Shown here: one piece after another, positions 1 to 64,000 of the stretch
Position numbering within the stretch: the stretch's first letter is position 1
How the letters are laid out: the number at the start of each line of letters is the position of its first letter
DNA from: Caecitellus pseudoparvulus
Lineage: Eukaryota; Protista; Bigyra: Bicosoecida
Length of the DNA stretch: 64,000 nucleotides
Assembly: GCA_965644315.1 (NCBI GenBank)
Contig: CBFFRQ010000198.1
Coordinates: 448-64,447 of the forward strand
Direction of reading: 5' to 3'
The notes under the pieces: model-generated
The model's input: only the letters and a program-made list of their open reading frames with translations
Told to the model about the DNA's origin: nothing
The model's database searches: none
Position numbers and translations under genes: made by a program

Positions 1-1
1 G

Positions 2-1471
2 TTCAAAAATTCATATATTGGATTTAAAAAAGCAGTTGTTAAATTTCATCACGAAGAATTAAAAGAAAACGAATTTAATTTATTACCACCTCTTAAATTT
101 AAACCTGAACCATACGAACAAACATCAGATGATTTAAAAGAGAAAGTTGATTATTTATTAAAAAATTATTTCTTACGTGTCTTATCAAATGGAAACGAGG
201 AGAATTATAATTATTTAATTAAATGGATAGCTAATATGGTTCAAGGTAATAAAAATACGTCTATGATAGTTTTAAAAGGTCCTGAAGGTTGCGGTAAATC
301 TACATTAATTAGATTTATTGAAGATATGCTAGGGCTTAAGAATGTTATTAATTCATCATCTCAACCACTAATTGAAAAATTTAATATGGAACTAATGGCT
401 AAAGTTTGCGTATACTTTGAAGAACTCACAGGAGGAACAACAAGAGGACAAAAAGCAGCAGCAGCAGCAAGATTAAGAGATTATATCACGAATCCATATT
501 TAAACTATGAAGAGAAAAATAAAAACCCATTAGAAAACATTAAGAATGTTTCAAATTTTATTTCTCTATCAAATGAATATTACGCAATCAAAGACGACCA
601 AGGCAGACGATATTTTATTTTAGATATTGACTCAAGCTTATTAGGCAATAATGAATACTGGGATAATATTCATAATAATTATGTTCATAATGAAAAAATT
701 TCAAAAGCATTATTTAATTTTTTTAATAGTGTTGATATTTCAGATTTTCAACCACTTAAAATGCCTATAACTGATTCAAAAATTAAAGCTCATTTAAAAT
801 CTTTTGACCCTTATATATCATTCATAAGAGAAAAATATTTATTCAAAAATAAAGGAATAGATAAAATTAAATGTAGAGATTTATTTTTAAAATATGCCAC
901 CTATTATGAAAAGGTATATAAAGAAACTATAAACACTAAATCACGTAAAACATCAGTTTTTTTCTATGATAGATTAGAACATTGGGGAATAAAAAAATAT
1001 AATAAAAAATTAGACGGTCGTAATGTTTATAAAATTTCATTTGAGGAATTAAAGAAAATATCAGAAAACTATAAATGGAATTTCAAATCAGAATATGAAG
1101 ACGAAGAAGAAGATGAAGAAGAGGACGACGAAGAAGAAATAGATTTTCAAGAAGAAGAAACAGAAAATAACCAAAAACCAGATTTTAAATCTCAAGCGTT
1201 AAAATATAAAAAAATATGTATAGAACAAGCACAAGAACTAAAAAAATTAAAGGAAGAATTAAGAGCGTTAAAATTAAATATTATTAAAAAAGAAGAGGAT
1301 AAATACGAGGATGACAGCGAAGATGAAGACAGCGACGATGAAGAAGAGATAATAACTTTATCAGATAAACACCAGAAATTAAATAAAAGTTTAAGTAGTA
1401 TGACAGCAGATAAAATCTCTAAGAAATCTGAGAAACCAGAATCAGACGATTTATTTAAAATTTCAATATAA
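2..1471 (+). CDS. SF3/D5-like (primase-)helicase, 5'-truncated by window edge
   Basis: Frame is open from position 2 (FKNSYIG...YLIKWIANMVQ). Walker A GPEGCGKS, Walker B VYFEE, motif C ISLSN, DQGRRY arginine finger; acidic/coiled C-terminus. Confidence 0.88.
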   Translation, partial: FKNSYIGFKKAVVKFHHEELKENEFNLLPPLKFKPEPYEQTSDDLKEKVDYLLKNYFLRVLSNGNEENYNYLIKWIANMVQGNKNTSMIVLKGPEGCGKSTLIRFIEDMLGLKNVINSSSQPLIEKFNMELMAKVCVYFEELTGGTTRGQKAAAAARLRDYITNPYLNYEEKNKNPLENIKNVSNFISLSNEYYAIKDDQGRRYFILDIDSSLLGNNEYWDNIHNNYVHNEKISKALFNFFNSVDISDFQPLKMPITDSKIKAHLKSFDPYISFIREKYLFKNKGIDKIKCRDLFLKYATYYEKVYKETINTKSRKTSVFFYDRLEHWGIKKYNKKLDGRNVYKISFEELKKISENYKWNFKSEYEDEEEDEEEDDEEEIDFQEEETENNQKPDFKSQALKYKKICIEQAQELKKLKEELRALKLNIIKKEEDKYEDDSEDEDSDDEEEIITLSDKHQKLNKSLSSMTADKISKKSEKPESDDLFKISI

Positions 1472-1512
1472 GATTTTTAATATTTAAGAAAATAATTTTC
1501 TATACTCACTTA

Positions 1513-1761
1513 ATGAATATAGAAAATTCTTTAAAATCAGAATCAGGAGAAAAGAAAATTACACCATCCAAAGAACCAGAAAAAGTCAAAGAATATAATA
1601 AGAAATATTATGAAAAAAACAAAGACCGAATTTTAAAACAAATGAACCGGGTTATAAGGTGTGATATTTGCGAGAAAGATGTTAAATTTTATAATTACCC
1701 TAAACACTGCCGAGGATTAAAGCATAAACACTTAAAGATAATGAAAGCTTTTGAAAATTAA
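1513..1761 (+). CDS. Small zinc-finger protein
   Basis: CDIC...KHCRGLKH (C2H2-like) preceded by YNKKYYEKNK, a pattern common in virophages and giant viruses; TCTA motif upstream. Confidence 0.7.
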   Translation: MNIENSLKSESGEKKITPSKEPEKVKEYNKKYYEKNKDRILKQMNRVIRCDICEKDVKFYNYPKHCRGLKHKHLKIMKAFEN

Positions 1762-1803
1762 AAAAATATCTAAATAAAATATGTTTAAAGAAAAAATATT
1801 TTA

Positions 1804-1821
1804 TCTAGTATAATATATATA
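1804..1821 (+). promoter_or_regulatory. TCTA late-promoter-like motif upstream of polymerase
   Basis: TCTAGTATAATATATATA then ATG; near-identical leader at 15364. Confidence 0.7.
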
Positions 1822-3777
1822 ATGGCTCAACAACAAAAACCCACATTCACACAAAGTGAAAATATAGCAGCTAAGACATTTAAAGCATTCAACCAGAAAA
1901 CAAAGAAATATAAAGATGGAGATTTAAAAATATCTTTATTTGGAGTTTCTGATAATGACGAAAGCGATTATTTAAATTTTGATGATACAATCGATAACCC
2001 TGAAGATTTAAAATATTATTCTCAGGCAGTAAGAGAGCAATTAAAAGGGACAACAATAAAAACCACTCAAAATTATTTAAATGTATTATCTAAACTAGCA
2101 CAATATAAAAATTTAGATTATAATATAAGCGTTTTATTTTCTATCGGATGGCGTAATATTTCCAATGGTTGGAAGAATCCAGGACAAAGAATCAAAATAA
2201 AAGATTTTTTCAACCAATACAACGCACCAAATATTAAATATGTTTATGGTGTATGTATTACAACAAAACCACATATAGAACCAGAAGAAGCAGAAGCAGG
2301 GGCAAACAGTGAATATAACGATTGTTTATATTTATCTATCAGACGAGTAATAGGGCAAGACAGGATGAAACCTTTTACAACTGCAGGACGTTTAAAGAAT
2401 TTTTTAAATTTAGATAGAAAAGATAAAGTGCCATTAAAGGACATTTCAAAAATAGAAGATAAATTAAATATTAATATTAATGTTTATGGTTTTGAGAATC
2501 CTATTTTATCAACCAAATCTAACCCACAAACCGTTAATTTACAATACAAAGACGGACATTTAAAAAATAAATATAATAAAAGAAAAGGATTATCAGGAAT
2601 CAAAAAACATAAATCAGATTTAAAAATTATCATATATCAGGAAAATTTAGATTTCATTATTTATTATGATGGAATTACAGAAGAAAAGACCGATAAGATA
2701 ACTTTTTATAAAGACATCTATAAAAAACATTTTCATTTTTACCAATCCAACACAAAGAATGATATTAAATCAGAGTATGAAAAATATAAGAATGATATTA
2801 ACGAAATAAAAAAAGATGTTGATATATTAAAATTCAAATCAATCTCAGATTTTATTAAAAATGAATGTTATTATATTTCTCAAAAGTTAAACATTGAACC
2901 TTTAGAAAATCCATTAGAAATCCATTTTTTAAATAAATGTTTCAGTGGTGGTTTAATCCATTGTAAGAAAGGAAAATATAAAAATGTTAGATGTTATGAT
3001 ATTAACAGTCAATATCCCTATATTCTACAACATCAACATTTTTTAATGCCAACTAAAACAGGTAAATTTGAGAAATTAACAGAAACTCCAAAATTTTATA
3101 GATTTGGAATTTATAGAGCAAGAATAACAGGAAAAATAGACGATGCCTTATTTAATGTGAAACAATCTAATTTTTACACTAGCTATGAATTAACCAGAGC
3201 AAAAGAACTAAATTATAATATTGAATTAATCCAAGATGGAAGATATAATTTTTTATTCTATGATTCTAAAAGCCGTGTTAATGGTTCAATGGTGTTTAAA
3301 GATTATATTAAAAAGATGATAACATTAAAACAAACCTTTAAAAATAATCAAATCCCTAAGATGTTATTAAATCGTTTATGGGGTTTGTTATGTTCTAAGA
3401 ATTTTAAAATAACATCATTAAAAACATATAATCAAAGTATAAACAATATTAATTTTATCCATCCTTCTAATGATAATAAAGAATATGTAGTAAATTACAG
3501 CCCAGATAATCCATTTAATACCGATTTAAGCCGCTTAAGTTGCTTTCTCACAGCTAAAGGGCGTGTTTTAATATCTTCAATAATTGAAAAATACGTAAAA
3601 GACACAAGTAAAATATATAGAATTCATACAGACGGATTTATAACCGATAAAAACATTATCATTAATAAAATTAAAGGATTAGGGAAAGACGAATTAAGTA
3701 ATAATGAACTAGGAGGATTAAAAATAGAATATGAAAAAGATAAAATCAAAATAGTTAATGTAAATAAAATAATCTAA
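1822..3777 (+). CDS. Divergent protein-primed family B DNA polymerase (putative TP-vOTU-Pol, no recognisable exonuclease)
   Basis: FSGG pre-motif, motif A YDINSQYP, motif B KMLLNRLWG, motif C variant YRIHTDG, terminal LGGLKIE; N-terminal NDCL...DGH protease-like dyad. Confidence 0.8.
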   Translation: MAQQQKPTFTQSENIAAKTFKAFNQKTKKYKDGDLKISLFGVSDNDESDYLNFDDTIDNPEDLKYYSQAVREQLKGTTIKTTQNYLNVLSKLAQYKNLDYNISVLFSIGWRNISNGWKNPGQRIKIKDFFNQYNAPNIKYVYGVCITTKPHIEPEEAEAGANSEYNDCLYLSIRRVIGQDRMKPFTTAGRLKNFLNLDRKDKVPLKDISKIEDKLNININVYGFENPILSTKSNPQTVNLQYKDGHLKNKYNKRKGLSGIKKHKSDLKIIIYQENLDFIIYYDGITEEKTDKITFYKDIYKKHFHFYQSNTKNDIKSEYEKYKNDINEIKKDVDILKFKSISDFIKNECYYISQKLNIEPLENPLEIHFLNKCFSGGLIHCKKGKYKNVRCYDINSQYPYILQHQHFLMPTKTGKFEKLTETPKFYRFGIYRARITGKIDDALFNVKQSNFYTSYELTRAKELNYNIELIQDGRYNFLFYDSKSRVNGSMVFKDYIKKMITLKQTFKNNQIPKMLLNRLWGLLCSKNFKITSLKTYNQSINNINFIHPSNDNKEYVVNYSPDNPFNTDLSRLSCFLTAKGRVLISSIIEKYVKDTSKIYRIHTDGFITDKNIIINKIKGLGKDELSNNELGGLKIEYEKDKIKIVNVNKII

Positions 3778-3782
3778 AAATA

Positions 3783-3814
3783 TTATAAAGAATCTAATAA
3801 AAGATTTTTTATAA
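3783..3814 (+). terminator. 3' hairpin after polymerase gene
   Basis: TTATAAAGAATCT / AGATTTTTTATAA, 13-bp stem with one G-U pair. Confidence 0.55.
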
Positions 3815-5828
3815 TGTTATTTAATATGAACTTGAATAAATTGAAAAAACAGGATTTAAAAGAGTTTTTCAAATATCAATATGGAAAATATCCACCCTCA
3901 AATTTTAAAAAGAAAGATATTATAACAGTTCTAAGCCACGACATACAAACAGGGGCAGGAATAAAGGATTTTTTCAGAAGTAAAGCAAATTCAACATTTT
4001 CATTTTTAAAGAAAGGTTATAATAAGGTAAAAGATACATTTAAACCAGTTCAAAAAATAGAAGATACAATAACAAAGCCTTTTGATTATAGAACACGTCT
4101 AACGAATGAAAGCAGAAAAACACTAGAAGAAGTAGGCGATAAAGTAATTAATAACATAACAATTATTAGAACACCAGTAAATAAAACGTTAGTTAGTATT
4201 TTAGATACGTTATCATTTGGATATTTTAAACAATTAATGGAAAATCACGGATTCGATAAATTTTTCCATTTAGCCTTAGTTTTATCAATAGATGGGCGAT
4301 ACGTAATTTTAGAGAAATTAGCAGAGGTTAATATATCATTCAATTATAAGAAATCATATACAGAGCTTAGCGAATCAACAACAGTTGAAAACTATCAAGG
4401 AGGTTTAACATTAAATCAAATGGTGAATAAAACCCGTGAATTTATGGGCGATAAATTATTTTTTGATTATGACGCCTTCACTAATAATTGTCAAAATTTT
4501 ATTATGTCAGTATTAACGGCAAATGGACTTGACAACCAAAGAAATAAAGAATTTGTTTTTCAGGATATTAAAGAGATTTATAATGAATTAGAAAAGAAAG
4601 CGTCTTATTTATCACCTTTCGCTAAAATGACAACACGTTTAGGGGCTTGGTGGAATAAACTCACAGGAGCCGGAAAAAATCAAGCTGATATATTAACAAA
4701 AAAGAAACCAATAAACTATGGAATAGAAACAAACGAAATTATTAAAATGTTATCATTCAATTATAAAAATGTTGAGGTTATGGGCTCATCAGCTATTAAG
4801 GCTACTTTATATCCTTCAGATTTTGATTTATACGAAGTTGTAAAGGTAAAGAACTTAGAGGATTTAGAAAATAAATTTCAAGATAAAATATTAAAAATAG
4901 TTCAATCTAAAAATATATATTTAGGAGATGTTAAAATTGGAGTATTTCCAGAATTTAAAATTTTAAACAGATGATATATATGTATAAAAACGGGCGATTA
5001 ATAGGATATCAACCAAAAACAAATTAAGAAAGATATTAAAAGATAAATTATATTTTTTACCAAAACAAGAAAAACAAGAATTATTAAAACTCATTAAAGC
5101 AAAACCAACACCAGACGAATTAGATATTATAAAAGATAAATTAAGATATCATATATTAAGATGGACTCCAGACAGAAATATTGAGACGGTTATAAAGAAT
5201 TATCAACAAATAAATATATTAGTTTATTAGATGCTTTTAAAAGTGATGGATTATTTAAAGTTAGACGTTGTAGGATTTACCAGAAATAAATTTATTGACT
5301 TTTCCATAATCTACGAATTACGAAACGAGAAAACAAACAAACGAATAAATAATTTTATGGTTAATGTGAAAGATAATTTAAACGACCAAATAAGAACATA
5401 TAAAATAAAGGGTCAATATTTCAAAGCTCTAAAGCGTGAATTCTCAAAATTAAAACATACTTTCACATATACAAAAAATAAAGAAACCAAAGAAAAAGCA
5501 TTAAGAAGATTAAAAGAACTAACGGCATTTTTTAACGGTCAAGCAGGTATTATATATAGTGTTATTAATGATATTGAGGCGTTATTAAATGTTATAAAAT
5601 TATCTGAATCTGAATATTCAAGCAATGAAAAAATAATTAATGTTATTCAAAGTTTTATATATAGATTATCCAATATTTATTCAGTTAATGAATATTTAAG
5701 AAATGAAAAGAATATTTTATTAAGTATAAAAGCAATATTGAAAAATCCTGAAAATATGGAGGAAAACTTGGAACAATTTACAAAATATTTTATTTAAGAT
5801 ATTAAATAAATTTTCTAAATCTATATAA
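3814..5828 (+). CDS. Permuted papain-like domain fused to a Pol-beta-superfamily nucleotidyltransferase (virophage V21-like); frameshifted after ~4970
   Basis: FFHLAL (His 4267) and YDAFTNNCQNF (Cys 4489); then VMGS...SDFDL NTase motif (4783-4827). Downstream frames give YHILRWTP and KLDVVGF...DFSIIY, joining ORFs 3814..4974 and 5231..5797. End position inferred. Confidence 0.65.
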
Positions 5829-6449
5829 TGTCAATGAATAATAACGAAGTCAGAGAATTATTATTAAAACTAGAACAAAATAGAACTTTAGAAAATCAAA
5901 CCGGTGCTGGTTGTTGTGATGAAAGAACGGTAGGCGGTCAAGATTTATTACGGAGATATTAAAAACAAAGAAAAAACATTTGATGATATTAATTATAAGC
6001 GTTTAGATGGATTGTTAGGAAGTAATAGAAGCCTTAGAAAAACCACCAAAGAAACGAGGAGGCAGAGTTCAAGGCGATTTCTTCAACATGGTGGAGCTAC
6101 TGGAGGTGCTAAACTAGGTGAAGAATACGCCCGAGAATTACAAAAACATTTTAAGCATTTAGAAGGTGGTGAGAGCTTCTGGGATGGTTTTAAAAGAGGT
6201 TTCAACTCCGTGATTGAAGCCCGTAACTAAAGTTGTTAAAAGCTGTTGCACCTGTATTACCTTATGGCAACGTAGTTAAAGTCTGGTCTAGAAGCTGTAG
6301 GATATGGGAAAGCACCAAAGAAAAAACGCCAACCATCAGAAAAACAAAAGAACACGGGGACAACTAATTAAAAGAATTGATGCACGAGCACGGGTTAAGC
6401 TTTAGGTGAAGCCTCTCGCTATATCAAACAGAATAATTTAATGGATTGA
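5828..6449 (+). CDS. Basic virophage core-like protein, frameshifted
   Basis: ATG at 5828 with upstream TCTA. Pieces read MSMNNNE..., LEGGESFWDGFKRG, and a C-terminal RGQLIK.LMHEHGLS.GEASRYIKQNNL resembling a C-terminal motif I recall from virophage proteins. Confidence 0.55.
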
Positions 6450-6509
6450 AATACTTAAGATAAATATCTAAATAATATAATATTAAAAATTATTATATAA
6501 TTTATTATA

Positions 6510-8375
6510 ATGACAGAAAATAAATTTAATATCATTCCATAGCGAACAGGCAGAACGTATGCGACGCCAAGTTATGGACGAAGTTAAAACAAACCCAAAA
6601 TTATATTAATTATACATTAAGGGGGCAATTTCAAAACCAACCCAAGGGCACATCCTACAGGCTACTTTTAATACATATGTCTCAACATTCTTTTAATACT
6701 GCTAATTTATCACAAATGAAACAAACTAAAAATTTAATTAGGAGGAGCTCAAACAAGTAGAAGGACACAATTTAATAATGAATCAGTTAAAAAATAGAGC
6801 TCTACAATTAGAGCAATTAAGTGCAGGATTACCAGCAACAACAAAGACCACAACAAGCAGCACAAGAAATACCAGATACCGTCTCTACTTCTTTAGAATT
6901 ATTCTTTAGTTCTTTAACAAGTTCTGATTTTTCATTATCTTATATTTCATCAATGAATAAAGAAGCAAAACAGGCATTAGGAAACTTGAAGCAATACGGG
7001 CTAGATTTAGATAAACAAACATTAGAAAGATACGCACAAATTACAGAAACACATTTAGATAATTATTTAACTAATATAGATGAATTGTATTTAGGGCGTG
7101 ATATATTCGGCTCATATCTTGAAAATAGAGACGGAAAACAAGAAAGGAAAAGAGGCGATTTATATTTGGATTATTTAGAGCGTATTGATTATTACGAGGT
7201 TATTTTTAAAATTTATTTAACATTACAAGCCCTTATTAATAGTTTTGGAACTTCACCAGATACCAGAAAACAGGCATTTAACGAACAATTTAAAAATATC
7301 ATTATGGCACCTAAAAATAAAATATTTAATCCAGAATTAAAAAGAATTGATGATATTTTAAAACGTGGTTATAAATCATTAAAAGACGTAATAAATAAAA
7401 GTGCATATGATGAAATTAAAGAATACTTTGAAACTGACAAGAAACAGAAAAAGAACCCAAGCTTAAAAGATAGAGGAGAAGAAAGGGGATTAAAGGATTA
7501 TGAAGATATGAGAGAAGAAGAAAGGGAAGCAGAAAGGGAAGAAAATAAAAGAAAAAGGGCTATTGAAAAATTACTAAGAGACTTTGATAAACAAAATGAA
7601 AAGCTAAGAAAACATTTTAATAAGTTTGAGAATAAAAACAAACCATTAAAAAGCAAATCATCAATTAAAACACGTGAAAAAAGACTAAAAGCACTTGAAG
7701 AAATAATAGCGAAACTTCAAAACCTAGGAGTAGAAGCACCACCAATAGCACAACCAGAAGGAACACCACCAAAAGCAAAACCAGCGGCACCAGTAGCACC
7801 AACAGGGGAAGCAAAAGAAGCACCAAAACAAGCGGAAGATGGAGGAATACCAGAATTTAAGCCACCACCAGCAGCAATAGAAGAAGACTCAGAAGACGAT
7901 TTACCAGAAGCCCCACAACCACCCAGAACAAAACAGGCACAAACACCAGCAACACCAGCCCCAGCCGTTCCACCTTCTCCAGCTTCTCCACTTGATGCGA
8001 CAATACAGCGACTATATGACGATTTACAAAATAAAGAAAAACGATTATTAGACCATATAGATAAATACACGGAAGATGACGGAGCCATAACAAATAAGAA
8101 AGCAAGAAACCATAGAAAAGATTTAAGAAAACAATACAACAAAGCAAAAGGCAGATTATGAAGCACAAATAAGAGGAAGAGCAAGGGAAACACCAACAAA
8201 GCCACCAAGCGGGGCAGCTGCACCATATGATGATACAGACGGAACAGGAGAAGAGGATTTAACAGGGCAAGGAATGAACCCCGCAAAATTCACAACCAAT
8301 TTTTTAAAAGGTTCCGGACCAATGTTTAAACAAATAGAACAAATTTTTAAAGGTAAAAGGCGTTTATGGAAATAA
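6510..8375 (+). CDS. Large coiled-coil / Pro-Ala-rich virophage protein, frameshifted at both ends
   Basis: Clean core ORF 6821..8161. Coding-like sequence extends upstream to ATG 6510 (GGAQ...EGHNLIMNQLKNRALQL) and downstream to TAA 8373-8375, followed by a long hairpin. Confidence 0.6.
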
Positions 8376-8465
8376 AAGATTTACAAAAACATTAAAAAAC
8401 TTATAATAAAATATCTAGAAATTACAATATGATATATAGTTTTTTTAAGTTTTTGTAAATCTTTT
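8374..8465 (+). terminator. Long 3' inverted repeat
   Basis: AAAAGATTTACAAAAAC / GTTTTTGTAAATCTTTT is a perfect 17-bp stem, extendable to ~30 bp with small indels; starts at the stop codon. Confidence 0.7.
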
Positions 8466-8481
8466 TTTCTAAATCTTAATA

Positions 8482-9277
8482 ATGCCTAGTTTTGAATTAC
8501 TTGATTATAAAAACTCTAAATTAAAAAAGGATTATACACCGGTTGCCATTGTTAAAGGTGATGAAAACCACAAAGACTTTAATAAATTCTTATGTTTAAC
8601 CGATAAAAACACGGGTCATAAAAGTATAAAACTACCTGATGATTTAATTTTTAATATTCTCCCATCAACAAAAAGGGGAAAACGTGATATTTTCTATATT
8701 GCTGGTGCTTCTGGTTCTGGTAAATCATATCAAGCAAAAATTATTTGTAATAATTATCATAGATTAAATCCGGATTTGCCTATATTTTTAATATCTAAAT
8801 TAGAAGAAGACGAAACGTTGGACGAATTGGACTATATCCACCGTGTAGATATTGAAGATTTTATAGAAGAATTTAATATTAATAATGAAGATTTAGCGGG
8901 ATTCTATATTTTTGATGATTTTGAAACATTAGAAAAACCTATTTTAGATAAAGTTATTAAAATCATTGATGATATATGTATTATGGGGCGACATAATAAT
9001 TTAACACTTAGCCTATATCAGCACACAATCTAACAAACTATAAAAAAACGACGGTTAATTCTTAAATGAATCCAGCACATATTGTTATTTTTCCTCAAAG
9101 TCTTCCTCACCTCATCAATTAGGCTATTTATTAAAGAAATTATGGAGGATGTGATAAAGACGAAATTAAGAAACTTACGCAAAGCTTAGGCAGGTGGACT
9201 GTGTGTCTTATACAAATTATCCGAATTATATATTATCTTCAAATTATGCTTATCTTTTACATCAGGACGAAGATTAA
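8482..9277 (+). CDS. A32/FtsK-HerA-like genome-packaging ATPase, frameshifted in 3' third
   Basis: Walker A GASGSGKS, Walker B FYIFDD, MGRH arginine motif; downstream frames give TNYKK.R and end YAYLLHQDED-stop at 9277. Confidence 0.9.
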
Positions 9278-9316
9278 AAAATAATATATGATATTATTAT
9301 TATATAATATATTATA

Positions 9317-9903
9317 ATGAAAAAATCTAAAAAATCTGACCCAGAACATAACGAAGAATTAAGACAAGAACTTAAACGATATTATTTATCAAATAGTGAT
9401 TTAGAATATTTATTTAATGATGATACAAATATTATAAGTTATGATAAACTATATAATTATAGACATATTGACGAAATCTTCGATAAAAAGGGGCGTTGTG
9501 TGTTATTATATCTGACGTCTGACCCTAATGTCGGTCATTGGGTAGGCACTTAATTAAAAAAGGAAACATTATAGAACATTTCGACCCTTACGGACACCCA
9601 CCAGACACAGCAACGGAAAATTTAGAGGCTTATGAAGAAGTAGAAAAACAAACAGGACAAGACGAACCCCGATTATTAAGAATGATAGACCAGGCGGGGT
9701 ATGGTTTAGAATATAATAAATACCCATATCAAAAGAAAGGAGAAGGTATAGGAACTTGTGGCAGACACACAGCGGCACGATTACTTTTATATAAATTATC
9801 TTTAGAAGATTATAAGAAATTAATGAAATCATTAAAAGATAAGAATTTAAAAGACTTTGACGACGTAGTCACCAAATTTACATATGATTTATTAAAAAAA
9901 TAA
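9317..9903 (+). CDS. Adenain-like (C5/Ulp1-fold) maturation cysteine protease, one frameshift near 9545
   Basis: GHW (His), EHFDPYG (Asp), YQ (oxyanion Gln) and TCGRH (Cys), split across ORFs 9317..9553 and 9538..9903. Confidence 0.9.
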
Positions 9904-9938
9904 TTTTATTAAAATATTTTATCTAATATATATTAATA

Positions 9939-11083
9939 ATGTTAAATTCTACAATGTATCAAGACGATAAAAATATTTATTATAATATTGATATTATCAA
10001 CGGAAGAAGCACAAGCCAAGGCAAGATTAATGACCCTATTGCCAGTTTTTCAGAAACACGAGACGTGCCTTTAATTAATGATGCTAGTAAATATAAAATG
10101 TCTATTATTCGTTTTACTATGAATGGTATAAATGATTTACCTTTATTTATTCCAGTAATTGAAGAAGGACAAACAACCCCTAATAAAACCGTTTATAAAA
10201 TCACAGTTCAACATAATCATATAGGCGGGCAACGTATACGAATTTACACAGCCCGTTATTTGGGAAAGCAACGATAGCAAGCTTAACTGCACCTTCAAAT
10301 TTTGAAACACAAGGACAGGACGCAACACAAGAATATTACTACTGCCACACATACGACCATTTTATTAATTTGGTTAATACTAGCTATTACATATTCTATA
10401 GCACAATTAAACGCATTAATTAAAGTAGATTTTCCAGCATTTACAGATTTAATACGCCCTTTTATAGTATATAACAACGCAAATAAAAAATTTGATATTT
10501 ACTATCCCGCAGATAATGACGCCGGTTTTTCGTTTTATTTTAATTCAAATTTATATAATCTTATTGTCTCATTATCCGCACGAATACAACGATTTAGACG
10601 AAGTTAAACAATATAGAATTATCCCCCGTAATTATCAGGGTTTAAACTAGTATAACGTTAAATAGTGTAGATTATATTAAAATAGAACAGGAGGCGGTAA
10701 GTCTTAGGCACATATTGGAGCCCTATAAGTTCTATTGTTTTTACTTCTTCATTACTTACCTATTATATCTGAGGGTGTTTCTCAACCTATCAAATTTGGT
10801 AATTCTAACAATGCTAATGCCGTTTCTTCGGTTTCTAATTTTGAACCTATTATAACTGATATCAGCCTTAACTTTAGATGATGCTTATAATTACAAGGAC
10901 TTTTTATCCTACATTCCAGGGGCTGAATATCGTTTCGTATCTCTTACAAATTCTAACCAACCTATAAGGAACGTGAATGTGAATATTTATTGGAAGTATC
11001 GGCTAACAGGTCAATTAGTGCCTTTGAAATTATCCAACTTATCCAATATCTCTATGAAGTTTTTATTCCAGCCTAAATATTAA
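9939..11083 (+). CDS. Virophage minor capsid (penton) protein, multiply frameshifted
   Basis: N-terminus IYYNIDIIN...FSETRDVPLI.D.S.Y..SIIRF..NG..DLPLFIP and C-terminus IYWKYRLTGQLVPL...SMKFLF match the virophage penton pattern; lies directly upstream of MCP. Confidence 0.85.
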
Positions 11084-11163
11084 AAAATATCTAGTCTAAG
11101 ATTTTTAAGAGTATACGTGATTTTTTAAAATAAAAATATAAGGGTTTATTTTTAAAAATATTT

Positions 11164-11178
11164 TCTAAAATATATTAT
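11164..11178 (+). promoter_or_regulatory. TCTA late-promoter-like motif upstream of MCP
   Basis: TCTA in AT context, 11 nt before ATG 11179. Confidence 0.7.
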
Positions 11179-13060
11179 ATGTCTCAATATAGAAAAAGTT
11201 AAAGTTAATGGACAGCCCGAATCGTCCAACCTCAAGCTCAAGATATGCCGTAAATGAAGGAGCAGTAAGTATCTACGTCAATACATCCAATTTCCAGGCT
11301 GCCACTGCTTCTAGTTCTTCACGTGCTTCTTGCAATATTACTGCACCTAATCAGCAATACGTTTATGGACCGTAATCTTGCCAGTAAGTGTTGATATTAT
11401 GCGGTAAAATTACTGCTACAATTACCACTAAAGATGGTAATCCCGCAGCCTTTCCAGTAGGATACCCAGGAAAACCCAGGTTTAACAGGACTGCCAGTTT
11501 TTACCCCCGGTGATTCTATCGCCCCCGCTGCTTATCCTTTCCAATCTTGTATGAGCACCACCACCGCAAACTATTAATAATTCCACAGTCTTCCGTGAAT
11601 TCTTCAAGATGTAATTTATGAAATTCTTAAAATGTCAGCTTCTAAAAGATAATCATAAAAGCAAGAACAACACCTTCAATGCTTGATAAATACGTCTCAT
11701 TATAATGACAGCACGCACACTTTCTAACAGTCAGTATTGAAAGGATATCAAGACAGCTTTAAATAATGATAATGTGCCAAATGGTGCTTTTCAAGGTTTT
11801 CAATGGGTTAAAGAAAATGGAGAACCTGCCGTAGCTGCTGATTATCAATGGCAAACACAAACAGGAACCGCCGTTTCTTGGAGTCAAACCGTATATTTTA
11901 AACTAACCGTCACGGAAAACTTAATTTTAAGTCCTTTCATTTTTAATGAATCTCAAGAAGATAACGTAGGCTTATACGGTTTAAATAACATTAAATTAAT
12001 GTTTAATGTTGGCGATGTTTCAAGAATGCTAAGATATACCACAAACCATAATTTATTAAATGATTGGAATTTCTCATATTCTCCCGTAAGCTTAAACGGT
12101 CAAGAACCTTTTAAAAATGCCGTTATTAATTGCACTTTTAGAACACCAAGTTTAAGTCTACCTTTACCAACTCGATCTATCGTGCCTTATATGGAATATC
12201 CCCGCTATATTACTACTACCGGGGCTAATATTGCTGATGGTTCAAGTGCTTCACTAACAAGCCAAACCATAACACTTTCTCAAATTCCTGATTTACTCTT
12301 AATTTATGCTAAACCTAATTTATCAGGTAATAACACATTAGGCGACCATTATTTACCCGTTAAAAAAATTTCTATGAATTTTATGAATGTAGCCGGTATT
12401 TTATCAAGTCATACCAAAGAGCAATTATTCCACATTTCACAAAATAACGGCTTAGATATGGACTGGAACGAATACTGCGGCGAAGCCTGGACCGACCAAA
12501 TCGCAACCGCAACTACTGGCGGTATTCCTGCTTCTAATGGTAAAGTTTCATTATGTGGTGGCTTCCTCGTTTTACGTCCTGGGGTTGACTTTGCTTTACC
12601 TGCTGGAGTTGCTAGTGGTTGTGGCGGAAATTTCAACCTTCAATATACCGTTGAAGTAGAAAATAAAAGCGGTCGTGCCGTTCAATCTCCTACATTATAC
12701 ACAATGGCTGTTAATAGTGGTTTCTTTGTTTCTGAAAACGGGCAATCAGCAATTACAACCGCTCCATTAAACGAACAAGACGTAATCCAAGCACCTATTG
12801 AAGGCGACACAATGTCATTAAAACGATATGTTGGCGGTAGTTTCTGGGATAAAGTAAACTCAGGATTAAAAAAAATAACAAATCATGAAGCTTATAAAAT
12901 GGCTTCTAAACTTGGAAAATCTGCTTTACGTGATGTAGGTATGGAAGGAAAAGTAGCAGCCGACGTTTTAGATAAATTGGGATTAGGTGTAAATACAGGA
13001 GGTGGAAAAACTACAGGTGGAAGAAGACGAAAAAATAACCTTCAAAATTTATTAAGTTAA
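11179..13060 (+). CDS. Virophage major capsid protein (double jelly-roll); 5' third frameshifted
   Basis: ATG 11179 with IEKVKV...RIVQ...YAVNEGA in shifting frames. Clean ORF 11774..13060 with TENLILSPF, SQTITLSQIPDLLLIY, YVGG-SFW and a basic Gly-rich tail. Confidence 0.93.
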
Positions 13061-13069
13061 ATAATTTAA

Positions 13070-13099
13070 TTTATTGTTTAAGAAATATTAAATAATAAA
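13070..13099 (+). terminator. 3' hairpin after MCP
   Basis: TTTATTGTTTAA / TTAAATAATAAA, 12-bp stem with one G-U pair. Confidence 0.55.
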
Positions 13100-13126
13100 A
13101 AAAATAATATATATTATATTAATAAC

Positions 13127-15028
13127 ATGTATAATAACGCAAAATATCAATATGAAATGAATAAATTAGAAGTGTATAGCGAACCTGAAACAAATGCAAA
13201 CGTTGCGAGATTAAAAGAAGCCACTAATTATTTTTCAACTGCGGGGACTGCTTACGGAACTCAAGACACTATAAACGCAAACACCAATTTTAAAGCTATG
13301 TTCTTTACACAACCTCTAAAAGATGTTTTAAAAGCTCCAGACGATAGGGGGTCATATTCACGATTAAGCTTAAATTATTATTGCGAAATTGAAACAACAC
13401 TAAACGAACAATTAAATTTAAATGTCAGGTTAGATTATTACGATAAAGACGAAAATTATATTTCCTCTAGCAATGAAGCCGATATTTTAAACACAGACCA
13501 TTTAATAGATATTCAAATAGTAGGGGACGCCTTACAATTTCCAGCGAATACAAAATATATTTATTTGGCAGCTAAAAATAACGCAAATTTTAACACTACA
13601 TTTAAATTTAAACATGCAACGGCTAAAACTTCAACCGCTCAAGAAGTATTATTAGCAGACCCGCCCACTAATTCAAATCGTTTATTTGTGATACTCGGTA
13701 ACTCGACGCAAGGCACTCCTGCTCCAATACCCCCATCTAATCCATCATATGAAACCGTCACCCTTGATAAAGCCTCTAACCCTTCTTTAATCTTTGATAA
13801 TGGTTCATCAACAATGGATTTAACATATAATAGCGATGATGAATTAAATATTAACGGAAATTTAGGATTTGGAGGGACTGAAGTTTTACTAAATCAAGAC
13901 GATAATAATAAAATTTTAACTTTATCAGCTAAAAACGCCTCAACCGCTCAATTTAGAATTGGAAACGACCCAAATAAACAATTAACTTATTTTTATGAAA
14001 CAGGGGCAATTTATCTGAGTCCTAGTTGTCGTATTTTTCAAACTGATACCGCTTTTAATGATGATTGTTTAACCAATAAAAAATATGTTGATGATGAAAT
14101 AACTAATAATTGTGTCCAACTTACAGGAAATCAAAGCATAGCAGGAAATAAGACATTTTCAGGAATTACAAGCATAGAAGCTTTGCTAGATATGAATAAT
14201 AATAAAATTGAAAATGTAGCGACCCCAACTATAGGAACTGATGGAGCTAATAAAGCTTATGTTGATAGTGTGGCAGGTGGTAGCAGTTTTAATAATAATA
14301 TTAATTTGAATGGTAATAATATTGAAGATGTAGGAGAGATTCAAGCCGATAAATTAACGTTAATTCGTCCGGATGGTTCTTTGGTTTCATATTGGATAGA
14401 ACAATTAAGCAACGAAACAAGATACGTTAATATGAGTGGTGGTAGCAGTTCAGAACACGCCTTTTATTGTAATAATTCAGGTGGAGCGGTTCAGCGTTTT
14501 TCAGTTTCTAACACAGAACTTAAAACAAATGTTAAATTAGATATGGGCAATAGAAATATTGAATGGTTAAAAGATGCTACAACACAATATCACGCCCCAA
14601 ATTACGGGCAATTATTAGAAAGAACGGCAAAATTTCAAAGTTATAAAATAGCTCTTAATGATGTTTTCACCGCTAACACTTGGAAAACATTTGTTATGGA
14701 TGATGTTATCCCCGTTGAATCATACCAAACAGGAACATATATTTTAAGTGCTACTATAAATTTAGTAATTGATGGACCAGGACAAACAACAGCAGTTGTA
14801 TTTGGTAGAATGACCGTTCCTAATTCTGCTTCAGGTGAGGATAACACAATCGGGCGAATATTTATGGAAGCTGAAGCAGCTAAAAATTACGGACAAATTA
14901 CATTATCTAGAGTTATGACGGTATCTTCGGCGGGTAATTTTCCTATGTGGCATGTGGCAGTCAAAAGTGATATAAATGAAAATATAGACGTTGAAATAAC
15001 ATATAAAATGGATAGAATATCAAATTAA
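13127..15028 (+). CDS. Putative trimeric fibre/spike protein
   Basis: Repeated neck-like motifs DDCLTNKKYVDD, LDMNNNKIENVATPT..TDGANKAYVD and LDMGNRNIEWLKDA...APNYGQL; beta-rich; immediately after MCP. Confidence 0.65.
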   Translation: MYNNAKYQYEMNKLEVYSEPETNANVARLKEATNYFSTAGTAYGTQDTINANTNFKAMFFTQPLKDVLKAPDDRGSYSRLSLNYYCEIETTLNEQLNLNVRLDYYDKDENYISSSNEADILNTDHLIDIQIVGDALQFPANTKYIYLAAKNNANFNTTFKFKHATAKTSTAQEVLLADPPTNSNRLFVILGNSTQGTPAPIPPSNPSYETVTLDKASNPSLIFDNGSSTMDLTYNSDDELNINGNLGFGGTEVLLNQDDNNKILTLSAKNASTAQFRIGNDPNKQLTYFYETGAIYLSPSCRIFQTDTAFNDDCLTNKKYVDDEITNNCVQLTGNQSIAGNKTFSGITSIEALLDMNNNKIENVATPTIGTDGANKAYVDSVAGGSSFNNNINLNGNNIEDVGEIQADKLTLIRPDGSLVSYWIEQLSNETRYVNMSGGSSSEHAFYCNNSGGAVQRFSVSNTELKTNVKLDMGNRNIEWLKDATTQYHAPNYGQLLERTAKFQSYKIALNDVFTANTWKTFVMDDVIPVESYQTGTYILSATINLVIDGPGQTTAVVFGRMTVPNSASGEDNTIGRIFMEAEAAKNYGQITLSRVMTVSSAGNFPMWHVAVKSDINENIDVEITYKMDRISN

Positions 15029-15046
15029 ATTATATATGTTTTTATA

Positions 15047-15319
15047 ATGATTATTGATATTAAAAAAAGTAATAGAAAAAATAAACGTTTCGTCGCTATA
15101 TTTCATGATGGAACTAAAGCACATTTTGGATATAATGGAGGAGAAACATATATAGACCATAAAGACAAAAGAAAACGTGAAAATTACAGAAAAAGACACA
15201 AAAAAGATTTATTAACGTATGACCCTAAAAGACCAGGTTATTTATCATTCTTTTTATTATGGGGTGATGATGATAATTTAAAAGATGCCGTTAAAACATA
15301 TAATGAAATGTTTTTTTAA
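15047..15319 (+). CDS. Small basic viral protein (DUF5754-like)
   Basis: KSNRKNKRF...HFG...YIDHKD..KRENY.KRH...PGYLS..LLWG pattern, known from giant viruses and virophages. Confidence 0.7.
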   Translation: MIIDIKKSNRKNKRFVAIFHDGTKAHFGYNGGETYIDHKDKRKRENYRKRHKKDLLTYDPKRPGYLSFFLLWGDDDNLKDAVKTYNEMFF

Positions 15320-15363
15320 AACAAAAATAATTTATTAAAGACGGCGGATAAAAAATAAAAATC

Positions 15364-15378
15364 TCTAGTATAATATAT
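15364..15378 (+). promoter_or_regulatory. TCTA late-promoter-like motif
   Basis: TCTAGTATAATATAT directly before ATG 15379. Confidence 0.65.
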
Positions 15379-15942
15379 ATGAATTTAGAAAGCGGATTAA
15401 TGCTAGGGGGTGCTTTAGTATCCTTAGGAGTGTAAAGCTCTTATAATTGCTGGAAAAATGGAAGAGCTAAAAAATTTAAGGCGGTCAAATTTGGGGCTGT
15501 TGTTATGAGTTGTAAAACTGGAAAAAGTAGAATGTGTGAAAAATTAAAAGGCAATAATAAAGTGCTTTTAGTCGACGTCGGTGAAAGTGTAGAACGTGAA
15601 AACGGGGTTAATTCAAATGTTAATTATTTAGTAAAAGCTAAAGAATACGTTGATAAATTAAGAAAAGATTTAAAAGACCATTCTTTATTATTGGTTGTTT
15701 CTTCAATTGCTGAGGCTAAATTTTTGGGTTGTGATGATAAAGCCATCGTATGTTTAACCCCCTCTAATGATTTATTTAGAAAAATCACAGAAAATGTCCC
15801 AGCTGCTGAATTAAAAAAAGTTGAAGCCGACAGAATGGATTTAATCAGCAGTTGCGGTCAGGATTTATTAAATATCTTTGATAGTTTTGATAATTTATAT
15901 AATGTTATACGAACCACATTCAAATTATCTAACAAGTTCTAA
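15379..15942 (+). CDS. Small P-loop-like protein with hydrophobic N-terminus; in-frame TAA at 15433
   Basis: ATG 15379 has a TCTAGTATAATATATA leader and is in frame with ORF 15505..15942; VVMSCKTGKS and LLVD are Walker A/B-like. Confidence 0.5.
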
Positions 15943-15947
15943 AAAAA

Positions 15948-15966
15948 AATAATAAGGTTTATTATT
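15948..15966 (+). terminator. Hairpin in convergent intergenic region
   Basis: AATAATAA-GGT-TTATTATT; short and AT-only, so weak evidence by itself. Confidence 0.35.
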
Positions 15967-16069
15967 AAGACGCTCTAAAGGTGTTAAATAAAAAAGTAAA
16001 AAACAAAATAAGAGACAAAATATAAAACCTGATATTAAATATATTTTCATAATGTCTATAAAAATATAT

Positions 16070-16531
16070 TTATATTTTAATCTTTTCAATTGGTTTTAGT
16101 TCTGTTATGGGTATTTCTAAATGAATTTTATTTATACCTCTATCATGCCTACAAATGTTTTTTTTATTGAATGTATTAAATATTTTTGATTTATATTTAA
16201 TATAATATAAACCATCGCTGAAATTAAATAAGAAATAAAAACGTTTATTAGGATGTTCTAATTTAGCAGCTTTTATATGTCTTATCTTTTCAATGTTTAT
16301 TATTGTTGTTGGGTATTTGTTATATGTATTATTTCGGCTCTTCAACTCTATATTATATTTTCCGTCTTTTGTTATAAAGTCAAAATGATTAAAAAAATCA
16401 GTTGTTTTGTAAAATTTGTTTTTGGTTATTTTATTAAGTCTTTTTAATACTTGATGTTCTTTATTAAATCCTTCATCTCTTGATTTTCTTAAACTATTTA
16501 TATATTTTTGAGTCGGTTTTGTAAAATCCAT
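16070..16531 (-). CDS. PD-(D/E)XK-family nuclease
   Basis: E...HFDF...NIELKSR catalytic pattern; FNFSDGLYY; TCTA upstream. Confidence 0.7.
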   Translation of the reverse strand: MDFTKPTQKYINSLRKSRDEGFNKEHQVLKRLNKITKNKFYKTTDFFNHFDFITKDGKYNIELKSRNNTYNKYPTTIINIEKIRHIKAAKLEHPNKRFYFLFNFSDGLYYIKYKSKIFNTFNKKNICRHDRGINKIHLEIPITELKPIEKIKI

Positions 16532-16563
16532 ATTATCATGACTTAGAAAATATATTTAATGAT

Positions 16564-17622
16564 TTATTTTTTCTTAGAGTTTTTTTTATATTTTTTCACT
16601 AAATCAGGAACCTGAGAATTTATGCGTTTGGCTTCTTCGTATGTTTGCTCTTTGTATCCCTTCCATTTTATACGATAATATTTTTTATTCTTAATCTTTT
16701 TCTCTCCTGTTATCTTCTCTACTTCATAGCGTTTATTATCTTCTATTTCTTCTGGTTTATCTTGTTCTTTTGGATTATATAAAAGTTGATTTCGTGTGTA
16801 TCCTGTATTATCTATACCTTCAATAGTATATATTGGCGGTTGTCCTGGTGTAATTAAAACACCTTCTATTTTTCTTAGTTTGTTTTCATATCTAAAATCA
16901 CCCGTTCTAAATAATGTTCCGTGTAATCTTTTACCGTCTATATTTTGTGGATAGTCTAAAATAATTTTTACTAAATCTCCACGTTTCAATATGTCTTTTG
17001 GTATATATGGCATTTTGAAAAATTCTTTAATTCCTATTTTTGGTCGTTTTAATATTATTTCATTATATAATTTCATGATTTGCGGGATAGTTTCTACCCA
17101 TTCTTTATTTTCTTGTTTATGGATGAGTTCAAAATTTTTTTGTTTCAGTGCTATAATACGCCCTAACGTTTTATTTAATGCTTCAACAACTGCTGTTTGC
17201 CTATGTCTTGCAACTCTTGAATTTTTCAACGTCGCATTATCTGAACTCTCAAAATATTTTTTAACATCCCCTTTACATTCTTTGCCATCATCTGTTTTAA
17301 ATATCACGGATGGAGGGTTTAAATATTTTCGTTTCCATATTCTCTTTAACGCTTTCAATACGGTTTTGCTTTCTTTATTTTTTAATGGCTCAGCATCTGC
17401 GGCTTTTGTTGCTACATCTACCACAACTAATAAATATTTATAGCCTTTATCCTCTGGTAAAAATAATAAATCACCTTGTTGAATACTATCTTTAATTAAT
17501 GCTTTATGTTTTGGTATCTCTTCGCCTTTATCTTTCTTTGGAGGTTTGGTTAATGTTGTTAATTCTGATTTTTTAGAATCTTTAAAAATTTTCAATTCTT
17601 CCAAAATCTTATCTGATATCAT
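16564..17622 (-). CDS. Retroviral-type (rve, DDE) integrase with C-terminal chromodomain
   Basis: QGDLL, YLLVVVD, KTDDGKE and VVEALNKTL (D-D-E triad); C-terminal YEVEKI...YYRIKWKGY...TYE chromodomain. ORF is intact. Confidence 0.93.
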   Translation of the reverse strand: MISDKILEELKIFKDSKKSELTTLTKPPKKDKGEEIPKHKALIKDSIQQGDLLFLPEDKGYKYLLVVVDVATKAADAEPLKNKESKTVLKALKRIWKRKYLNPPSVIFKTDDGKECKGDVKKYFESSDNATLKNSRVARHRQTAVVEALNKTLGRIIALKQKNFELIHKQENKEWVETIPQIMKLYNEIILKRPKIGIKEFFKMPYIPKDILKRGDLVKIILDYPQNIDGKRLHGTLFRTGDFRYENKLRKIEGVLITPGQPPIYTIEGIDNTGYTRNQLLYNPKEQDKPEEIEDNKRYEVEKITGEKKIKNKKYYRIKWKGYKEQTYEEAKRINSQVPDLVKKYKKNSKKK

Positions 17623-17636
17623 TAATAATATATAGA
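17623..17636 (-). promoter_or_regulatory. TCTA late-promoter-like motif upstream of integrase
   Basis: TAGA at 17633-17636 on + strand (TCTA on -), 10 nt before the integrase ATG. Confidence 0.65.
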
Positions 17637-17650
17637 TTAATATATTATTA
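17623..17650 (-). terminator. 3' hairpin after 17656..18207 gene
   Basis: TAATAATATA / TATATTATTA, 10-bp perfect stem. Confidence 0.5.
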
Positions 17651-17655
17651 GTAAT

Positions 17656-18207
17656 TTAAAATTTATGGTCTGGGTATTCCTCTTTTAAGTATTTAATTAA
17701 ATCTTCTTTTGTTTCATATCTGGTATAAAATCCATTGTTCTTAATTCTGGTTATCATTTTAATAAAAAACTCATCTTTTAATAATTCTTTTAATTCATAT
17801 GATACCGTTTTTATATTTTTTGGTAGCTTGGGTAATATCTGAGATTTTAAAATATAATGTTGTTGAACGAAAGCCTCCGGGCAGTTTGTCCCTAGTGTAT
17901 CAATAATAAATTGTCTCTTGGATAAATCATCAATATATAAATTTATAACTTCTAATAAATCTATTAATTGTTCGAATGTTTTAATTTTATTTTTAATGTC
18001 TTCTGTTTCTGCTTCAACTTCTAATTTAACTTTTTCTAAATTCTCTAATTTGGTTTCTTTTCTGATTTTTATAGATGGTTCATTAAATATTGAGTAATAA
18101 AAGAAATACGAATAATCCTCAATTTTACAAAATTTATTAATTAATGAGTGATAAGAATTCAACTCCCTCTTATGAATTGTTAATAATGTCTTTAGACTTT
18201 TTGTCAT
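17656..18207 (-). CDS. Hypothetical viral protein
   Basis: 183-aa ORF in AT-rich DNA with TCTA 10 nt upstream and a hairpin just past the stop; no motif recognised. Confidence 0.65.
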   Translation of the reverse strand: MTKSLKTLLTIHKRELNSYHSLINKFCKIEDYSYFFYYSIFNEPSIKIRKETKLENLEKVKLEVEAETEDIKNKIKTFEQLIDLLEVINLYIDDLSKRQFIIDTLGTNCPEAFVQQHYILKSQILPKLPKNIKTVSYELKELLKDEFFIKMITRIKNNGFYTRYETKEDLIKYLKEEYPDHKF

Positions 18208-18362
18208 TATATATACTTAGAATATTTATTTTTTAAATTATTTTTTAGATTTAAATAAATTAGTTTTAAGAAAAAAATAATCTAGAGCTTTTTAATATAT
18301 CAAGATGTAATTTATATAATGTATTAAATCAACGTTGTATCATAAGCCATAATATCCATTCA

Positions 18363-18399
18363 TTTTATAAATATTAATTATCAAATAATATTTATAAAA
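18363..18399 (-). terminator. 3' hairpin after 18392..18928 gene
   Basis: TTTTATAAATATTA / TAATATTTATAAAA, 14-bp perfect stem overlapping the stop. Confidence 0.65.
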
Positions 18400-18928
18400 A
18401 TTCATCTTTTGAGACTGTTTCAAATAATCCTAATCTTTCGGCATTGTCTGGATGATATACAACCGGTATTAATTCATCTAAAACATTTTTATATTTCCTT
18501 TTGTGTTTTTCTTTATGTCTTAGAATTTTTATATATTCTTTTAATGTATTTGAAGACCATTTAAAATGTGGAACTACTGATATTAAATCAGAAAAGAAAC
18601 AATCTTTCTTTTCTATTCCTTCTGCACTCCATTCCTTATCGGGATATTTAAAAATCCAATCAATACTAAAATATTTAAATTTATGAAATATCTTAAAATT
18701 TAAATAACCATCATTATACTTATCTATTAGTTCTATTGTTAATCCTGATTTTTTTATATTCTTAATATCTTCAATTGTTATTTTTGAATTATCAGCCCCT
18801 TTTAATCTTGTAATTTCAATAAATTTCTCTCTTACACATTCTATATTGCCACAACAACTTAATAAAATATCATCTTCTATGTTATTACAGGTTATAATAT
18901 CATAATATAAATTAAAATCAATATTCAT
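18392..18928 (-). CDS. Hypothetical protein with giant-virus-like motifs
   Basis: KYPDKEW and C-terminal DELIPVVYHPD motifs; perfect 14-bp hairpin over the stop codon. Confidence 0.6.
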   Translation of the reverse strand: MNIDFNLYYDIITCNNIEDDILLSCCGNIECVREKFIEITRLKGADNSKITIEDIKNIKKSGLTIELIDKYNDGYLNFKIFHKFKYFSIDWIFKYPDKEWSAEGIEKKDCFFSDLISVVPHFKWSSNTLKEYIKILRHKEKHKRKYKNVLDELIPVVYHPDNAERLGLFETVSKDEFL

Positions 18929-18999
18929 TATAGACCTATATAAAATAAAAATCTTTAAACATTTATATAATATCTTGAAATATATTGTTGATTACTTCT

Positions 19000-19650
19000 T
19001 TATTTGCTTTTTTGTTTGCTTTTTTTGTCTTTATTTGCTTCTCTGTATTTTTTTTGATACTCTATATTCTTTTCTTTATTGACTTCCCTATATGCTTTTA
19101 TTTTGTCTTTATTTGCTTCTCTGTATTTTTTTTGATACTCTATATTCTTTTCTTTGTTGGCTTCCCTGTATTTTTTCATTTTATCTTTGTTTGCTTCCCT
19201 GTATGCTCTTTCTCGTTCTTTAACTTTTTCTTTGTTTGCTTTATTATATTCATTTTGATATTCCTTTTTTTTTTCTTTATTTAGTTCATAATACCGTTTT
19301 TTTTTTTCTTTTATTGTATCTTTATTCGCTTCATAATATGCTTTATACTTTTCTTTATTGGCTTTGTTATATTCTTTCATTGTTCTTCCTGGTATATTTT
19401 TATTTACACATTCCATTTTTTCAATATAATATCGTTCTCTTGCGTGTAATTCCTCTTTACTTTGACACGGGTATTTTTCAATTAAAATAATATCAAAATC
19501 ATCATAATTAGCTAATTCTTTTGACATACAAGAATTTTTATTTATTTTATGTTGATGTTTTCTCTTGGATAATCTCTGAGTTGTTGAACCAATGTAAATT
19601 TTTCCACCTCCTACAAGCTTATATATTTTTCCGTCGTTGTAATTAACCAT
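19000..19650 (-). CDS. GIY-YIG endonuclease with tandem basic helical repeats
   Basis: NYNDGKIYKL...IYIGST, R...H, ELHARERYYI; followed by repeats of the Y(R/Y)EANK(D/E)K type. Confidence 0.88.
   Translation of the reverse strand: MVNYNDGKIYKLVGGGKIYIGSTTQRLSKRKHQHKINKNSCMSKELANYDDFDIILIEKYPCQSKEELHARERYYIEKMECVNKNIPGRTMKEYNKANKEKYKAYYEANKDTIKEKKKRYYELNKEKKKEYQNEYNKANKEKVKERERAYREANKDKMKKYREANKEKNIEYQKKYREANKDKIKAYREVNKEKNIEYQKKYREANKDKKSKQKSK
19023..19155. repeat. 78-bp-period direct repeat inside the GIY-YIG gene
   Basis: 19023-19077 is identical to 19101-19155 (TTTTGTCTTTATTTGCTTCTCTG...TTTTCTTT). Confidence 0.9.
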
Positions 19651-19734
19651 TTTATTAGAATAGTATATACTGTTCTTTTTAAGTCGTTTTTATGTGTTTT
19701 TTATTATATATTCGCACACGCCCCACGCTATGTC

Positions 19735-20116
19735 TGATTTAGTGTTTAAGTGATTTAGTGATTAAGTGTTAAGGGTTATAATGGATTTAGTGTTAAATGA
19801 TATATGAATAAGTGATTTACAATGTATCTTTTTATTTTGTCATTTCGCCTCCTTTGATTGTTTCTAAAATAGGGTAATTGGATGGATGGTTGATTGCTTC
19901 AATTTTGTTTTGACTGATTGTTGATGAAGTGTTAAGAATAGTCTCAGAAAAAATATATATATATATATTTATTATATTTTTTATATTATTTCTATTTATT
20001 GTAGTGATAACCCTTAAGATAACACTTATAAAATAGTAGTAAAAAGTAAGTAAAAAATATATTAAAGGGTTTATAAGTGATTGTTTTTATAGGGATAGTG
20101 TCTAATAAGTGTTATA
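19735..20116. repeat. Subterminal short imperfect repeats (probable TIR interior)
   Basis: TGATTTAGTG(T/A)TTAAG in tandem at 19735 and 19751; related AAGTGTT/AAGGGTT units at ~19783, 19810, 19927, 20063 and 20104, and inverted at ~20008-20028; non-coding. Confidence 0.6.
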
Positions 20117-20677
20117 GATATAATATAAATATATCTAAGAATGGTATTTATAAATAAAGTCTAAAAATATAGTATAAAAATATATCTGTTTTTAGTCGCA
20201 AACTGCGGCAGCAGTTGAGACATATCGCTCATAAATTCATTTATGGATTTATAGTCCCCCGTCGGAAACCGGCCCGGGATAATGGGGGAAGTTGAATTGT
20301 GAACTGATGGAATGTCTGAGTGGGTTGCGCTGGCTGCGCACCCCCCCCACGAGACCGAGCTCTGGCCCCCTCGCGGGCATGTGGACCTTTCTACCAAGGG
20401 GCGGGCGTTGAAACGCCCTAGCGAAGCGGCGGCTTATACAACGGACTCACGTCTGTGCTGGCTGCAGATCCATTAACATGGTAGCCGCTGTGGTGTACAT
20501 CGTGGCGCATTCGTGCGCGACGGTGAGCAGGACACCACGTGTGATGCCCCAGCTGCACCGCGCCTGTGGCAAGCGTGGAAGCGAATTGCAATGCATTGAA
20601 CTGTCTAACCCTTTTGTATTCCACAAACAAGCCATTGAACAGTGGATGTGGTTGAGACACGCAGCACAGCAAGCAAT

Positions 20678-20761
20678 CAAAAGGGTACAAATACGATCAA
20701 GCACACAGGTCTGCAACTTGCAGAGTATTCCTGTACACTGGATCCTATTTGTACCCTTTTG
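20678..20761. repeat. 84-bp near-perfect inverted repeat
   Basis: CAAAAGGGTACAAATA / TATTTGTACCCTTTTG perfect 16 bp; 27/32 matches over the full arms; inner palindrome TCTGCAA-C-TTGCAGA. Confidence 0.85.
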
Positions 20762-21220
20762 TCGGAGAGAACTAAATCTATATTCCATGTATCCATTATC
20801 TGCTTATCGAAGTATCTGGGCGGCTGCTCACGATTGCCGGGGATTGGCGGCGCTGCTCCTTCGTTGAGCGGAGGAGGTGCACCGGCGGGTGAAGCTTGTG
20901 AGAGAAATCCGACCTCGGCTGTCATAGGACCGCCTCGCCGCCAAGGAGCCTCGCCGGGTGCGCTGCTGCTCCACCATTTCTGCAGTGTCTGACATGTGCC
21001 CCATGGTCAGACGGCGTGTGCGCTGCAGAGGGTTCTCAACCTCTCCGCTGCCCCTGCCAAGGTCTGCCCTTTCGCTAAAGCTTGCACGCGGACAGGCAGC
21101 ATTGTGGGTCGAAGGTGTACCTGGTGCACCGGGCATTGAATGGCTGAGGTCTACAATGCCAGCTTGGGAGCTGCGCGCCGCTGCAGGAATCGGCAGGGCT
21201 GCTAGCTGGTCTGGTGCACT

Positions 21221-23248
21221 CTAGCGGCGGGCTGGAAGGTTGGGCGCCTGATTTGCTTGCCCCGCTAGTGGTTGCGAGGCGACCTGTGCCTCAGCGCCAG
21301 CTGCTTCATCGCTGCGTGCAGAGGTGGGCTTCAGTTTGCCTGCACGTAGTAGGTTGGCCACGTTGCCTGCACCTGCCTCGGTGATGGACAGCAATGCTGT
21401 CTTCTGCAAGTCCAACAATGATGTTGGCTGGGCTGGACGTGTACCTGATTCCGTCCTTGGCGTGTCTGTTGTCATGCCGCTCGTTGGCACTGCGTTGGGA
21501 GAGAATGCCACTGACACGAGGGCGGCTCCCCTTGGACCCAGTGCCTGTAGCACGGCATCAGCATCGCTACGTGAACTACAAGCTACACCTTGCCGCACCA
21601 TGTCACCGGGTAATAGCAGCACAGTGCTCAAGCTGGTGATGGTACAGAGCGCGGCTGGCTGGATGCGAGAACCCCTCACCAGTCGCTGTGCCAGGGCTGA
21701 CACAATGTCCACGAGCGTCGGCACTCGACTGCCCACAATCTGCCCCACAGTGCTGTCCCCTGCACTGTCTGTGCTGTCCAGCTCAGGCAGCAGGGCCCGG
21801 ATGCGGGCTCCGACACGAGCCAGCACTGCCCGTGCCGCTGAGCTGTACCCACGCACCATCACCAGCAGAATAGCAAGCAGAATGACGCCTTGTGAAATGA
21901 AAAGCAGAGCATCCGTGACTCCCCGCACTCCTGCGGGTGGGCGGAGGCTGTTCACGCCCACCAGCACCACCTCCAGCAGGATGCCGCCTTGGGCCATGAC
22001 ATCCAGGTCTGTCAGCTCCTCCAGACACCAGGGCCGCCGCCACCGCACGAGAAGCAAGCTGCCCAACACCACGCCACCCACCACACACAGACGCAGAATG
22101 ATGTCAGTGGTCAGCCATGTGACACATGCCACGACAGCGACAAGGGCGGTCTGCGTCGCGAGAAACGTGTGTGTGGGCAACAGCCAAGCGAAGCCCCAGC
22201 ATGCTGCCTGAGCTTGCTCAGCCTCAGTGACAGCGGCCTCCGCGATGGCACTGTTCTTATGGCCGCCTCCATGAGCCACAAGGTTCCGAGCTTGCACTGG
22301 CGTCATCTGGATGTTGTGGCTGTTTGACACGAAGCCACGCACGGAGGCGCCTCGCAATGCAGCGGTGCTCGCTCCTCGCCACTGCCGCCAAGCCATGAAG
22401 GCGACAAAACCCACACTGCCTGCCAGAATGTGCAGCACGAGGGGGAAGATGAATGGAGTAGTAGCCTCTGTGATACCACCTGGCGCGTTGGCATCGGCCA
22501 GTGCTTCGTGCTGAAGTCGCAAGTCAACCAACTCGGCGTGCAGCTGCAGCAGAGCTGGCAGCAGGCGGACGTACGCAGCTACTGGGAGCCACAGCAACAC
22601 ACTGCAACACACACCACGCGTTGTGCCAGCTGCAGGCTCGGTAAGACCCAGCGTCAGTGCGGATGCCAGGAGCAGGAAGGCACCCAGCGCCACCATGAAC
22701 AGGTTGCCGGCGTTGCCTGGACTGGATGGGTCGCCACCACCTGCAGCACACGCCACAGAAGGCAGGCTTGCCAAGTTGCTGGAGCCAGTGATGCCAGACA
22801 GCACAGCCATGCCACCTGCGCTAGCTGAGTCAGTGCCAGCATCGCGAGTATACAGCGTGCCGTTCAGATTTGAGGCGGGTTCGCCTGCCCACGGCATGGC
22901 CAGCTCACACGTACCTGCCCACTGATGCAGGGAGTGTGCTGACGCCTGGAGAGAGTCTGGGCCCGATGGGGCGAGGATCGCGATTTGCGCTGAAATGCCC
23001 ATGAACCACAGCATGATCCGCAGTCCGCCGAAGAACAGGCTGGTGGTGAGGTTTTCAGGAGACTTGGCATACTTGCGGAGAACAAACACTGCCAACGTCA
23101 TCGCCATGATGACCTGCAACACAGCAGAGCCAATGGCTGCACATGCTGACGATAATCTGGTGTCAGGATGCTGCTCACAAACTGAACAAGGGGGCGTGGC
23201 AGCCCAGTGCCTCCCTGATGTCCCCATCGGACGTGATCGTCCCTCCAA
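21221..23248 (-). CDS. Host multi-pass membrane protein (possibly 3' part or degenerate copy of a Cys-rich receptor-like gene)
   Basis: 675-aa ORF with many hydrophobic segments and a remnant CSVC motif at the start; true 5' end unclear. Confidence 0.5.
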   Translation of the reverse strand: MEGRSRPMGTSGRHWAATPPCSVCEQHPDTRLSSACAAIGSAVLQVIMAMTLAVFVLRKYAKSPENLTTSLFFGGLRIMLWFMGISAQIAILAPSGPDSLQASAHSLHQWAGTCELAMPWAGEPASNLNGTLYTRDAGTDSASAGGMAVLSGITGSSNLASLPSVACAAGGGDPSSPGNAGNLFMVALGAFLLLASALTLGLTEPAAGTTRGVCCSVLLWLPVAAYVRLLPALLQLHAELVDLRLQHEALADANAPGGITEATTPFIFPLVLHILAGSVGFVAFMAWRQWRGASTAALRGASVRGFVSNSHNIQMTPVQARNLVAHGGGHKNSAIAEAAVTEAEQAQAACWGFAWLLPTHTFLATQTALVAVVACVTWLTTDIILRLCVVGGVVLGSLLLVRWRRPWCLEELTDLDVMAQGGILLEVVLVGVNSLRPPAGVRGVTDALLFISQGVILLAILLVMVRGYSSAARAVLARVGARIRALLPELDSTDSAGDSTVGQIVGSRVPTLVDIVSALAQRLVRGSRIQPAALCTITSLSTVLLLPGDMVRQGVACSSRSDADAVLQALGPRGAALVSVAFSPNAVPTSGMTTDTPRTESGTRPAQPTSLLDLQKTALLSITEAGAGNVANLLRAGKLKPTSARSDEAAGAEAQVASQPLAGQANQAPNLPARR

Positions 23249-25199
23249 GCGCGGCTGTCTTGGCTGGCCCTGTGGGTGTTGCTGGGCTTGTTAATGGCGT
23301 GCTCTGCGCATTCCATGCCCCTAGGACTGCCTGGGACAGCTATCATGACCGTCCGTACAGTGCTGGGACGATCAAGACTGCCACCCCATCATGGAGAAGA
23401 GACGGTGACGGCGCTCTCACATAATGCGGCTGAGTTGGGCGTCGCTCCGTCACTGCTGGATGGAAAAGGTTCAGTGGACGCCGCAAAGAAAAGGGAAGCG
23501 ACTGACAAACGAGAAAAGATGTTCTACAGGTACATCGAGCTCTCTGAGGCCACGGATTACAAGGCAGGAACCCTGGCAGGCACGGCACACGCCGTCACAA
23601 AGGAAGACTGGGCCGCGCAGGTTGCCGCGAACACAGCCCTGGCCTGCTCTGCACACACCTTGCAGGTCCAATGGCAGTCTGTGGGAGTGACTCTTCTTCT
23701 CGGCGATGTATCCAGCCCACCACACTGCCAGGCCATGCCAGCGGAGCGAACCAGTCCCGCTTCGCCGCTTCCACATCCTGGGCTAGCTGAAGCGATACCC
23801 ACAGCAACACGGCCCAGCCGCACCACAAACAGCGTGACCAGAATGGACGTCGACAATACCCAGCCACGCGCTCCCCGAGCAGGCGTGCACCGAAAGATTC
23901 ACCAGCTCCACCTCAAGGTTGGCCGCCTCCGCCTCAGCTGCAAACGCCAGTGCCGCATGGGTCAAAGGCCCGGCCGGCCACATGCAACGTGCAGCGCAAC
24001 AGTACATAGGTGCAGAAGGGTGGGCTTTCTTATATGCCTCTCGTCAGTAAGGGGGCAACCAGCTGCAGCGCTGGGCGCTGGAGCAGGGCTGGCCTTGTGC
24101 TGGGTGGTGTGGAGGGAGTTTCATCCTGAGCGGCGGACAATCACAAGCCGCTTGTTGAAATGCCTGGAGCACGGTGGAGGCAGTACACATGCGACGAATA
24201 CGCTTCACATGTCTACGTCCACCTCGCCCTCCAGCACCGGGGAACTTCACCCTGCCATGAAGAGGCGGCCGGAATGCTCAGCTGCATGGCAGAGGTTGGT
24301 GTTGGCGGTGCGAAACGCGAAGCCACTCCGACACAGGGCGCTTCTGGCTGGACGAATGGTGCTGCTAGAAAGATTGGAAAACTGCATGTCGAAATGATTC
24401 CACTGGATACATGAAGCAGTGAAATGTGGCAAATCTTTCTGAACTGTCGCCGCAAGACGCCAACAACGTTGTGCCGGAGAGCTACGCAAAAGTCACAAGA
24501 GACTCACAAGGTACTGGATTTCGCAATACACTTCCATGTTTTTCATGCACTGCTCCCCACAGGCATGCACAGGCTGGACGTAGCGGACGGCAGTTGCCCT
24601 GTCCACGCCACAGCCCCCAAGCACCTCTACAGCGCCTGACGTGCATGTGCTGTGACCTCCACCGACACCAGTCGCTCGTCCAAGCGCACTGCCCACCAAG
24701 GCCTGCCTTTGCTCCCACAAGTATCATGACCACGACTGAGGCTGCAGGAAGCTGCTTGAAGATTGATCTCTCTCACGCCGTGTGCCTTAGCCTTGTTGTC
24801 TGCCCAGCAGCTGGCCGAGGGTGCCCTGTGTCGAGCGTGGGTGAGGTGATCAAGGAAGAATGCAGGCGCCCATGCAGGCTGTGGCAAGGCTTCGATATCG
24901 CAGCTCAAGCCACTTGACGCCCCAAATCACGCCCTCCTTGCAGCTTTTGGCCTGACCCCAGCCCCAAGCTTGCGAAGCCTGGCCCGTCCAGGTACAGCGG
25001 ATGGCAGCGAACGAAGCCAAGCCTCCACTGCAACCTGCGCCCATCATCCAGAGAAGCACCCCCACAAGTGCAGAGTGCACACCTATGCAGCAGCAACCCA
25101 CGGTCTGAACAGCTCCATCGGCGTTCGTCCGTGGCGAGTGCTCGTGTCGCCCCAGACAGCGTCCTTGACTGCCTCTGCCTCGTTGTCCCCTGTCGCAAG

Positions 25200-26480
25200 C
25201 CACGCCTGATGAGCAGCTGCTCGAGCTCCACCCAGACCCATGAGCTCCCTATAACCGCAGCAAGGACCTTCTCGTATGCTAGACGGAAGCCAGCTTCATG
25301 TCAGACGCACACTTCCACACTTCGACCATTACTCAAGGCAACAAGCTCCCGAACCACGCCCAAGTGGCCGATGGAGCTGGCCCAGACAAACCCGAAGTCA
25401 AGCCCGCCTGCATCCCCAATACTCGCATCCACAGTGAAAAGGCCTGCTTGAGACAACACCCCCTGCACAGCAGAAAAGCGCCACTCTGAAATGCCCATCG
25501 AGCGTCGAACTCTCTCCGAGCATGCACGCCGCGAGTCTGCTCGTCAGCCAGCCTAAGCTGCTCACGAAGGACGATCACATGGCCGCCATGGCACATCTTC
25601 ACAAGCCCGGCCCCAGATTCTTTCCCATTGCTTGCGTGCACGTCTACAGCTCGCCCCCTTCAAAGTGCGAGAAGCTCCCACAACACATCCACATGCCAGC
25701 CTGAAAGCAGCTCTTCACCTGGTTCCACCTCTCGCGTGTTCGTCAGCTGCCCGGCCACCATACAAGCTCAAAAGTGTCACCAACATCCCAGGTGTCCATG
25801 GTAGCATGCAAGTCGAATCCTGGCCTCAGGCCCATGGAGGCCTGCTGTGTGCACGTCCACAACCCGCTCTCCTCCCAAAAGCGAAAGTCTCTACTCTGCC
25901 CGCAGAAGTAACGCAGCTCTGCGCCCCTGCCGAGTGCTTGTGCCGTCCCACACGGCATCTTTGCCGGCCTGGACAACAGCCAGCCCGGCATCAAGCCTGT
26001 CCTGCAGTGGAATGATGCGGCTGCCAGTCAGCGCCAGCAGCTCTCGCGTGACACCCACATTGACACCTTGGAAGGCAAAGCAGAAGGCAACCCCATTGCC
26101 CGCGTTCACATCCACAGTCCGCTGCCCAGTCAGAGCCAAGAGCTCTCGCACGATTTCCTCATGGCCAAATGCGCACGCTTCGCAGAAGCCAGCCTCGGGC
26201 ACACCCCTTAGCCCGGCAGGTACTTCCACTGCCCGGCCACCCTCCAAGGTCAGGAGCTCGCGGACCACTCCCAAGTGACCGTTCTTGCACGCACCCCAGA
26301 ACCCTCCTTCGGGCCCAAGCTAGTCCCTTGCGTGCACATCCACGGCCCGCGGACCAGTCAGAACTACGAGTTCACGCACGATGTCGACGTGACCATGCCC
26401 ACATGCCTCCTGAAATCAGACCTTTCGCCCACCCAGGCCGCCAACATGCACATTCCTTGCACCTTCACCTGCCAGCGCCA
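25200..26480 (-). pseudogene. Degenerate ankyrin-repeat gene cluster
   Basis: Repeated A(C)..GH..VVRELL.L.G.R.V(D/E)V units in different frames; in-frame TAG at 26320-26322 upstream of ORF 25891..26274. Confidence 0.7.
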
Positions 26481-27240
26481 GGACGTCGCGGACTTCCTGC
26501 ACCCTTCTGACTCAACAAGCGGCCAGGCGTTTGGCTTCGCCTCTGCCACCTCCTTGTCCATCTCCCAGCATGAAAGGGCTGGTCAGGTCAAACGACATCA
26601 TTGTACCCGACGGAACGAAAGAGCCTACCCATCCGAACGGTGCTTGCCATCCCTCCTCTGGCGCTGTTCTGTGCGGCTGTCCATCCACCGTGGTCCAGCA
26701 AGCAGATTCCGCAACTCCGCATGCACTGCAGCTGTCCAGTGTGCGCTGCAAGCTTTACAACAGCAACCCGCCTACACTTGAGTATATTCACCCCACCCCT
26801 GTCATTGACTTCTGCGCCTGAGTGCAGGTGTGAATTGCATCGCGCCTCGTTTTTGCGCTGGCGCTGTCACTGCTTCGCCCAGCTGCTGGCCACGCCAAAC
26901 ACCCACAGCTGGCGCTCCACCCTTCCTGCAAGGCCTGGCGCAGCAGCACACCAGATCCCAACTTTCAATCAAAACTACTTCACCACCACAGGCCTTCGCC
27001 ATCCTGCACACCTGCTCAAGCTCCCCGCCAGACCGCGCAAGTGGCACACTCGAGCCACAGCAAGCAGCTTCGGAAACTCAGCAGTCTCAGTACGCCCACC
27101 CTGACCCCGTCCACACACAATGCGCCCAGCAGTCATCTGTGTTCAAGGTGCATTGCCTTCACACAGCTCACCAGGTGCACAACGTCAGCCTACCCGCACA
27201 CCAGCTTCGCACCATAGCCGCTGAGCAAACTCGACACATC

Positions 27241-30200
27241 TCAGTCTTTGGGCTGCAGGTTCTTAATGGCGTCAGTGATGCGCTGCTTGAGCGCAGTGGC
27301 CTTTTCCCTGAGCTGCTTCGCCACTTGGGAAGGGTCTGTTCCGGCAGCCAGGCCGAGGCCTCCGGCTAGCGGCATGGCGGAGTTGACCACTGCGCCAAAG
27401 GTGCTGCCGCCCGACATGGCCTGCACGCCCAGCAGGATGAAGACGAGCATGATGACGAGCAAGACCACAAGCACCATGAGGCTGTACAGCAAGACGTCCC
27501 ACGAGAGGCCCATGGCTGAGAGGGCTGCTTCGGTGATTTCCCGCAGCAGGATGTGTATGCCCGCCTTGAACTCCTGGCGGTCCAGCACGTTGTCGGACTC
27601 GATGACGTCCAGAGACGCGAAGATGCGCTTGGCCCGCTCGTTGGTCAGGGGCAGCGACGCATTGGCGGTGAAGTCCACGAACTCGTCGAAGGAGATGCCG
27701 CCGCCGTCTGTGTCAAAGGCGTCGTACAGCAGGTCGATGGCTTGGTCGGACAGGCGCCCGTTGACGAGGGGCAGGGCGGCGAACTTGTTGGCGAGCTTGG
27801 TCTTAGCGCCCGCCACGACGCTGTCCATGGCCGCCTTGGCCTTGTCCTTCGCAGCGTCCAGGGCCACCTTGGCCGCTGCAGTTGCCGCGGCGGTGGCGGC
27901 AGAGGCGGCTGCGCCGGGAGATGAGGTGTCTACTCCAGCCCGCTGCAGCTGCTCCACGAGGCCAGTGATGGTGTTGATGATGGTCTCCAGGCGGTCCTTG
28001 TTGAAGCCGCCGAACTGCAGGGCCAGCTTGCGCACGCCGGAGATGTCCCTGCGCGACAAGGACAGGATGGCGTCCACGATGGCCAGGGCGCCGTGCTGCT
28101 CCACCGGCACCACGCTCTCCAACAGCTGCATGATGTGCTCCTGCCGCTTCCCCAGCTCCTCTGCCACCGCCTTGCTCACTGCCAGCGCCTTCTTGGCAGA
28201 GCTGCCACTGGTGGAGCCCGCTGCAGACACAGCCGCCGCAGCCGCCGCGCCACTCTGCCCTGCCGTCTGTGCGCGGGACGCGACAGAGGCAGCTGAGCCA
28301 ATGACGGACTCAGCCTGTGATGCGGCGGCGTTGGAGACGTCTTCCAGGGCACGCAGACGGGCCTGCATGAGCGCGATGAAGTGCTGGATGACGCCGAGGG
28401 CAGCCACAAGCTTGGGCTCGTTCTGCACCAGCGCCTGCACGAAGACGGGGATGGTGGTGAGGAGCTCACCAGGGTTGCCGCGCAGGAGGATGCCGCCCAG
28501 CGTGACGGCCAGGAACTTGGGGTCACGCAGGCGCTTGGCGAAAATCTCGTCGCCACTGCCCTGCGACAGGAAGTCCGTCACCATGCCCAGGGATGCGAGG
28601 GCCCCCTGTGCCTGGGAAATGCCGCCTGAAATAGCCCCTGCCGCGCTGCCCACAGCCCCCAGAGCAGAGTCCCGCGCACCCATGATGTCTGCACTGAGCA
28701 GGGAGGATAAGTTGGCGCCGCCCACCATGCTGCTGGCGGCGTCCTGCGCCTGGCCCGCTGCTGCGCTGGCAGATGCGCTCAGCGCTGCCATGGGCGCTGC
28801 CACAGACGTCGCAATGCCATGTGAGACTTGTGACGCCGCGAACTTGACCACCGCCATGGAGGCCTGTGCAGCCTGCGACACCTGCCCCTTGCGGGACCGG
28901 GCCGCCTTCCCTGACGTGTCGCGCTGCAGAACCGCCTGCACCTTGTCCACTGGCCCAAGCAGGCCCATGGCAGACTCGATGGAGGACGGCGACACGCTCT
29001 GCAACAGCTTCACCTCCTCGAAGCTGGTCAGTCCAGGGGGCAGCTCTTGGCCACCATGGGACACGTCCCTGACGCGCTGCACGATGGCCTCGGCGGCCGG
29101 CTTGGGCAGGCGTCGCAGGAGGACGCGGATGAGGGAGTTCCGGATGCTTTCGTTGTGCAGCAGGGTGAGCTGCACGGTGTTTTGTGTCAGCATGACGCGG
29201 GGAATGCCAAGGATGCGGCAGAGGCCCGTCGCGACGTCGCCTTGCATGAGGGAGAAGAAGCCGATGAGGACACGGTCCACCTCTGGCAGGACAAAGGCCG
29301 GGTTGGCGCCCCACACAGCCCTGGACAACAAGCGCACAGAAGCGCCCTTCACGCCAAAGTACTTCTCCATCGTGCGGTTGGACATGCCCCGCAGGGACTG
29401 CAGCGGGTGCAAGCCCACCCCCACACTCCACCGCTGTGCCGCCTGCAGCACAGGCAGGACTTGGTCCAGCAACCAAGGCCGGCGGGTGGTCTCTTCGTCC
29501 CCGCGGTCGCCAGAGGATGCTGCCACAGCTGCAAGGGCAGGGCCGGCAGCCCGCGCCACGGGAAGAATGCGCAGCAGTTCTTCCGCAGGCGGCAGACGCC
29601 CTGTCACGAACTTCAGGATGGTGCTGAGCACGCGGGCCGTGGCACGCACAGGCTTGGCCTCGCCGCCAACGTCGTCGTCCTCCTCCCTGCAGAAGGGGAT
29701 GTTGCTGAAGCGCGCAGACTCCACACGCGTCAGCAGCTTCAGAGCCCTGTCCAGGTCAATGCAGGCGCTGTCACGCGTCAAGTCCAGTCCCGCCTCGGCG
29801 GAAGCTCGTGCAAGGTCGTCGCGGACAGCCAGAGACTTGACGGCTGCCGCGGCATCGTGGGAGGACAGCGTGCGCATCTCGTCTTCGTCGATCATCAGCT
29901 GCACCGTCGCAGAGCTGCTGCGAGCATCGCCCACCAGGCGGTGGAACTGGTTCGTGTGTTCCTCCTGCTTCTTGGCGAACTTGTCGCTCATCTCCGCCTC
30001 CACGAACTCGTCCAGGCGGTCTCGTTGCGAGTACAGATCAGACACGAACGCCATCTGCATGCGCATGGCATCGTGCACGGGCAGGTTGGCGCCGTTCACT
30101 GCCTCCACCATGTCCAGGCGCAGCTCCTCAGCCACGGCCTGGGACGTGAGCAACTCCCCGATGGGACGGTAACCTGCCATGGCCCGCGCATTCATGTGCT

Positions 30201-33200
30201 TCATCTGGGCGCGGTGCACGTGGAAGCGGCAGTGGAACTTGCCCCGCATGACGCTGACGGAAAAGGCGGGGTAAATGGGCATGCCTTGCAGGTCCAGGTT
30301 CTTGAAGGCGACGCCCATGGGCGCGTCGAAGTTCCCGTTCAGCCCGAAGGTCATGGTGCGCTTGTCGTAGTCCACGGCGCAGCTGATGATGTCGCCGTTC
30401 TCCCACTCACTGCCAAAGGAGCCGTCAGCCCCGCCATTCCACTTCTTCCGACGCTGGCCGTCCCAGGCCCACGAGTTGGGGTCGTCGCCAACGCCATTGT
30501 TGCGCTTGGTCGTGAAGGCGTTGTTCACCCAGCCCACCTGCAAGTACCGGTCTCGCCCAGAGAACATCTGCAGCTCGTAGTAGTACTTGCCTGACGTCAC
30601 CGCTGCGCCTGGGATGGCTACAGTGGGGAACGTGGACGCCTTGCTGGTGTTCAAAGAGTACCGGACACGGCCACTGCTGTCCCCCATGAACAGCCCATCG
30701 ATGCCGAGGATCTGGTACTTCCGCCTGCCAGAAACCATGGGCAGGGGGCGCGTTGGCCCGCCAGCGTTGAACTCGGGTGCGTACTTGCTCTGCAGCACCT
30801 TGCGGCTCTCGCTGCCCGCATACCGCAGCGCGTCGTCGCTGTCGTCCATGACTGCAAAGTCAAAGTAGTCCTCCGCCTCTGCCACCTGGTCGCCGCCCTT
30901 CGGCGACATGGCTGAGCCGCGTCGGGGGCGTCCCTTGGAGTCCGGTGAGCCGAAGCCCTTCTTCTTGCTCTGCCCTGTCAGCAGACGCATGGTGCTCATC
31001 TTCAGCATGGCGTCCTCCTTGTGTTCGTCCAGATCCTCATCATCCTCACCAGGGTTGCCACTGGAGGAAAGGCGGCCGGGAGAGCCGCCCTGAGCTGGCT
31101 TGGCTTGCTCACTGCCAGGTTTCTGCTTCTCTTCCGCTTCAAATCCGCCTGGGCTGTCTGCCCGACCCGAGGCAGGGGTGGGCAAAGGAGGTGGTGCCTT
31201 GGACTCGCCAGCGCCGTCCTGCGGAACAGACGATGAGGACTCGTGAAGTCCACTCACACCAGAGCCAGTCAGCGTTGTAGAAGGCTCTGCACGGGCATCG
31301 AAAGCCGAGGGTCGGTGCCCGGCGCCCAGTCCGCTCAGGTCCACCTTGGACACCTGCGTGGAGGGATCCTCCGCGTGGCTTGCTTCGGACAAGCAGATGA
31401 AGTTGTTGTCCATGTCCAGAGTCATCAGCTTGATCTTGCGGTCGGCGCCGGTGGTGATGAAGAGGAAGTCGATGGCAGCGGACTCCCTGTCCACCCGCAG
31501 AGTTGGCATGGAGTAGCTGATCCACGGCTCCATCTTGTGCCGGAAGTCCTTGCTCATGGGCACGATCTGCGTGATGCTGCCCTCGTGTTGGGGTGCCATC
31601 TCAGCCACCACCCTCCAGTCCATCCACAATGACTCTGTGACGTGTGCAGAGCGAGGCGCACCGAGTACGGCCAGCAGCCGCCCATGTGACGTGCCAACCA
31701 GGATGATGTCGTTGGGGGTGGGCATGCTGGGCCGCGGCGCATCCACCACAATGGTCTCCTCCTCTTCACTCATGGACGCTTGCTTCTCTGTGGCAGCAGC
31801 CACGTAGTCCAACCACACCTGCCGCTGTACTTTGCCGTCATCGTCGGTGGCCTCCCACTTCACCGCCAGGGGGTTCGCGATGGACGAGACCTGCGTAATT
31901 CGCTCCCCTGTAGACAGCTCGATGACGTCGGCGGCAAAGTGGTTCAGAGCACGCGCTTGCTCCATGACATTGCTGAAGTAGATGCCACCAGTGCTCGTCA
32001 CCGTCGCAAACCACGACAGAGCTCCCCAAGCCTTCTGGTTGGCAGGAACGTGGTCGATGAGCGGCAGTTGGCTTTTGTACTTCAACTGCAGCCCAGTCAC
32101 TGGCGCTGCGGCAAACTCCCGGGACGCCTCTGTGTCTGGCTCCAGTCTGTTGCGCACTTCTCGCGTGGCCCCGACAAAGGCAGATGGGAAGGCGAAGAAG
32201 TACGACACGATGCCGACGGGGATGCCGTCATCCGGAATGAGGCCGTGCAGCAGCAGGCGTGCCTGTCGCTCCTTCTCCAGGGTCGCCTCGTCCTCGTCTT
32301 CCAACTGCCCATACCCGTTGCCGCAGTGGAATACATAGATCTCCCGCCCAGCAGTGAGCAAGTACTTCGTGTCGTAGTCGCCAGTGGCTGGGTCCAGGAG
32401 GGGCCAGTGTGCTGTGAAATTGTTCAGGCGCCCTGGAAGCAGCTTGGCGGTCATGTGCTTGGCCGACTTCAGCCACTCCGTCGTGGCGCCCAACGGCTCG
32501 GCATCCAGGTGAGTCAGTCGCCAAGGCACAATGGACTTTGATGCAGTCTGCACGAAGAGGGCTGGCTCTTCCTCTGTGGGGTACCGCTTCGTGCTTTGGA
32601 CGAGCGCTCGAGCGTCCATGAAGCACTTGCCGTCCTCCCCCGTCAATGGAATATCCAGCTTCTCCAGCCTGACGGGAACGGGCTCGTACCCTTCGCCAGG
32701 CGGCACGCTCATCTTTCCCAAGAAACCTGGCAGGTCGCTCTCGCCTGAGTCTGCAACATCCGCGGCCGAATCGTGCACTTCGACAGGGGCGAAATCGCCT
32801 TCCACACGGTCGTTGGAGATGCCCCACACGCAGACACCGACTTTGTCAATGCCTACCAGAGCCACTGATCGCGCCTCGTACGTCTCCCGCTCAGCACGGC
32901 ACAAAGACTTGACTGCTTCGCCCTCCGTCTGTACGCCGTGGCCCAGCTCTTGGATGTACTGCAGGCCGGCGTTCACCTGCCACACGCGCACAGAACCTCG
33001 GGAGTCGCCTGTAACGAGGCGCAAGCAGGCGTGACCTTCATCCGAAGACGAGTTCCGGATAAAAGCGGCGGCAGTGATGCCTTCAAGAGTGGCCACTGAC
33101 GACGTCGGGTGCGGCACTATGAGGTGTGGCACGATGCTGCCACCACAGTGCTCATCGTCAGCCCTTGATGTTGCAATGCCGTGAATATCGAACATGGCTG

Positions 33201-36200
33201 TGTTGAAGTCGATGGCTTCAGATATGGCTCGCAGGCGCTCAGGCGCCTCTACTTCCTCCACAGGAACGTATTTGCCTGCGCCAAAGTCTGGGGCGAAGGC
33301 AAAGTCCTCCTGGCGCACCCGCATGTGCATGAGCGCATCGGAGTAGGATGATGCAGTAAACACGGGGTACAGCGACCCTGAGAAGTCCATCTCGTCACCT
33401 TGGAAAGCCAGGGACTTGTCAGTGTACTCGCCGTTCACAGCAAACCACATCTTGCGGTTGGTGGCGTCAAGCAAGCAACACAGCGTGTCGCCATCGTTCC
33501 ATCGCACGCCCCACGACTTTCTTCCATTGTGCCACAAGAGGCTGCGGCCTCCATCTGCACCCCATGAGTGGCCATCGTCCCCCGTGCCACAACCATTCGC
33601 ACAGCGTGCCACGAACTCCTCATCTGCCCACCCAGCCTGCACGTCATTGTGGCTGCCGTGCACCATGTGCATCTCCACGTACCACAAACCACCGCACACT
33701 CGCCCTTGTGGCATGCCGGCGGTGGGGAACGAGCCACCAGCACCCCAAGCACTCAAGTTGTCATCGATACACAAGAGCTGCGACCCCAGCAGCTGCAGAC
33801 CCAGGCGGCGATGTGGTGCTGGAAGCGTGACAATACTGTTGGGCGCAGATGGTGCCAGGCGCATGCAGTCTGCGGGCATCTCTTCGCCACCGGCACCCAT
33901 ACCGGCCAAGTCCAAGGACAGCTCAGAGCTGCTGAAGCTGTCCCGTCCGGAGGCTGCCGCTCCGCCGCCATGCCCTGCACCCGAGGAACTTGGCCGTCCT
34001 GGGCGGGCACTGAGCGCTTGTTGCATAGCAGCGGATGAGGGTGGGAGGTCCACCTCCTCTGCGATGGGCGAGAAGCCAGGCGGGCCACCGAGGAGGTCTT
34101 CTGCGGCTGTCAGAGGCGGGCCCAGTCGGAACACGAACCTGTGTGGGACGGGCGTAGTGCTTGTTCGGCAGGAGAAGGCAGGCATGAGCCCTTCAACGAA
34201 ATCAAAGTGCTGGAACGCGACAAAAGCACGGCTGGACCAGTCACCCTTGACCGTGCACATCATGATGCGGGCATCCACATCGACAGCACAGCCAAACACC
34301 AAGGATTTGCTTGGCACGGCGCCTTCATCGCCACCTTCCACATCCTCAAAGTCACGGTCAAGGGTCCCAAACCTATCATGCTGGTACAAGAAGCCGTGTC
34401 TGGTGCCAGCTTCAAAGGGCAACCAGCCCCACGAGTGTGCGTCGTGCCCGACACCAGCTTCGTCGCTGTTGCCCTGGAAGGCGACATCGGCCCACCCAAT
34501 GGACAGCTCCTGCAGAGAGGAAGCATCGCAGCCAGGCTGGCGGCAGTACTCGAGTTCAAAGTAGTGGCGGCCCCCAGACACGAGGGCATCACGCATGACA
34601 ACGACAGCTTGTTGAGCTGATGTCAGCACGCCGCCAGAATCGGACACCTTCAACGGCACCCACCGCACATCGCAGTCCTCGGACACGCGCGCGTTGCCGT
34701 AGTACAGCAGCAGCAGGCCCCTGTTGAAGCGCGTGTTGATGGCACCGAATACCTGCCGCAGGCGCCTGCCGTAGGGCCGGAATCCCAGCCCGGCAGGACT
34801 TGTCGCCTCAGACATCTCACCACCCACCGCAGCGCCCAGACGCGAGTCCTCGTCCTTGAAGTGAGCCAGCGGAGTGGGGCACACCCCAGCGCCAAAGCTA
34901 AACTGAACGTGCAGGGTCTGCACAGTGGTGGTCGTGCGCCCTTGGATGAAGGGCACGACCGCCAGGTCTGCCTCGTGCAATGCCTCCTTACCAAAGGCCA
35001 TGCACTTGGAGGACGTGGAGCCGTCCACAGTGATGAACATCTGCCGCTCGTTCATGTCCAGCAGGATGCCGATGCGAGACCCACTGCTGAAGCGGGGGAC
35101 GTTGAAGCCTTTGCACAGTTGGATGCCGTCGGGAGCAATCGGCACGTGCTTGGCTCGCTCCTCGCTCACGAGCCACACATTGTTGTTCCATGCGCGCTTG
35201 AGCCCTTCGCCCTCGGCGTGGCCCGCAGACATGGCCTGCACAAACTCGTATTTGGCGATACCGATGCCCAGGGAGCAGTCCTGGGGCAGGTCATGCAGGG
35301 TCACTTCCCAGTACCACTTGCCTCGCGTCATGGCGGCAGCCATGTGCGCACCCACGGCGAAGCGCCCCCCAGCACCACCCACGTCCACAGTGTCCAGCAT
35401 GTACTTGAGGTCGGAATAGTCCCCCACCTCCTCCTCGCCATCTTCGTACCTGATGTGGCTGAAGTCCTTTGCACCAGCTGCCGCCCCGACAGTGGACACC
35501 TGCTGTGGCTGCACAGATTCGTGATCGTCGTACAGCGCAAATCCACCTTCCTCATCATCGCTGCTCGACGACATGTCCAGGTCAGGTGCTGCACCTTCCG
35601 CCACCTCGACGGGCTCAAGCTCAGACGCCACACTGTGACGGCTCTGCACTGACCGAGATGTAGATGCACGCATTGAGCGCATGCCGTGCCCTGTGCGAGC
35701 TGTCTTCCCTGCGCCAACTCCGTCCGCTCGCTTCACTGCCCGGCGGGCGGTGGGGGGTTTGGCAACCGTCACTCCGTGGTGCAGCAGCGCCGTTCCTGCG
35801 CAGATGGTGGGCATGGGCTTGTCGTCCGGCAGGCAAGACACGACAGCCGGGAGTGGCTCCGGCACGGCCAGTTGCGATTCCACCACATCCGTGGGGTGCT
35901 TGAAGTACACCTGGCGACGGCCAATTGCTGCACCTTCAGATCCACCTTCTGCACTCCGCAGGATGTCTGCCTTTGACAACGGCACAGGGGGCACGGATGA
36001 CACCAGGCTCTCTGCGTATGGGCGGAAACCTGGTGGGGGCGCGAACTTCAGCGGGGCGCCCAAGCCTGAACCGAAGCCCAAGGCCAGGCTCACGCCTCCA
36101 GAGGCAGTGGCGATGCAGACGGCAGGGCACATGGGCGCAGAGGTGCCCATGAACTCATTGTGGTCGGCGTCCCGAGGAATTCCAGTCGCAAAATTACACG

Positions 36201-39200
36201 TGGCGACGCCCCATCCTCCAGTGTAACTGCCGTTCTTCCCGAACATCATGATCTGCGCGCCAATGTCAATGGCAACACACACAGTGTCCCCTGCTTGAAT
36301 GGCACGCTTAGGGTCGTCTTGGTCGTCACTCATGAACGACTTTGCATGCGTAGACTGGTCATCTCCGCTCTCAAATTTCAGCCAGCTGTTGCCGGGATCA
36401 GGGATGACCAATGCCCAGCTGCGATCCACGTACCCAAGTGTGTTGTATGAGGTGTCAGGTGTGAAGGGGTTGGGTTTTGAGCGGTCGGGCTGGTACCACC
36501 CGATGCGGATGGGGTTGCCTTCGTACAAGGTGGACTCAGCATACTTCTGAATGTTCACTTCGTAGTACCACTTGCCGCTCGTGGCGCCACACGCCATGCC
36601 AAAGAGCTTCATGCCAAAGTTCCGTGTGACGGCCATCTTGCGGTCTACCACGTCCCAGTAATCCTTTCCGTTCCCAATGCGCCACATGTCAGCCGGGTTC
36701 CACGCCTGGAACTGCTGCTCGTTGGCGTCATCTGCCTCGTACGCCTTCAAGGCCGCGGCAGTGGTCCGTACTGTGAAGCCATCCTCCACCACCTCCGTGC
36801 CCTCCCCTGAGCACCAGAAACTGAGGCCATACCGCACAGACATGGGCAGCACACACGTCGGGCGGCTTTGCTCACCCACTTGGCGCTCAGGTGGCTTCAA
36901 TACATCGCCGATGAAGCCAAAGTCATCTGACGGCCGCAGGAACTTGCAGCGCTCCTCTGACGGCATCGCTGCGGCGTCAGGGGCAAAGGCACGCACTTGT
37001 ACCTTGGCGCTGCCAATGCTCATCACTGGCGTCAGCCCCCCAAAGTAGACGACGTGGTTGAACGCCAGTACCATCTCTGGGGTGTCCAGCTGCGTCCACA
37101 CGTCTCCGTCCAGACGGAAGAAAATGGACCGGCTGTCCATGTCCACCGCCAAGCACAGCGTGATAGAGTCTTTGAAGTACTGCTTGCCCTCCGTCTTGTA
37201 CTGAGCATCAGGATGCGATGTGATGTACGCCACCCTGCTGGCTGGGTGCCAGCTGTACGTGCCTCCGCGGATTTCGCCGCGCAGGGGCGCGATGGCCCAC
37301 TCGCCTTGCACACCACCCAGGTGTTCGTTGTAGTCCACCGGCTCCAACTTGCGCGAATCATCCATGAAGCCAATTGCTACCATCTTTCCGTACCCCTCCA
37401 CATCCTTCACGCCGCTGACCTCCACTTCAAAGTAATGCTTGCCGCGTGAAACGCGCAGCTGAGGCATGGCGATCCAGGACAGCCCCTGCTCTGCACGGTC
37501 TTCCACCTCCACGGAGAACGTTCCGTTCATAGACACCACCGTGTCGGCTCCCGGCGTCAGGACCTGCAGCATTGCACCTTCAGATGAGCCTTGCGCAGCG
37601 GCAGGCCGGGCTGTGACGGCCGCGGCTGGGCCTGCCGCACCGGAAGTGTCGTCCTCCACGCCGGCACTGCCAGACTGGATAAAGGGCAGAGAAGGGCGAA
37701 AGCTGTGCTTCAGCATGGTCGTCACCAAGTACGCCAGGTACTTGATGCTGGACTTGGTGCGTGAGAGGCTTTCTGAGGCGTTGGGGGAGTCGATGCACAG
37801 CTGGTTGATGCCCACGACCACCTGCTCCAGGGCCAGCGTGCCCATCAAGTGTGATGCCCGATGCATGGGGAACTGTGCCACCACACATGAGATGCGCTGG
37901 CCGAACTCTGCCACGGCGTACTGCACGCGGGACTCCACCTTCTCCACCGACGCTCGGATGGTCTCGGAGTCATATGCCTGCCCGATCTCGCGAGCCATGC
38001 CCTCTGCCAGCACCGGCCGCAGCAGGTACTGCACCACCGCCTTGGGCAGCAAGTACCCGTGGACAGGGGACCACTGTGTTAGGGACCGCTCAGCTCGGCG
38101 CGCACGGGGCAGGATGAAGCTGGGCACAAACATGCGCACCATCGCCTCTCGGGTGGACATGCGAACTTGCATGTCCTGAGCGTTGGCCTGCAGCCCTGCA
38201 GCCACACGCCGCCCCCGCACCCGAGTGGGCAAAGGTGCTGTCGCTGCGCTGCCTAAGCCTGCCGCCTCCTGCGCTTCACGTTGCTGCCGCTCAGTCCGTG
38301 CAAAGCCCGCCTCCTCCGCGGCGTCCAGGAACGCTGTGGCAGCTGCATGCCGCTTGATCTCAGCCGCGATGTCGTCCTCCGTCTCCGCCTCGGCCTTGCC
38401 AAAGCGCCCAGAAGGAGCTGACCGCACGGCCTCCGTGGCCGCCGTATCCATTGGCGCAGTGCGCAGGACCTTGCCGCCTGCGCCTGCTGCCTTGCGCTGT
38501 GTCTTGGGCAGCCGTGCCAGCTCGGGCGTGGGCCCTGGCACAATGGGCTCCTTGGCCTCGCTGTGCCACGAAAACTGCCCCTCCTTGCTCATGAAGGCGT
38601 CTTCTTCCACAGACTGGGTGATGGCTTGGGCGGAAGACAAGGAAGGGGGTGAGCACCACAGACTCTGCAGCGCAGGAAGCGGCGCCCCTGCCGCAGACAG
38701 GATGAACGGCGCAGTGGCGACGAAAGCGGGCGGCACGTACGTGCGGCAAGCCATACGACTGACAGCCAGGTCCTGCCGCGCCAGGCGGTACGCTGCCGCC
38801 ACGATGGCTCGAGACTTCATGCTCTTTTCTGACGAGGCGCCTGTCCCTGACCCGTCGCCAACAGCGGCACCGACCGCATCCCCCAAGTCAGACTTGGCGG
38901 CACCACCACCTCCCCGTGCCCGATCCTTGCTGGACTTCTCAGACGCCTTCAAGCTCGCAATGGCCTTGGACAGTGTGACAGACTCACGCAACTGGGCCCA
39001 ACGTTCAGCGGCACTCAGTTTACCCTCACTACCGGGTGCCTTGCCGTGGGCATTGGCTGCAGAAGTCATCTGTGCCATCTGGAACACTGACAGGGACAGC
39101 ACTCGCTGCATGTAGGTGGCCTCGGAACGCGCCGTGTGCTGCAGGCGTAGCATGTACTGGATGTCATCGTCTGTGACGGGCCCGCGCACCTCTCGCAACG

Positions 39201-42200
39201 CATGCATGGCCATGTCGGCCCTGCCCTCTTCCGTCTCCAGGTCATACGACTGCTTCGCGTCGTCGTACGAGTCGGGGAACTTCTCCCGCAGCTCCTCTAC
39301 CTGGGAATCCAGGAATTTGTCCAAGGGGCCCACCTCGCGCTGCAGCATGCGCTCCACCAGCTTGAACTGCTCGCTGGCAGGCAGCGTGCTAACTGTGTCC
39401 AGCTCCTCAATGCTGGCCAGGTTGCCCCATCGCCGCACCGTGGAGCGCATGGAGTAAGCCGACACGACCGCTGGCGAGGCAAGCCCTTCGAACATGTTAC
39501 GGCGGTGCATGGACAGTGTGCGCCCACATGCCGCATGCATGACAGACAGCGCAAAGTACACCAACATGCGCCCGTGCAGCCTGTCTGTGGGCGGGGAGCC
39601 GACGCTGGACACAATCAGGTTTGTGCCGACGCCAAACGCGCCCGAAGCAGCAGCCGAGCGGTCCTTCACGTGGTCGCGTACTGAGCAAATGATGCTGGTC
39701 AGCTCGTCGATGCCAGCACCGACGCGGCCATCTCGAAGGTGAATCATGCCCTGCAGCGCTGGGGACAACGCCGCCAGCGACAGCCGCTGCAACATGTCAG
39801 GTAGGTCGCGGTTGACAAACGCTGACGAGGTGGTGCGTCGGACGCCTGTCGTGCGCCCTGCGGCGGAAGAGCCGACGCCGCCGCCTGAAGCTGCCGAAGC
39901 CAGTTCACGGCAGACTGGCGAAGACATGAGTGCCGCAGTCGGATCTCCCGACTGCACTGGGGCAAAACCAGACACAGCATCGTGCAGGGCAGTGTCCACG
40001 TAGTCAATGTCACCCAGGTCCCCACCGTCGCCCGCCAGCATGGCCCACAGACGCAAGAACGTGTCCAGGGTGAACAGGCGCACCTGGGCTTGGCGGTAAC
40101 TGGGGTTCATCACCCGCTCCATGGCCGTGGAGTGCTGGAACACATCAAGCGTCTCGTAGTTGCGGCGCAGGAAGTTGCACTCCTGGACGAACAGCGCCGG
40201 ACTGCGCACGTGCTTGCCCTTGAGCAGCTCAGACACGATGCGGGCTGCCGAGTCGTCGTGCAAGCCGTACAGGTGGTCTTGGATGGGCCGCTTCGCCCGC
40301 GTACCAGCGTTGCCAGCCTGTGCTGCTGGTCCGGCTTGCGTCTCTTGCTTCTTTGCAGTCGACCTCCGTGCTGGTTCAGCTTGCAGCTTGCGCGTGCTGG
40401 AGGACTCATCTGGCTCTGCACCTGGCGGACTTGATGGCAACTGTGCCGCATGCTCTGGCGCCACCTTGGACGACGCGCCTGCCTTCTTGCCTCGGCCTGA
40501 GCCCTCCCGGGCATCCGTCACAGACCCTGGGTTCCCCACGTCATCCGTATCGTCAATATGGTCTCTCGCAGCGCCTGCTGCAGTATGGGGCGTGCGAGCA
40601 GATTTCTGCTTTGACGCCTGCCGTTTGCTGGCCTGGCGTTTCAGCCGGGCGCTGGGCCCGCCACTTGCAGCGCCACCAGTTGGAACAGCCTTGGGCTTGG
40701 CGGCAGCCTGAGCTTGTGCAGCTGCCCCAGCACTCACCAGGTCTGTCGTCGGGCTGGTGCTGTCGGGATTGCCTGTGAAAATCAGTAAGCCCAGCTTGTA
40801 CAAATCCCGCCGCCGGCCTCGCACGGCGCCCATGAGCAGCTGGCGCTTGCGAATGTCTTTCGGGTCCTTCAGCTGTTTGAAGCTGTTGGCTGACGAAGGC
40901 AGGGAGGCACCCATGAACAGACGAGCTGTGTTCGAGGGCAGTTGCAGGAAGGAGCGGGCGGCTGAGTCCACCGCCGCGACGTCGCCCCAAATCATCATGG
41001 CCAGGGTCATGAAGCTCTCGGGAGGCACGCGCAGGGCCATGGTCAGGGGCAACAACAGCTCGGATAGGCCAGGGATGGCCCGTGCGTGGTGCACGCTGGT
41101 AATGTGCGCCAGTACGTGCACTGCCCGCAGCGCCGGGAAGACTCGCTTGTCAGGGATGAGGGCTGTGCCGATGTCAGCATCGCGGTCGAAAACAACAAAG
41201 CTCATGGGCTTGTTCATCACCGTAAGCGCCCACAGCTTGTCAAGGTCGGGCGCAGAGGTGGACACGGCATCGTCTGCCACCATGTTGGTGAGCAGGCTCA
41301 TCACCAGCGCGTGAGGAATGCGCCCCGACTCGTTCCACGTCCGCAGCTCGTCGGCGATGACAGAGGAGCGGATTTCGGCGTCACGCAGTCCATCCTTGGG
41401 GGGCCGGCCACCCTTGCTCAGCCTAGATGCCGGCAACAAGTCCTCCACGCTCACCTTCACATCGTCCACGAGCGTGTCGAACTCCGAGGCCATGGACTTG
41501 AGCGCATCATCCTTAAAGGTCCCAGGCAGGACGCTCTGCAGGAACTCCTCCTCGTCGCTGGAGGAGTCTTCGTCAGAGGTGTCCTCGCCAAACGAGTTGG
41601 CCTGCTGGAACATCATGTCCTCCCACATCTTCAGCCACGCCTCTGCCTCAGACTCCGACACCACGAACCGGCGCATGGCCGCCTCCACGTGCTCCTTGCC
41701 CTTCTCCCCAGCCTCCTTCCCCGCCTTCTCCACCAAGTCTCTCACCTTACTCTCCTCCTTCTCCAGGGTGATCAAAGCGGTGTCAGCCAGTGCGCGCGCT
41801 TGCGACAGGCTCAGCTTCAGCTTCAACGCCATGTCCTGCAGTGTGCGCATGGCCTGCTGCAGCACCTCCGGCTCAAGGTACTTCGCCGTCGCGGCAGCGG
41901 CGCCGGATGCCGCGGCGTTCGCCGCTTCCTGTGCGTTCTTTGAAGCAACACCCGCTGCAGGGCTCAGCTTGGCCACGAGCTGCGCCTGCGCCAGATCCAT
42001 GGCACTCTGCATGACGCTCTTTGCCATCTTCACAGTCATGAGGCGCCCGAAGACGCGCCCGCCGCCCCACAGCTCCTTCAGCACGCTCTGTGCTGCAGCG
42101 CCGTTCCTCGCCAAGCGCTTCTGCAGTCTGGATGCGGCTGACTCTACCTTCTTGGACACCGCACTCTTTGCCTTCTCCGCCTGGGCCAGCAGACCATCAT

Positions 42201-45200
42201 CCTCATCCAGCAAGTGCGACTCCGTGGCCAACAGACTCTGCTCCACCTTGCGCTCCACAGCATCCGCAGCTTCCTTCGCAGACAGAACACGAGCCTTGAC
42301 AGCGGTCATGCTGCGGCCCATCGTGGACACAAAAGCGTCCCGGAGTGACCCAGCGGCATCCAGGATGCCTTGCTCCTTCCCCCACGCCTCCAGCTCCTCA
42401 GTGGTCCCGCTTTCCAGAAGGCGCAGAGCCTCCTTGGCCTGGGGAATACTCGTAGCAGCTGCCACGACAGCTGTACTGGCCTCGCCTGCCTGCACAGCTG
42501 GAGTGATGGCGGCCGGCTTGCCCAGCGCAGACTTATCAAATGCAGCCACATCTGCCTCACCCTGCGCAAGCGCCTGGCTTCGCGGCGTCAGCTGCTTCAA
42601 CTTGCCCGGACGTGGGCGCTGAGGCTGCAGCACATCCTTAGGCTGCCCTTGGGCAGGCAAAGGGGAGCTCCCGTCATCGGCAACTGCGGGCGACGCGCCA
42701 CCCGCTGCCAATGCTGCAGCCACTGCGGTGCCACCTGTTGCCCCTGCCAGAGCCAGGCGTGCCCGACTCCCAGCCTGTGCGCCCTGCTCCTGCGCGCTGG
42801 AGGCTGCAGCTGCCATCGCAGCCTTGGCCTCCTCTGCTTCCACCTTGAGAGTCGTGTCGAAGTCATCACGCAGACGCGCCACGCGCTTGAGCAGCTCCCG
42901 GCGCAGAACTGCGCTGCGCATGGTGGAGCGCCGGAACACGTTGGACAGCAGCAGCATCTCGCGCTGGCGCAAGCGGTTGGCACCCATCTGCACGGGGTCC
43001 ACCGTCTTGCGAACACTGTCCAGCTCCTGCACCAGCTGGTCTTTCAGGCGCTGCACAGTGGACCGCAGCTTCACTGCACCGGCCTCCATGCGCTGCCGCA
43101 GGGCGCTGGTGGCTTGCTTCAAGTGCCCCGCAGCAGACACTAGCCCTGCCACAACGTGCTCCGTGGAGTCCCACAGCGCAGGTTTGGCGTCCTTCACTTT
43201 GTGCGCCAGGGCTTCCAGATTCAAGTCCTCGGGGAAAAGAGAGCCAGCTGCCTGGCCAGCTGCGGACTGCAGCTCGTGCGCTGCGCTGGCCACGTGATGT
43301 TCTGCCTCCCCCATGGCACGCTGCAGGCCAGCTTGGGCATCAGCGGCCTTTGCCTGCGCTGCTGAGGCATGCTGTAGAGCCTTGTCCTTCAACTCTGCCG
43401 CTTGGCCGGCGACTTCGCCCAGCTTGGCGGTGGCAGCGGCACGGGCACCCTCAGCCTTTTGCAGCATCTCCTCGCGCTGCGCTGCGCCTCGTTCCTGCAG
43501 GTCAGCCAACTTCTCACGCCCTGCCTCCAAGACAGCTGTGCCGGCCTTGGCAGCAGCCTTGCGCGCCATGCCCATGATCTCACGGCGCAGCCTGCTCGAC
43601 ATGGCTGAGAAGTCCAACATGGCGGCGAGGGACGTCAGGAGGCCCTTGCCTCGGTCTCCACCTGGCAGAGTAGGCAGCAGGACGGGGTCAGAGGTCCCCG
43701 TGGAGATCTCCTTGCACGCCACTCGCACCGTGGCTTCTGCGGGGGAGATGGGGGCCGACGCATTGTATGGTGCCGCCACATATGTGATGCTGTACCGGCG
43801 CAAGGCATCCAGAACGGGCCCCTTGGAGCCTGGGAATGCCGCGCTGCGCTGCGTGAACACCCACGGTAGCTCTGCCTTACGCAGGGGGTGGCCCATGACC
43901 ACCTTCAGCAGGGCGAGCAAGGATGAGACGGGGGCGTGGTAAGACCACACCTGCATCTTGGACCCATTCCCATGCACAAACATGCTGGGTGGGGGGCTCT
44001 TGTGCCCCACGTGCAGCCAGGGGTACTTGCCCCGCAGCGACTTGCGCACAGGGCGCTCACCCTCCCCTTGCAGGCTGTAGCTGGAAAAGTCCTGTCCCCC
44101 CGACACCTCCGCCTCTTCCGGACCCAGCACCGTCTTCAGAGGGTCCTTGGCAAACTCCTCGGCCGCAGAGGCTGCCATGCGCCACAGCACGTCCACGTGC
44201 TGGTCTGTGAGGCCCTGTTCGGGCGCCTTGCTGCCCTTCTTGGAGCGGTCAGCCGCCATGCCGCCGCCAGTGGACGACTCCACGTCATCTGCCGCCAGCG
44301 CTGCCTGCAGCGAGGACAGCCATGCTGTGAGGGTGTCGATTTGCTGCTCCCGTGTGCCGCCACACAGCTCAGAGTCGCCCAGCACCTCCGTCAAGGACGG
44401 GGCAGTGGCGTGCAGAGCGGGGTCGCTGTGAATGTCTCCGATCGTTGTGGAGGGAAGCTGCACGCCTGTGATGACGGGGGGCACGACATCCTCCCTGTAC
44501 ACCTTGTGCACCTCCGCAGGTGACGTCGTGACGTCCCCCGCCTTCATGGCCACGAGGTCTTTAGACACTGGCCAGCGCACGACTGGCCCTGAGGCGTACG
44601 TGACGTCGTCCCCTGGGTCCACGCCCTTCTCCTCAGAGGGGTCCACCTCCGACATGATGTACTTCATGCCGGGCGTGATGGTATCCAGGGAACGCTGCAC
44701 GGCCAGGCAGTCCCGCACGCCGATCTGGGACGCCAAGAACGCCTTAGCGTGCCCATCACGGTCCAGAGGCAGGGCCAGAGGGTTCACCTCCGATACAGGA
44801 GTGGACGCCACCTCCTCCACTGCCTGGGAGGCCTTTACCTTCTTCCCCGCCGTGGGGCGCGCTGAAGCCAGCTTCTTGGACAGATACCGCGAGTGCAGGC
44901 GGGCATACTGGATCGGCTCCGCATCAGCCATCACGCCGTGCAGCATGCGGGTGTTGCAGTTGTCGTCGTGGCGCACCTTCTCAGACAGCAGCGCAACCAA
45001 GTGGGCGCCTGAGGACGCGTTCAGCAGCACCTGGTCGCGGCCGCCGCCCACGTGCAGCGCAGCCTGCATGGTAGAGGAGCTCTCCGAGTAGTCCGAAGTC
45101 TTGCCCACCTCCTTGGCCTCGCGAGTCTCCACGTGCTGCAGGATGACATCCACCAGCACCGCCAGCAGGTGGTGCACTGGCACGCTCAGCTTGGCAGCAA

Positions 45201-48200
45201 TGTCAATCATGAGGCTGATGGAAGAGGCACCGGCGAAGGACCCAGACAGCAGTGCAGACATGATGTGAGCTGCAGTGGGCACGGGGAGGAGCACGCTGCC
45301 CCAGCGATCGACCAGCGGCACGATGCGCGGGAAGGCAGGATTGGCCGTGAGCTCCTGCAGCAGCCGCGTGAAAGAGTGGATGTCAGTGGCCTGCGTCAGC
45401 TCGATGGCACGCATGACGTCAGCACAGGCCGGGTCGTCCTTGAGCAGGTCGGCTGCCACCTCCACGTCGCCGTGTGCGAGCCTGGCCAGCGTTGCGGCGG
45501 TGGGCACGAGGTCCGTGGACAGTCCCACGGACGAGACGAAGTTAGAGTTCGCCGCGACGTACCGCGCGAAGCGGGGCCCTGAAGCTGACGACATGATACC
45601 GGCCAGCAGGTCAGGAGACACCTCCAGGGAAGTGGCCACAGGGACGAAGGCGCCCAGGTCGCTGAGTTGGGTGCGAATGATGCGCACCATGGAGACGAAG
45701 TGCTCCTCATTGGGCACGGAGAACGCGGAACAGATGGCAGAGGCACCTGCCACGAGGAACTCAGTGCTGCCTGTGGCCAGACCCACCAGCCCGTACGCAA
45801 TGCGAGGGTTGCACGACGCGGCCACAGCAAGCGACCGCACGTCCTCCATGAAGGATTTCTGCCCCGTGGCGACACCGATGAGGGAAGCTGCGTCACGCAG
45901 ACCCATCTTGTCGCCCAGGCGCAAGCCGGCAGAGACGATCTCCTTGGCGTCGTCCGCTGTCGCCGCAGACACGAGGCTCCAGTACGCAGTGGCAGTGCCT
46001 GGCAGCTGGTTCTTGGCCTCCAGCATCAGCGCGCCCATGAGCATTTCCAGGCGCTCGTTAATTGTGCGCATGGCCTCCTGGCGCGCCGTCTCAGCCAGCT
46101 GGCTGATGAGGGCGGCGTCGTCCACTGCGTCCGCGGCGGTGGAGGCAGCTGCGCGCTTGGCAGCCTCCGCCTCAGCCTGCACTGAGGCGGAGATGTCTGC
46201 GGCACGCATGAGCTTGTGCCCCGTGGAGCACAGCACCAAGTGCAGCAGGGACACGATGGCGTTGAAGAGGGCTTCAGAGGCCACCCTGTCGTCCTCCTTC
46301 AGCGCAGTGGTAGTCTTGGCTGCGCCAGTGGCAGCAGCGGCCATGCTGTCCGTCATGCGCGACACCTTGCCCACCTTGTCGCTGATGGCGGTGGACACGG
46401 AGGGGTCCACCAGGCGGGCGTCAATGAGCAGCTTCACCAGCTCCTGCGCCATGTCGTGCACAGACAGGAGGGGGCTGGAGCGCAGTGCGGTGAGGATGGC
46501 AGTGGGGGAGATGCCGGACTCGTCCGCCCCCTGCGCCACCTGCAGAGACTTGATGGTCATGGTGGTGTTCAGGGTGAAGTTGGACGCCGTCACGACTCCG
46601 TCGATGATGAGCGGCAGCAGCGCACGCAAGTGCTTCACCACCGCCAGCATCTGGCGGAACTCACGAGGAATGGAGTCAGTGGTCAATACAGACTCTGACT
46701 CGAAGTCCGCTGCCATGGACGCACGCAGCGCTTCCACCCACGGGCCGTACTTCTCCGCTGCACTGCCGGCGGCTGACGGGTCAGCCCCGGCGCCCTGTGC
46801 AGCAGTGGGCGGTCGTACCAGCATGCGCCACGCCTTGCCGAAGCACTTCTGCATGGTGCTCACGTGGTAGTGCCCGATGTGCGACACGACAGCCTTGTGC
46901 CCCTGTCCAGAAGCGGTGCCGGAGCCCTGCACACCCGCAAAGGCGCCCTGGCTGCGGTCCGCCGACTCTGCCTCTTCCTCCTCGTCCCCGTCAGACAGGC
47001 GCAGCAGGCTGTCCACGTCAAAGCTGCCAGCGTCCATGGACGCCAGGCCTGCCATGATGAAGAAGGCAGCACCCACACCCCTGCACAGGTCAGGGCCCAC
47101 CTGCGTTCCCAGCAACGGCGCGATGCCCCCGAATAGTGTCCCCAACCGCTGCAGCAGGATAGAGTAGCTGGACACGAAGCCCTCCTCCTTGGCGTAGGCA
47201 AGGGCAGTGGCCCGCGCCAAGTGGGCAGGGTGAGGCGGCACAGAAGTGTGCGACAGCAGCGTCTGCACCGTGCCCTGCAGGTTGGTCAGAAAGCTGAACA
47301 CATTCGTGGCGATGGGCGTCAGCTGCTGCACGACGGAAGAGGACGCCATGAGACGCTCCATGACCTGAGTCGCCGCACCACCCCCCTGAATGTGTTCCAG
47401 CACCTCAGAAGACGTGTCCTGGTCCGCGAAATACGCCACTGCAGCCCGCAGGCGCTGAGGGTTCTCTGTCAGGAACGTCACAGCCTGCTGCAATCGCTCG
47501 GGGGGGTTGATGTCGTAGTCCCAGTCGTTGATGCGGCTGAGGGAGTCGGGCTGGTGCTGGTCGCCCAGCGTGCGCCCAATGAGCCCTGCGGCATCCCCAG
47601 CCGACAGGGACAGCACGATGTCGCCTGCGGGCGTGCGCAGCTTGCTAGACAGCGGCTCCAGCGCGACAGACGCCACAGTCTTGCGCTTGTGGTCAGCGGG
47701 AACCAGCTTGGAGGTCGCGCCCGCAGCGGCGTCCGACACCAGTCCTGACAGCGCAGCCCCATCCTTCTCCACAGCAGCGGCAAAGCCAGCTGCAGCACCC
47801 CCCGCGTTTGCAATGGTGGCTTCCACTGGCGCCACCTTCTTCAAGTGGAACCACAGTCCAGTGTGTGACTCCAACTGCTGGAACAGCGTCAGCGGGTGCC
47901 CACCTGCTGACACGGCCGCCCCAACGGCAGACTGAGCAGCCGAGGCAGCAGAGCCCACCTTGTCCAGCAGCGCACTCTTGCAGTCCTCGACAAAGCCCAG
48001 CAGGGCACGCTGGGCGCGGGCGGCGAACTTGGCCGACTGGTTCATGGAGTTCGACACCATGTCCACGAGGGAGGCGCTGACGCCGAAACGCAGCAGCCAG
48101 CCGCTGTTGAACAGCGCGAACGGGTTGCCGAAGAGCAGCTCCAGGGCCAACTCCAGTTCCTCAGCACTGCCCCGTGCGCCAATGAACTCCGCCACAGCTC

Positions 48201-51200
48201 GCAGGACGTGGGGCGGGATGCCCAGCTCGAACTGCACTGACTTGCCCGACAGCACCGCCTGAATGGCAGACGGCATGAGGTTGGCCTGCACCTGCTGCGC
48301 CATCTTCGCGCGCAGGCCGGCCAGGGTGCAGCACCGACACACCGTCCACGCCACCGCCTCCAGGCGCTCCATGAGCGGCAGGTGCTTCTCGAACTTGCCA
48401 GCAGCCCCACTGATGTCCATGCCGGCCTGTAGCCCAGCGATGACGAGGGCGGACAGGGAAGGGAAGTGTCCCATGGACGCCCGCACGCAAACGGACAGCA
48501 GCACGTACTGCTCCATGCCCAAGGAAGTCTCCAGCTGCTTGCGGTTGGCGGCCAGGGCCTGGAACTTGGCGGGCAACACGCTGGCCCAGTCTTCGTTGGC
48601 TAGGGATGCCGCCACTGCCTCCAGCGTCTCGGGCTTGGTCGCTGCCACCCGGAACTCGTCCAGGCCCTGCCCCAGCGGCGGCCAGGACGTCAGGTTTCGG
48701 GACATGGCAGACGACATGAGCACGCCCAGCTGGTACCGCCGCACGAGCACATCGCGCACGAAGGAGCTAGTGGCGCCCACGCCAAAGTTCTGTGCGCGCA
48801 AGAGGTCGCGGAAGGACGCGTCCACGCCCGTGCACAGGCTGGCCTCAGTCACCAGCTGCAGCACGTGCCACATGAGGGAGCCCTCCGATGTGTCGAACAT
48901 GGACCCAGCCTCGTGTGCCTGCCCAGTGAGCAGCATGCGGAAAATTGCCAACGTGTGGTACCGAATGCGGCTGGCCTCACCGCCACGCAGCTTGGCCTGG
49001 CTGGCAAAGTCATACGTCGTGCGCACCTTGCCCAGCATGGCGCGCAGAATGGGGTCCAGCAACGCCTCCACGCCTGTCTGTCCGCCCACTCGGTCGAAGA
49101 CGTTCTCAGCCAAGCCCTCCGCCGCAGACACAGCGGCCCCCGACGCGACAGCTTCCCGCGCAGCGGTGAGACTGGACACGTTGGCCCGGTCCAGCATGAC
49201 GCCCAGCAACTTCACGATGCGGCGTTGGTCTGCTGGAGCCATGGACGTCATACTCTGCAGCAGGCGCGCGACAAAGGGCAGCTTCAGGCGCAGCACACTA
49301 CGCAGGGTGTGGGACCCCACCGCCTGGCTGGCGGCATCCTCCAGGGCTGCACGTGGACCACGTGTCACCACGCCGTCCAGCACTGTCGTCACGCACTGGG
49401 GCGCCTCCGCTGGCAGCTTGGCGGCAGTCATGATCTTGTCCACCGCCTCCAGACGGGTGATGCCGCTGGCCACCAGCAGCATGGCGCGTTGGGAACCGGT
49501 CAGGCCGGGGATGTCGGGCGGGTCCATGAGGGCCGCCGCCTCGTCGCCCAGCTCCTCGATGGTGTCTGCCATGGACTTCAGCGAGTGGTCCAGCTCCTCG
49601 CTCACGCCCAGCTGCCCTGCCACGGCCTGCACTGCAGAGTTCGTGGAGGCCTTCCGCAGGGCTTGGGTGGCGGCGTCAGCGCCGCCTGCGCTACGGGCCG
49701 CTTGCAGCGCCTTGCTGACAGTCACGTTCCCCAGCACGACGTGCTCCGCGATGCGATCGATGCGCACGTCAAAGCCTGTCGCAAAGCCTGCAAGAATGAG
49801 CGGCAGGCGGTGCAGCTCGGCGGGGATGCTGGCCAGCGCGTCCTTGCTCAGACCCGCCAGTGCCTCTGTCCCCGCCATTTCAGACAGCTGCCCCAGCATC
49901 TCCTTCAACACCAGGGCACCTGTGCGGGTGATGTCCACAGACTTCTTCCCAGACGCAAAGGCCAGAATGGCGCGCAGAGCAGAGGCCTTCACCCCCACTA
50001 ACTTCTCGAACATGGGCCCCAGCAGAGTCACCGTCTCGTCCACGTCACCCCGTGCGGCAGCGGCGAAGCCACGCAGCGTGTTCTGGAACGTACTAAGCGC
50101 TTCTGTGATGTCTTTCGGATTGATGGCGCCGTACGCCGCCCGGATCTCAGGCGGCAACTCATCCGACACGTACTCCTCCAGCAACTCGTCCATGGCCGCC
50201 TTGCTGGCCAGAGCCGCTTTCTGCGCCGCCTCGCTGCCAGCCAGGGCGTCGGCTGCCTTGTCTAGGCCCTTGCCAACAGCCGCGCCGTCCTGGGACGTCA
50301 CTGCCTCGGCTGCCGCACTGCCGGCCTTGGCAGCCTTCTCCCCAGCCTCAGCGGCGGCCTCCTTCGCTTCCTGGGCCTTCTTCAACAGCTCGTCCTTGGC
50401 AGCCTGCATCTGCGCCAGCTTAGCCTTGGCTTGCTCCACATGCGCCTCAGTGTGCCCCTTGGCTCGCATGAGAGCGGCCTGGCGTTCCTCCGGGCTCATC
50501 TTCGCGAATAGCGTGGCGTGGCCAAAGGCGGCATCCACGGCTGAACCAGCGATGGCGCCAACCCGGCCCTTTGTGTGCTTCGTCACTTGCTTCTTCACAA
50601 GCCCCTGCAGCTTGTCCATGATCAAGTCGATCAGCAACGTCTGCAGCTGGGGGTCGCTGAGCAGGTCTGACACGTCCTTGTCGCGCGCAGACAGGACGCG
50701 CTCCAGCAGCTTGCCGAACTTGGTGATGGCGTTGCCGACATTCACCTTCCCCACACCCGGCACCTCCACTGTCTTGTCTCCCAGGGCTTCTGCCGCCAGG
50801 GCCGTGCTGTCTCGCATCAGGGCCTCGGGGTTGTCCCGGTATGCCTGCGCCTGAGCCTGGGCCTTGTCCAGGGTCGCCTGCCCCTCCAGCAGGAAGGGCG
50901 CCGCCTTCTTCAACGCCGCCTCCACTGGCGCATACACCTCCCCCATGCGCTTGCGCACCTCCATCTCGGCAGCGGCACGGATCTCCCGCGCCTTGGCCAC
51001 GGCAAACTCCTTCCCGGCCTCTTTGGCAGCTGCAATCTCCGCTTCAATGCGCTCCTCAGCTTGCGCCATGAGCTTCTCAGCCTCCAGCTGCCCCCGGCGT
51101 AGAGCGGCCTCCTGTGCCTCCTCCACAGCCTTCACGATGGCAGCGGGGGCCTTGGCGTGGAACTCGTGTGCACGGGCCAGGTGCGCAGGGGCAGCCTGTG

Positions 51201-54200
51201 CGAAGGCACGGGCAGCGCCGACTGGGTCCGCGGCAGCGCCCGCCAGACCTTGTTTCGCAGCCCCCGCACCAGCCTGCAGAGCAGCGTCCAATCCAGGCGC
51301 AGAGACGCCCAGCTTGCTCTGTGCCATGGCGGATGCGCGTTGGGCCTGCTGCAAGGCGCCGTCGATGGCGGCGTTCCCTGCACCCACCACGCCGCTCATG
51401 TGTGGTGCAACGAGGACTGTGCACAGCTCGTTTAGCAGGTACAACGCCGTCTCCTCGGAAGGTGACGTGATGACCCGCGCGGCCAGGTCCATCAAGCGCA
51501 GCATGCGCTTGTCCACGTTCTGGTCCTCCAGGAAGTCCATGAGGGCCGCGACGATCTCGCCTGTCGCACGCATGCGGTTGGCTTCGTCAGACGTCACCAT
51601 CAAGTGCACAGCTTTGGACAGCTTCACGATGCGGGCGATGAGGCGCTCATCCTTGACCGGCGTCAGCTGTGTCGCCACTGGTGGCAGTGCGTCCATCACT
51701 GCCGACATGTCCCGCCGTGCGAAGGCGATGAGCAGTCCTGCGAGCGTGGGATCCACCTTCAGCTGCTCGAGGGCCAGCTTGGCCAGGCGCTCAGGAGTCA
51801 GCTGCCCCTTCACCAGGGCCAGCTGCGTCTCCAGGTCAATGCCGGTGCGGGAGGCAGTGAGGGCCATGGCGTCCGCGAGCATGGAGGAGGCGGCGTCCTT
51901 GGACAGGGCAGCAGTGATGCTGGACACGTCGACAGACAGCAGCGCCTTGCCCAGGTCCTCCGCCGCCTGTCCGGGCTTGGCCTTGGTGCTCTTGCCATTC
52001 AGCAGGGGGCTCTTGGCCAGCACCTCCCGCACGATCTCCGATACGCTCTCCATCATGATGTTCTCCGCTTCCCGGCGCAGGTTGTTGGCCTGGGCCAGAC
52101 GGGCCGTCACGATGCCGAAAAAGGTCACGGCAGCAGCGGCGAAGGGGAGGAACCGGTTGGGCTCGATGATGGCGCCCAGCACCCAGTACACGGCCACCAG
52201 GGTGAGGTAGCCCCCCCACGCGGTGACCATGAGGAAGAGGTACACGCGAAGCAGCGCGTTTACCAGCCAGCGCAGGGTGTACCGGAAGTGCTCCAGGCCC
52301 GTGAACTCCTTCTCAAAAGTGATAGGGGAGGTGGCGGAAGCTTGGTCCACGAACTCCACGATCTTGGGCGTGCGCAGGTCAGACAGCTTCTCCACCCGCT
52401 CAATGACGATGCGGGAGGCTTGCTTGGGCAGCACGAAGCCGATGAGGCGCCCCGCCACCTTGTCTGTCCGCGTCATGACAGAGGACAGCACGCCTGATGA
52501 AGTGCTCGCCTGCTGATGCTGCCGTGCAGCCTGCAGCTGCCGTGCCAGGACGGAGATGCTGGACTTGTCCAGGGTCTCGTCCTCCTCGTCCTCAGCCACC
52601 TCCTTCAGGCGCCCGCTGCGGCAGGTGCAGCAGTACCACGCCGAGCACACGGACTGTGGGCACCGCATGCAGCAGCAGGTGAGGGCTGCAGCCATGCGCT
52701 CCTCACGCTTGCGCTCCAGCTCCTCCAACACGTCCTCAGCCTCGTTCACGACGCCCTGCCCGATGGCCTTCGCAGACTTCGTCTCCACGGTGCCGCTGGC
52801 TTGAGCGCCCTTGTACAGGGCGTCGGCGCTGGCCACGTCGTCAGCGTTGGCTTCGCCTTCAAGCGCCTTGGCCTTCTTGCGCTGCTTGAGCTGGGAGTCG
52901 GTTGCCCGACGGTACCGCAGCAAGTGCGCAGCGGCCACAGACGTCTTCAGGAACGACTTATACACGTCAGCATCGAGAATGTCGTCGCCTTCACGGGGGG
53001 TGGGCTGGTTGCTGAAGGGCATGGCGCCAGACGCAGCGGCCCGGTTGGCGCCTTCCGTGTCCAACGCAGGCAGACGTCGCAGACGATCCGCCTTAGAGCT
53101 TTCCATGGCCTTGGCCTGCGCGGCTGCCACGATGCTGGTGCCAGACGACGGCACAGCGACGGCCACATCGGCACTCGCCGCACCCTCCCGCTCCACCTTC
53201 ACCTCAGGTGCATCCAGCACGTTACCGTCGCCGTCCTCAGCTGTGGCCTGTGCTGCAGAGCTCGTAAACTGCTTGCCCTTGGCCTGATTGCGCTGCGTCT
53301 TTGCCTTTTTCTTGTTCTCGTCTTCCTCTTCATCCGAGGAAGAGGAAGACGAGGAGTTGTCAGCTGGCTCGTCCGAGACGCGCTTCAGGACGATGGGGAA
53401 CTCGTACTGCCGCTGGCGCAGCAAGTACTCTGCGTCGTGGAAGGTGAGGCCGTGTGCAGGGCCGATGGAGGCGCCGTGCAGCAGAGGGCGCCCAGTCTGG
53501 AAGGGGTGGTACAGCGGCACCTGCAGGTGGTACAGGATGAGCTCAATCACCGCGACTCCCACGAATCCCGCCACGAAGAGGTAGATAATAATCTGGTTCA
53601 CCAGCAGGTTCGTGGACCGGAACACCTCCCATGGCTCGTACAGAATGGAGTTGAACGTGAGCAGGTTGGAGCTCTGGTCCAGGTCAAAGGCCGTAGTGTT
53701 CACGAAGACCGTCTGGGAGTACAGCGCCAAGAACAGGAAGGGCAGCGTCGGCACCAGCACTTGCAGCACCTGCAGCACGACAGACAGGAAGAGGATGAAG
53801 TTGGCCGCGGACTGGTCAGCAGCAATGGCGTTGGTGCGCTCAGCCAAGGGTGTGTTGCCAGCGGTGGTGCTTGCACCCACCGCCCCGCCCACCGTCACGC
53901 CCAGCGCATCATCGCCGGCAGCGCCAAAGTTGCACATGCCGCAGCAGCCGCCCCTCCGCCCCTCCTGCTGCTGCTCGTACAGCTCGCGCTGTTCGTTCTG
54001 CCAAGCCTTCGACAGCACCAGAGGGCGGATGCCCTTCAGGTAGTTCAGCTCCTTATCACGGTCTACGGCCAACTTCAGTTCAGACTCGATGACGGAGGCC
54101 GTCAACGGCGCGGCCAGCTCCCGGTGCGTGCGGCAGAAGGTCTTGTACGCCTTCTGGAACTGGACCAGGGGGATGTAGTCGGACTCCACACCCGTCACTT

Positions 54201-56939
54201 CACACTCCGACGCCAGGAAGAACTTCAGCATGCTGCGCTGGTACAGCTGCTTGCTGGACACTTGCTCCTGCACCAGAGCACTCTTGTCCTTGAAGCGCAC
54301 CGTGCGGATGACAGTCGTGCGCTCCGTCTCGACGGTCACGTTGAAGCGCTTGCGTAGGATGGTCTGGGCGGCCTCTGACAGCACATCCATCTCCGTGAAG
54401 CCGTTGCGCGCGCAGTACGCGACGTAGCCCTCGTTGAACACCGCCACTCGCTCCATGCTCTTGCTGACTGCCTCGAACTCCTTCTCTGGCGCGACGGAGG
54501 ACGGGTTTCGCAGGCGCAGCACATCCTTCAGCACTCCCCACCGAGACCGCCGCAGGCCAGGCGGGAAGGGCTGGCAGAACACAAGTCGCGCGACGGCACT
54601 GAGGAAGGAGATGTCCCGCTTGGGCGTCTGGTAGTAGTCCCGGATGTAAGAGGAGATGGAAGTGGTCAGCTTGGGCGCGATGAGCCAGGCGGCCAGGGAG
54701 GTGGCCTGGAAGTATCCCCAGTCCAGTTCCGGCAGCGCGCGCAGCTGGGGCACGGGGTCCATCAGCTCCAGCAGTTGGCCCCCTGCTGCGGCCTTGGCCT
54801 TGGCTGCGTCCAGCTCCTGGCTCTTGGTCTGCCGCACCATGTACGAGTGCAGGTAGTGCCGCGCAAAGCGGTTGGCAAACACCGCCACCGCGGCGATGGA
54901 GAGGCCCATGAGAGTGGCCAGCAGCACGGACAGGCACACGGCAATGACCAGGGGAATGTTATTCAGCAGGGTGATGACGGAATTCTTGAAGGTGCCCTTA
55001 TCGTCCACCTCGTACCGGAAGAAGCCAATTTCTGACTTCTGCCCCAGCACGTACCGGCGGCTGGCTTCCGTCACCAGCTGCACAATGTCCCCAAGGATGG
55101 CTTCAGAGATCTTGCCAGACTCCTGCGTGCCCAGGCCTGGGCCACGACCTGCGACAGCCCCCTGCTGAGAAGCAGGCGCCGCTTGCAGCACGGACACTGG
55201 GCAGAAGCCAGGGTTGAACCGGGCAGGCACTTCACGAAAGCGTGGGTTCAGCATGGAAGCTGAGAAGGCGGACAGCCAATGCGGCTCAAGCTGCAAGTAC
55301 ACGTCCTTGGTGGCAAAGAGCCATCGCCCTGCGTTTTGCTGGGCCAAGTCAATGGCGACGATGGCGTCGTACGACGGCTCGCGGTCTACCCAAGCCTGGA
55401 TGCTCTGCAGCACGCGGCGCGTGGCGGGGTCCAGGGACACGCCAGCTGAGAAGGCACCTCCATCAGACACGGCGTAGCCTTCTGCGCGGATAATTTGGTC
55501 ATTCAGGAGGCCAGCATACACGCCGCCTCGTGTGACGGAGACGCTGTGCTCGTGGACGGGGACACTGCCCAGCGTCGTCCCGCATGTCAAGCCGTCGACG
55601 AAGGTCGCGTTGTCGGAAATGAACTCGGAGTCGCACAAGTCTACAATCATGCTACAAGACAGCTGAGAGGAGCCGGTGCCGCTGTTGGCGGCGCCGCCCT
55701 GCTCAGGTAAGCCGCAGCTGGAGCTGTCCTGGAACAGCTCTGTGCGGGCCGGGGCAGTGGCGCAAATGACGCCGCTGGGCTCTGACGCGTTGACACGGAC
55801 AAAGGCCCCTGAGGCGTGCGGGTAGCGAGCAGCAGACGTGGTGATGTACACCTCCCCACCTCGGGTCGTACAAAAGTCAGACAGCGTGGGGCTGGTAGAG
55901 TTGTCCGTCGCGTTGAAGCTGGAAAAAGTGGGGGAAGTCGCATTCAGCAGGGACAGGTCGCACTCTGCCCGATACCGCGTGCCGATGTCGATGGAGGAGT
56001 CTGTGTACACGTCTCGCAGGTTCACAATGCCTCGCTCCGCTGACACGCTGACCCGCCCGCCGACGATGCTGGTGAGGTCCACATGCATCGAGTCAGCTGC
56101 GTAGACAGACACGTGGCCAGTGGGGCCCAACACCACCTCCTTGCCGCTCTGGAAGGTGCCAGGCGGCGTCTGCACCACCAGATCGGCAACGTTGGAAGAT
56201 ATGTACAGTGTGCCGTTGTACTGGTACGGCAGTCGCAAGTCCACTTCACACGGGATGGCGGCATTTGAAGTGGAGATGTTCACAGAGTTTGCCGCTGAGT
56301 CCAGCGCCAGAGCTGTCTCGGGCAGGGTGGCATCAATGATGGACTGGAAATTCTCCCTGATGAAGCGGAACGTCTGGTCCCGCGGCCTGGACATGCGGAT
56401 GGACAGCTGCACTTGGTCGTTGCTCTTCGGCGTGTCCAGCAGCGTCAGGCGGCAGAGGTCGGCGGAAAAGTACAGGTCGCCGTTGGGGTCAAATGGGGGG
56501 CTCACATCCCCAGGCCGGTAGAAGAACTGCCGGTACAGCGAGTACAGTGAGGGGATGACCTGCGGGGGAGGGTTGGGGGGTACAAGTGTGAAGAGTACAC
56601 GGTCGCACAGCGAACGCGGCGCCGCCGCACCATGCTGATCGTTAGCAGCAACGCCAAGAAGCAGAGGCGCAGGGTGGTGCCCTGTGTCCGCGTGATGCGC
56701 ATGTGTGTGAGGGGGAAGATGACCTTGCCTGCCAGAGGGTCGTCCAGCTCAGCCCTGCGCTTCGCGGAGGCTGCCTTTTCCTGCTCCACAGCTGCCTCCT
56801 CCAACTCGGCGTCTTCGTGGGACTGCAGGAGCATGGACACCTCCAACTCGCCCATGAGGGAGGACTGGTCGGCATACGCCTTTGCAGTGCGTGTTTCCTT
56901 TCGGGGGACGTCCCCCGCCTCGCCAGAAGCTGCCGCCAT
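27241..56939 (-). CDS. Giant (~9875 aa) multi-pass membrane protein with six SPRY domains, a WD40-like region and C-terminal EF-hands; exons 56939-56631 and 56559-27241
   Basis: 9754-aa uninterrupted ORF. A 71-nt GTGCGG...CCCCCGCAG intron (56630-56560) joins it in frame to MAAASGEAG and rebuilds a TM helix (LCFLALLLTISM/VIPSLYSLY). SPRY motifs G(K/R)(W/H/Y)Y.E; EF-hand FDTDGGGISFDEF. Confidence 0.9.
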
Positions 56940-58608
56940 GTGGAGGAGCTGTGATGGTGTGAGTGCACGCTCAGGGCTCCGCCGCACAGCCTGTCGGAAG
57001 GAACGGCAGCGCGGGGGACGTGCAGACTGGCGGCAGGGCACGGAAGAAGCTCCAAATGTCGCTTGTGCGGAGATGTTGCGCACACACCGTTTGGGGGCGT
57101 CGCGTGGGCGAGTCTCGGAACTACGACAATCACTTCGTCGGCAGCGACGAGGAGGAAAAACCGACCCGGCCAGCAGCGAGAGCACGGCACCACGAAGGTC
57201 TCGAAAGGTAGAGAGGGTGGCGTATGGTACAGAAAAGGAGGTGGGTTGCGCTGGGTGATGGGAGTATGCGGCATCGGTACTTTTGACAGGGGTAGTGAGA
57301 CGAGGTGCTGGTGCAGCAACTGCCGCATCAACCTGAAGCAACTGCCGCCGCCCAATGCCGACCCACACATGCAGCGCACCAGAGAAGTGAAGGAGGTACA
57401 TTGGCGTGGACTTCTGCCCAGCAGGGCTGGCTCCGCGTCGCTGCATTTGCCTACACTCGCCCTGTTTCCCGCAAAGGACACATGAGCCTGATGCCTCTAC
57501 TGCGTGCATTGGCGCAAAGGTTTCAACGACACGTGCCCTGCCTGCCCCCTCTGGTATGCCTATGATGTTCCATCCTTCCAAATGCATTGCAGGTGCTGCG
57601 TGTTCCCCCCAAGCCCTTCCAAGTGGCCTGTGCTTCTTCGCGGTGCCACACAAGTCCTGCCTCGTTCAAGCACAGCAGCCCACAGCAAGTGGCACGGGTG
57701 GGGTCGCAACGCCAGAGTAGCTTGGTCGCAGTGTGTTGTCTGCCTTGATCGACAAAACCGCTGGCTGTGGCAGTGCAGCGGTTGCGTCTGCCTTTCGACG
57801 TTGCCAACAGCCGGCAAACCAGGGCTCGTGCATGCCCGCACATACGATCAAAGGGGGGACACAAGAAGTGGGAAGGCTGCAAAGAACTCAAGTCCAACTA
57901 CACTTCAGCGCTTTCTCTGACTCCCCACCTGGATAAAGATCAGAAACCCAAGCTGCTGGCAAGACCGTGGAGGAACTCCTCCCAGCATGTGTACAGGCGA
58001 AAAGCACGTGAATAGCACGCGACCAGAGTCCACGACGCTATGCATGCCTTTATTTCATCGATCTTGGTAACCTGTTGGTACCTTCTTCGCAACGGCTGTC
58101 TCTCCAGCTACTCCCGGCTGCCAAGGTGCATGCGGAATTGCGGAAATTGCTTGCTTGTCCCCGTCCATCTGCCCACAAACACCACAATCGCAAAGATTCG
58201 GGTCTAGCGACGCGACCAGTTGGATGGCACTGATATGTTTATCATAGCCTATGACAGGCAAGCGACACGACATCTACTGCCCCTACGAACAAGGTCCATG
58301 TGTGTGAAGCAATGAAACAGCGGAGCTCCTGTACAAAATCACGTCTGCAGCGCCAGTGCTGGGGCTTTACCGGGTCCGAATGTCCATGTTCGTGTTGTGA
58401 GATGTGGCTGTATTGTCGCGGGTTGGTTCGTTTGCTTATTTTGCTCCGGAGATTCCCAAAAGCTGAGTCCTTTCTCAAACCTCACTAAACCTCTACACAT
58501 CTTCACGCCACCGCTGACATTGAGCAGTCTCTGGGTTGAAAAGTTTCGTCAGCATGAGCGGTTGACGAACATGGTGATGCATTACGCCAAGGCCTGGCAC
58601 CCACCCCC

Positions 58609-60486
58609 TCACGGCGGCACCTCGTCGTCATCCCCGCTGGCTGACTGGTCATCGTCCATGTCCATGGGCCCACCTTCGTCAGGCAGGTCGCCGCCAGAGA
58701 CGAAGGCGGCTGTGGGCCCAGGCGGCACGCCCTCGTCGTCGTCGTGCTTGGAGTATCGCGATGTGCCTGCCGTGCGAGCCTTGGTGCGGCCTGTCGTCTT
58801 GGCTGTGGTGGGGGCCGGCACACCTGCAAACACGGCATCCAAGGCTGCCTGGGTGGTGTCCAGCGCCTCGCCCTCATGTGGCGCGTCCGGCACGACGCCA
58901 GATGGGAAGGCCCTCATCAAGGCTTCCTCTGCCAGGGTGTGCTGGAACTCGGAGGGGGCATCCTCGCCGCTAGGGGCACTCATGCCAGCAACCCGCTGCA
59001 GCGGCGCCAGCGCAGTGCCCTTCACCCACGCCTTCACGCGCGCCTGCAGCATGTTGTTGCCGTCCACCGAGTTCAGCAGGGCTGTCAGGCCCTCCATGGC
59101 CACGCCTCCAGCGCCATTTGCGTTCGAAGTGCGCAGGGCACGCAGCAGCGCCACGAGCAGCAGGTTGTGGCCGTTGGCATCCATCACTTTGGTGGCGATG
59201 TCGCCGGGGCAGGAGTCGAAGAGGTTCGAGACGGCCCAGGCGGCTTCCTTGGCCACGTCGCCATGCGTGCTGTTTAGCGCCTCGTACATGCCCGGCACGA
59301 ACCAGTCGCACGAGATGACTGCGTCCTTCTGTGCTGCCACGCCGGCGGTGATGTTGGACAGCGCCCAACACGTCTCCTTCTGTACTACGCGCCGCATCTG
59401 CAGGAGGGACGGGGCGATGGGCAAGAATCCCGCCTCCAGCACAGCGTCTGTGTCAGCTGCAGAGCCAGTCACCAAGTTCCCCACAGTGCGTAGAGCAGGC
59501 AAGTGCACGTTCTTGCTGGGGCTCTGGAGCAGGTTCACGATGGCGGGAATGACACCGGGAGCGGCGCCTGCTGGCTCAGACAGGCCCCGGAAGAACTCCA
59601 GGCGCGCGTCCTCGCCACTGGTCATGTACGACAGCCCCCACAGCGCATCCACCAGCAACTCCTGGTCACCGCCTGAGCAAGCCCAGGCGGCACCCGGCGC
59701 GTTGCCTGTCGCGTCCAGCACGATGCGTGCGAGGGCGGTCATGGCCAGCTGCACTCGGTCGTCAAAGGGCGGCGATGGTTTGCCTCGCACCATGTTGCTG
59801 ATGGTCCATGCTGCGTTTCGCATGTACGACAGGGGGGGTGCCGGCACTTCCTCTGGCCACGCCCCCTGCGGCAGCGTGCGCACAGCCGCCTGCAGGGCGC
59901 CACAGCCCAGCACGGCGTCACGCGCCTGGGACGAGTCCCCTGCGATGTTGCCCAGCCCCCACATTGCCTGCTCCTTCAAATTCATGTCGTCCGTGGAGGT
60001 GAGAGCGGCAACGAACTTGACGTGGGCGCCGCACTGCATGACAGCCGCGCAGTGGTGTGAGTCCCCGCTGGCGATATTGGTCACGGCCCACGCCGCCTCG
60101 AAGCGGATGGCGGGTGTGATGTACTCGGTGATGAAGTCACACAGCGCAGCCACGACATCTCCGCGTGAGCACACCAGGTCCACGGCGGGGTTGGACTCAA
60201 CGCTCAAGATGCCACGCAGGTACTTCACAGCCTCCACTAGGGCCCCTGGCTCATCGCTGGTCAAAATTGTGTCGCATGCGTTGTTGAATTTCGTAGCCTG
60301 GGGCGTGGGGGGGCAGCAGGGCCTACATGTGAGGTTTGCGCCAGCAGGCTCAATGTCCGCACGCTGCACGTTGGCACGCACATCGACGCCAGGGGGAATG
60401 GCAGAGGAGAAAGTGTGGCCTCCCGCAGACGGAAGCTGTGAGATGGACTCAAAGCCACTGGTGCCCTGGGCCTTCGAGCTGCTCAT
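58609..60486 (-). CDS. Importin-alpha-like ARM-repeat protein lacking the IBB domain
   Basis: FEAAWAVTNIASG, EQAMWGLGNIAGDS, RNAAWTISN, PALRTVGNLVTG, KETCWALSNITAG, KEAAWAVSN; probable in-frame 84-nt intron at 60381-60298. Confidence 0.9.
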   Translation of the reverse strand: MSSSKAQGTSGFESISQLPSAGGHTFSSAIPPGVDVRANVQRADIEPAGANLTCRPCCPPTPQATKFNNACDTILTSDEPGALVEAVKYLRGILSVESNPAVDLVCSRGDVVAALCDFITEYITPAIRFEAAWAVTNIASGDSHHCAAVMQCGAHVKFVAALTSTDDMNLKEQAMWGLGNIAGDSSQARDAVLGCGALQAAVRTLPQGAWPEEVPAPPLSYMRNAAWTISNMVRGKPSPPFDDRVQLAMTALARIVLDATGNAPGAAWACSGGDQELLVDALWGLSYMTSGEDARLEFFRGLSEPAGAAPGVIPAIVNLLQSPSKNVHLPALRTVGNLVTGSAADTDAVLEAGFLPIAPSLLQMRRVVQKETCWALSNITAGVAAQKDAVISCDWFVPGMYEALNSTHGDVAKEAAWAVSNLFDSCPGDIATKVMDANGHNLLLVALLRALRTSNANGAGGVAMEGLTALLNSVDGNNMLQARVKAWVKGTALAPLQRVAGMSAPSGEDAPSEFQHTLAEEALMRAFPSGVVPDAPHEGEALDTTQAALDAVFAGVPAPTTAKTTGRTKARTAGTSRYSKHDDDEGVPPGPTAAFVSGGDLPDEGGPMDMDDDQSASGDDDEVPP

Positions 60487-60729
60487 GGCGGCAGCGGGCT
60501 GTTCGCCGAGGCAATGCGCCGATCAACACGCCAACGGAAGCGGCCTACACGAGGGTAGAGGGTGGTGGAGCACACACAGGGGTGGAGCCCAGAGCCGCTC
60601 AGCCGCGTGCATGACACTGTTGATTGTGTGGTTTTGTCATGCGAGGGTGCATTGTCCTCGCTTCTCCGGCACCTGCCCCTCCAAACGGAGCTGGTTGTGG
60701 CCCAAACGCCCCACACTCTGCCACGCCGC

Positions 60730-63197
60730 TCACCGGCCTCCGAAGTGTGAGGGGTCCTTTGTGGCCCCCCACACATCGTAGTTGGTGACAACGAACAGGG
60801 CCAAACCAGTGATGGCCAGCAGCGGTCCGTGAATGCACAGCAGGCGGAAGGCCACGCGCAGCGGCAGCCATGGTGGCAACTCCGCCGCCGACCCGCCCTG
60901 CACACCTTCTTCCCCCTCCTCGCCATCTTCCATGTCCAAGAACAGGTCCAGCTCACTGGCAGGCAGTGGCTCCAGGGCTGCGCCAGAGGACGAGTCGCCC
61001 TCCTCCGCCCCTCCACCCGCCAGCTCCATCACTGCAGACATGGCGTCATCGTCACCCCCCTCCGCGCCAGACCCAGCCGAGGTCACGGGCTGTGGCTTGA
61101 GCAGGGCGGCTTGGAGCCGTGCCAGGCGGCGCTTGCGTGCCAGGCGCTGCGCCATCCAGTCCGCCACATCCGCCTTGCTCAGCTGCAGCAGCTGCCGGAT
61201 GGCGGGGAAACGCAGGGCTTCGTACAGCAGCCCCATGCTGGCCAGCGTCGCAATGGCGGCGATGATCAGGGTCATGTTGTTGGCTAGGGTGGTGTTGTCG
61301 GTCGACTTGGACAGGAGGATGCCGACGGCTGTGAAGCCCATGATGGTGCTGGCGGCCCACAGCGCCGCGGCCAGGGCGTACTTCCCGAAGAACCGCCAGC
61401 GCCACCCAGCCGCCATCATGCGCAGGTCACGGTAGGAAAAGTACAGCTGCAGGCCACTGAGGTCTTCAGGCGTGGAGCTGATGTCACCGTCGCCCTCCTC
61501 CGCGGCCACGGGGTCGACAGCGCCTTGGCCTTGCAGCAGCGCCTCGGCCAAGTCGCCGTCTTCCACCTCCTTGTCCTCCACGCCTTGCGCCTTGCGCAGG
61601 CGCTTGGCCAGCTCGACGACGCGCTTGTTCACGGAGCGGGTCAGCTTGTAGGGCATGACAATGAGCATGACGCCCAGCGCCACCACCCCCGGCACAAATG
61701 CCGTGATGCCCTTGATCACCCACAGCGTGCTGTCGTTTTGGGCATGCAGGTGGTTCTTCAGGTCCCCTGGCCCACCCACAAAGCCAGCAGCGTACAGGGC
61801 CATGAGGGGAATGGAACTGCCCATGGTGCCCACCACCATGCCTGGGATGGCTGTGAGGCTGGTGTACACGCTCTCACGCCGCTGGCCAGTCAGCACCTCA
61901 TCTAGGTCCACGCAGTCAGACACCATGACGTTGGCGGTGAAGCCGAATATGCCAATTCCATACCCGAAGAAGAATGCGCTCACAAAGAACAGCACAGGGC
62001 TCTTGATCATATACGCGATGAAGGTAAGGGGTGTCCACAGCATGATGATGGCGCAGCCGCCCAACACGACAGTGCGCCGTTCAAAGCGCAGCATGAGCCA
62101 CGTGGAGCTGAGAATGGACAGCAACTGTGCCACCATGAATACGATAACCACGATCGACATGTATGCCGCACCATCCACTTCCAGTACGTAGTTCAGGGCG
62201 TACACAATCAGCGGCGTGATCTCATTCAGCAGGGAAGAGGCCAGCAACACCGCCATCATGCGCAGCCACTGTCCGTTCTCAGCACATGTACGCACGGCCG
62301 GGATGATGGCTTGGTGGCTGCGCCCAACGTACGCTGCGCTCTCCTTTACAAACAGCCCCACGGCGATGTACGCCAGTGCCCCCGCCGCTCCGCTTGAGTA
62401 TCCGATCCACTTGAACGCTTCGGCGTCCCCAAGGGCAGCTTGCAATGCACCAGACAGCACAGCTGCAAGAACAGTCCCAAGAGCACCACAAATGCCAATG
62501 ATAGCGAAGAGCAAAGAACGCCTGTTGGGGTCTTGCGTCAGCTCCACAGCCCACGCGCTGTAAGGCACTGACACCACTTCCCCCAACCCATTCGTGATGA
62601 TGAGAAACACAAACAACCATGTTTTGGCAGCAGCAACATCATGAGGTGGTGCCAGCAGCAGTCCACCCGCAACGGCCAGCAGCGGCCCTCCCAGCATCAC
62701 CCACGGTCGCCTGAGCATGGATGATCGCGGATTCCGTGCGCGCTGGGAAGTTGACCGGAAAGACTCACGCAGCAGCAAGCCTCACGCACCGGCGGCCTGA
62801 AATGCACAGAAAGCGGCTCATGTTGTCACTCAGGTACCCCACAGCTCCCTGAATATACATCACAACAATACCTGCACGTTTTCAATGCTGGAAGTGCGCG
62901 CAAAGCTGGCTCATTGCGGTTGCCCTTGGTGGCAAATCTGGCAAGCAGCACCCCCCACAGCAGGCACTCACCGGCGAAAAAGCGGGCCAAAGCAATGTCA
63001 AAGAGGCTCACGCCGACCGTGTTTGCGTAGAAAACAGCGAGCAGCGTTCCGCTAACGTAGCCCATCAGGTCAGAAGGGATGGCGGGGGAGACGAAGGCCA
63101 GCATCCGCCAAAGGGGAAGCTTGGCAGCTGCCTCATCGTCGCCGACACTGCCAGGGGCACAGCAGCCGCAAAGGCTGCCTCCACGAGATCCACCCAT
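60730..63197 (-). CDS. MFS transporter, GPH/MelB-like (MFS_2); exons 63197-62972, 62871-62790, 62710-60730
   Basis: Two GT-AG introns restore GYLSD...GRRRPW; also VPYSAW..ELT.D..RR and DCVDLDE..TGQRRE motifs; 12+ TM segments. Confidence 0.88.
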
Positions 63198-63758
63198 GGT
63201 AACACAGGTTGAGGTCAAATGGAGCCACGTGGGAGGTTCAGAAATGTGTTGGTTTGCACCTTGTGATTTGGGATTTGCCTAACCCGCCCAGTGTCCGGCG
63301 CTGGATGCGAGTGCTGGAAGGGCGCTCAATTTCCGCAATTCAACCGATGTCCTGAACCACGCTGTGCAGCTTCATGCGGAGTCAGGGAGCGACAAGACGA
63401 TGTCAGAATGCCCCACACACGGTTCAACATAGGGAATCAATCTATTTCACGCGATTTTGTCTCAGATTTTTGCGTGACGAGGCGCGTGTTACTCTGCTGG
63501 TGCTGGCTCTTGTGTGTGGAGCCGGACTTGCCCGGCCAGGGGGCAGAGCAAAGTTTAGCACCTCCCTTTGACGTGGAGACAGGTGCAAATGAGCTCAAAG
63601 GCAATGTCAGTACACTCACTGTAGCGCCACTAAAAGCGATGCACTGCATTGTGGGGGGCAGGGCTACGCACGCCACGGCTGCTGGCGTGCGGAACTTGCA
63701 CTGATTCCCAGAGATTTCAAACATCTGTCAGCGTAGCTGAGAACGGCCACAGCCATGC

Positions 63759-64000
63759 TCACTCGCCACCCTGATGGGCAGCAGAGGAATCTGAGTCCTC
63801 CTCGATGAAGCCGAAGGCGTCGATGGCGTGTCGACGCCCGGTCTCCACCACCTCGTCGCTTTCGCTGCCACTGCCGCCCATCATGAAGCGGCTCATGGAC
63901 ACGTGGGACGCCGCCTGCCAGCCAACTGCACCAGAGTCTGCTGCAGCAGGGGCCTCCTCATCCGAGGATGCCGTGTCGTCTGACGAGGACGACACCATGT
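63759..64000 (-). CDS. Possible exon of a further host gene, cut by window edge
   Basis: Acidic/Ser-rich coding-like frame ending near a GTGAGC donor-like site; identity unknown. Confidence 0.3.
   Translation of the reverse strand, partial: MVSSSSDDTASSDEEAPAAADSGAVGWQAASHVSMSRFMMGGSGSESDEVVETGRRHAIDAFGFIEEDSDSSAAHQGGE

Follow-up and report, generated by a model that had tools for sequence, protein, structure and literature searches.

Gene content of the element

The window, that is the whole 64,000-nucleotide stretch of Caecitellus pseudoparvulus DNA analysed, begins with an AT-rich element (positions 1-20260) whose GC content is 28.3%, against 62.8% overall for the flank that follows, both computed over the window; when scanned per kb, GC ranged from 20 to 37% up to ~20.2 kb and from 58 to 68% thereafter. 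All four members of the virophage core set are encoded in it, with packaging ATPase, cysteine protease, penton and major capsid protein (MCP) clustered on the plus strand, in addition to an SF3 helicase, a protein-primed DNA polymerase (pPolB) and an rve-chromo integrase whose triad (D51, D111 and E147, corresponding to D,D(35)E) is intact. Having a virophage-type MCP and penton together with the ATPase and the protease, the element is a virophage. A preliminary description had reported an AT-rich block combining a capsid cluster with this kit and joined to GC-rich DNA, and both base composition and Pfam and motif evidence agree with it; the end of the element, which it gave as 20254, has to be moved to 20260, where the match to an independent contig ends. 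No match for the element turned up in the phage collection, nor in viral contigs when these were scanned with its MCP, its pPolB and its rve, each as a single protein.

Table 1. Features of the virophage element and of the adjoining host DNA (L numbers are loci used for comparison).
Feature	Position	Strand	Basis
Virophage element, left end beyond the window	1..20260		GC 28.3%; four core genes; terminus from independent 1001-bp contig
SF3 helicase, 5' end outside the window	2..1471	+	DUF5906, E 3e-16; TIGR01613, E 1e-14; Walker A GPEGCGKS
Small ORF beside pPolB	1513..1761	+	homologs adjoin pPolB in L087, L091, L093
pPolB, mavirus type	1822..3777	+	top BFVD match of the model, mavirus pPolB
Fusion of NNCQ-motif domain (LRAT-like, weak) and V21-like nucleotidyltransferase-fold domain, frameshifted	3814..5797	+	intact 666-aa ORF in L088/L164
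Conserved gene, frameshifted, end approximate	5828..6450	+	37% to L002:5533-6024
Conserved gene, start approximate, 5' part frameshifted	6510..8161	+	34% to L002:4199-5500; 31% to L167
Packaging ATPase, frameshifted near 3' end, end approximate	8482..~9275	+	47% to L002 ATPase; 53% to L167
Cysteine maturation protease, one frameshift	9317..9903	+	53-54% to L002; His, Asp, Cys motifs
Penton (minor capsid protein), frameshifted	9939..11083	+	PF21507 Sputnik V18/19, E 6e-7; ends 70% identical to L001
MCP, 5' third frameshifted, 11741-13057 open	11179..13060	+	PF22031 V20_C, E 4.5e-45; 73% to intact P0243; trees
Putative fiber or spike protein	13127..15028	+	position and weak BppL_N match; homologs after MCP in L001, L002, L004, L072, L167
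DUF5754 protein	15047..15319	+	PF19058, E 1.5e-14
Small ORF, weak AAA_17 match, start approximate	15379..15942	+	homologs in L091, L093
PD-(D/E)XK nuclease	16070..16531	-	PF24579, E 2e-8
rve integrase with C-terminal chromodomain	16564..17622	-	PF00665, PF00385; groups with L091-L093, support 0.98
Two ORFs (17656-18207, 18392-18928)	17656..18928	-	family search: no informative family
GIY-YIG-like endonuclease	19000..19650	-	41% to PF01541 ORF of L002
Probable right terminal inverted repeat (TIR), ~567 bp, ends in C run	19694..20260		depth jump, loose ends, end of contig match
Multi-copy host repeat, likely target site	20261..20612		loose ends; other copies run into (CCCTAA)n
Host ORF, hydrophobic stretches, no Pfam family	21221..23290	-	ORF list and Pfam search
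Host giant stop-free frame, 9,835 codons, three SPRY stretches	27244..56748	-	Pfam; GC3 0.78
Host importin-alpha-like gene, divergent	58612..60522	-	Arm/HEAT; importin-alpha homologs
Host MFS_2 transporter	60733..62781	-	PF13347, E 3e-40

The motifs GASGSGKS and IFDD were recognized in the packaging ATPase, and the catalytic motifs GHW, FDPYG and CGRH in the protease. The V21-like gene proposed earlier holds as to its similarity, since the model of the corresponding domain of L088 resembles YSLV5, Zamilon and the Fadolivirus "V21 virophage-like protein", as well as Mg662 (PDB 4xul; Z 26.6, rmsd 3.4, 331 aligned), but it is not a standalone gene: it is the C-terminal part of the frameshifted gene at 3814-5797, covered at 42-44% by the single intact ORF of L088 and L164. 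Nothing credible came up when PDB sequences were searched with a profile of the V21 domain. The segment ~18960-19677, carrying the GIY-YIG-like gene, is skipped by contigs in runs X1 and X7 and is thus missing from some copies.

Affinities of the capsid and replication genes

As a single sequence the MCP matched Sputnik V20 (E 4e-23), with mavirus chains absent from its matches at E<=10; with a profile of 29 sequences Sputnik scored 231 bits (PDB 3j26 being matched) and mavirus 42. These values, and the Sputnik V18/19 match of the penton, bear out the earlier view that both proteins are closer to Sputnik-related virophages than to mavirus, and neither sequence nor profile search placed the MCP inside mavirus or the described EMALE types. 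The MCP motifs quoted at that time (IEK...RIVQ...YAV.EGA and SQIPDLLLIY) are present, spread across reading frames. Judged by its sequences, the capsid module is not of the mavirus/EMALE type, and assignment to Maviroviridae or EMALEs by capsid was rejected. Polinton or PLV membership is ruled out by the MCP type, as this protein matches the virophage model and not PF21738, which three pPolB-neighbour loci do match.

Among the clusters of MCP relatives that bear a family label, all five distinct ones (L072, L047, L005, L055, and L014 via PE_179) are Burtonviroviridae in Table S1 of Roux 2023. In the MCP trees, which took in no named mavirus or Sputnik sequence, the window MCP and L072 share a subclade (SH-aLRT 99) that is sister to the remaining four labelled clusters (joint 98); this subclade, sister to the tree-labelled members of the family, also includes L167, whose cluster is listed as "Maveriviricetes; Unclassified". 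The capsid likely groups with Burtonviroviridae-labelled genomes or with their sister subclade, the family itself being uncertain because the L167 cluster is unclassified and the label of L072 is BLAST-based.

For the predicted model of pPolB the best viral match in BFVD was mavirus pPolB (E 1e-42, 617 columns, 26% identity), in line with the mavirus-like kit suggested previously, while phi29 polymerase came on top in the PDB; residues C168, H246, D393, K513 and T603-D604 are invariant in the alignment, 9 of whose 28 members matched PF03175. Going by this model the polymerase is of the mavirus type, and its layout, which we infer to be TP-vOTU-palm, would leave little room for an exonuclease. 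A near-identical copy (642/651) is present in another assembly. The element thus holds the mavirus-type pPolB, the separate S3H and the rve integrase of the Maviroviridae/EMALE kit; DUF5906 is reported to be specific for the pPolB group that contains mavirus (PMC13215967). A direct transfer of the kit from mavirus was rejected, as related pPolBs are paired with several virophage and PLV capsid types; no such transfer can be claimed when the polymerase is only 26% identical to that of mavirus and the kit is common to PLVs.

Frameshifts, right terminus and host DNA

Over 2,021 aligned codons of the element ~33 frameshifts were counted, a number that depends on alignment penalties, and in-frame stops are absent. 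Should these frameshifts be real, this would be an integrated but decaying copy with a defective capsid, mobilized by helicase, pPolB and integrase, which are intact; the breaks are indeed concentrated in 3.8-11.75 kb, affecting each of the four core genes, the frames of pPolB and integrase being open, and remnant virophages in decay have been reported from Halocafeteria. We consider such decay unlikely: in-frame stops do not accompany the indels, the reading frame stays open in the fiber gene and in the 3' two-thirds of the MCP, the extra base at 10755 (penton) is missing from contigs in 4/4 runs, short-read contigs lack those at 10755, 11590 and 11603 alike, and similar frame splits in EMALEs vanished on Sanger re-sequencing. 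Depth over the MCP dropped to zero in run X13 for 2 of 30 bins. Errors of long reads or of assembly seem to have produced the frameshifts in the capsid genes, and therefore at least some copies of the element are probably functional.

The right TIR appears to span 19694-20260, given that in runs X4 and X5 depth jumps at 19692-19733 and loose ends precede 19694-19695; in run X8 the match of the independent 1001-bp contig stops at 20260, and the left end would lie beyond the window. The TIR matched none of the compared metagenomic loci, and the terminus pattern had 0 matches in metagenome and viral contigs. On the other side, an identical GC-rich loose end precedes 20261 in 6/7 runs, and a CCCTAA loose end follows 20599 in 3/7; the host repeat, interrupted at the element terminus, continues leftwards, unoccupied, in those 6/7 runs. 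This repeat is probably subtelomeric; that it is a ribozyme or a retroelement end is only a guess, because its fold does not surpass those of shuffles (z -0.17) and Rfam gave no credible match for it.

An assembly error joining a free or elsewhere-integrated virophage to the host repeat would be favoured by the multi-copy nature of both sides, and none of the contigs listed bridges 20260/20261 with 31 letters on each side. The join, however, lies at the very terminus that was seen independently, and within the repeat instead of in shared sequence, and element and flank occur together in every run examined (4/4, from four studies), making such a misjoin very unlikely; this co-occurrence supports residence in the host even if the exact site were wrong. 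Together with the break within the host repeat, it indicates that the element is likely integrated in the host genome, as had been proposed. The flank, described before as intron-bearing, turned out to be intron-poor, with its 9,835-codon frame, unbroken importin-alpha and MFS frames and one probable 71-nt GT..AG intron (56560-56630, within the giant frame). An Rfam scan of the window gave no match at gathering level, hence no 18S. Searches with the importin-alpha and MFS proteins brought up 98% matches among ENA proteins, and in the importin tree the host sits on a long branch; GC and telomere unit set it apart from C. burkhardae and Halocafeteria.

Promoter motif, proposed life cycle and known systems

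TCTA occurs at -21..-13 in 11 of 17 element starts and in 25 of 565 other ATGs, and 0 of 20,000 shuffles reached 6, with the position range having been picked after the starts were seen and some starts hand-picked in frameshifted DNA; it is missing before the remaining six, protease and fiber included. The element thus carries the TCTA late-promoter motif of type 4 EMALEs. In L167 the motif precedes 11 of 16 plus-strand ORFs, its position and enrichment recurring in both L167 and L168, and in L002 it was found in only 2 of 13 genes. TCTA is the late motif of CroV, common to ChlorV, and the response to CroV is limited to TCTA-bearing EMALEs. By analogy, it suggests a giant virus like CroV as the agent that would switch the element on.

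On the mavirus analogy, the integrase would have linked host DNA to the TIR ends while duplicating a short target stretch, presumably within the repeat, multi-copy and probably subtelomeric, in the genome of a GC-rich protist from the sea that would be a bicosoecid-like flagellate. The provirophage would remain unexpressed as long as no giant virus reads its TCTA promoters, the predicted activator being the apparatus for late transcription of a virus like CroV; pPolB would then copy the linear genome from its C/G-run ends while the helicase unwinds it, the ATPase would package it and the protease mature the capsid, and the released particles may cut giant-virus yield.

Alternatively, the element might be a genuine provirophage whose helper is not CroV-like, TCTA being inherited or read by another giant-virus lineage, or it might belong to a family yet unnamed beside Burtonviroviridae. 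The motif is short and AT-rich and documented for CroV and ChlorV only, the L167 cluster is unclassified, and relatives of the V21-like domain are spread across Mimiviridae and pithoviruses; nevertheless, position and enrichment agree with the late motif of CroV and are found again in L167/L168, and promoter match predicts reactivation in Cafeteria, so that we regard this alternative as highly improbable. Our reading as a whole, a non-mavirus capsid (likely of Burtonviroviridae or a sister subclade) combined with a mavirus-type kit in an element likely integrated and with a predicted CroV-like helper, seems to us probable; what is shown of it comprises the genes present, the affinities of capsid and polymerase, the intact D,D(35)E triad, the right end, the TCTA enrichment and the co-occurrence of element and flank in independent runs.

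A broader proposal, which we put forward tentatively and hold to be rather doubtful, is that several active, polymorphic provirophages of an isolate-less Priklausovirales lineage reside in a widespread and probably culturable marine flagellate, having reached the mavirus strategy by convergence with an unrelated capsid. If true, the convergence would comprise the same polymerase type, an integrase and the CroV late promoter, and challenge with Aliimimivirinae would release the first Burtonviroviridae-like virions and show that virophage defence can be induced outside Maviroviridae. Integrated virophages have been shown to reactivate in the case of mavirus-type elements in Cafeteria (PMC10945749), and the Burtonviroviridae were without an isolate in 2023 (PMC9952930). 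With its genes for replication and integration intact and copies in several independent host populations, the element makes provirophage defence testable beyond mavirus, and as the promoter points to a giant-virus subfamily with cultured members it can be asked whether helper specificity follows promoter and not capsid.

Mavirus and the type 4 EMALEs of Cafeteria burkhardae (Maviroviridae; PMC8547959, PMC10945749) are similar in being ~20 kb and AT-rich, probably also in the long TIR, and in their S3H, short pPolB and rve integrase, TCTA promoters and GC-rich flagellate-like host; they differ in that MCP and penton are here of the Sputnik V20/V18 type, in the low identity of pPolB and in the GC of the flank (63% here, about 70% in C. 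burkhardae). No EMALE resembles non-Mavirus virophages. Burtonviroviridae ("aquatic virophages 2"; PMC9952930) provide the nearest family-labelled MCPs, a V21-like gene and the same PRO-penton-MCP order, whereas within the DNA covered for the 80 nearest IMG/VR MCP loci, many of them short, 0 of 80 show this pPolB and 2 of 80 have rve. A Caecitellus genome was already on record as the source of a Burtonviroviridae virophage (a partial sequence of 19,690 bp in which ATPase, MCP and PRO were detected; PMC9952930, section 2.5, Table S1), in one sentence of that 2023 paper without gene content, promoter or integration site; the preliminary idea of a lineage with no known host is not supported. Nor is the pairing of rve/pPolB with a non-mavirus capsid as unusual as first thought: it recurs in metagenomes (L167, L168, L082, L084, L085 and L142), rve and PolB in non-mavirus clades were in print in 2019 (PMC6905037), and in 2026 Halocafeteria was reported to harbour provirophages outside the mavirus type that have pPolB, rve and promoters like those of CroV (bioRxiv 10.64898/2026.07.28.741278). 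Those endogenous virophages of Halocafeteria seosinensis resemble the element in having capsids of a clade other than mavirus, in several subtypes that contain pPolB and RVE, in their subtelomeric location, probable here too, and, for one subclade, in CroV-late-like promoters, but their host has 47% GC and TAACCCT telomeres, compared with 63% and CCCTAA here. L167 (IMG_VR_1427 cluster, unclassified Maveriviricetes), an independent intact metagenomic contig, has helicase, rve, pPolB, the V21 fusion, the two conserved genes, ATPase, PRO, penton, MCP and fiber, in identical order from pPolB to fiber; it differs in an integrase to the left of pPolB, a different helicase, identities of 32% (pPolB), 38% (rve) and 42% (MCP), and a contig without host DNA. 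What is new here is TCTA before 11/17 starts of the element and 11/16 genes of this syntenic relative.

Gene content and frameshifts of the element

The virophage block (1-20260, GC content 28.3%, against 62.8% in the rest of the window) is real, and its anatomy is as given in the preliminary description: genes for ATPase, protease, penton and major capsid protein (MCP) form a single plus-strand cluster, with an SF3 helicase (S3H), a protein-primed DNA polymerase (pPolB) and a V21-like gene on its 5' side, and on its 3' side a probable fiber gene followed, on the minus strand, by a PD-(D/E)XK nuclease, an rve-chromo integrase (rve) with D51/D111/E147 present and a GIY-YIG-like gene. The V21-like domain has a GS..DxD nucleotidyltransferase signature and matched the GTP-bound Megavirus Mg662 structure by structure comparison (Z 26.6). 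Its fusion partner in this lineage, whose fusion gene is found also in the metagenomic loci L088 (1695-3692) and L167 (9586-11568), is an NNCQ-motif domain; relatives encode that domain by a gene of its own or within other proteins. The GIY-YIG gene is polymorphic for presence and absence, being skipped by contigs of sequencing runs X1 and X7, as for a homing endonuclease. The intergenic DNA 5' of the ATPase contains an inverted repeat, possibly a terminator of the hairpin type.

When five genes were aligned with intact relatives in a way that allows for frameshifts, some 33 shifts were counted (21 extra-base, 12 missing-base), a number that varies with alignment penalties, and no stop was seen in the 2,021 codons aligned. 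The extra base at 10755 is missing from contigs in 4/4 runs; those at 11590 and 11603 are missing in X1, the latter also in X7. Comparable gene splits in EMALEs, the mavirus-like elements of Cafeteria, are described as assembly errors (Hackl 2021, PMC8547959). We read the frameshifts as long-read errors, and some copies of the element, at the least, are probably functional.

Features of the window and their coordinates
Feature	Position	Strand	Remark
V21-like domain	3814-5797		whole fusion gene
Inverted repeat	8371-8468		31-nt arms
MCP region, X13	11376-12703		zero depth in 2/30 bins
GIY-YIG gene and skipped stretch around it	18960-19677	-
Outer TIR part shared by X8 contig	19987-20260		274 bp
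X1 joint	20260 back to 20053		two letters between
Host repeat	20261-20612		multi-copy; meets unique DNA after short telomere-like remnant
Hairpin	20678-20761		84 bp, 32-nt arms; MITE-like
Giant host frame	27244-56748	-	9,835 stop-free codons, GC3 0.78
Intron	56560-56630		71 nt; probable

Capsid and replication modules

A non-mavirus capsid, proposed earlier from the sequence alone, was borne out: the open part of the MCP matches Sputnik V20, no mavirus chain was matched in the PDB sequence search, and a 29-sequence MCP profile scored 231 bits for Sputnik vs 42 bits for mavirus. The nearest full-length relative is the intact P0243 (73% identity). Both MCP trees (FastTree, n=141; IQ-TREE, n=38, a subset picked across clades, with distant outgroups) placed the window in one subclade with L001-L004 and L072, to which IQ-TREE adds L167. 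Table S1 of Roux 2023 (PMC9952930) gives the Burtonviroviridae label to L072, L047, L005, L055 and the L014 cluster, with the L167 cluster unclassified and the L040 row unlabelled; entries for L001-L004, L009, L013, L043 and L044 were not found in it. Trees and labels together make Burtonviroviridae, or a sister subclade of it, the likely family.

Two close capsid relatives, L002 and L072:1394-3524, have a distant rve (24%), an ORF without Pfam match that is recombinase-like by our own reading, few TCTA promoters and, within the DNA examined for these loci, no pPolB match; there is module and promoter turnover inside one capsid subclade.

The mavirus-type kit likewise held up, with S3H and rve present and the predicted pPolB structure (pLDDT 77.6) having mavirus pPolB as its best match (E 1e-42, against 4e-22 for the next). 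This polymerase, with 1,366 relatives at E<=0.001 and with Cys168/His246 and the palm motifs invariant, fits the TP-vOTU-palm, exonuclease-less type described, paired with S3H, for mavirus (Krupovic 2024, PMC11161782); DUF5906 marks the mavirus-containing pPolB group (Wei 2026, PMC13215967). The pPolB-related loci carry a related rve in 30/86, the helicase in 18/86 and a virophage MCP in 4/86; all four MCPs match Sputnik-type Pfam models, the three compared with PDB match Sputnik only, and three other such loci have a PF21738 capsid. The window groups with L087-L093 in the pPolB tree (support 0.91) and with L091-L093 in the rve tree (0.98). The pairing of capsid and kit is not a misassembly, since L167 has the entire architecture intact within one contig. 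The virophage would act in the manner of mavirus; it falls outside Maviroviridae.

Right end, probable integration and host

Contigs from 7 of 23 listed runs were aligned to the window; contig depth does not equal copy number. Element and flank were both covered in 4/4 of the runs aligned over 5400-25300; these come from four studies, and one of them may be the window's source. Depth rises sharply near 19694, where the loose contig ends of X4 and X5 are consistent with the inner edge of another copy of the repeat, indicating a right terminal inverted repeat (TIR) of ~567 bp. The match of one X8 contig ends at 20260, and from 20261 leftwards an identical GC-rich continuation occurs in 6/7 runs, so that unoccupied copies of the host repeat exist; its other end leads to CCCTAA repeats in 3/7 runs. 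The join lies at the element's end and inside the host repeat, the arrangement expected of an insertion; among the contigs listed for the seven runs none bridges the joint at 20260, and the element is likely integrated in host DNA. The host repeat may be subtelomeric, or may form one end of a retroelement associated with telomeres. The hairpin beyond it has raised depth in several runs.

One X8 contig has only the outer part of the TIR in common, and X13 has a gap over the MCP; other element types sharing these ends may occur in the same host. The X1 joint is possibly one element inserted into the TIR of another.

Importin-alpha, SPRY and MFS genes mark the flank as eukaryotic; it is GC-rich as first described, but intron-poor. 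Besides three SPRY stretches its giant frame has no Pfam family, and a probable intron would join it to an upstream hydrophobic N-terminus. The host was seen in marine metagenomes and in runs under five organisms (three represented among the runs compared), and may therefore be a flagellate that is common in cultures. Roux 2023 (PMC9952930) gives, as unpublished data, a virophage of 19,690 bp found in a Caecitellus genome and labelled Burtonviroviridae; in the main-text literature consulted, no description of its gene content was found. Comparison figures for host GC and telomeres were drawn from bioRxiv 10.64898/2026.06.25.734631.

Promoters, predicted helper and published systems

TCTA begins 13-21 nt upstream of 11/17 start codons vs 25/565 other ATGs, an interval picked post hoc in the window; 0/20,000 shuffles attain 6, and out of sample the interval gave 11/16 in L167. 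TCTA is the late motif of the giant virus CroV and is reported, among EMALEs, for type 4 only (Hackl 2021, PMC8547959), described as the sole type reactivated by CroV (Koslova 2024, PMC10945749); CroV and ChlorV have it in common (PMC13196603). The enrichment, with this motif identity, predicts an Aliimimivirinae giant virus as helper. The promoter result and the spread of the element across populations recommend it as a candidate for another provirophage system that can be induced, the second of its kind.

Its novelty had been overstated, since six virophages of distinct clades with rve and PolB (Paez-Espino 2019, PMC6905037), a routine exchange of capsid modules and replication modules (Barth 2026, bioRxiv 10.64898/2026.10.13.758929) and Halocafeteria provirophages are in print; several other protist genomes contain virophage MCPs (Bellas 2023, PMC10120064). 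The Halocafeteria provirophages, often subtelomeric, are like the window's in being non-mavirus and having pPolB, RVE and CroV-late-like promoters (Haro 2026, bioRxiv 10.64898/2026.07.28.741278). L167 has the same whole architecture, with TCTA likewise frequent. Mavirus shares S3H, pPolB type and rve with the window, whose capsid is Sputnik-like.

Follow-up and report, generated by a model that had tools for sequence, protein, structure and literature searches.

A phased two-part TCTA signal in a virophage apparently integrated in a protist genome, probably a late promoter read by CroV-type Mimiviridae

The left part of the 64,000-nt window (the whole stretch of DNA analysed) is occupied by an apparently integrated virophage, whose features are listed in Table 1. 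Its right junction, at 20260/20261, is marked by a step in GC content and by alleles without this element end in three runs (X3, X7, and X13), contigs of which carry other sequence to the left of 20261. Close variants of the element were found in four runs, from four studies; run X15, labelled metatranscriptomic and probably DNA, gave only short, mostly low-complexity matches and weighs neither way. The host genome appears to be that of a marine protist, and a protein search with its importin gene returned no near-identical named relative. A cluster look-up likewise turned up no close relative with a name, and Rfam gave 0 matches; judged by this one gene, the host would not be an annotated C. 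burkhardae strain. The gene-free region at the right end is likely a terminal inverted repeat, the partner of which would lie outside the window.

The capsid gene encodes a virophage-type major capsid protein (PF22031, E 6e-45; PF21915, E 7e-16; Sputnik V20, E 4e-23), and the penton, packaging ATPase and cysteine protease are all present, all three frameshifted in the assembly. The protease is 57–60% identical, and the ATPase 52% identical, to the counterparts in related virophage contigs. The PolB-like gene at 1822–3777 scored 0.98 in the ESM Atlas to PF03175-bearing clusters and matches related locus L028 at 32%. The following ORF (3814) yielded no usable ESM Atlas match; the latter gene is frameshifted in the window, and its L028 counterpart is a single 661-aa ORF. 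Seven genes in the window are frameshifted altogether; short-read contigs lack the extra single bases, which makes insertion errors in the long reads the apparent cause. With phmmer the capsid matched Sputnik V20 only, and the clade profile scored 212 bits against Sputnik vs. 44 bits against 6g45, which we take to be the mavirus capsid. Judged from its sequence, the element is a virophage (Maveriviricetes/Virophaviricetes), apparently integrated, and not a mavirus.

Table 1. Features of the integrated element and predicted promoter sites.
Feature	Position	Strand	Remarks
Integrated virophage	1..20260	.	left end beyond window; about 25-30% GC, adjoins ~62% GC eukaryote DNA
Primase-helicase (SF3)	1..1471	+	DUF5906 E 3e-16, TIGR01613 E 1e-14; 5' end and promoter outside window
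Predicted TCTA-N8-TA promoter of small ORF 1513-1761	1499..1512	+	
Predicted TCTA-N8-TA promoter of protein-primed PolB-like gene 1822-3777	1804..1817	+	
TCTA 21 nt before gene 3814-5797	3793..3796	+	sole start without phased TA
Predicted TCTA-N8-TA promoter of frameshifted gene starting 5828	5814..5827	+	
TATA-N8-TA variant before gene 6510-8375	6494..6509	+	L028 orthologue with TCTA
Predicted TCTA-N8-TA promoter of packaging ATPase 8482-~9284, frameshifted	8468..8481	+	
TATA-N8-TA variant before cysteine protease 9317-9903, frameshifted	9301..9316	+	L019, L114 orthologues with TCTA
Predicted TCTA-N8-TA promoter of penton 9939-11083, frameshifted	9922..9935	+	PF21507; Sputnik 3j26_N
Predicted TCTA-N8-TA promoter of major capsid protein 11179-13060, 5' part frameshifted	11164..11177	+	PF22031, PF21915, 3j26_A E 4e-23
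TATA-N8-TA variant before fibre-like gene 13127-15028	13108..13121	+	L028 orthologue with TCTA
TATA-N8-TA variant before DUF5754 gene 15047-15319	15031..15046	+	
Predicted TCTA-N8-TA promoter of gene 15379-15942	15364..15377	+	
Predicted TCTA-N8-TA promoter of PDDEXK nuclease 16070-16531	16534..16547	-	
Predicted TCTA-N8-TA promoter of rve integrase-chromodomain gene 16564-17622	17623..17636	-	PF00665, PF00385
Predicted TCTA-N8-TA promoter of ORFan 17656-18207	18208..18221	-	
TATA-N8-TA variant before ORFan 18392-18928	18929..18942	-	plus TCTA at 6 nt
TATA-N8-TA variant before GIY-YIG-like gene 19000-19650	19656..19669	-	plus TCTA at 9 nt; TIGR01453 E 2e-4
Gene-free terminal region	19670..20260	.	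ends in five-C run; likely right terminal inverted repeat

A first-pass annotation of this DNA had placed TCTA 10–17 nt upstream of the ATG at eleven sites, before at least ten genes. The tetramer is present at each of these coordinates on the strand given, with a gap of 10–17 nt from motif end to ATG at all 11; counted from the first base of TCTA to the A of ATG, the distances are, in order, 14, 18, 21, 14, 14, 17, 15, 15, 16, 14, and 14 nt. TCTA thus precedes 11 of 17 gene starts at 14–21 nt and 10 of 17 at 14–18 nt, the starts having been picked with the motif already known and being mostly the first ATG of the ORF. Starts 5828, 11179, and 15379 fall in frameshifted genes whose reading is backed by homologues, and start 6510 is inferred. 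The shuffled-background comparison on 40-nt upstream regions that the annotation had proposed bore out positional enrichment: dinucleotide shuffles averaged 1.06 hits (maximum 6) at 14–18 nt and 1.64 (maximum 7) at 14–21 nt, and 0 of 5000 reached the observed counts. Shuffling intergenic DNA alone had the same outcome (0 of 2000), and in 200 shuffles the best count for any C/G-containing 4-mer in any 5-nt window was 6. Other ATGs in the element have TCTA at 14–18 nt in 14 of 576 cases (Fisher p 2e-11). Since the window-wide count is not raised (285 TCTA vs. 291 expected), the signal is a positional one. It is of promoter type and resembles the CroV/mavirus late motif as described in passages of PMC8547959 and PMC5294985.

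The same annotation had reported TCTA missing before the protease, fibre and DUF5754-like genes. Those three do lack it, but so do three others: the starts without TCTA at 14–21 nt are 6510, 9317, 13127, 15047, 18928, and 19650, each of which has TATA-N8-TA at 14–19 nt. Of the seven starts without TCTA-N8-TA, the TATA form stands before six (shuffles average 0.87, maximum 4), and T[AC]TA-N8-TA, a pattern defined after inspection of the data, precedes 16 of 17 genes (shuffle mean 1.84, maximum 6). With a six-base AT run demanded in front, a spacer of 8 is found at 14 of 17 starts, a spacer of 7 at none and a spacer of 9 at one. The single out-of-phase TCTA site is that at 3793, and in all five in-phase genes at distances of 15–18 nt the TA is phased to TCTA rather than to the ATG. 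The full signal is two-part, an AT-rich run plus T[C/A]TA-N8-TA; genes that seemed to be without TCTA have TATA in its place, in phase. That these genes belong to a second promoter class was considered and rejected, as orthologues swap freely among TCTA, TATA, and TCTN; with the variant in phase and relatives' orthologues often bearing TCTA, they do not form a separate class. The early motif AAAATTGA was not found within 100 nt of any start, and the element holds three copies.

In a capsid tree (FastTree, no outgroup; 88 rows left from 160 loci after reduction at 90% capsid identity), the element falls in a 9-row clade with SH-like support of 100. TCTA-N8-TA occurs in seven of its eight closest relatives in that clade, which when pooled have a spacer of 8 before 18 of 35 ORFs and spacers of 7 and 9 before 2 and 3. 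AT content alone does not produce the pattern, since the AT-rich virophage L049 has it at 0 of 25. All eight family-labelled related contigs are Burtonviroviridae (Table S1 of Roux et al., 2023, PMC9952930). On the tree, L052 was given this label as a presumed near-copy of L164, and the 9-row clade lies beside, not among, the labelled members (midpoint-rooted FastTree, no outgroup, long-branch warning).

Comparison with giant-virus promoters, also proposed by the annotation, showed TCTA-N8-TA upstream of giant-virus genes including the A32 ATPase, Erv1 and the P8 minor capsid protein. In a scan of viral contigs for the motif followed by ATG, 39 of 62 matches had their ATG at the start of a gene; with TGTA as the control, 13 of 51 did. 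The raw totals of the scan (62 and 51) are alike, and gene-start use alone separates them. Across 300 other genes of 36 seeded loci, which hold NCLDV capsid, VLTF3 and A32 genes, TCTA stands at 12–24 nt in 74 (shuffle mean 15, maximum 27; TGTA 11). The modal spacer in these loci is 8 (52 genes; 10 with 7 and 8 with 9), although choosing the giant-virus loci by one gene with an 8-nt spacer may have biased them towards genomes of this kind. Sixteen named GVMAGs are involved, of which 10 are unclassified and six appear in Aylward's table, five as Mimiviridae IM_16 (g212, g215, g220, g222, g224) and one as IM_01. CroV is g225, and g220 includes a PacV of a group placed with CroV in the cited paper; we infer, partly from genus numbering, that g212–g224 belong with CroV. 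Unrelated small DNA viruses that bear A32 also have the signal (L207, 6/7; L233, 10/14; L231, 7/11). When genes of the element were used as queries for helper loci, ORF 18392–18928 gave one weak locus and the integrase none, while the DUF5754 and GIY-YIG queries brought up mostly small DNA viruses.

The earlier statement that the motif points to the helper itself went too far: the signal is present in at least five genus-level groups of Mimiviridae, one IM_01 bin and unrelated small DNA viruses, and a passage of PMC13196603 has ChlorV using TCTA as CroV does. Because relatives, giant-virus loci and small viruses share TCTA-N8-TA, the helper is named here only to group, as CroV-type Mimiviridae. 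On the sequences compared, the motif narrows the helper to a virus group and not to one virus, and the helper cannot be named from TCTA alone.

We consider it probable that the element is a non-mavirus integrated virophage in which T[C/A]TA-N8-TA, on 16 of 17 genes, serves as a late promoter read by CroV-type Mimiviridae, keeping the element quiet until infection. By analogy with mavirus experiments, the late factor of the giant virus would recognise the upstream core and switch the genes on; expression would then lead to excision or replication (PolB, helicase, integrase) and to packaging in the virus factory. The downstream TA may mark the initiation region, as in the bipartite late promoters of poxviruses and ASFV. 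Silence until giant-virus infection would likewise follow the mavirus precedent.

A giant-virus-type late promoter would say little about the helper's clade if it were an old signal widespread in Imitervirales or a relic in a copy that has lost the capacity for activation, which we think unlikely. A widespread signal would fit its occurrence on several virophage branches (L104 and L095 carry it outside the element's clade, and the motif label requires four changes on the capsid tree), among A32-bearing small viruses unrelated to it and in a single IM_01 bin, as well as the TCTA enrichment, roughly twofold, across the remaining 80 virophage rows, where 94 of 782 ORFs have it and about 45 would be expected. 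However, IM_16 accounts for five of the six classifiable giant-virus genomes, and the phased form is missing from most other virophage rows. The seven frameshifted genes would suit a relic, but they look like sequencing errors, and close variants recur across four studies.

Very unlikely, in our judgement, is a host-type core promoter, in which a TATA-like box and an initiator would serve nuclear RNA polymerase II and the element would be transcribed without a helper. The TATA variant does look like a TATA box, but the box lies just 14–19 nt from the ATG and TCTA is commoner than the TATA form. The distance from TATA box to transcription start for Pol II is roughly 25–30 nt, more than the box leaves here. 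AT-flanked TCTA is moreover absent where four host genes putatively start in the window, and giant viruses with their own late transcription factor have the arrangement upstream of genes; on the other side, the element is integrated, with its own PolB, helicase and integrase, and at least one polinton-like virus replicates autonomously according to a passage of 10.64898/2026.10.13.758929. That the pattern is no promoter at all, and arises instead from the shortness and extreme AT richness of the intergenic spacers together with palindromic terminators, or acts as translation context, seems to us scarcely credible. The spacers are indeed 82–97% AT, stems of at least 12 bp occur in 7 of 17, and at distance 14 the TA is merely the two bases preceding the ATG; the intergenic-only dinucleotide shuffles largely refute this account statistically, and the phasing of TA to TCTA at 15–18 nt and the lack of the pattern in L049 also speak against it.

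Possibly new is the two-part architecture with its fixed phase, whose spacing falls one base short of the Mimivirus late consensus as published. The TCTA passages of PMC5294985, PMC8547959, and PMC13196603 give no description of an 8-nt spacer, and published motif logos may already show the phased TA; according to passages of PMC8547959 and PMC10945749, the giant-virus-triggered late-promoter mechanism has already been published for mavirus/EMALE04. Helper-virophage pairing is an open question, with no known helper for seven of eight EMALE types. The element brings in a marine virophage clade that is not mavirus, bears an integrase and appears tuned to CroV-type late transcription. In place of a tetramer it supplies, over 16 of 17 genes, a phased signal in two parts that is better suited to promoter matching. 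A tentative and rather doubtful extension is that Mimiviridae share a common late design (AT run, T[C/A]T core, TA initiator) in which the spacer acts as a compatibility code, 8 nt for CroV-type and one base more for Mimivirus-type, and that mavirus, the marine clade with Sputnik-like capsids, PolB and integrase, and the A32-bearing small DNA viruses, unrelated parasites, converged on the CroV type. If so, spacer length would predict the giant-virus subfamily that wakes each endogenous element.

Among known systems, mavirus and the type-4 EMALEs, paired with CroV in Cafeteria burkhardae, are likewise integrated, low-GC virophages of ~20 kb in a GC-rich host, as passages of PMC8547959, PMC10945749, and 10.1101/068312 describe them. 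They share the primase-helicase, pPolB and rve integrase, the order ATPase-protease-penton-capsid, and AT-flanked TCTA before most genes, including those for replication (11/17 in our element). The element's capsid and penton are Sputnik-like instead, and its integrase lies at the opposite end from the helicase and PolB, unlike that of low-GC EMALEs, which a passage of PMC8547959 places near the helicase (5') end. Mavirus genes are silent before CroV infection, and their induction requires CroV DNA replication (10.1101/068312); reactivation by CroV is limited to the TCTA-bearing EMALE type (PMC10945749), with FNIP-repeat proteins an alternative basis of specificity (Koslova et al.), and Sputnik gene expression is only partly explained by a shared late promoter (PMC11998528). 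For the endogenous virophages of Halocafeteria seosinensis, passages of a 2026 preprint (bioRxiv 10.64898/2026.07.28.741278) report CroV-like promoters in non-mavirus virophages, in a host of 47% GC vs. ~62% here. Every labelled relative of the element belongs to Burtonviroviridae (Priklausovirales), where Roux et al. (2023, PMC9952930) also list a 19.7-kb element of a protist genome (Caecitellus), but its eight closest relatives bear no label and form their own branch at 38–49% capsid identity, and most labelled members lack the phased motif. The Megamimivirinae late promoter of Sputnik and Zamilon (PMC11464507) has the same AT run, T[AC]T core, spacer and downstream TA, its C/A degeneracy corresponding to the TCTA and TATA variants here, with the TA one base nearer in the element. 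The published consensus (≤1 mismatch, within 50 nt) fits 4 of 17 starts vs. a shuffle mean of 4.0, so the element's motif is not the Mimivirus motif as published; shortened by one base, the consensus fits 9 of 17 (3 of 500 shuffles). The CroV/ChlorV late motif, set beside the element's by its description in passages of PMC5294985 and PMC13196603 as a tetramer flanked by AT, is, as in the element, an AT-flanked TCTA shortly before the ATG.

A virophage, apparently integrated, occupies the opening 20.26 kb of the window (20–38% GC; the remainder has ~62%). It encodes a primase-helicase and a PolB-like protein, the latter scoring 0.98 in the ESM Atlas to clusters with PF03175 in 14–45% of members; an ATPase, protease, penton, major capsid protein and fibre-like protein; and DUF5754, a PDDEXK nuclease, an rve integrase with chromodomain and a GIY-YIG-like protein. 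The capsid matched Sputnik V20 (E 4e-23), no mavirus chain appeared among the matches of the capsid search, and the clade capsid profile scored 212 bits for Sputnik vs. 44 bits for 6g45, which we take to be the mavirus capsid. Because its capsid is Sputnik-like, identity with mavirus or EMALE04 was rejected. Related loci numbered 160, or 88 after reduction at 90% identity, and eight branched together with the element (SH-like support 100; FastTree, no outgroup, with a long-branch warning). Gene order from PolB to the gene starting at 15379 is common to the element and three related loci (L028, L032, L110). All eight related contigs labeled in Table S1 of Roux et al. belong to the Burtonviroviridae, and none lies inside the element's branch.

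Contigs from four sequencing runs of four studies span nearly the whole element plus flank, mostly at 90–99% identity, one run (X1) possibly being the source sample. Contigs from three of these runs carry other sequence left of 20261, which places the right end at 20260. Seven element genes are frameshifted in the assembly. Short-read contigs are without the surplus single base at several of the breaks, which fits long-read errors, the cause to which Hackl et al. traced EMALE "pseudogenes" (PMC8547959). The GIY-YIG-like gene is present in only some copies, since two runs' contigs skip it, and one contig suggests a variant PolB behind an unchanged promoter. Beyond the right end, contigs enter a 6-nt tandem repeat of a kind typical of telomeres, and the element may have inserted in a subtelomere or in association with a repeat. 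A small share of run X14 ends loosely within the element in sequence resembling a template-switch library adapter, so X14 could derive from single-cell amplification or from cDNA; this end did not count as evidence. Given the very long open frame on its side, the host, a GC-rich eukaryote, is apparently intron-poor; an importin-like host gene has a single 98% metagenomic match, and searches with it turned up no close relative among named proteins.

Coordinates of individual features in the window
Feature	Position	Strand	Observation
Switch point near PolB	1819		X5 contig retains promoter, then has a different coding start
Gene starts without TCTA at 14–21 nt	6510, 9317, 13127, 15047, 18928, 19650		TATA-N8-TA at 14–19 nt in 6/6
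Loose end	6585		Run X14
Hairpin arms	8371–8401/8438–8468		31 nt each
Spacer	18208–18391		Contains the additional motif
Additional AT-flanked TCTA-N8-TA	18281–18294	+	First ATG at 18305, stop directly behind
GIY-YIG-like gene	18960–19677		Interval, holding the gene, that X1 and X7 contigs skip
Tandem-repeat entry	20599		X3 and X7 contigs; ~340 nt from element end
Host open frame	27241–56748	−	9835 codons, several SPRY domains

Seventeen gene starts were defined in the element, the start of the first gene falling outside the window. All 11 TCTA sites reported in the first-pass annotation were found on the strands it gave, its "10–17 nt" being the distance from motif end to ATG; TCTA is missing at this spacing before six genes rather than the three it named. 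The first base of TCTA lies 14–18 nt upstream of 10 starts and 14–21 nt upstream of 11; after dinucleotide shuffling of the 40 upstream nt the averages were 1.06 and 1.64. Of 576 other ATGs, 14 have TCTA at 14–18 nt, and over the window as a whole TCTA is not enriched (285 observed vs. 291 expected). The TCTA feature is real, and the motif extends beyond the tetramer: when the 11 sites were aligned on TCTA, T stood at +12 in all and A at +13 in 10, with an A-rich run ~9–10 nt upstream.

Counting the starts without TCTA, T[AC]TA-N8-TA precedes 16 of the 17 (shuffle mean 1.84, maximum 6, n = 2000). When a preceding AT run was made a condition, the number of matching starts was 8, 9, 0, and 14 for spacers of 5, 6, 7, and 8 nt, and 1, 5, 2, and 1 for spacers of 9, 10, 11, and 12 nt. 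This two-part pattern was set post hoc from the same data and recurs in independent sequences. The protease has the TATA variant in the window and TCTA in two related loci (L019, L114); in L028, the orthologues of the fibre gene and the 6510 gene have TCTA and PolB has a TATA core. That orthologues alternate among TCTA, TATA, and TCTN with phase unchanged speaks against two promoter classes and for a single type whose core is degenerate. The element holds three copies of the early motif AAAATTGA, none of them within 100 nt of a start.

Hairpin stems of 12–16 bp with at most one mismatch occur in 7 of 17 spacers (intergenic 1469–19002; shuffle mean 0.6, maximum 3), frequently overlapping the promoter of the next gene. 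By analogy with signals described for Sputnik (PMC6723459), they may be Mimivirus-type 3′ hairpins.

A scan of viral contigs for motif plus ATG returned 62 matches, a raw count that is not evidence since a TGTA control returned 51. For 39 of the 62 the ATG was a gene start, vs. 13 of the 51 (31/48 vs. 13/42 with duplicates removed). ORF calling put the match at the beginning of a gene in 36 loci. There, TCTA lay at 12–24 nt in 74 of 300 other genes (shuffle mean 15, maximum 27), peaking at 14 nt, and of 68 aligned sites 82% had T at +12 and 79% had A at +13; the other 26 loci showed no TCTA enrichment (18/256 vs. 14). Many of the 36 are giant-virus DNA, with NCLDV capsid, VLTF3, A32, Erv1, and P8 genes (40 + 20 proteins scanned). 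Six of 16 named giant-virus genome bins are in Aylward et al.'s table, five as Mimiviridae IM_16 (g212, g215, g220, g222, g224) and one as IM_01. CroV is g225, mPacV.611 falls in g220, and several PacV viruses are grouped with CroV there; from genus numbering we infer that g212, g215, g222, and g224 are near CroV.

The element and Mimiviridae genes have in common a phased, conserved, gene-start-specific signal. By analogy, the element's putative late promoters are probably read mavirus-fashion: a CroV-type giant virus would be the helper, the element acting as mavirus does with CroV, and the downstream TA would mark initiation, as in the bipartite late promoters of poxviruses and ASFV (PMC5294985). 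The earlier proposal of a helper-triggered late promoter is plausible and largely published, but its claim that the motif names the helper was too strong.

That composition alone produced the pattern is scarcely credible: the observed TCTA counts were reached in 0 of 5000 upstream shuffles and 0 of 2000 confined to intergenic DNA, the highest count that any 4-mer with C or G attained in 200 shuffles, over all windows, was 6, and an AT-rich virophage locus (L049) had TCTA-N8-TA at 0 of 25 ORFs. A host Pol II promoter is improbable, though somewhat less so, and a signal that is widespread or a relic, the least unlikely of these alternatives, is still doubtful.

TCTA-N8-TA occurs in seven of the eight nearest relatives (18 of 35 pooled ORFs; 2 and 3 with spacers of 7 and 9 nt); among the other 80 virophage rows L095 (12/17) and L104 were positive and most negative, with plain TCTA before 94 of 782 ORFs vs. 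~45 expected (~2-fold). In L095, a 17-kb distant virophage outside the element's branch, all but one of 17 ORFs follow a T[AC]TA-N8-TA. Among 67 distinct loci, retrieved mainly by DUF5754 and GIY-YIG queries, strong TCTA-N8-TA without a virophage capsid match was found in L207 (6/7), L233 (10/14), L210 (6/9), L231 (7/11), and L196 (6/11), two of them with A32 ATPases. L244 is likewise a small DNA virus with such promoters and no virophage-type capsid match; the six hint at further giant-virus parasites.

TCTA is published for mavirus, EMALE04, CroV, and ChlorV (PMC13196603), CroV-late-like promoters for a subclade of non-mavirus endogenous virophages in Halocafeteria (10.64898/2026.07.28.741278), and promoter-based pairing of virophages with giant viruses has been done (PMC11502894; further sources are PMC11998528, PMC6048507, PMC8575486, PMC9952930, 10.1101/2022.07.28.501842, and 10.64898/2026.10.13.758929). 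No description of the 8-nt spacer was found in literature text, as distinct from motif logos in figures. A code in which TCTA-to-TA length would tell which giant-virus subfamily matches which element is a speculative, rather unlikely extension. The Megamimivirinae late consensus (PMC11464507) follows the same design, a T[AC]T core plus a TA downstream, with a spacer one base longer than the element's; in its published form it matches 4 of 17 element starts (chance 4.0), and with one spacer base removed it fits 9 (3 of 500 shuffles).

Follow-up and report, generated by a model that had tools for sequence, protein, structure and literature searches.

The window, by which we mean the whole 64-kb stretch of DNA analysed, changes in composition at position 20260: bases 1-20260 have a GC content of 28% and the remainder 63%. 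Besides a PD-(D/E)xK nuclease, the AT-rich part carries the following genes and features.

2..1471, plus strand: superfamily-3-type helicase (DUF5906; PF19263, E 3e-16), with its 5' end outside the window
1804..1807, plus strand: TCTA in an AT-rich stretch, with its first base 18 nt upstream of the ATG; resembles the CroV late/mavirus promoter
1822..3777, plus strand: gene for a mavirus-type protein-primed PolB (pPolB), 651 aa; top Foldseek match mavirus polymerase
2005..2280, plus strand: predicted terminal-protein domain, aa 62-153, with a Y-family little-finger fold (model and fold search)
2299..2304, plus strand: G160-A161, the equivalent of the family Gly-Gly and predicted cut site between terminal protein and protease
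2302..2583, plus strand: vOTU cysteine-protease domain, aa 161-254, with C168 and H246 (OTU folds, Z 6-7.3; conservation)
2617..2901, plus strand: exonuclease remnant and linker, aa 266-360, with the first strands and last helix of the phi29 fold and without a conserved catalytic set
2947..3774, plus strand: polymerase core, aa 376-651, with motifs A, B and C and TPR1- and TPR2-sized insertions (phi29, Z 20.0)
8482..13060, plus strand: morphogenesis block of ATPase, likely protease (two ORF pieces), penton and major capsid protein, with broken frames
16564..17622, minus strand: rve integrase with chromodomain
20256..20260, minus strand: probable right-hand end of the element (minus-strand sequence 5'-GGGGG), past which GC goes up from 28% to 63%

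Translation of positions 1822-3777 on the plus strand gives the 651-aa reading frame that a preliminary description had reported, and the motifs named there are present. Cys168 is encoded by TGT at 2323 in the context NDCLY, His246 by CAT at 2557 in the context DGHL, and motifs B and C read KMLLNRLWG and YRIHTDG. Motif A is YDINSQYP, with D393. A full-length protein from another assembly (P0002) is 99% identical with 9 substitutions, and contigs of two other runs cover the gene with 0 gaps at 1960-3434 (X6) and 1776-3306 (X11), which together rule out an assembly artefact as the origin of the frame; minority one-base deletions at 2400 and 3734 in run X2 count against this. A Pfam search with the 651-aa protein gave no match, and a single-sequence search of the PDB gave nothing useful.

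An AlphaFold2 model of the polymerase has a mean pLDDT of 84, with aa 1-9 and 29-64 unreliable; a second model comprises aa 62-375, and solved chains were compared by VIA-align. Against viral models, Foldseek placed the mavirus polymerase first (E 3.4e-42, 649 columns, 24% identity), about 20 orders of magnitude ahead of the second-ranked match (7e-22). The best solved structure is the phi29 polymerase (Z 20.0, model residues 265-651 on phi29 5-501), which is also the sole match of the family profile (see below) to PDB sequences (E 1.2e-5). The 651-aa ORF is a mavirus-type pPolB, the architecture of which has already been published. Models and fold searches support the interpretation given in the preliminary description, with the domains in the order terminal protein, vOTU, dead exonuclease and polymerase.

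At the N-terminus, aa 62-153 match five Y-family little fingers with Z values of 4.8-6.1 (Pol kappa 6.1, Pol iota 5.5, Pol eta 5.5, PolIV 5.2) that are middling and mixed with designed proteins of similar Z; the same little fingers were matched in the published mavirus-type analysis (PMC11161782). The suggestion that the first ~160 aa are the terminal protein is therefore upheld for the fold at aa ~62-153, whereas aa 1-64 form an extension modelled with low confidence. OTU domains match aa 160-254 with Z up to 7.3 among solved chains, and both models give the OTU as well as the little-finger matches. Residues 779-874 of the TYMV protease map to aa 164-251, which, taken from the range ends and assuming no gap, aligns C168 with C783 and H246 with H869, the catalytic dyad of the TYMV OTU (PMC5695851). 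The proposed vOTU-like Cys-His pair is thus in register with a catalytic dyad, and both residues are invariant among the relatives described next. Z values of 4-7 are middling, but the matches are numerous, come from the families expected and follow the expected order.

A single-sequence search found 23 relatives of the polymerase, and a profile built from 21 of them, searched against 1.84 billion representatives, matched 4,627 clusters with E<=0.001, of which 1,466 reach E<=1e-30. Locus searches turned up only 4 distinct contigs carrying a relative, and two single-protein scans turned up none. Alignment A2 consists of the query and 149 near-full-length relatives, drawn from the 23 and from the best 150 among the matches listed; it leaves out fragments and some rows, and this sample of 150 leans to close relatives. 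Six residues (C168, H246, D393, K513, G521 and D604) are invariant in 150/150 and W520 is kept in 143/150, while motif C reads HTD in 128/150 and DTD in 0/150. Given this conservation of the catalytic residues and of HTD across A2, the motifs are not due to chance, and the change from DTD to HTD recorded earlier proves to be the family norm. The short stretch before motif A is likewise confirmed, with 147 aa from the His to motif A here and 142-190 in the family, compared with phi29, where the distance between ExoI and motif A is by itself 240 aa. The rarity implied for this layout did not survive, since the same organisation has been published for mavirus; a rare or unique architecture was rejected. 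Every feature that had seemed striking is the norm in the family.

HTD in place of DTD, together with the broken ATPase, protease, penton and capsid frames of this sequence, could mean that the provirus is dead and its polymerase decayed or inactive. We regard this as very improbable. PolBs that lack the first motif-C Asp have been described as active (PMC11161782), and HTD was rejected as a sign of inactivity given its prevalence. In addition, there are the 1,466 clusters matched at the stricter threshold, the polymerase frame is intact in other assemblies, and the single-base differences of the ATPase and penton regions from other runs fit assembly errors or the decay of one copy.

The region between protease and polymerase core is reduced. 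In the second model, aa 266-335 superpose on residues 5-187 of the phi29 polymerase (67 residues, rmsd 2.8, Z 4.2), and total absence of an exonuclease domain was rejected on this ground. The modelled remnant has three strands, a helix and a fourth strand, and then jumps to a long helix, EYEKYKNDI, which aligns with EYEYIKNDI of the phage M2 polymerase with D325 kept and the Tyr not; we take this to be the ExoIII helix. The inferred ExoI positions hold Q273 and N275 and the ExoII region is deleted, which leaves D325 only. Among the A2 sequences, Asp occupies column 273 in 40/150 and column 325 in 44/150, any acid is found at all three positions in 2/150, and the full set D273/E275/D325 in 0/150. 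With no member carrying the ExoI/ExoIII acid set, proofreading has very likely been lost in the mavirus-type polymerase. The earlier claim that the proofreading domain is lost accordingly holds for its catalytic acids and not for the domain, which is shrunken rather than absent; aa 250-375 do not form an exonuclease with a conserved set of catalytic acids. In phi29 the exonuclease domain forms the template tunnel together with TPR2 (PMC6351526), and the small exonuclease fold has probably been kept as a wall of such a tunnel.

The polymerase core aligns with phi29 by profile, including the TPR1- and TPR2-sized insertions (probability 94%). Motifs A and B are 120 aa apart, versus 134 in phi29, and B and C 87 versus 71 aa. 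The C-terminus is short: 47 residues follow the catalytic D604, within a family range of 34-73 (median 42, A2), versus 117 in phi29, and the structural match, which ends at phi29 residue 501, does not reach the thumb at residues 538-575 (PMC1475753). By these measures the polymerase has no phi29-type thumb, and by C-terminal length the same holds across the aligned family (A2). We did not find thumb loss in mavirus-type polymerases in print, and the word "thumb" is absent from the available portions of the texts of PMC11161782 and PMC13215967.

Loss of the thumb should lower processivity and thereby favour another explanation, in which the enzyme only primes, yielding a short product, and a giant-virus polymerase carries out elongation. 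The thumb and exonuclease domain of phi29 form the tunnels on which processivity and strand displacement depend (PMC1475753, PMC6351526), no member of the family has the C-terminal length to match phi29, and the TCTA promoters suggest that the element depends on a giant virus. All core motifs and both TPR-sized insertions are nevertheless retained, and the element brings its own helicase, a feature linked to exonuclease loss by Krupovic et al. (2024, PMC11161782). A priming-only enzyme is therefore unlikely in our judgement, and less likely than a mavirus-type pPolB that also elongates.

A second family-wide feature lies ahead of the protease. Gly-Gly occurs no more than 16 residues before the OTU Cys in 127/150 members of A2, 124 of them with 6-9 residues in between, compared with 2.4% of other 16-residue windows and only 5/150 after the His. 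A true GG is absent in 23/150, including the query, which has G160-A161 at only 6 residues from C168. OTUs cut after Gly-Gly, and among viral OTUs that of TYMV cuts KLNGA and another RLIGG (PMC5695851), so that GA is an allowed site. We consider it likely that G160-A161 is the terminal-protein cut site and is self-cleaved by the OTU, even though the distance of 6 residues from the catalytic Cys makes a cut in cis geometrically tight; for the exact position and enzyme (OTU, after A161), the chances are about even. A Gly-Gly site before the OTU Cys was not found in print for mavirus-type polymerases, in the portions of the literature available.

The same polymerase could instead have its Gly site cut by the virophage maturation protease, with the OTU acting mainly as a deubiquitinase. 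The adenovirus protease trims the adenovirus pre-terminal protein, and a likely protease gene is present in the element. The mavirus maturation protease cuts GG|X and GX|G in the capsid protein (PMC6048507), and GG does not, for this reason, identify the cutter. Three points speak against this protease: the local GA|N fits neither motif reported for the mavirus protease; P4 is mostly K/R/T/A/P in A2, unlike the adenoviral (M/I/L/N/Q)XGG; and a PLV-type contig (L001), a single case, keeps the GG with no protease match in 14,062 of its 15,725 bases. Cleavage by the maturation protease thus seems quite unlikely, and we continue with release by the OTU. Upstream of the site, column 133 holds Y in 59/150 and S in 41/150, that is, one or the other in 100/150 (A2). 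Tyr133 (2218-2220) is in a loop before the last strand of the terminal-protein domain, where published linking residues lie, and is a likely candidate for the linking residue.

The genes around the polymerase are those of a virophage. TCTA, the motif of CroV late and mavirus promoters (PMC8547959), begins 12-24 nt before 9/18 hand-picked start codons versus 54/595 background ATGs. The major capsid protein matches PF22031 (V20_C, E 4.5e-45) and the penton PF21507 (V18/19, E 6e-7); a PDB sequence search with the capsid protein, to E<=1, returned Sputnik V20 (E 4e-23) and no mavirus capsid. Candidates for the packaging ATPase (a P-loop ORF, 8482) and the maturation protease (a split His/Cys ORF, 9317-9903) match same-position genes of two related contigs (L002 and L003) and have no diagnostic Pfam match. 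The ATPase, protease, penton and capsid frames (8482-11740) are broken by single-base differences from contigs of other runs, in which individual bases of the ATPase and penton regions are missing at several sites; this is consistent with assembly error or with decay of this copy alone. Directly downstream of the polymerase, a 386-aa viral ORF (3814-4974) gives a weak LRAT/NlpC-P60-like signal (H...NNCQ, Pfam E 0.1); the sequence after it hints at a nucleotidyltransferase-like part and passes into broken frames that extend to 5797. Near the other end, a 216-aa ORF (19000-19650, minus strand) contains 11-residue tandem repeats, with similar ORFs in L001 and L002; its N-terminus is GIY-YIG-like. 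Marine metagenomes and several organism runs contain sequence near-identical to window positions 1-20260 (20 rows from 10 studies).

Contigs of two runs (X1, X6) join the flank from 20261 to other preceding sequence, which makes 20260 the likely end of the element. Its 5'-GGGGG resembles the GGGG start of PRD1. None of the contigs listed spans 20260/20261, and integration therefore rests on composition and gene content. No terminal inverted repeat was found within the 64-kb window, and positions 19500-27500 gave no Rfam match. In the flank, eukaryotic ORFs (ARM-repeat, MFS, SPRY) run on for long distances without interruption; one of them, of 9,717 aa (27241-56394, minus strand), has several SPRY domains and predicted membrane segments, with no Pfam match in its first 4,965 aa. 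Positions 20261-20600 look repeated (higher contig depth) and at 20599 run into CCCTAA-type telomeric repeats in two runs, hinting at a subtelomeric repeat as insertion target, as reported for Halocafeteria virophages (bioRxiv 2026.07.28.741278).

Together, the four predicted modules, the family-wide conservation and the adjacent helicase, integrase and capsid genes lead us to hold, with good confidence, that the locus encodes the four-module mavirus-type pPolB of a virophage. Expression would start at the TCTA promoter of the gene in the course of a giant-virus infection (late expression). At the G-run where the genome ends, the terminal-protein domain would take up the first nucleotide, likely on Tyr133. 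The OTU dyad would then cleave behind G160-A161, so that an 18.5 kDa protein stays attached to the 5' end of the DNA while a 58 kDa protease-polymerase is released. This enzyme would carry out elongation, using D393 and D604 to bind the metals, and without proofreading would be error-prone. The adjacent SF3 helicase would assist elongation and likely compensate for the lost exonuclease bulk and thumb.

The architecture is not new; the points added here are the family Gly-Gly site before the OTU Cys and the absence of a phi29-type thumb. Self-release of the terminal protein by the vOTU has so far been a prediction without a site. This family points to a precise position for it, which here follows residue 161. 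It also provides a Tyr as candidate linking residue, and its natural GA variant helps in telling the OTU and the capsid protease apart as cutters. If correct, this reading of the Gly site would identify the cut site and the enzyme that have long been sought for fused terminal proteins. A thumbless replicase without proofreading in >1,000 protein clusters would bear on the copying of 20 kb by virophages and on their mutation rate. Whether mavirus-type polymerases are the smallest protein-primed replicases, lacking proofreading and thumb and carrying a GG/GA self-cleavage site 6-9 residues before the OTU Cys, we judge to be evenly balanced.

Among known systems, the closest is the mavirus pPolB (A0A1L4BK92, 617 aa), described as a terminal protein, an active vOTU, an exonuclease remnant and a palm without the first motif-C Asp, with cleavage predicted between terminal protein and vOTU and a lower fidelity inferred (Krupovic et al. 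2024, PMC11161782 / bioRxiv 2024.03.18.585575). It shares with the present protein the domain order, the missing Asp and a similar length, and is its best structural match; both elements have an SF3 helicase as a separate gene and an rve integrase. The two differ in sequence (24% identity), in an N-terminal extension of ~60 aa here, and in the capsid, which matches Sputnik V20 and not the mavirus MCP. By its capsid sequence the element leans outside the genus Mavirus and the EMALEs.

Wei et al. (2026, PMC13215967) report polymerases of this kind from 97 eukaryotic genomes and 2,450 metagenomes; in their data DUF5906 is specific to the mavirus group, and capsids mix freely. Group 1 of the pMVRE elements described there shares the pPolB, DUF5906 helicase, rve, chromodomain, endogenous occurrence in protists and the differing histories of capsid and polymerase; gene content and the mavirus match suggest that our element belongs to it. 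Window positions 1-20260 combine a Sputnik-like capsid with a mavirus-type helicase, polymerase and rve module and CroV-type TCTA promoters, and L001 (2137-6853) has the same polymerase type, rve-chromo and helicase with a PLV/NCLDV-type capsid; the replication module moves between capsid types. Relatives also occur on contigs labelled giant virus (L028 2058-4238 and Foldseek rank 2; a GVMAG contig and "Harvfovirus"), which may be virophages that were co-binned or are integrated. Both the Halocafeteria preprint (bioRxiv 2026.07.28.741278) and a preprint on mosaicism describe virophages other than mavirus that carry pPolB, rve and CroV-like promoters. The Halocafeteria virophages and the low-GC EMALEs of Cafeteria burkhardae (PMC8547959) are likewise AT-rich in GC-rich protist DNA, with helicase then pPolB at one end, an rve integrase and the TCTA motif. 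EMALEs are, however, reported to be unlike Sputnik and to have TCTA in type 4 only (PMC8547959), whereas TCTA, a Sputnik-like capsid and 28% GC occur together here.

Canonical polinton and adenovirus pPolBs have a full exonuclease domain with the ExoI-III acids, which this protein lacks. The phi29 polymerase (PDB 1xhx) shares the palm, fingers, TPR1 and TPR2 insertions and the first strands and last helix of the exonuclease, and differs in that its exonuclease is complete and active, its motif C is DTD, it has a thumb, and its terminal protein is separate.
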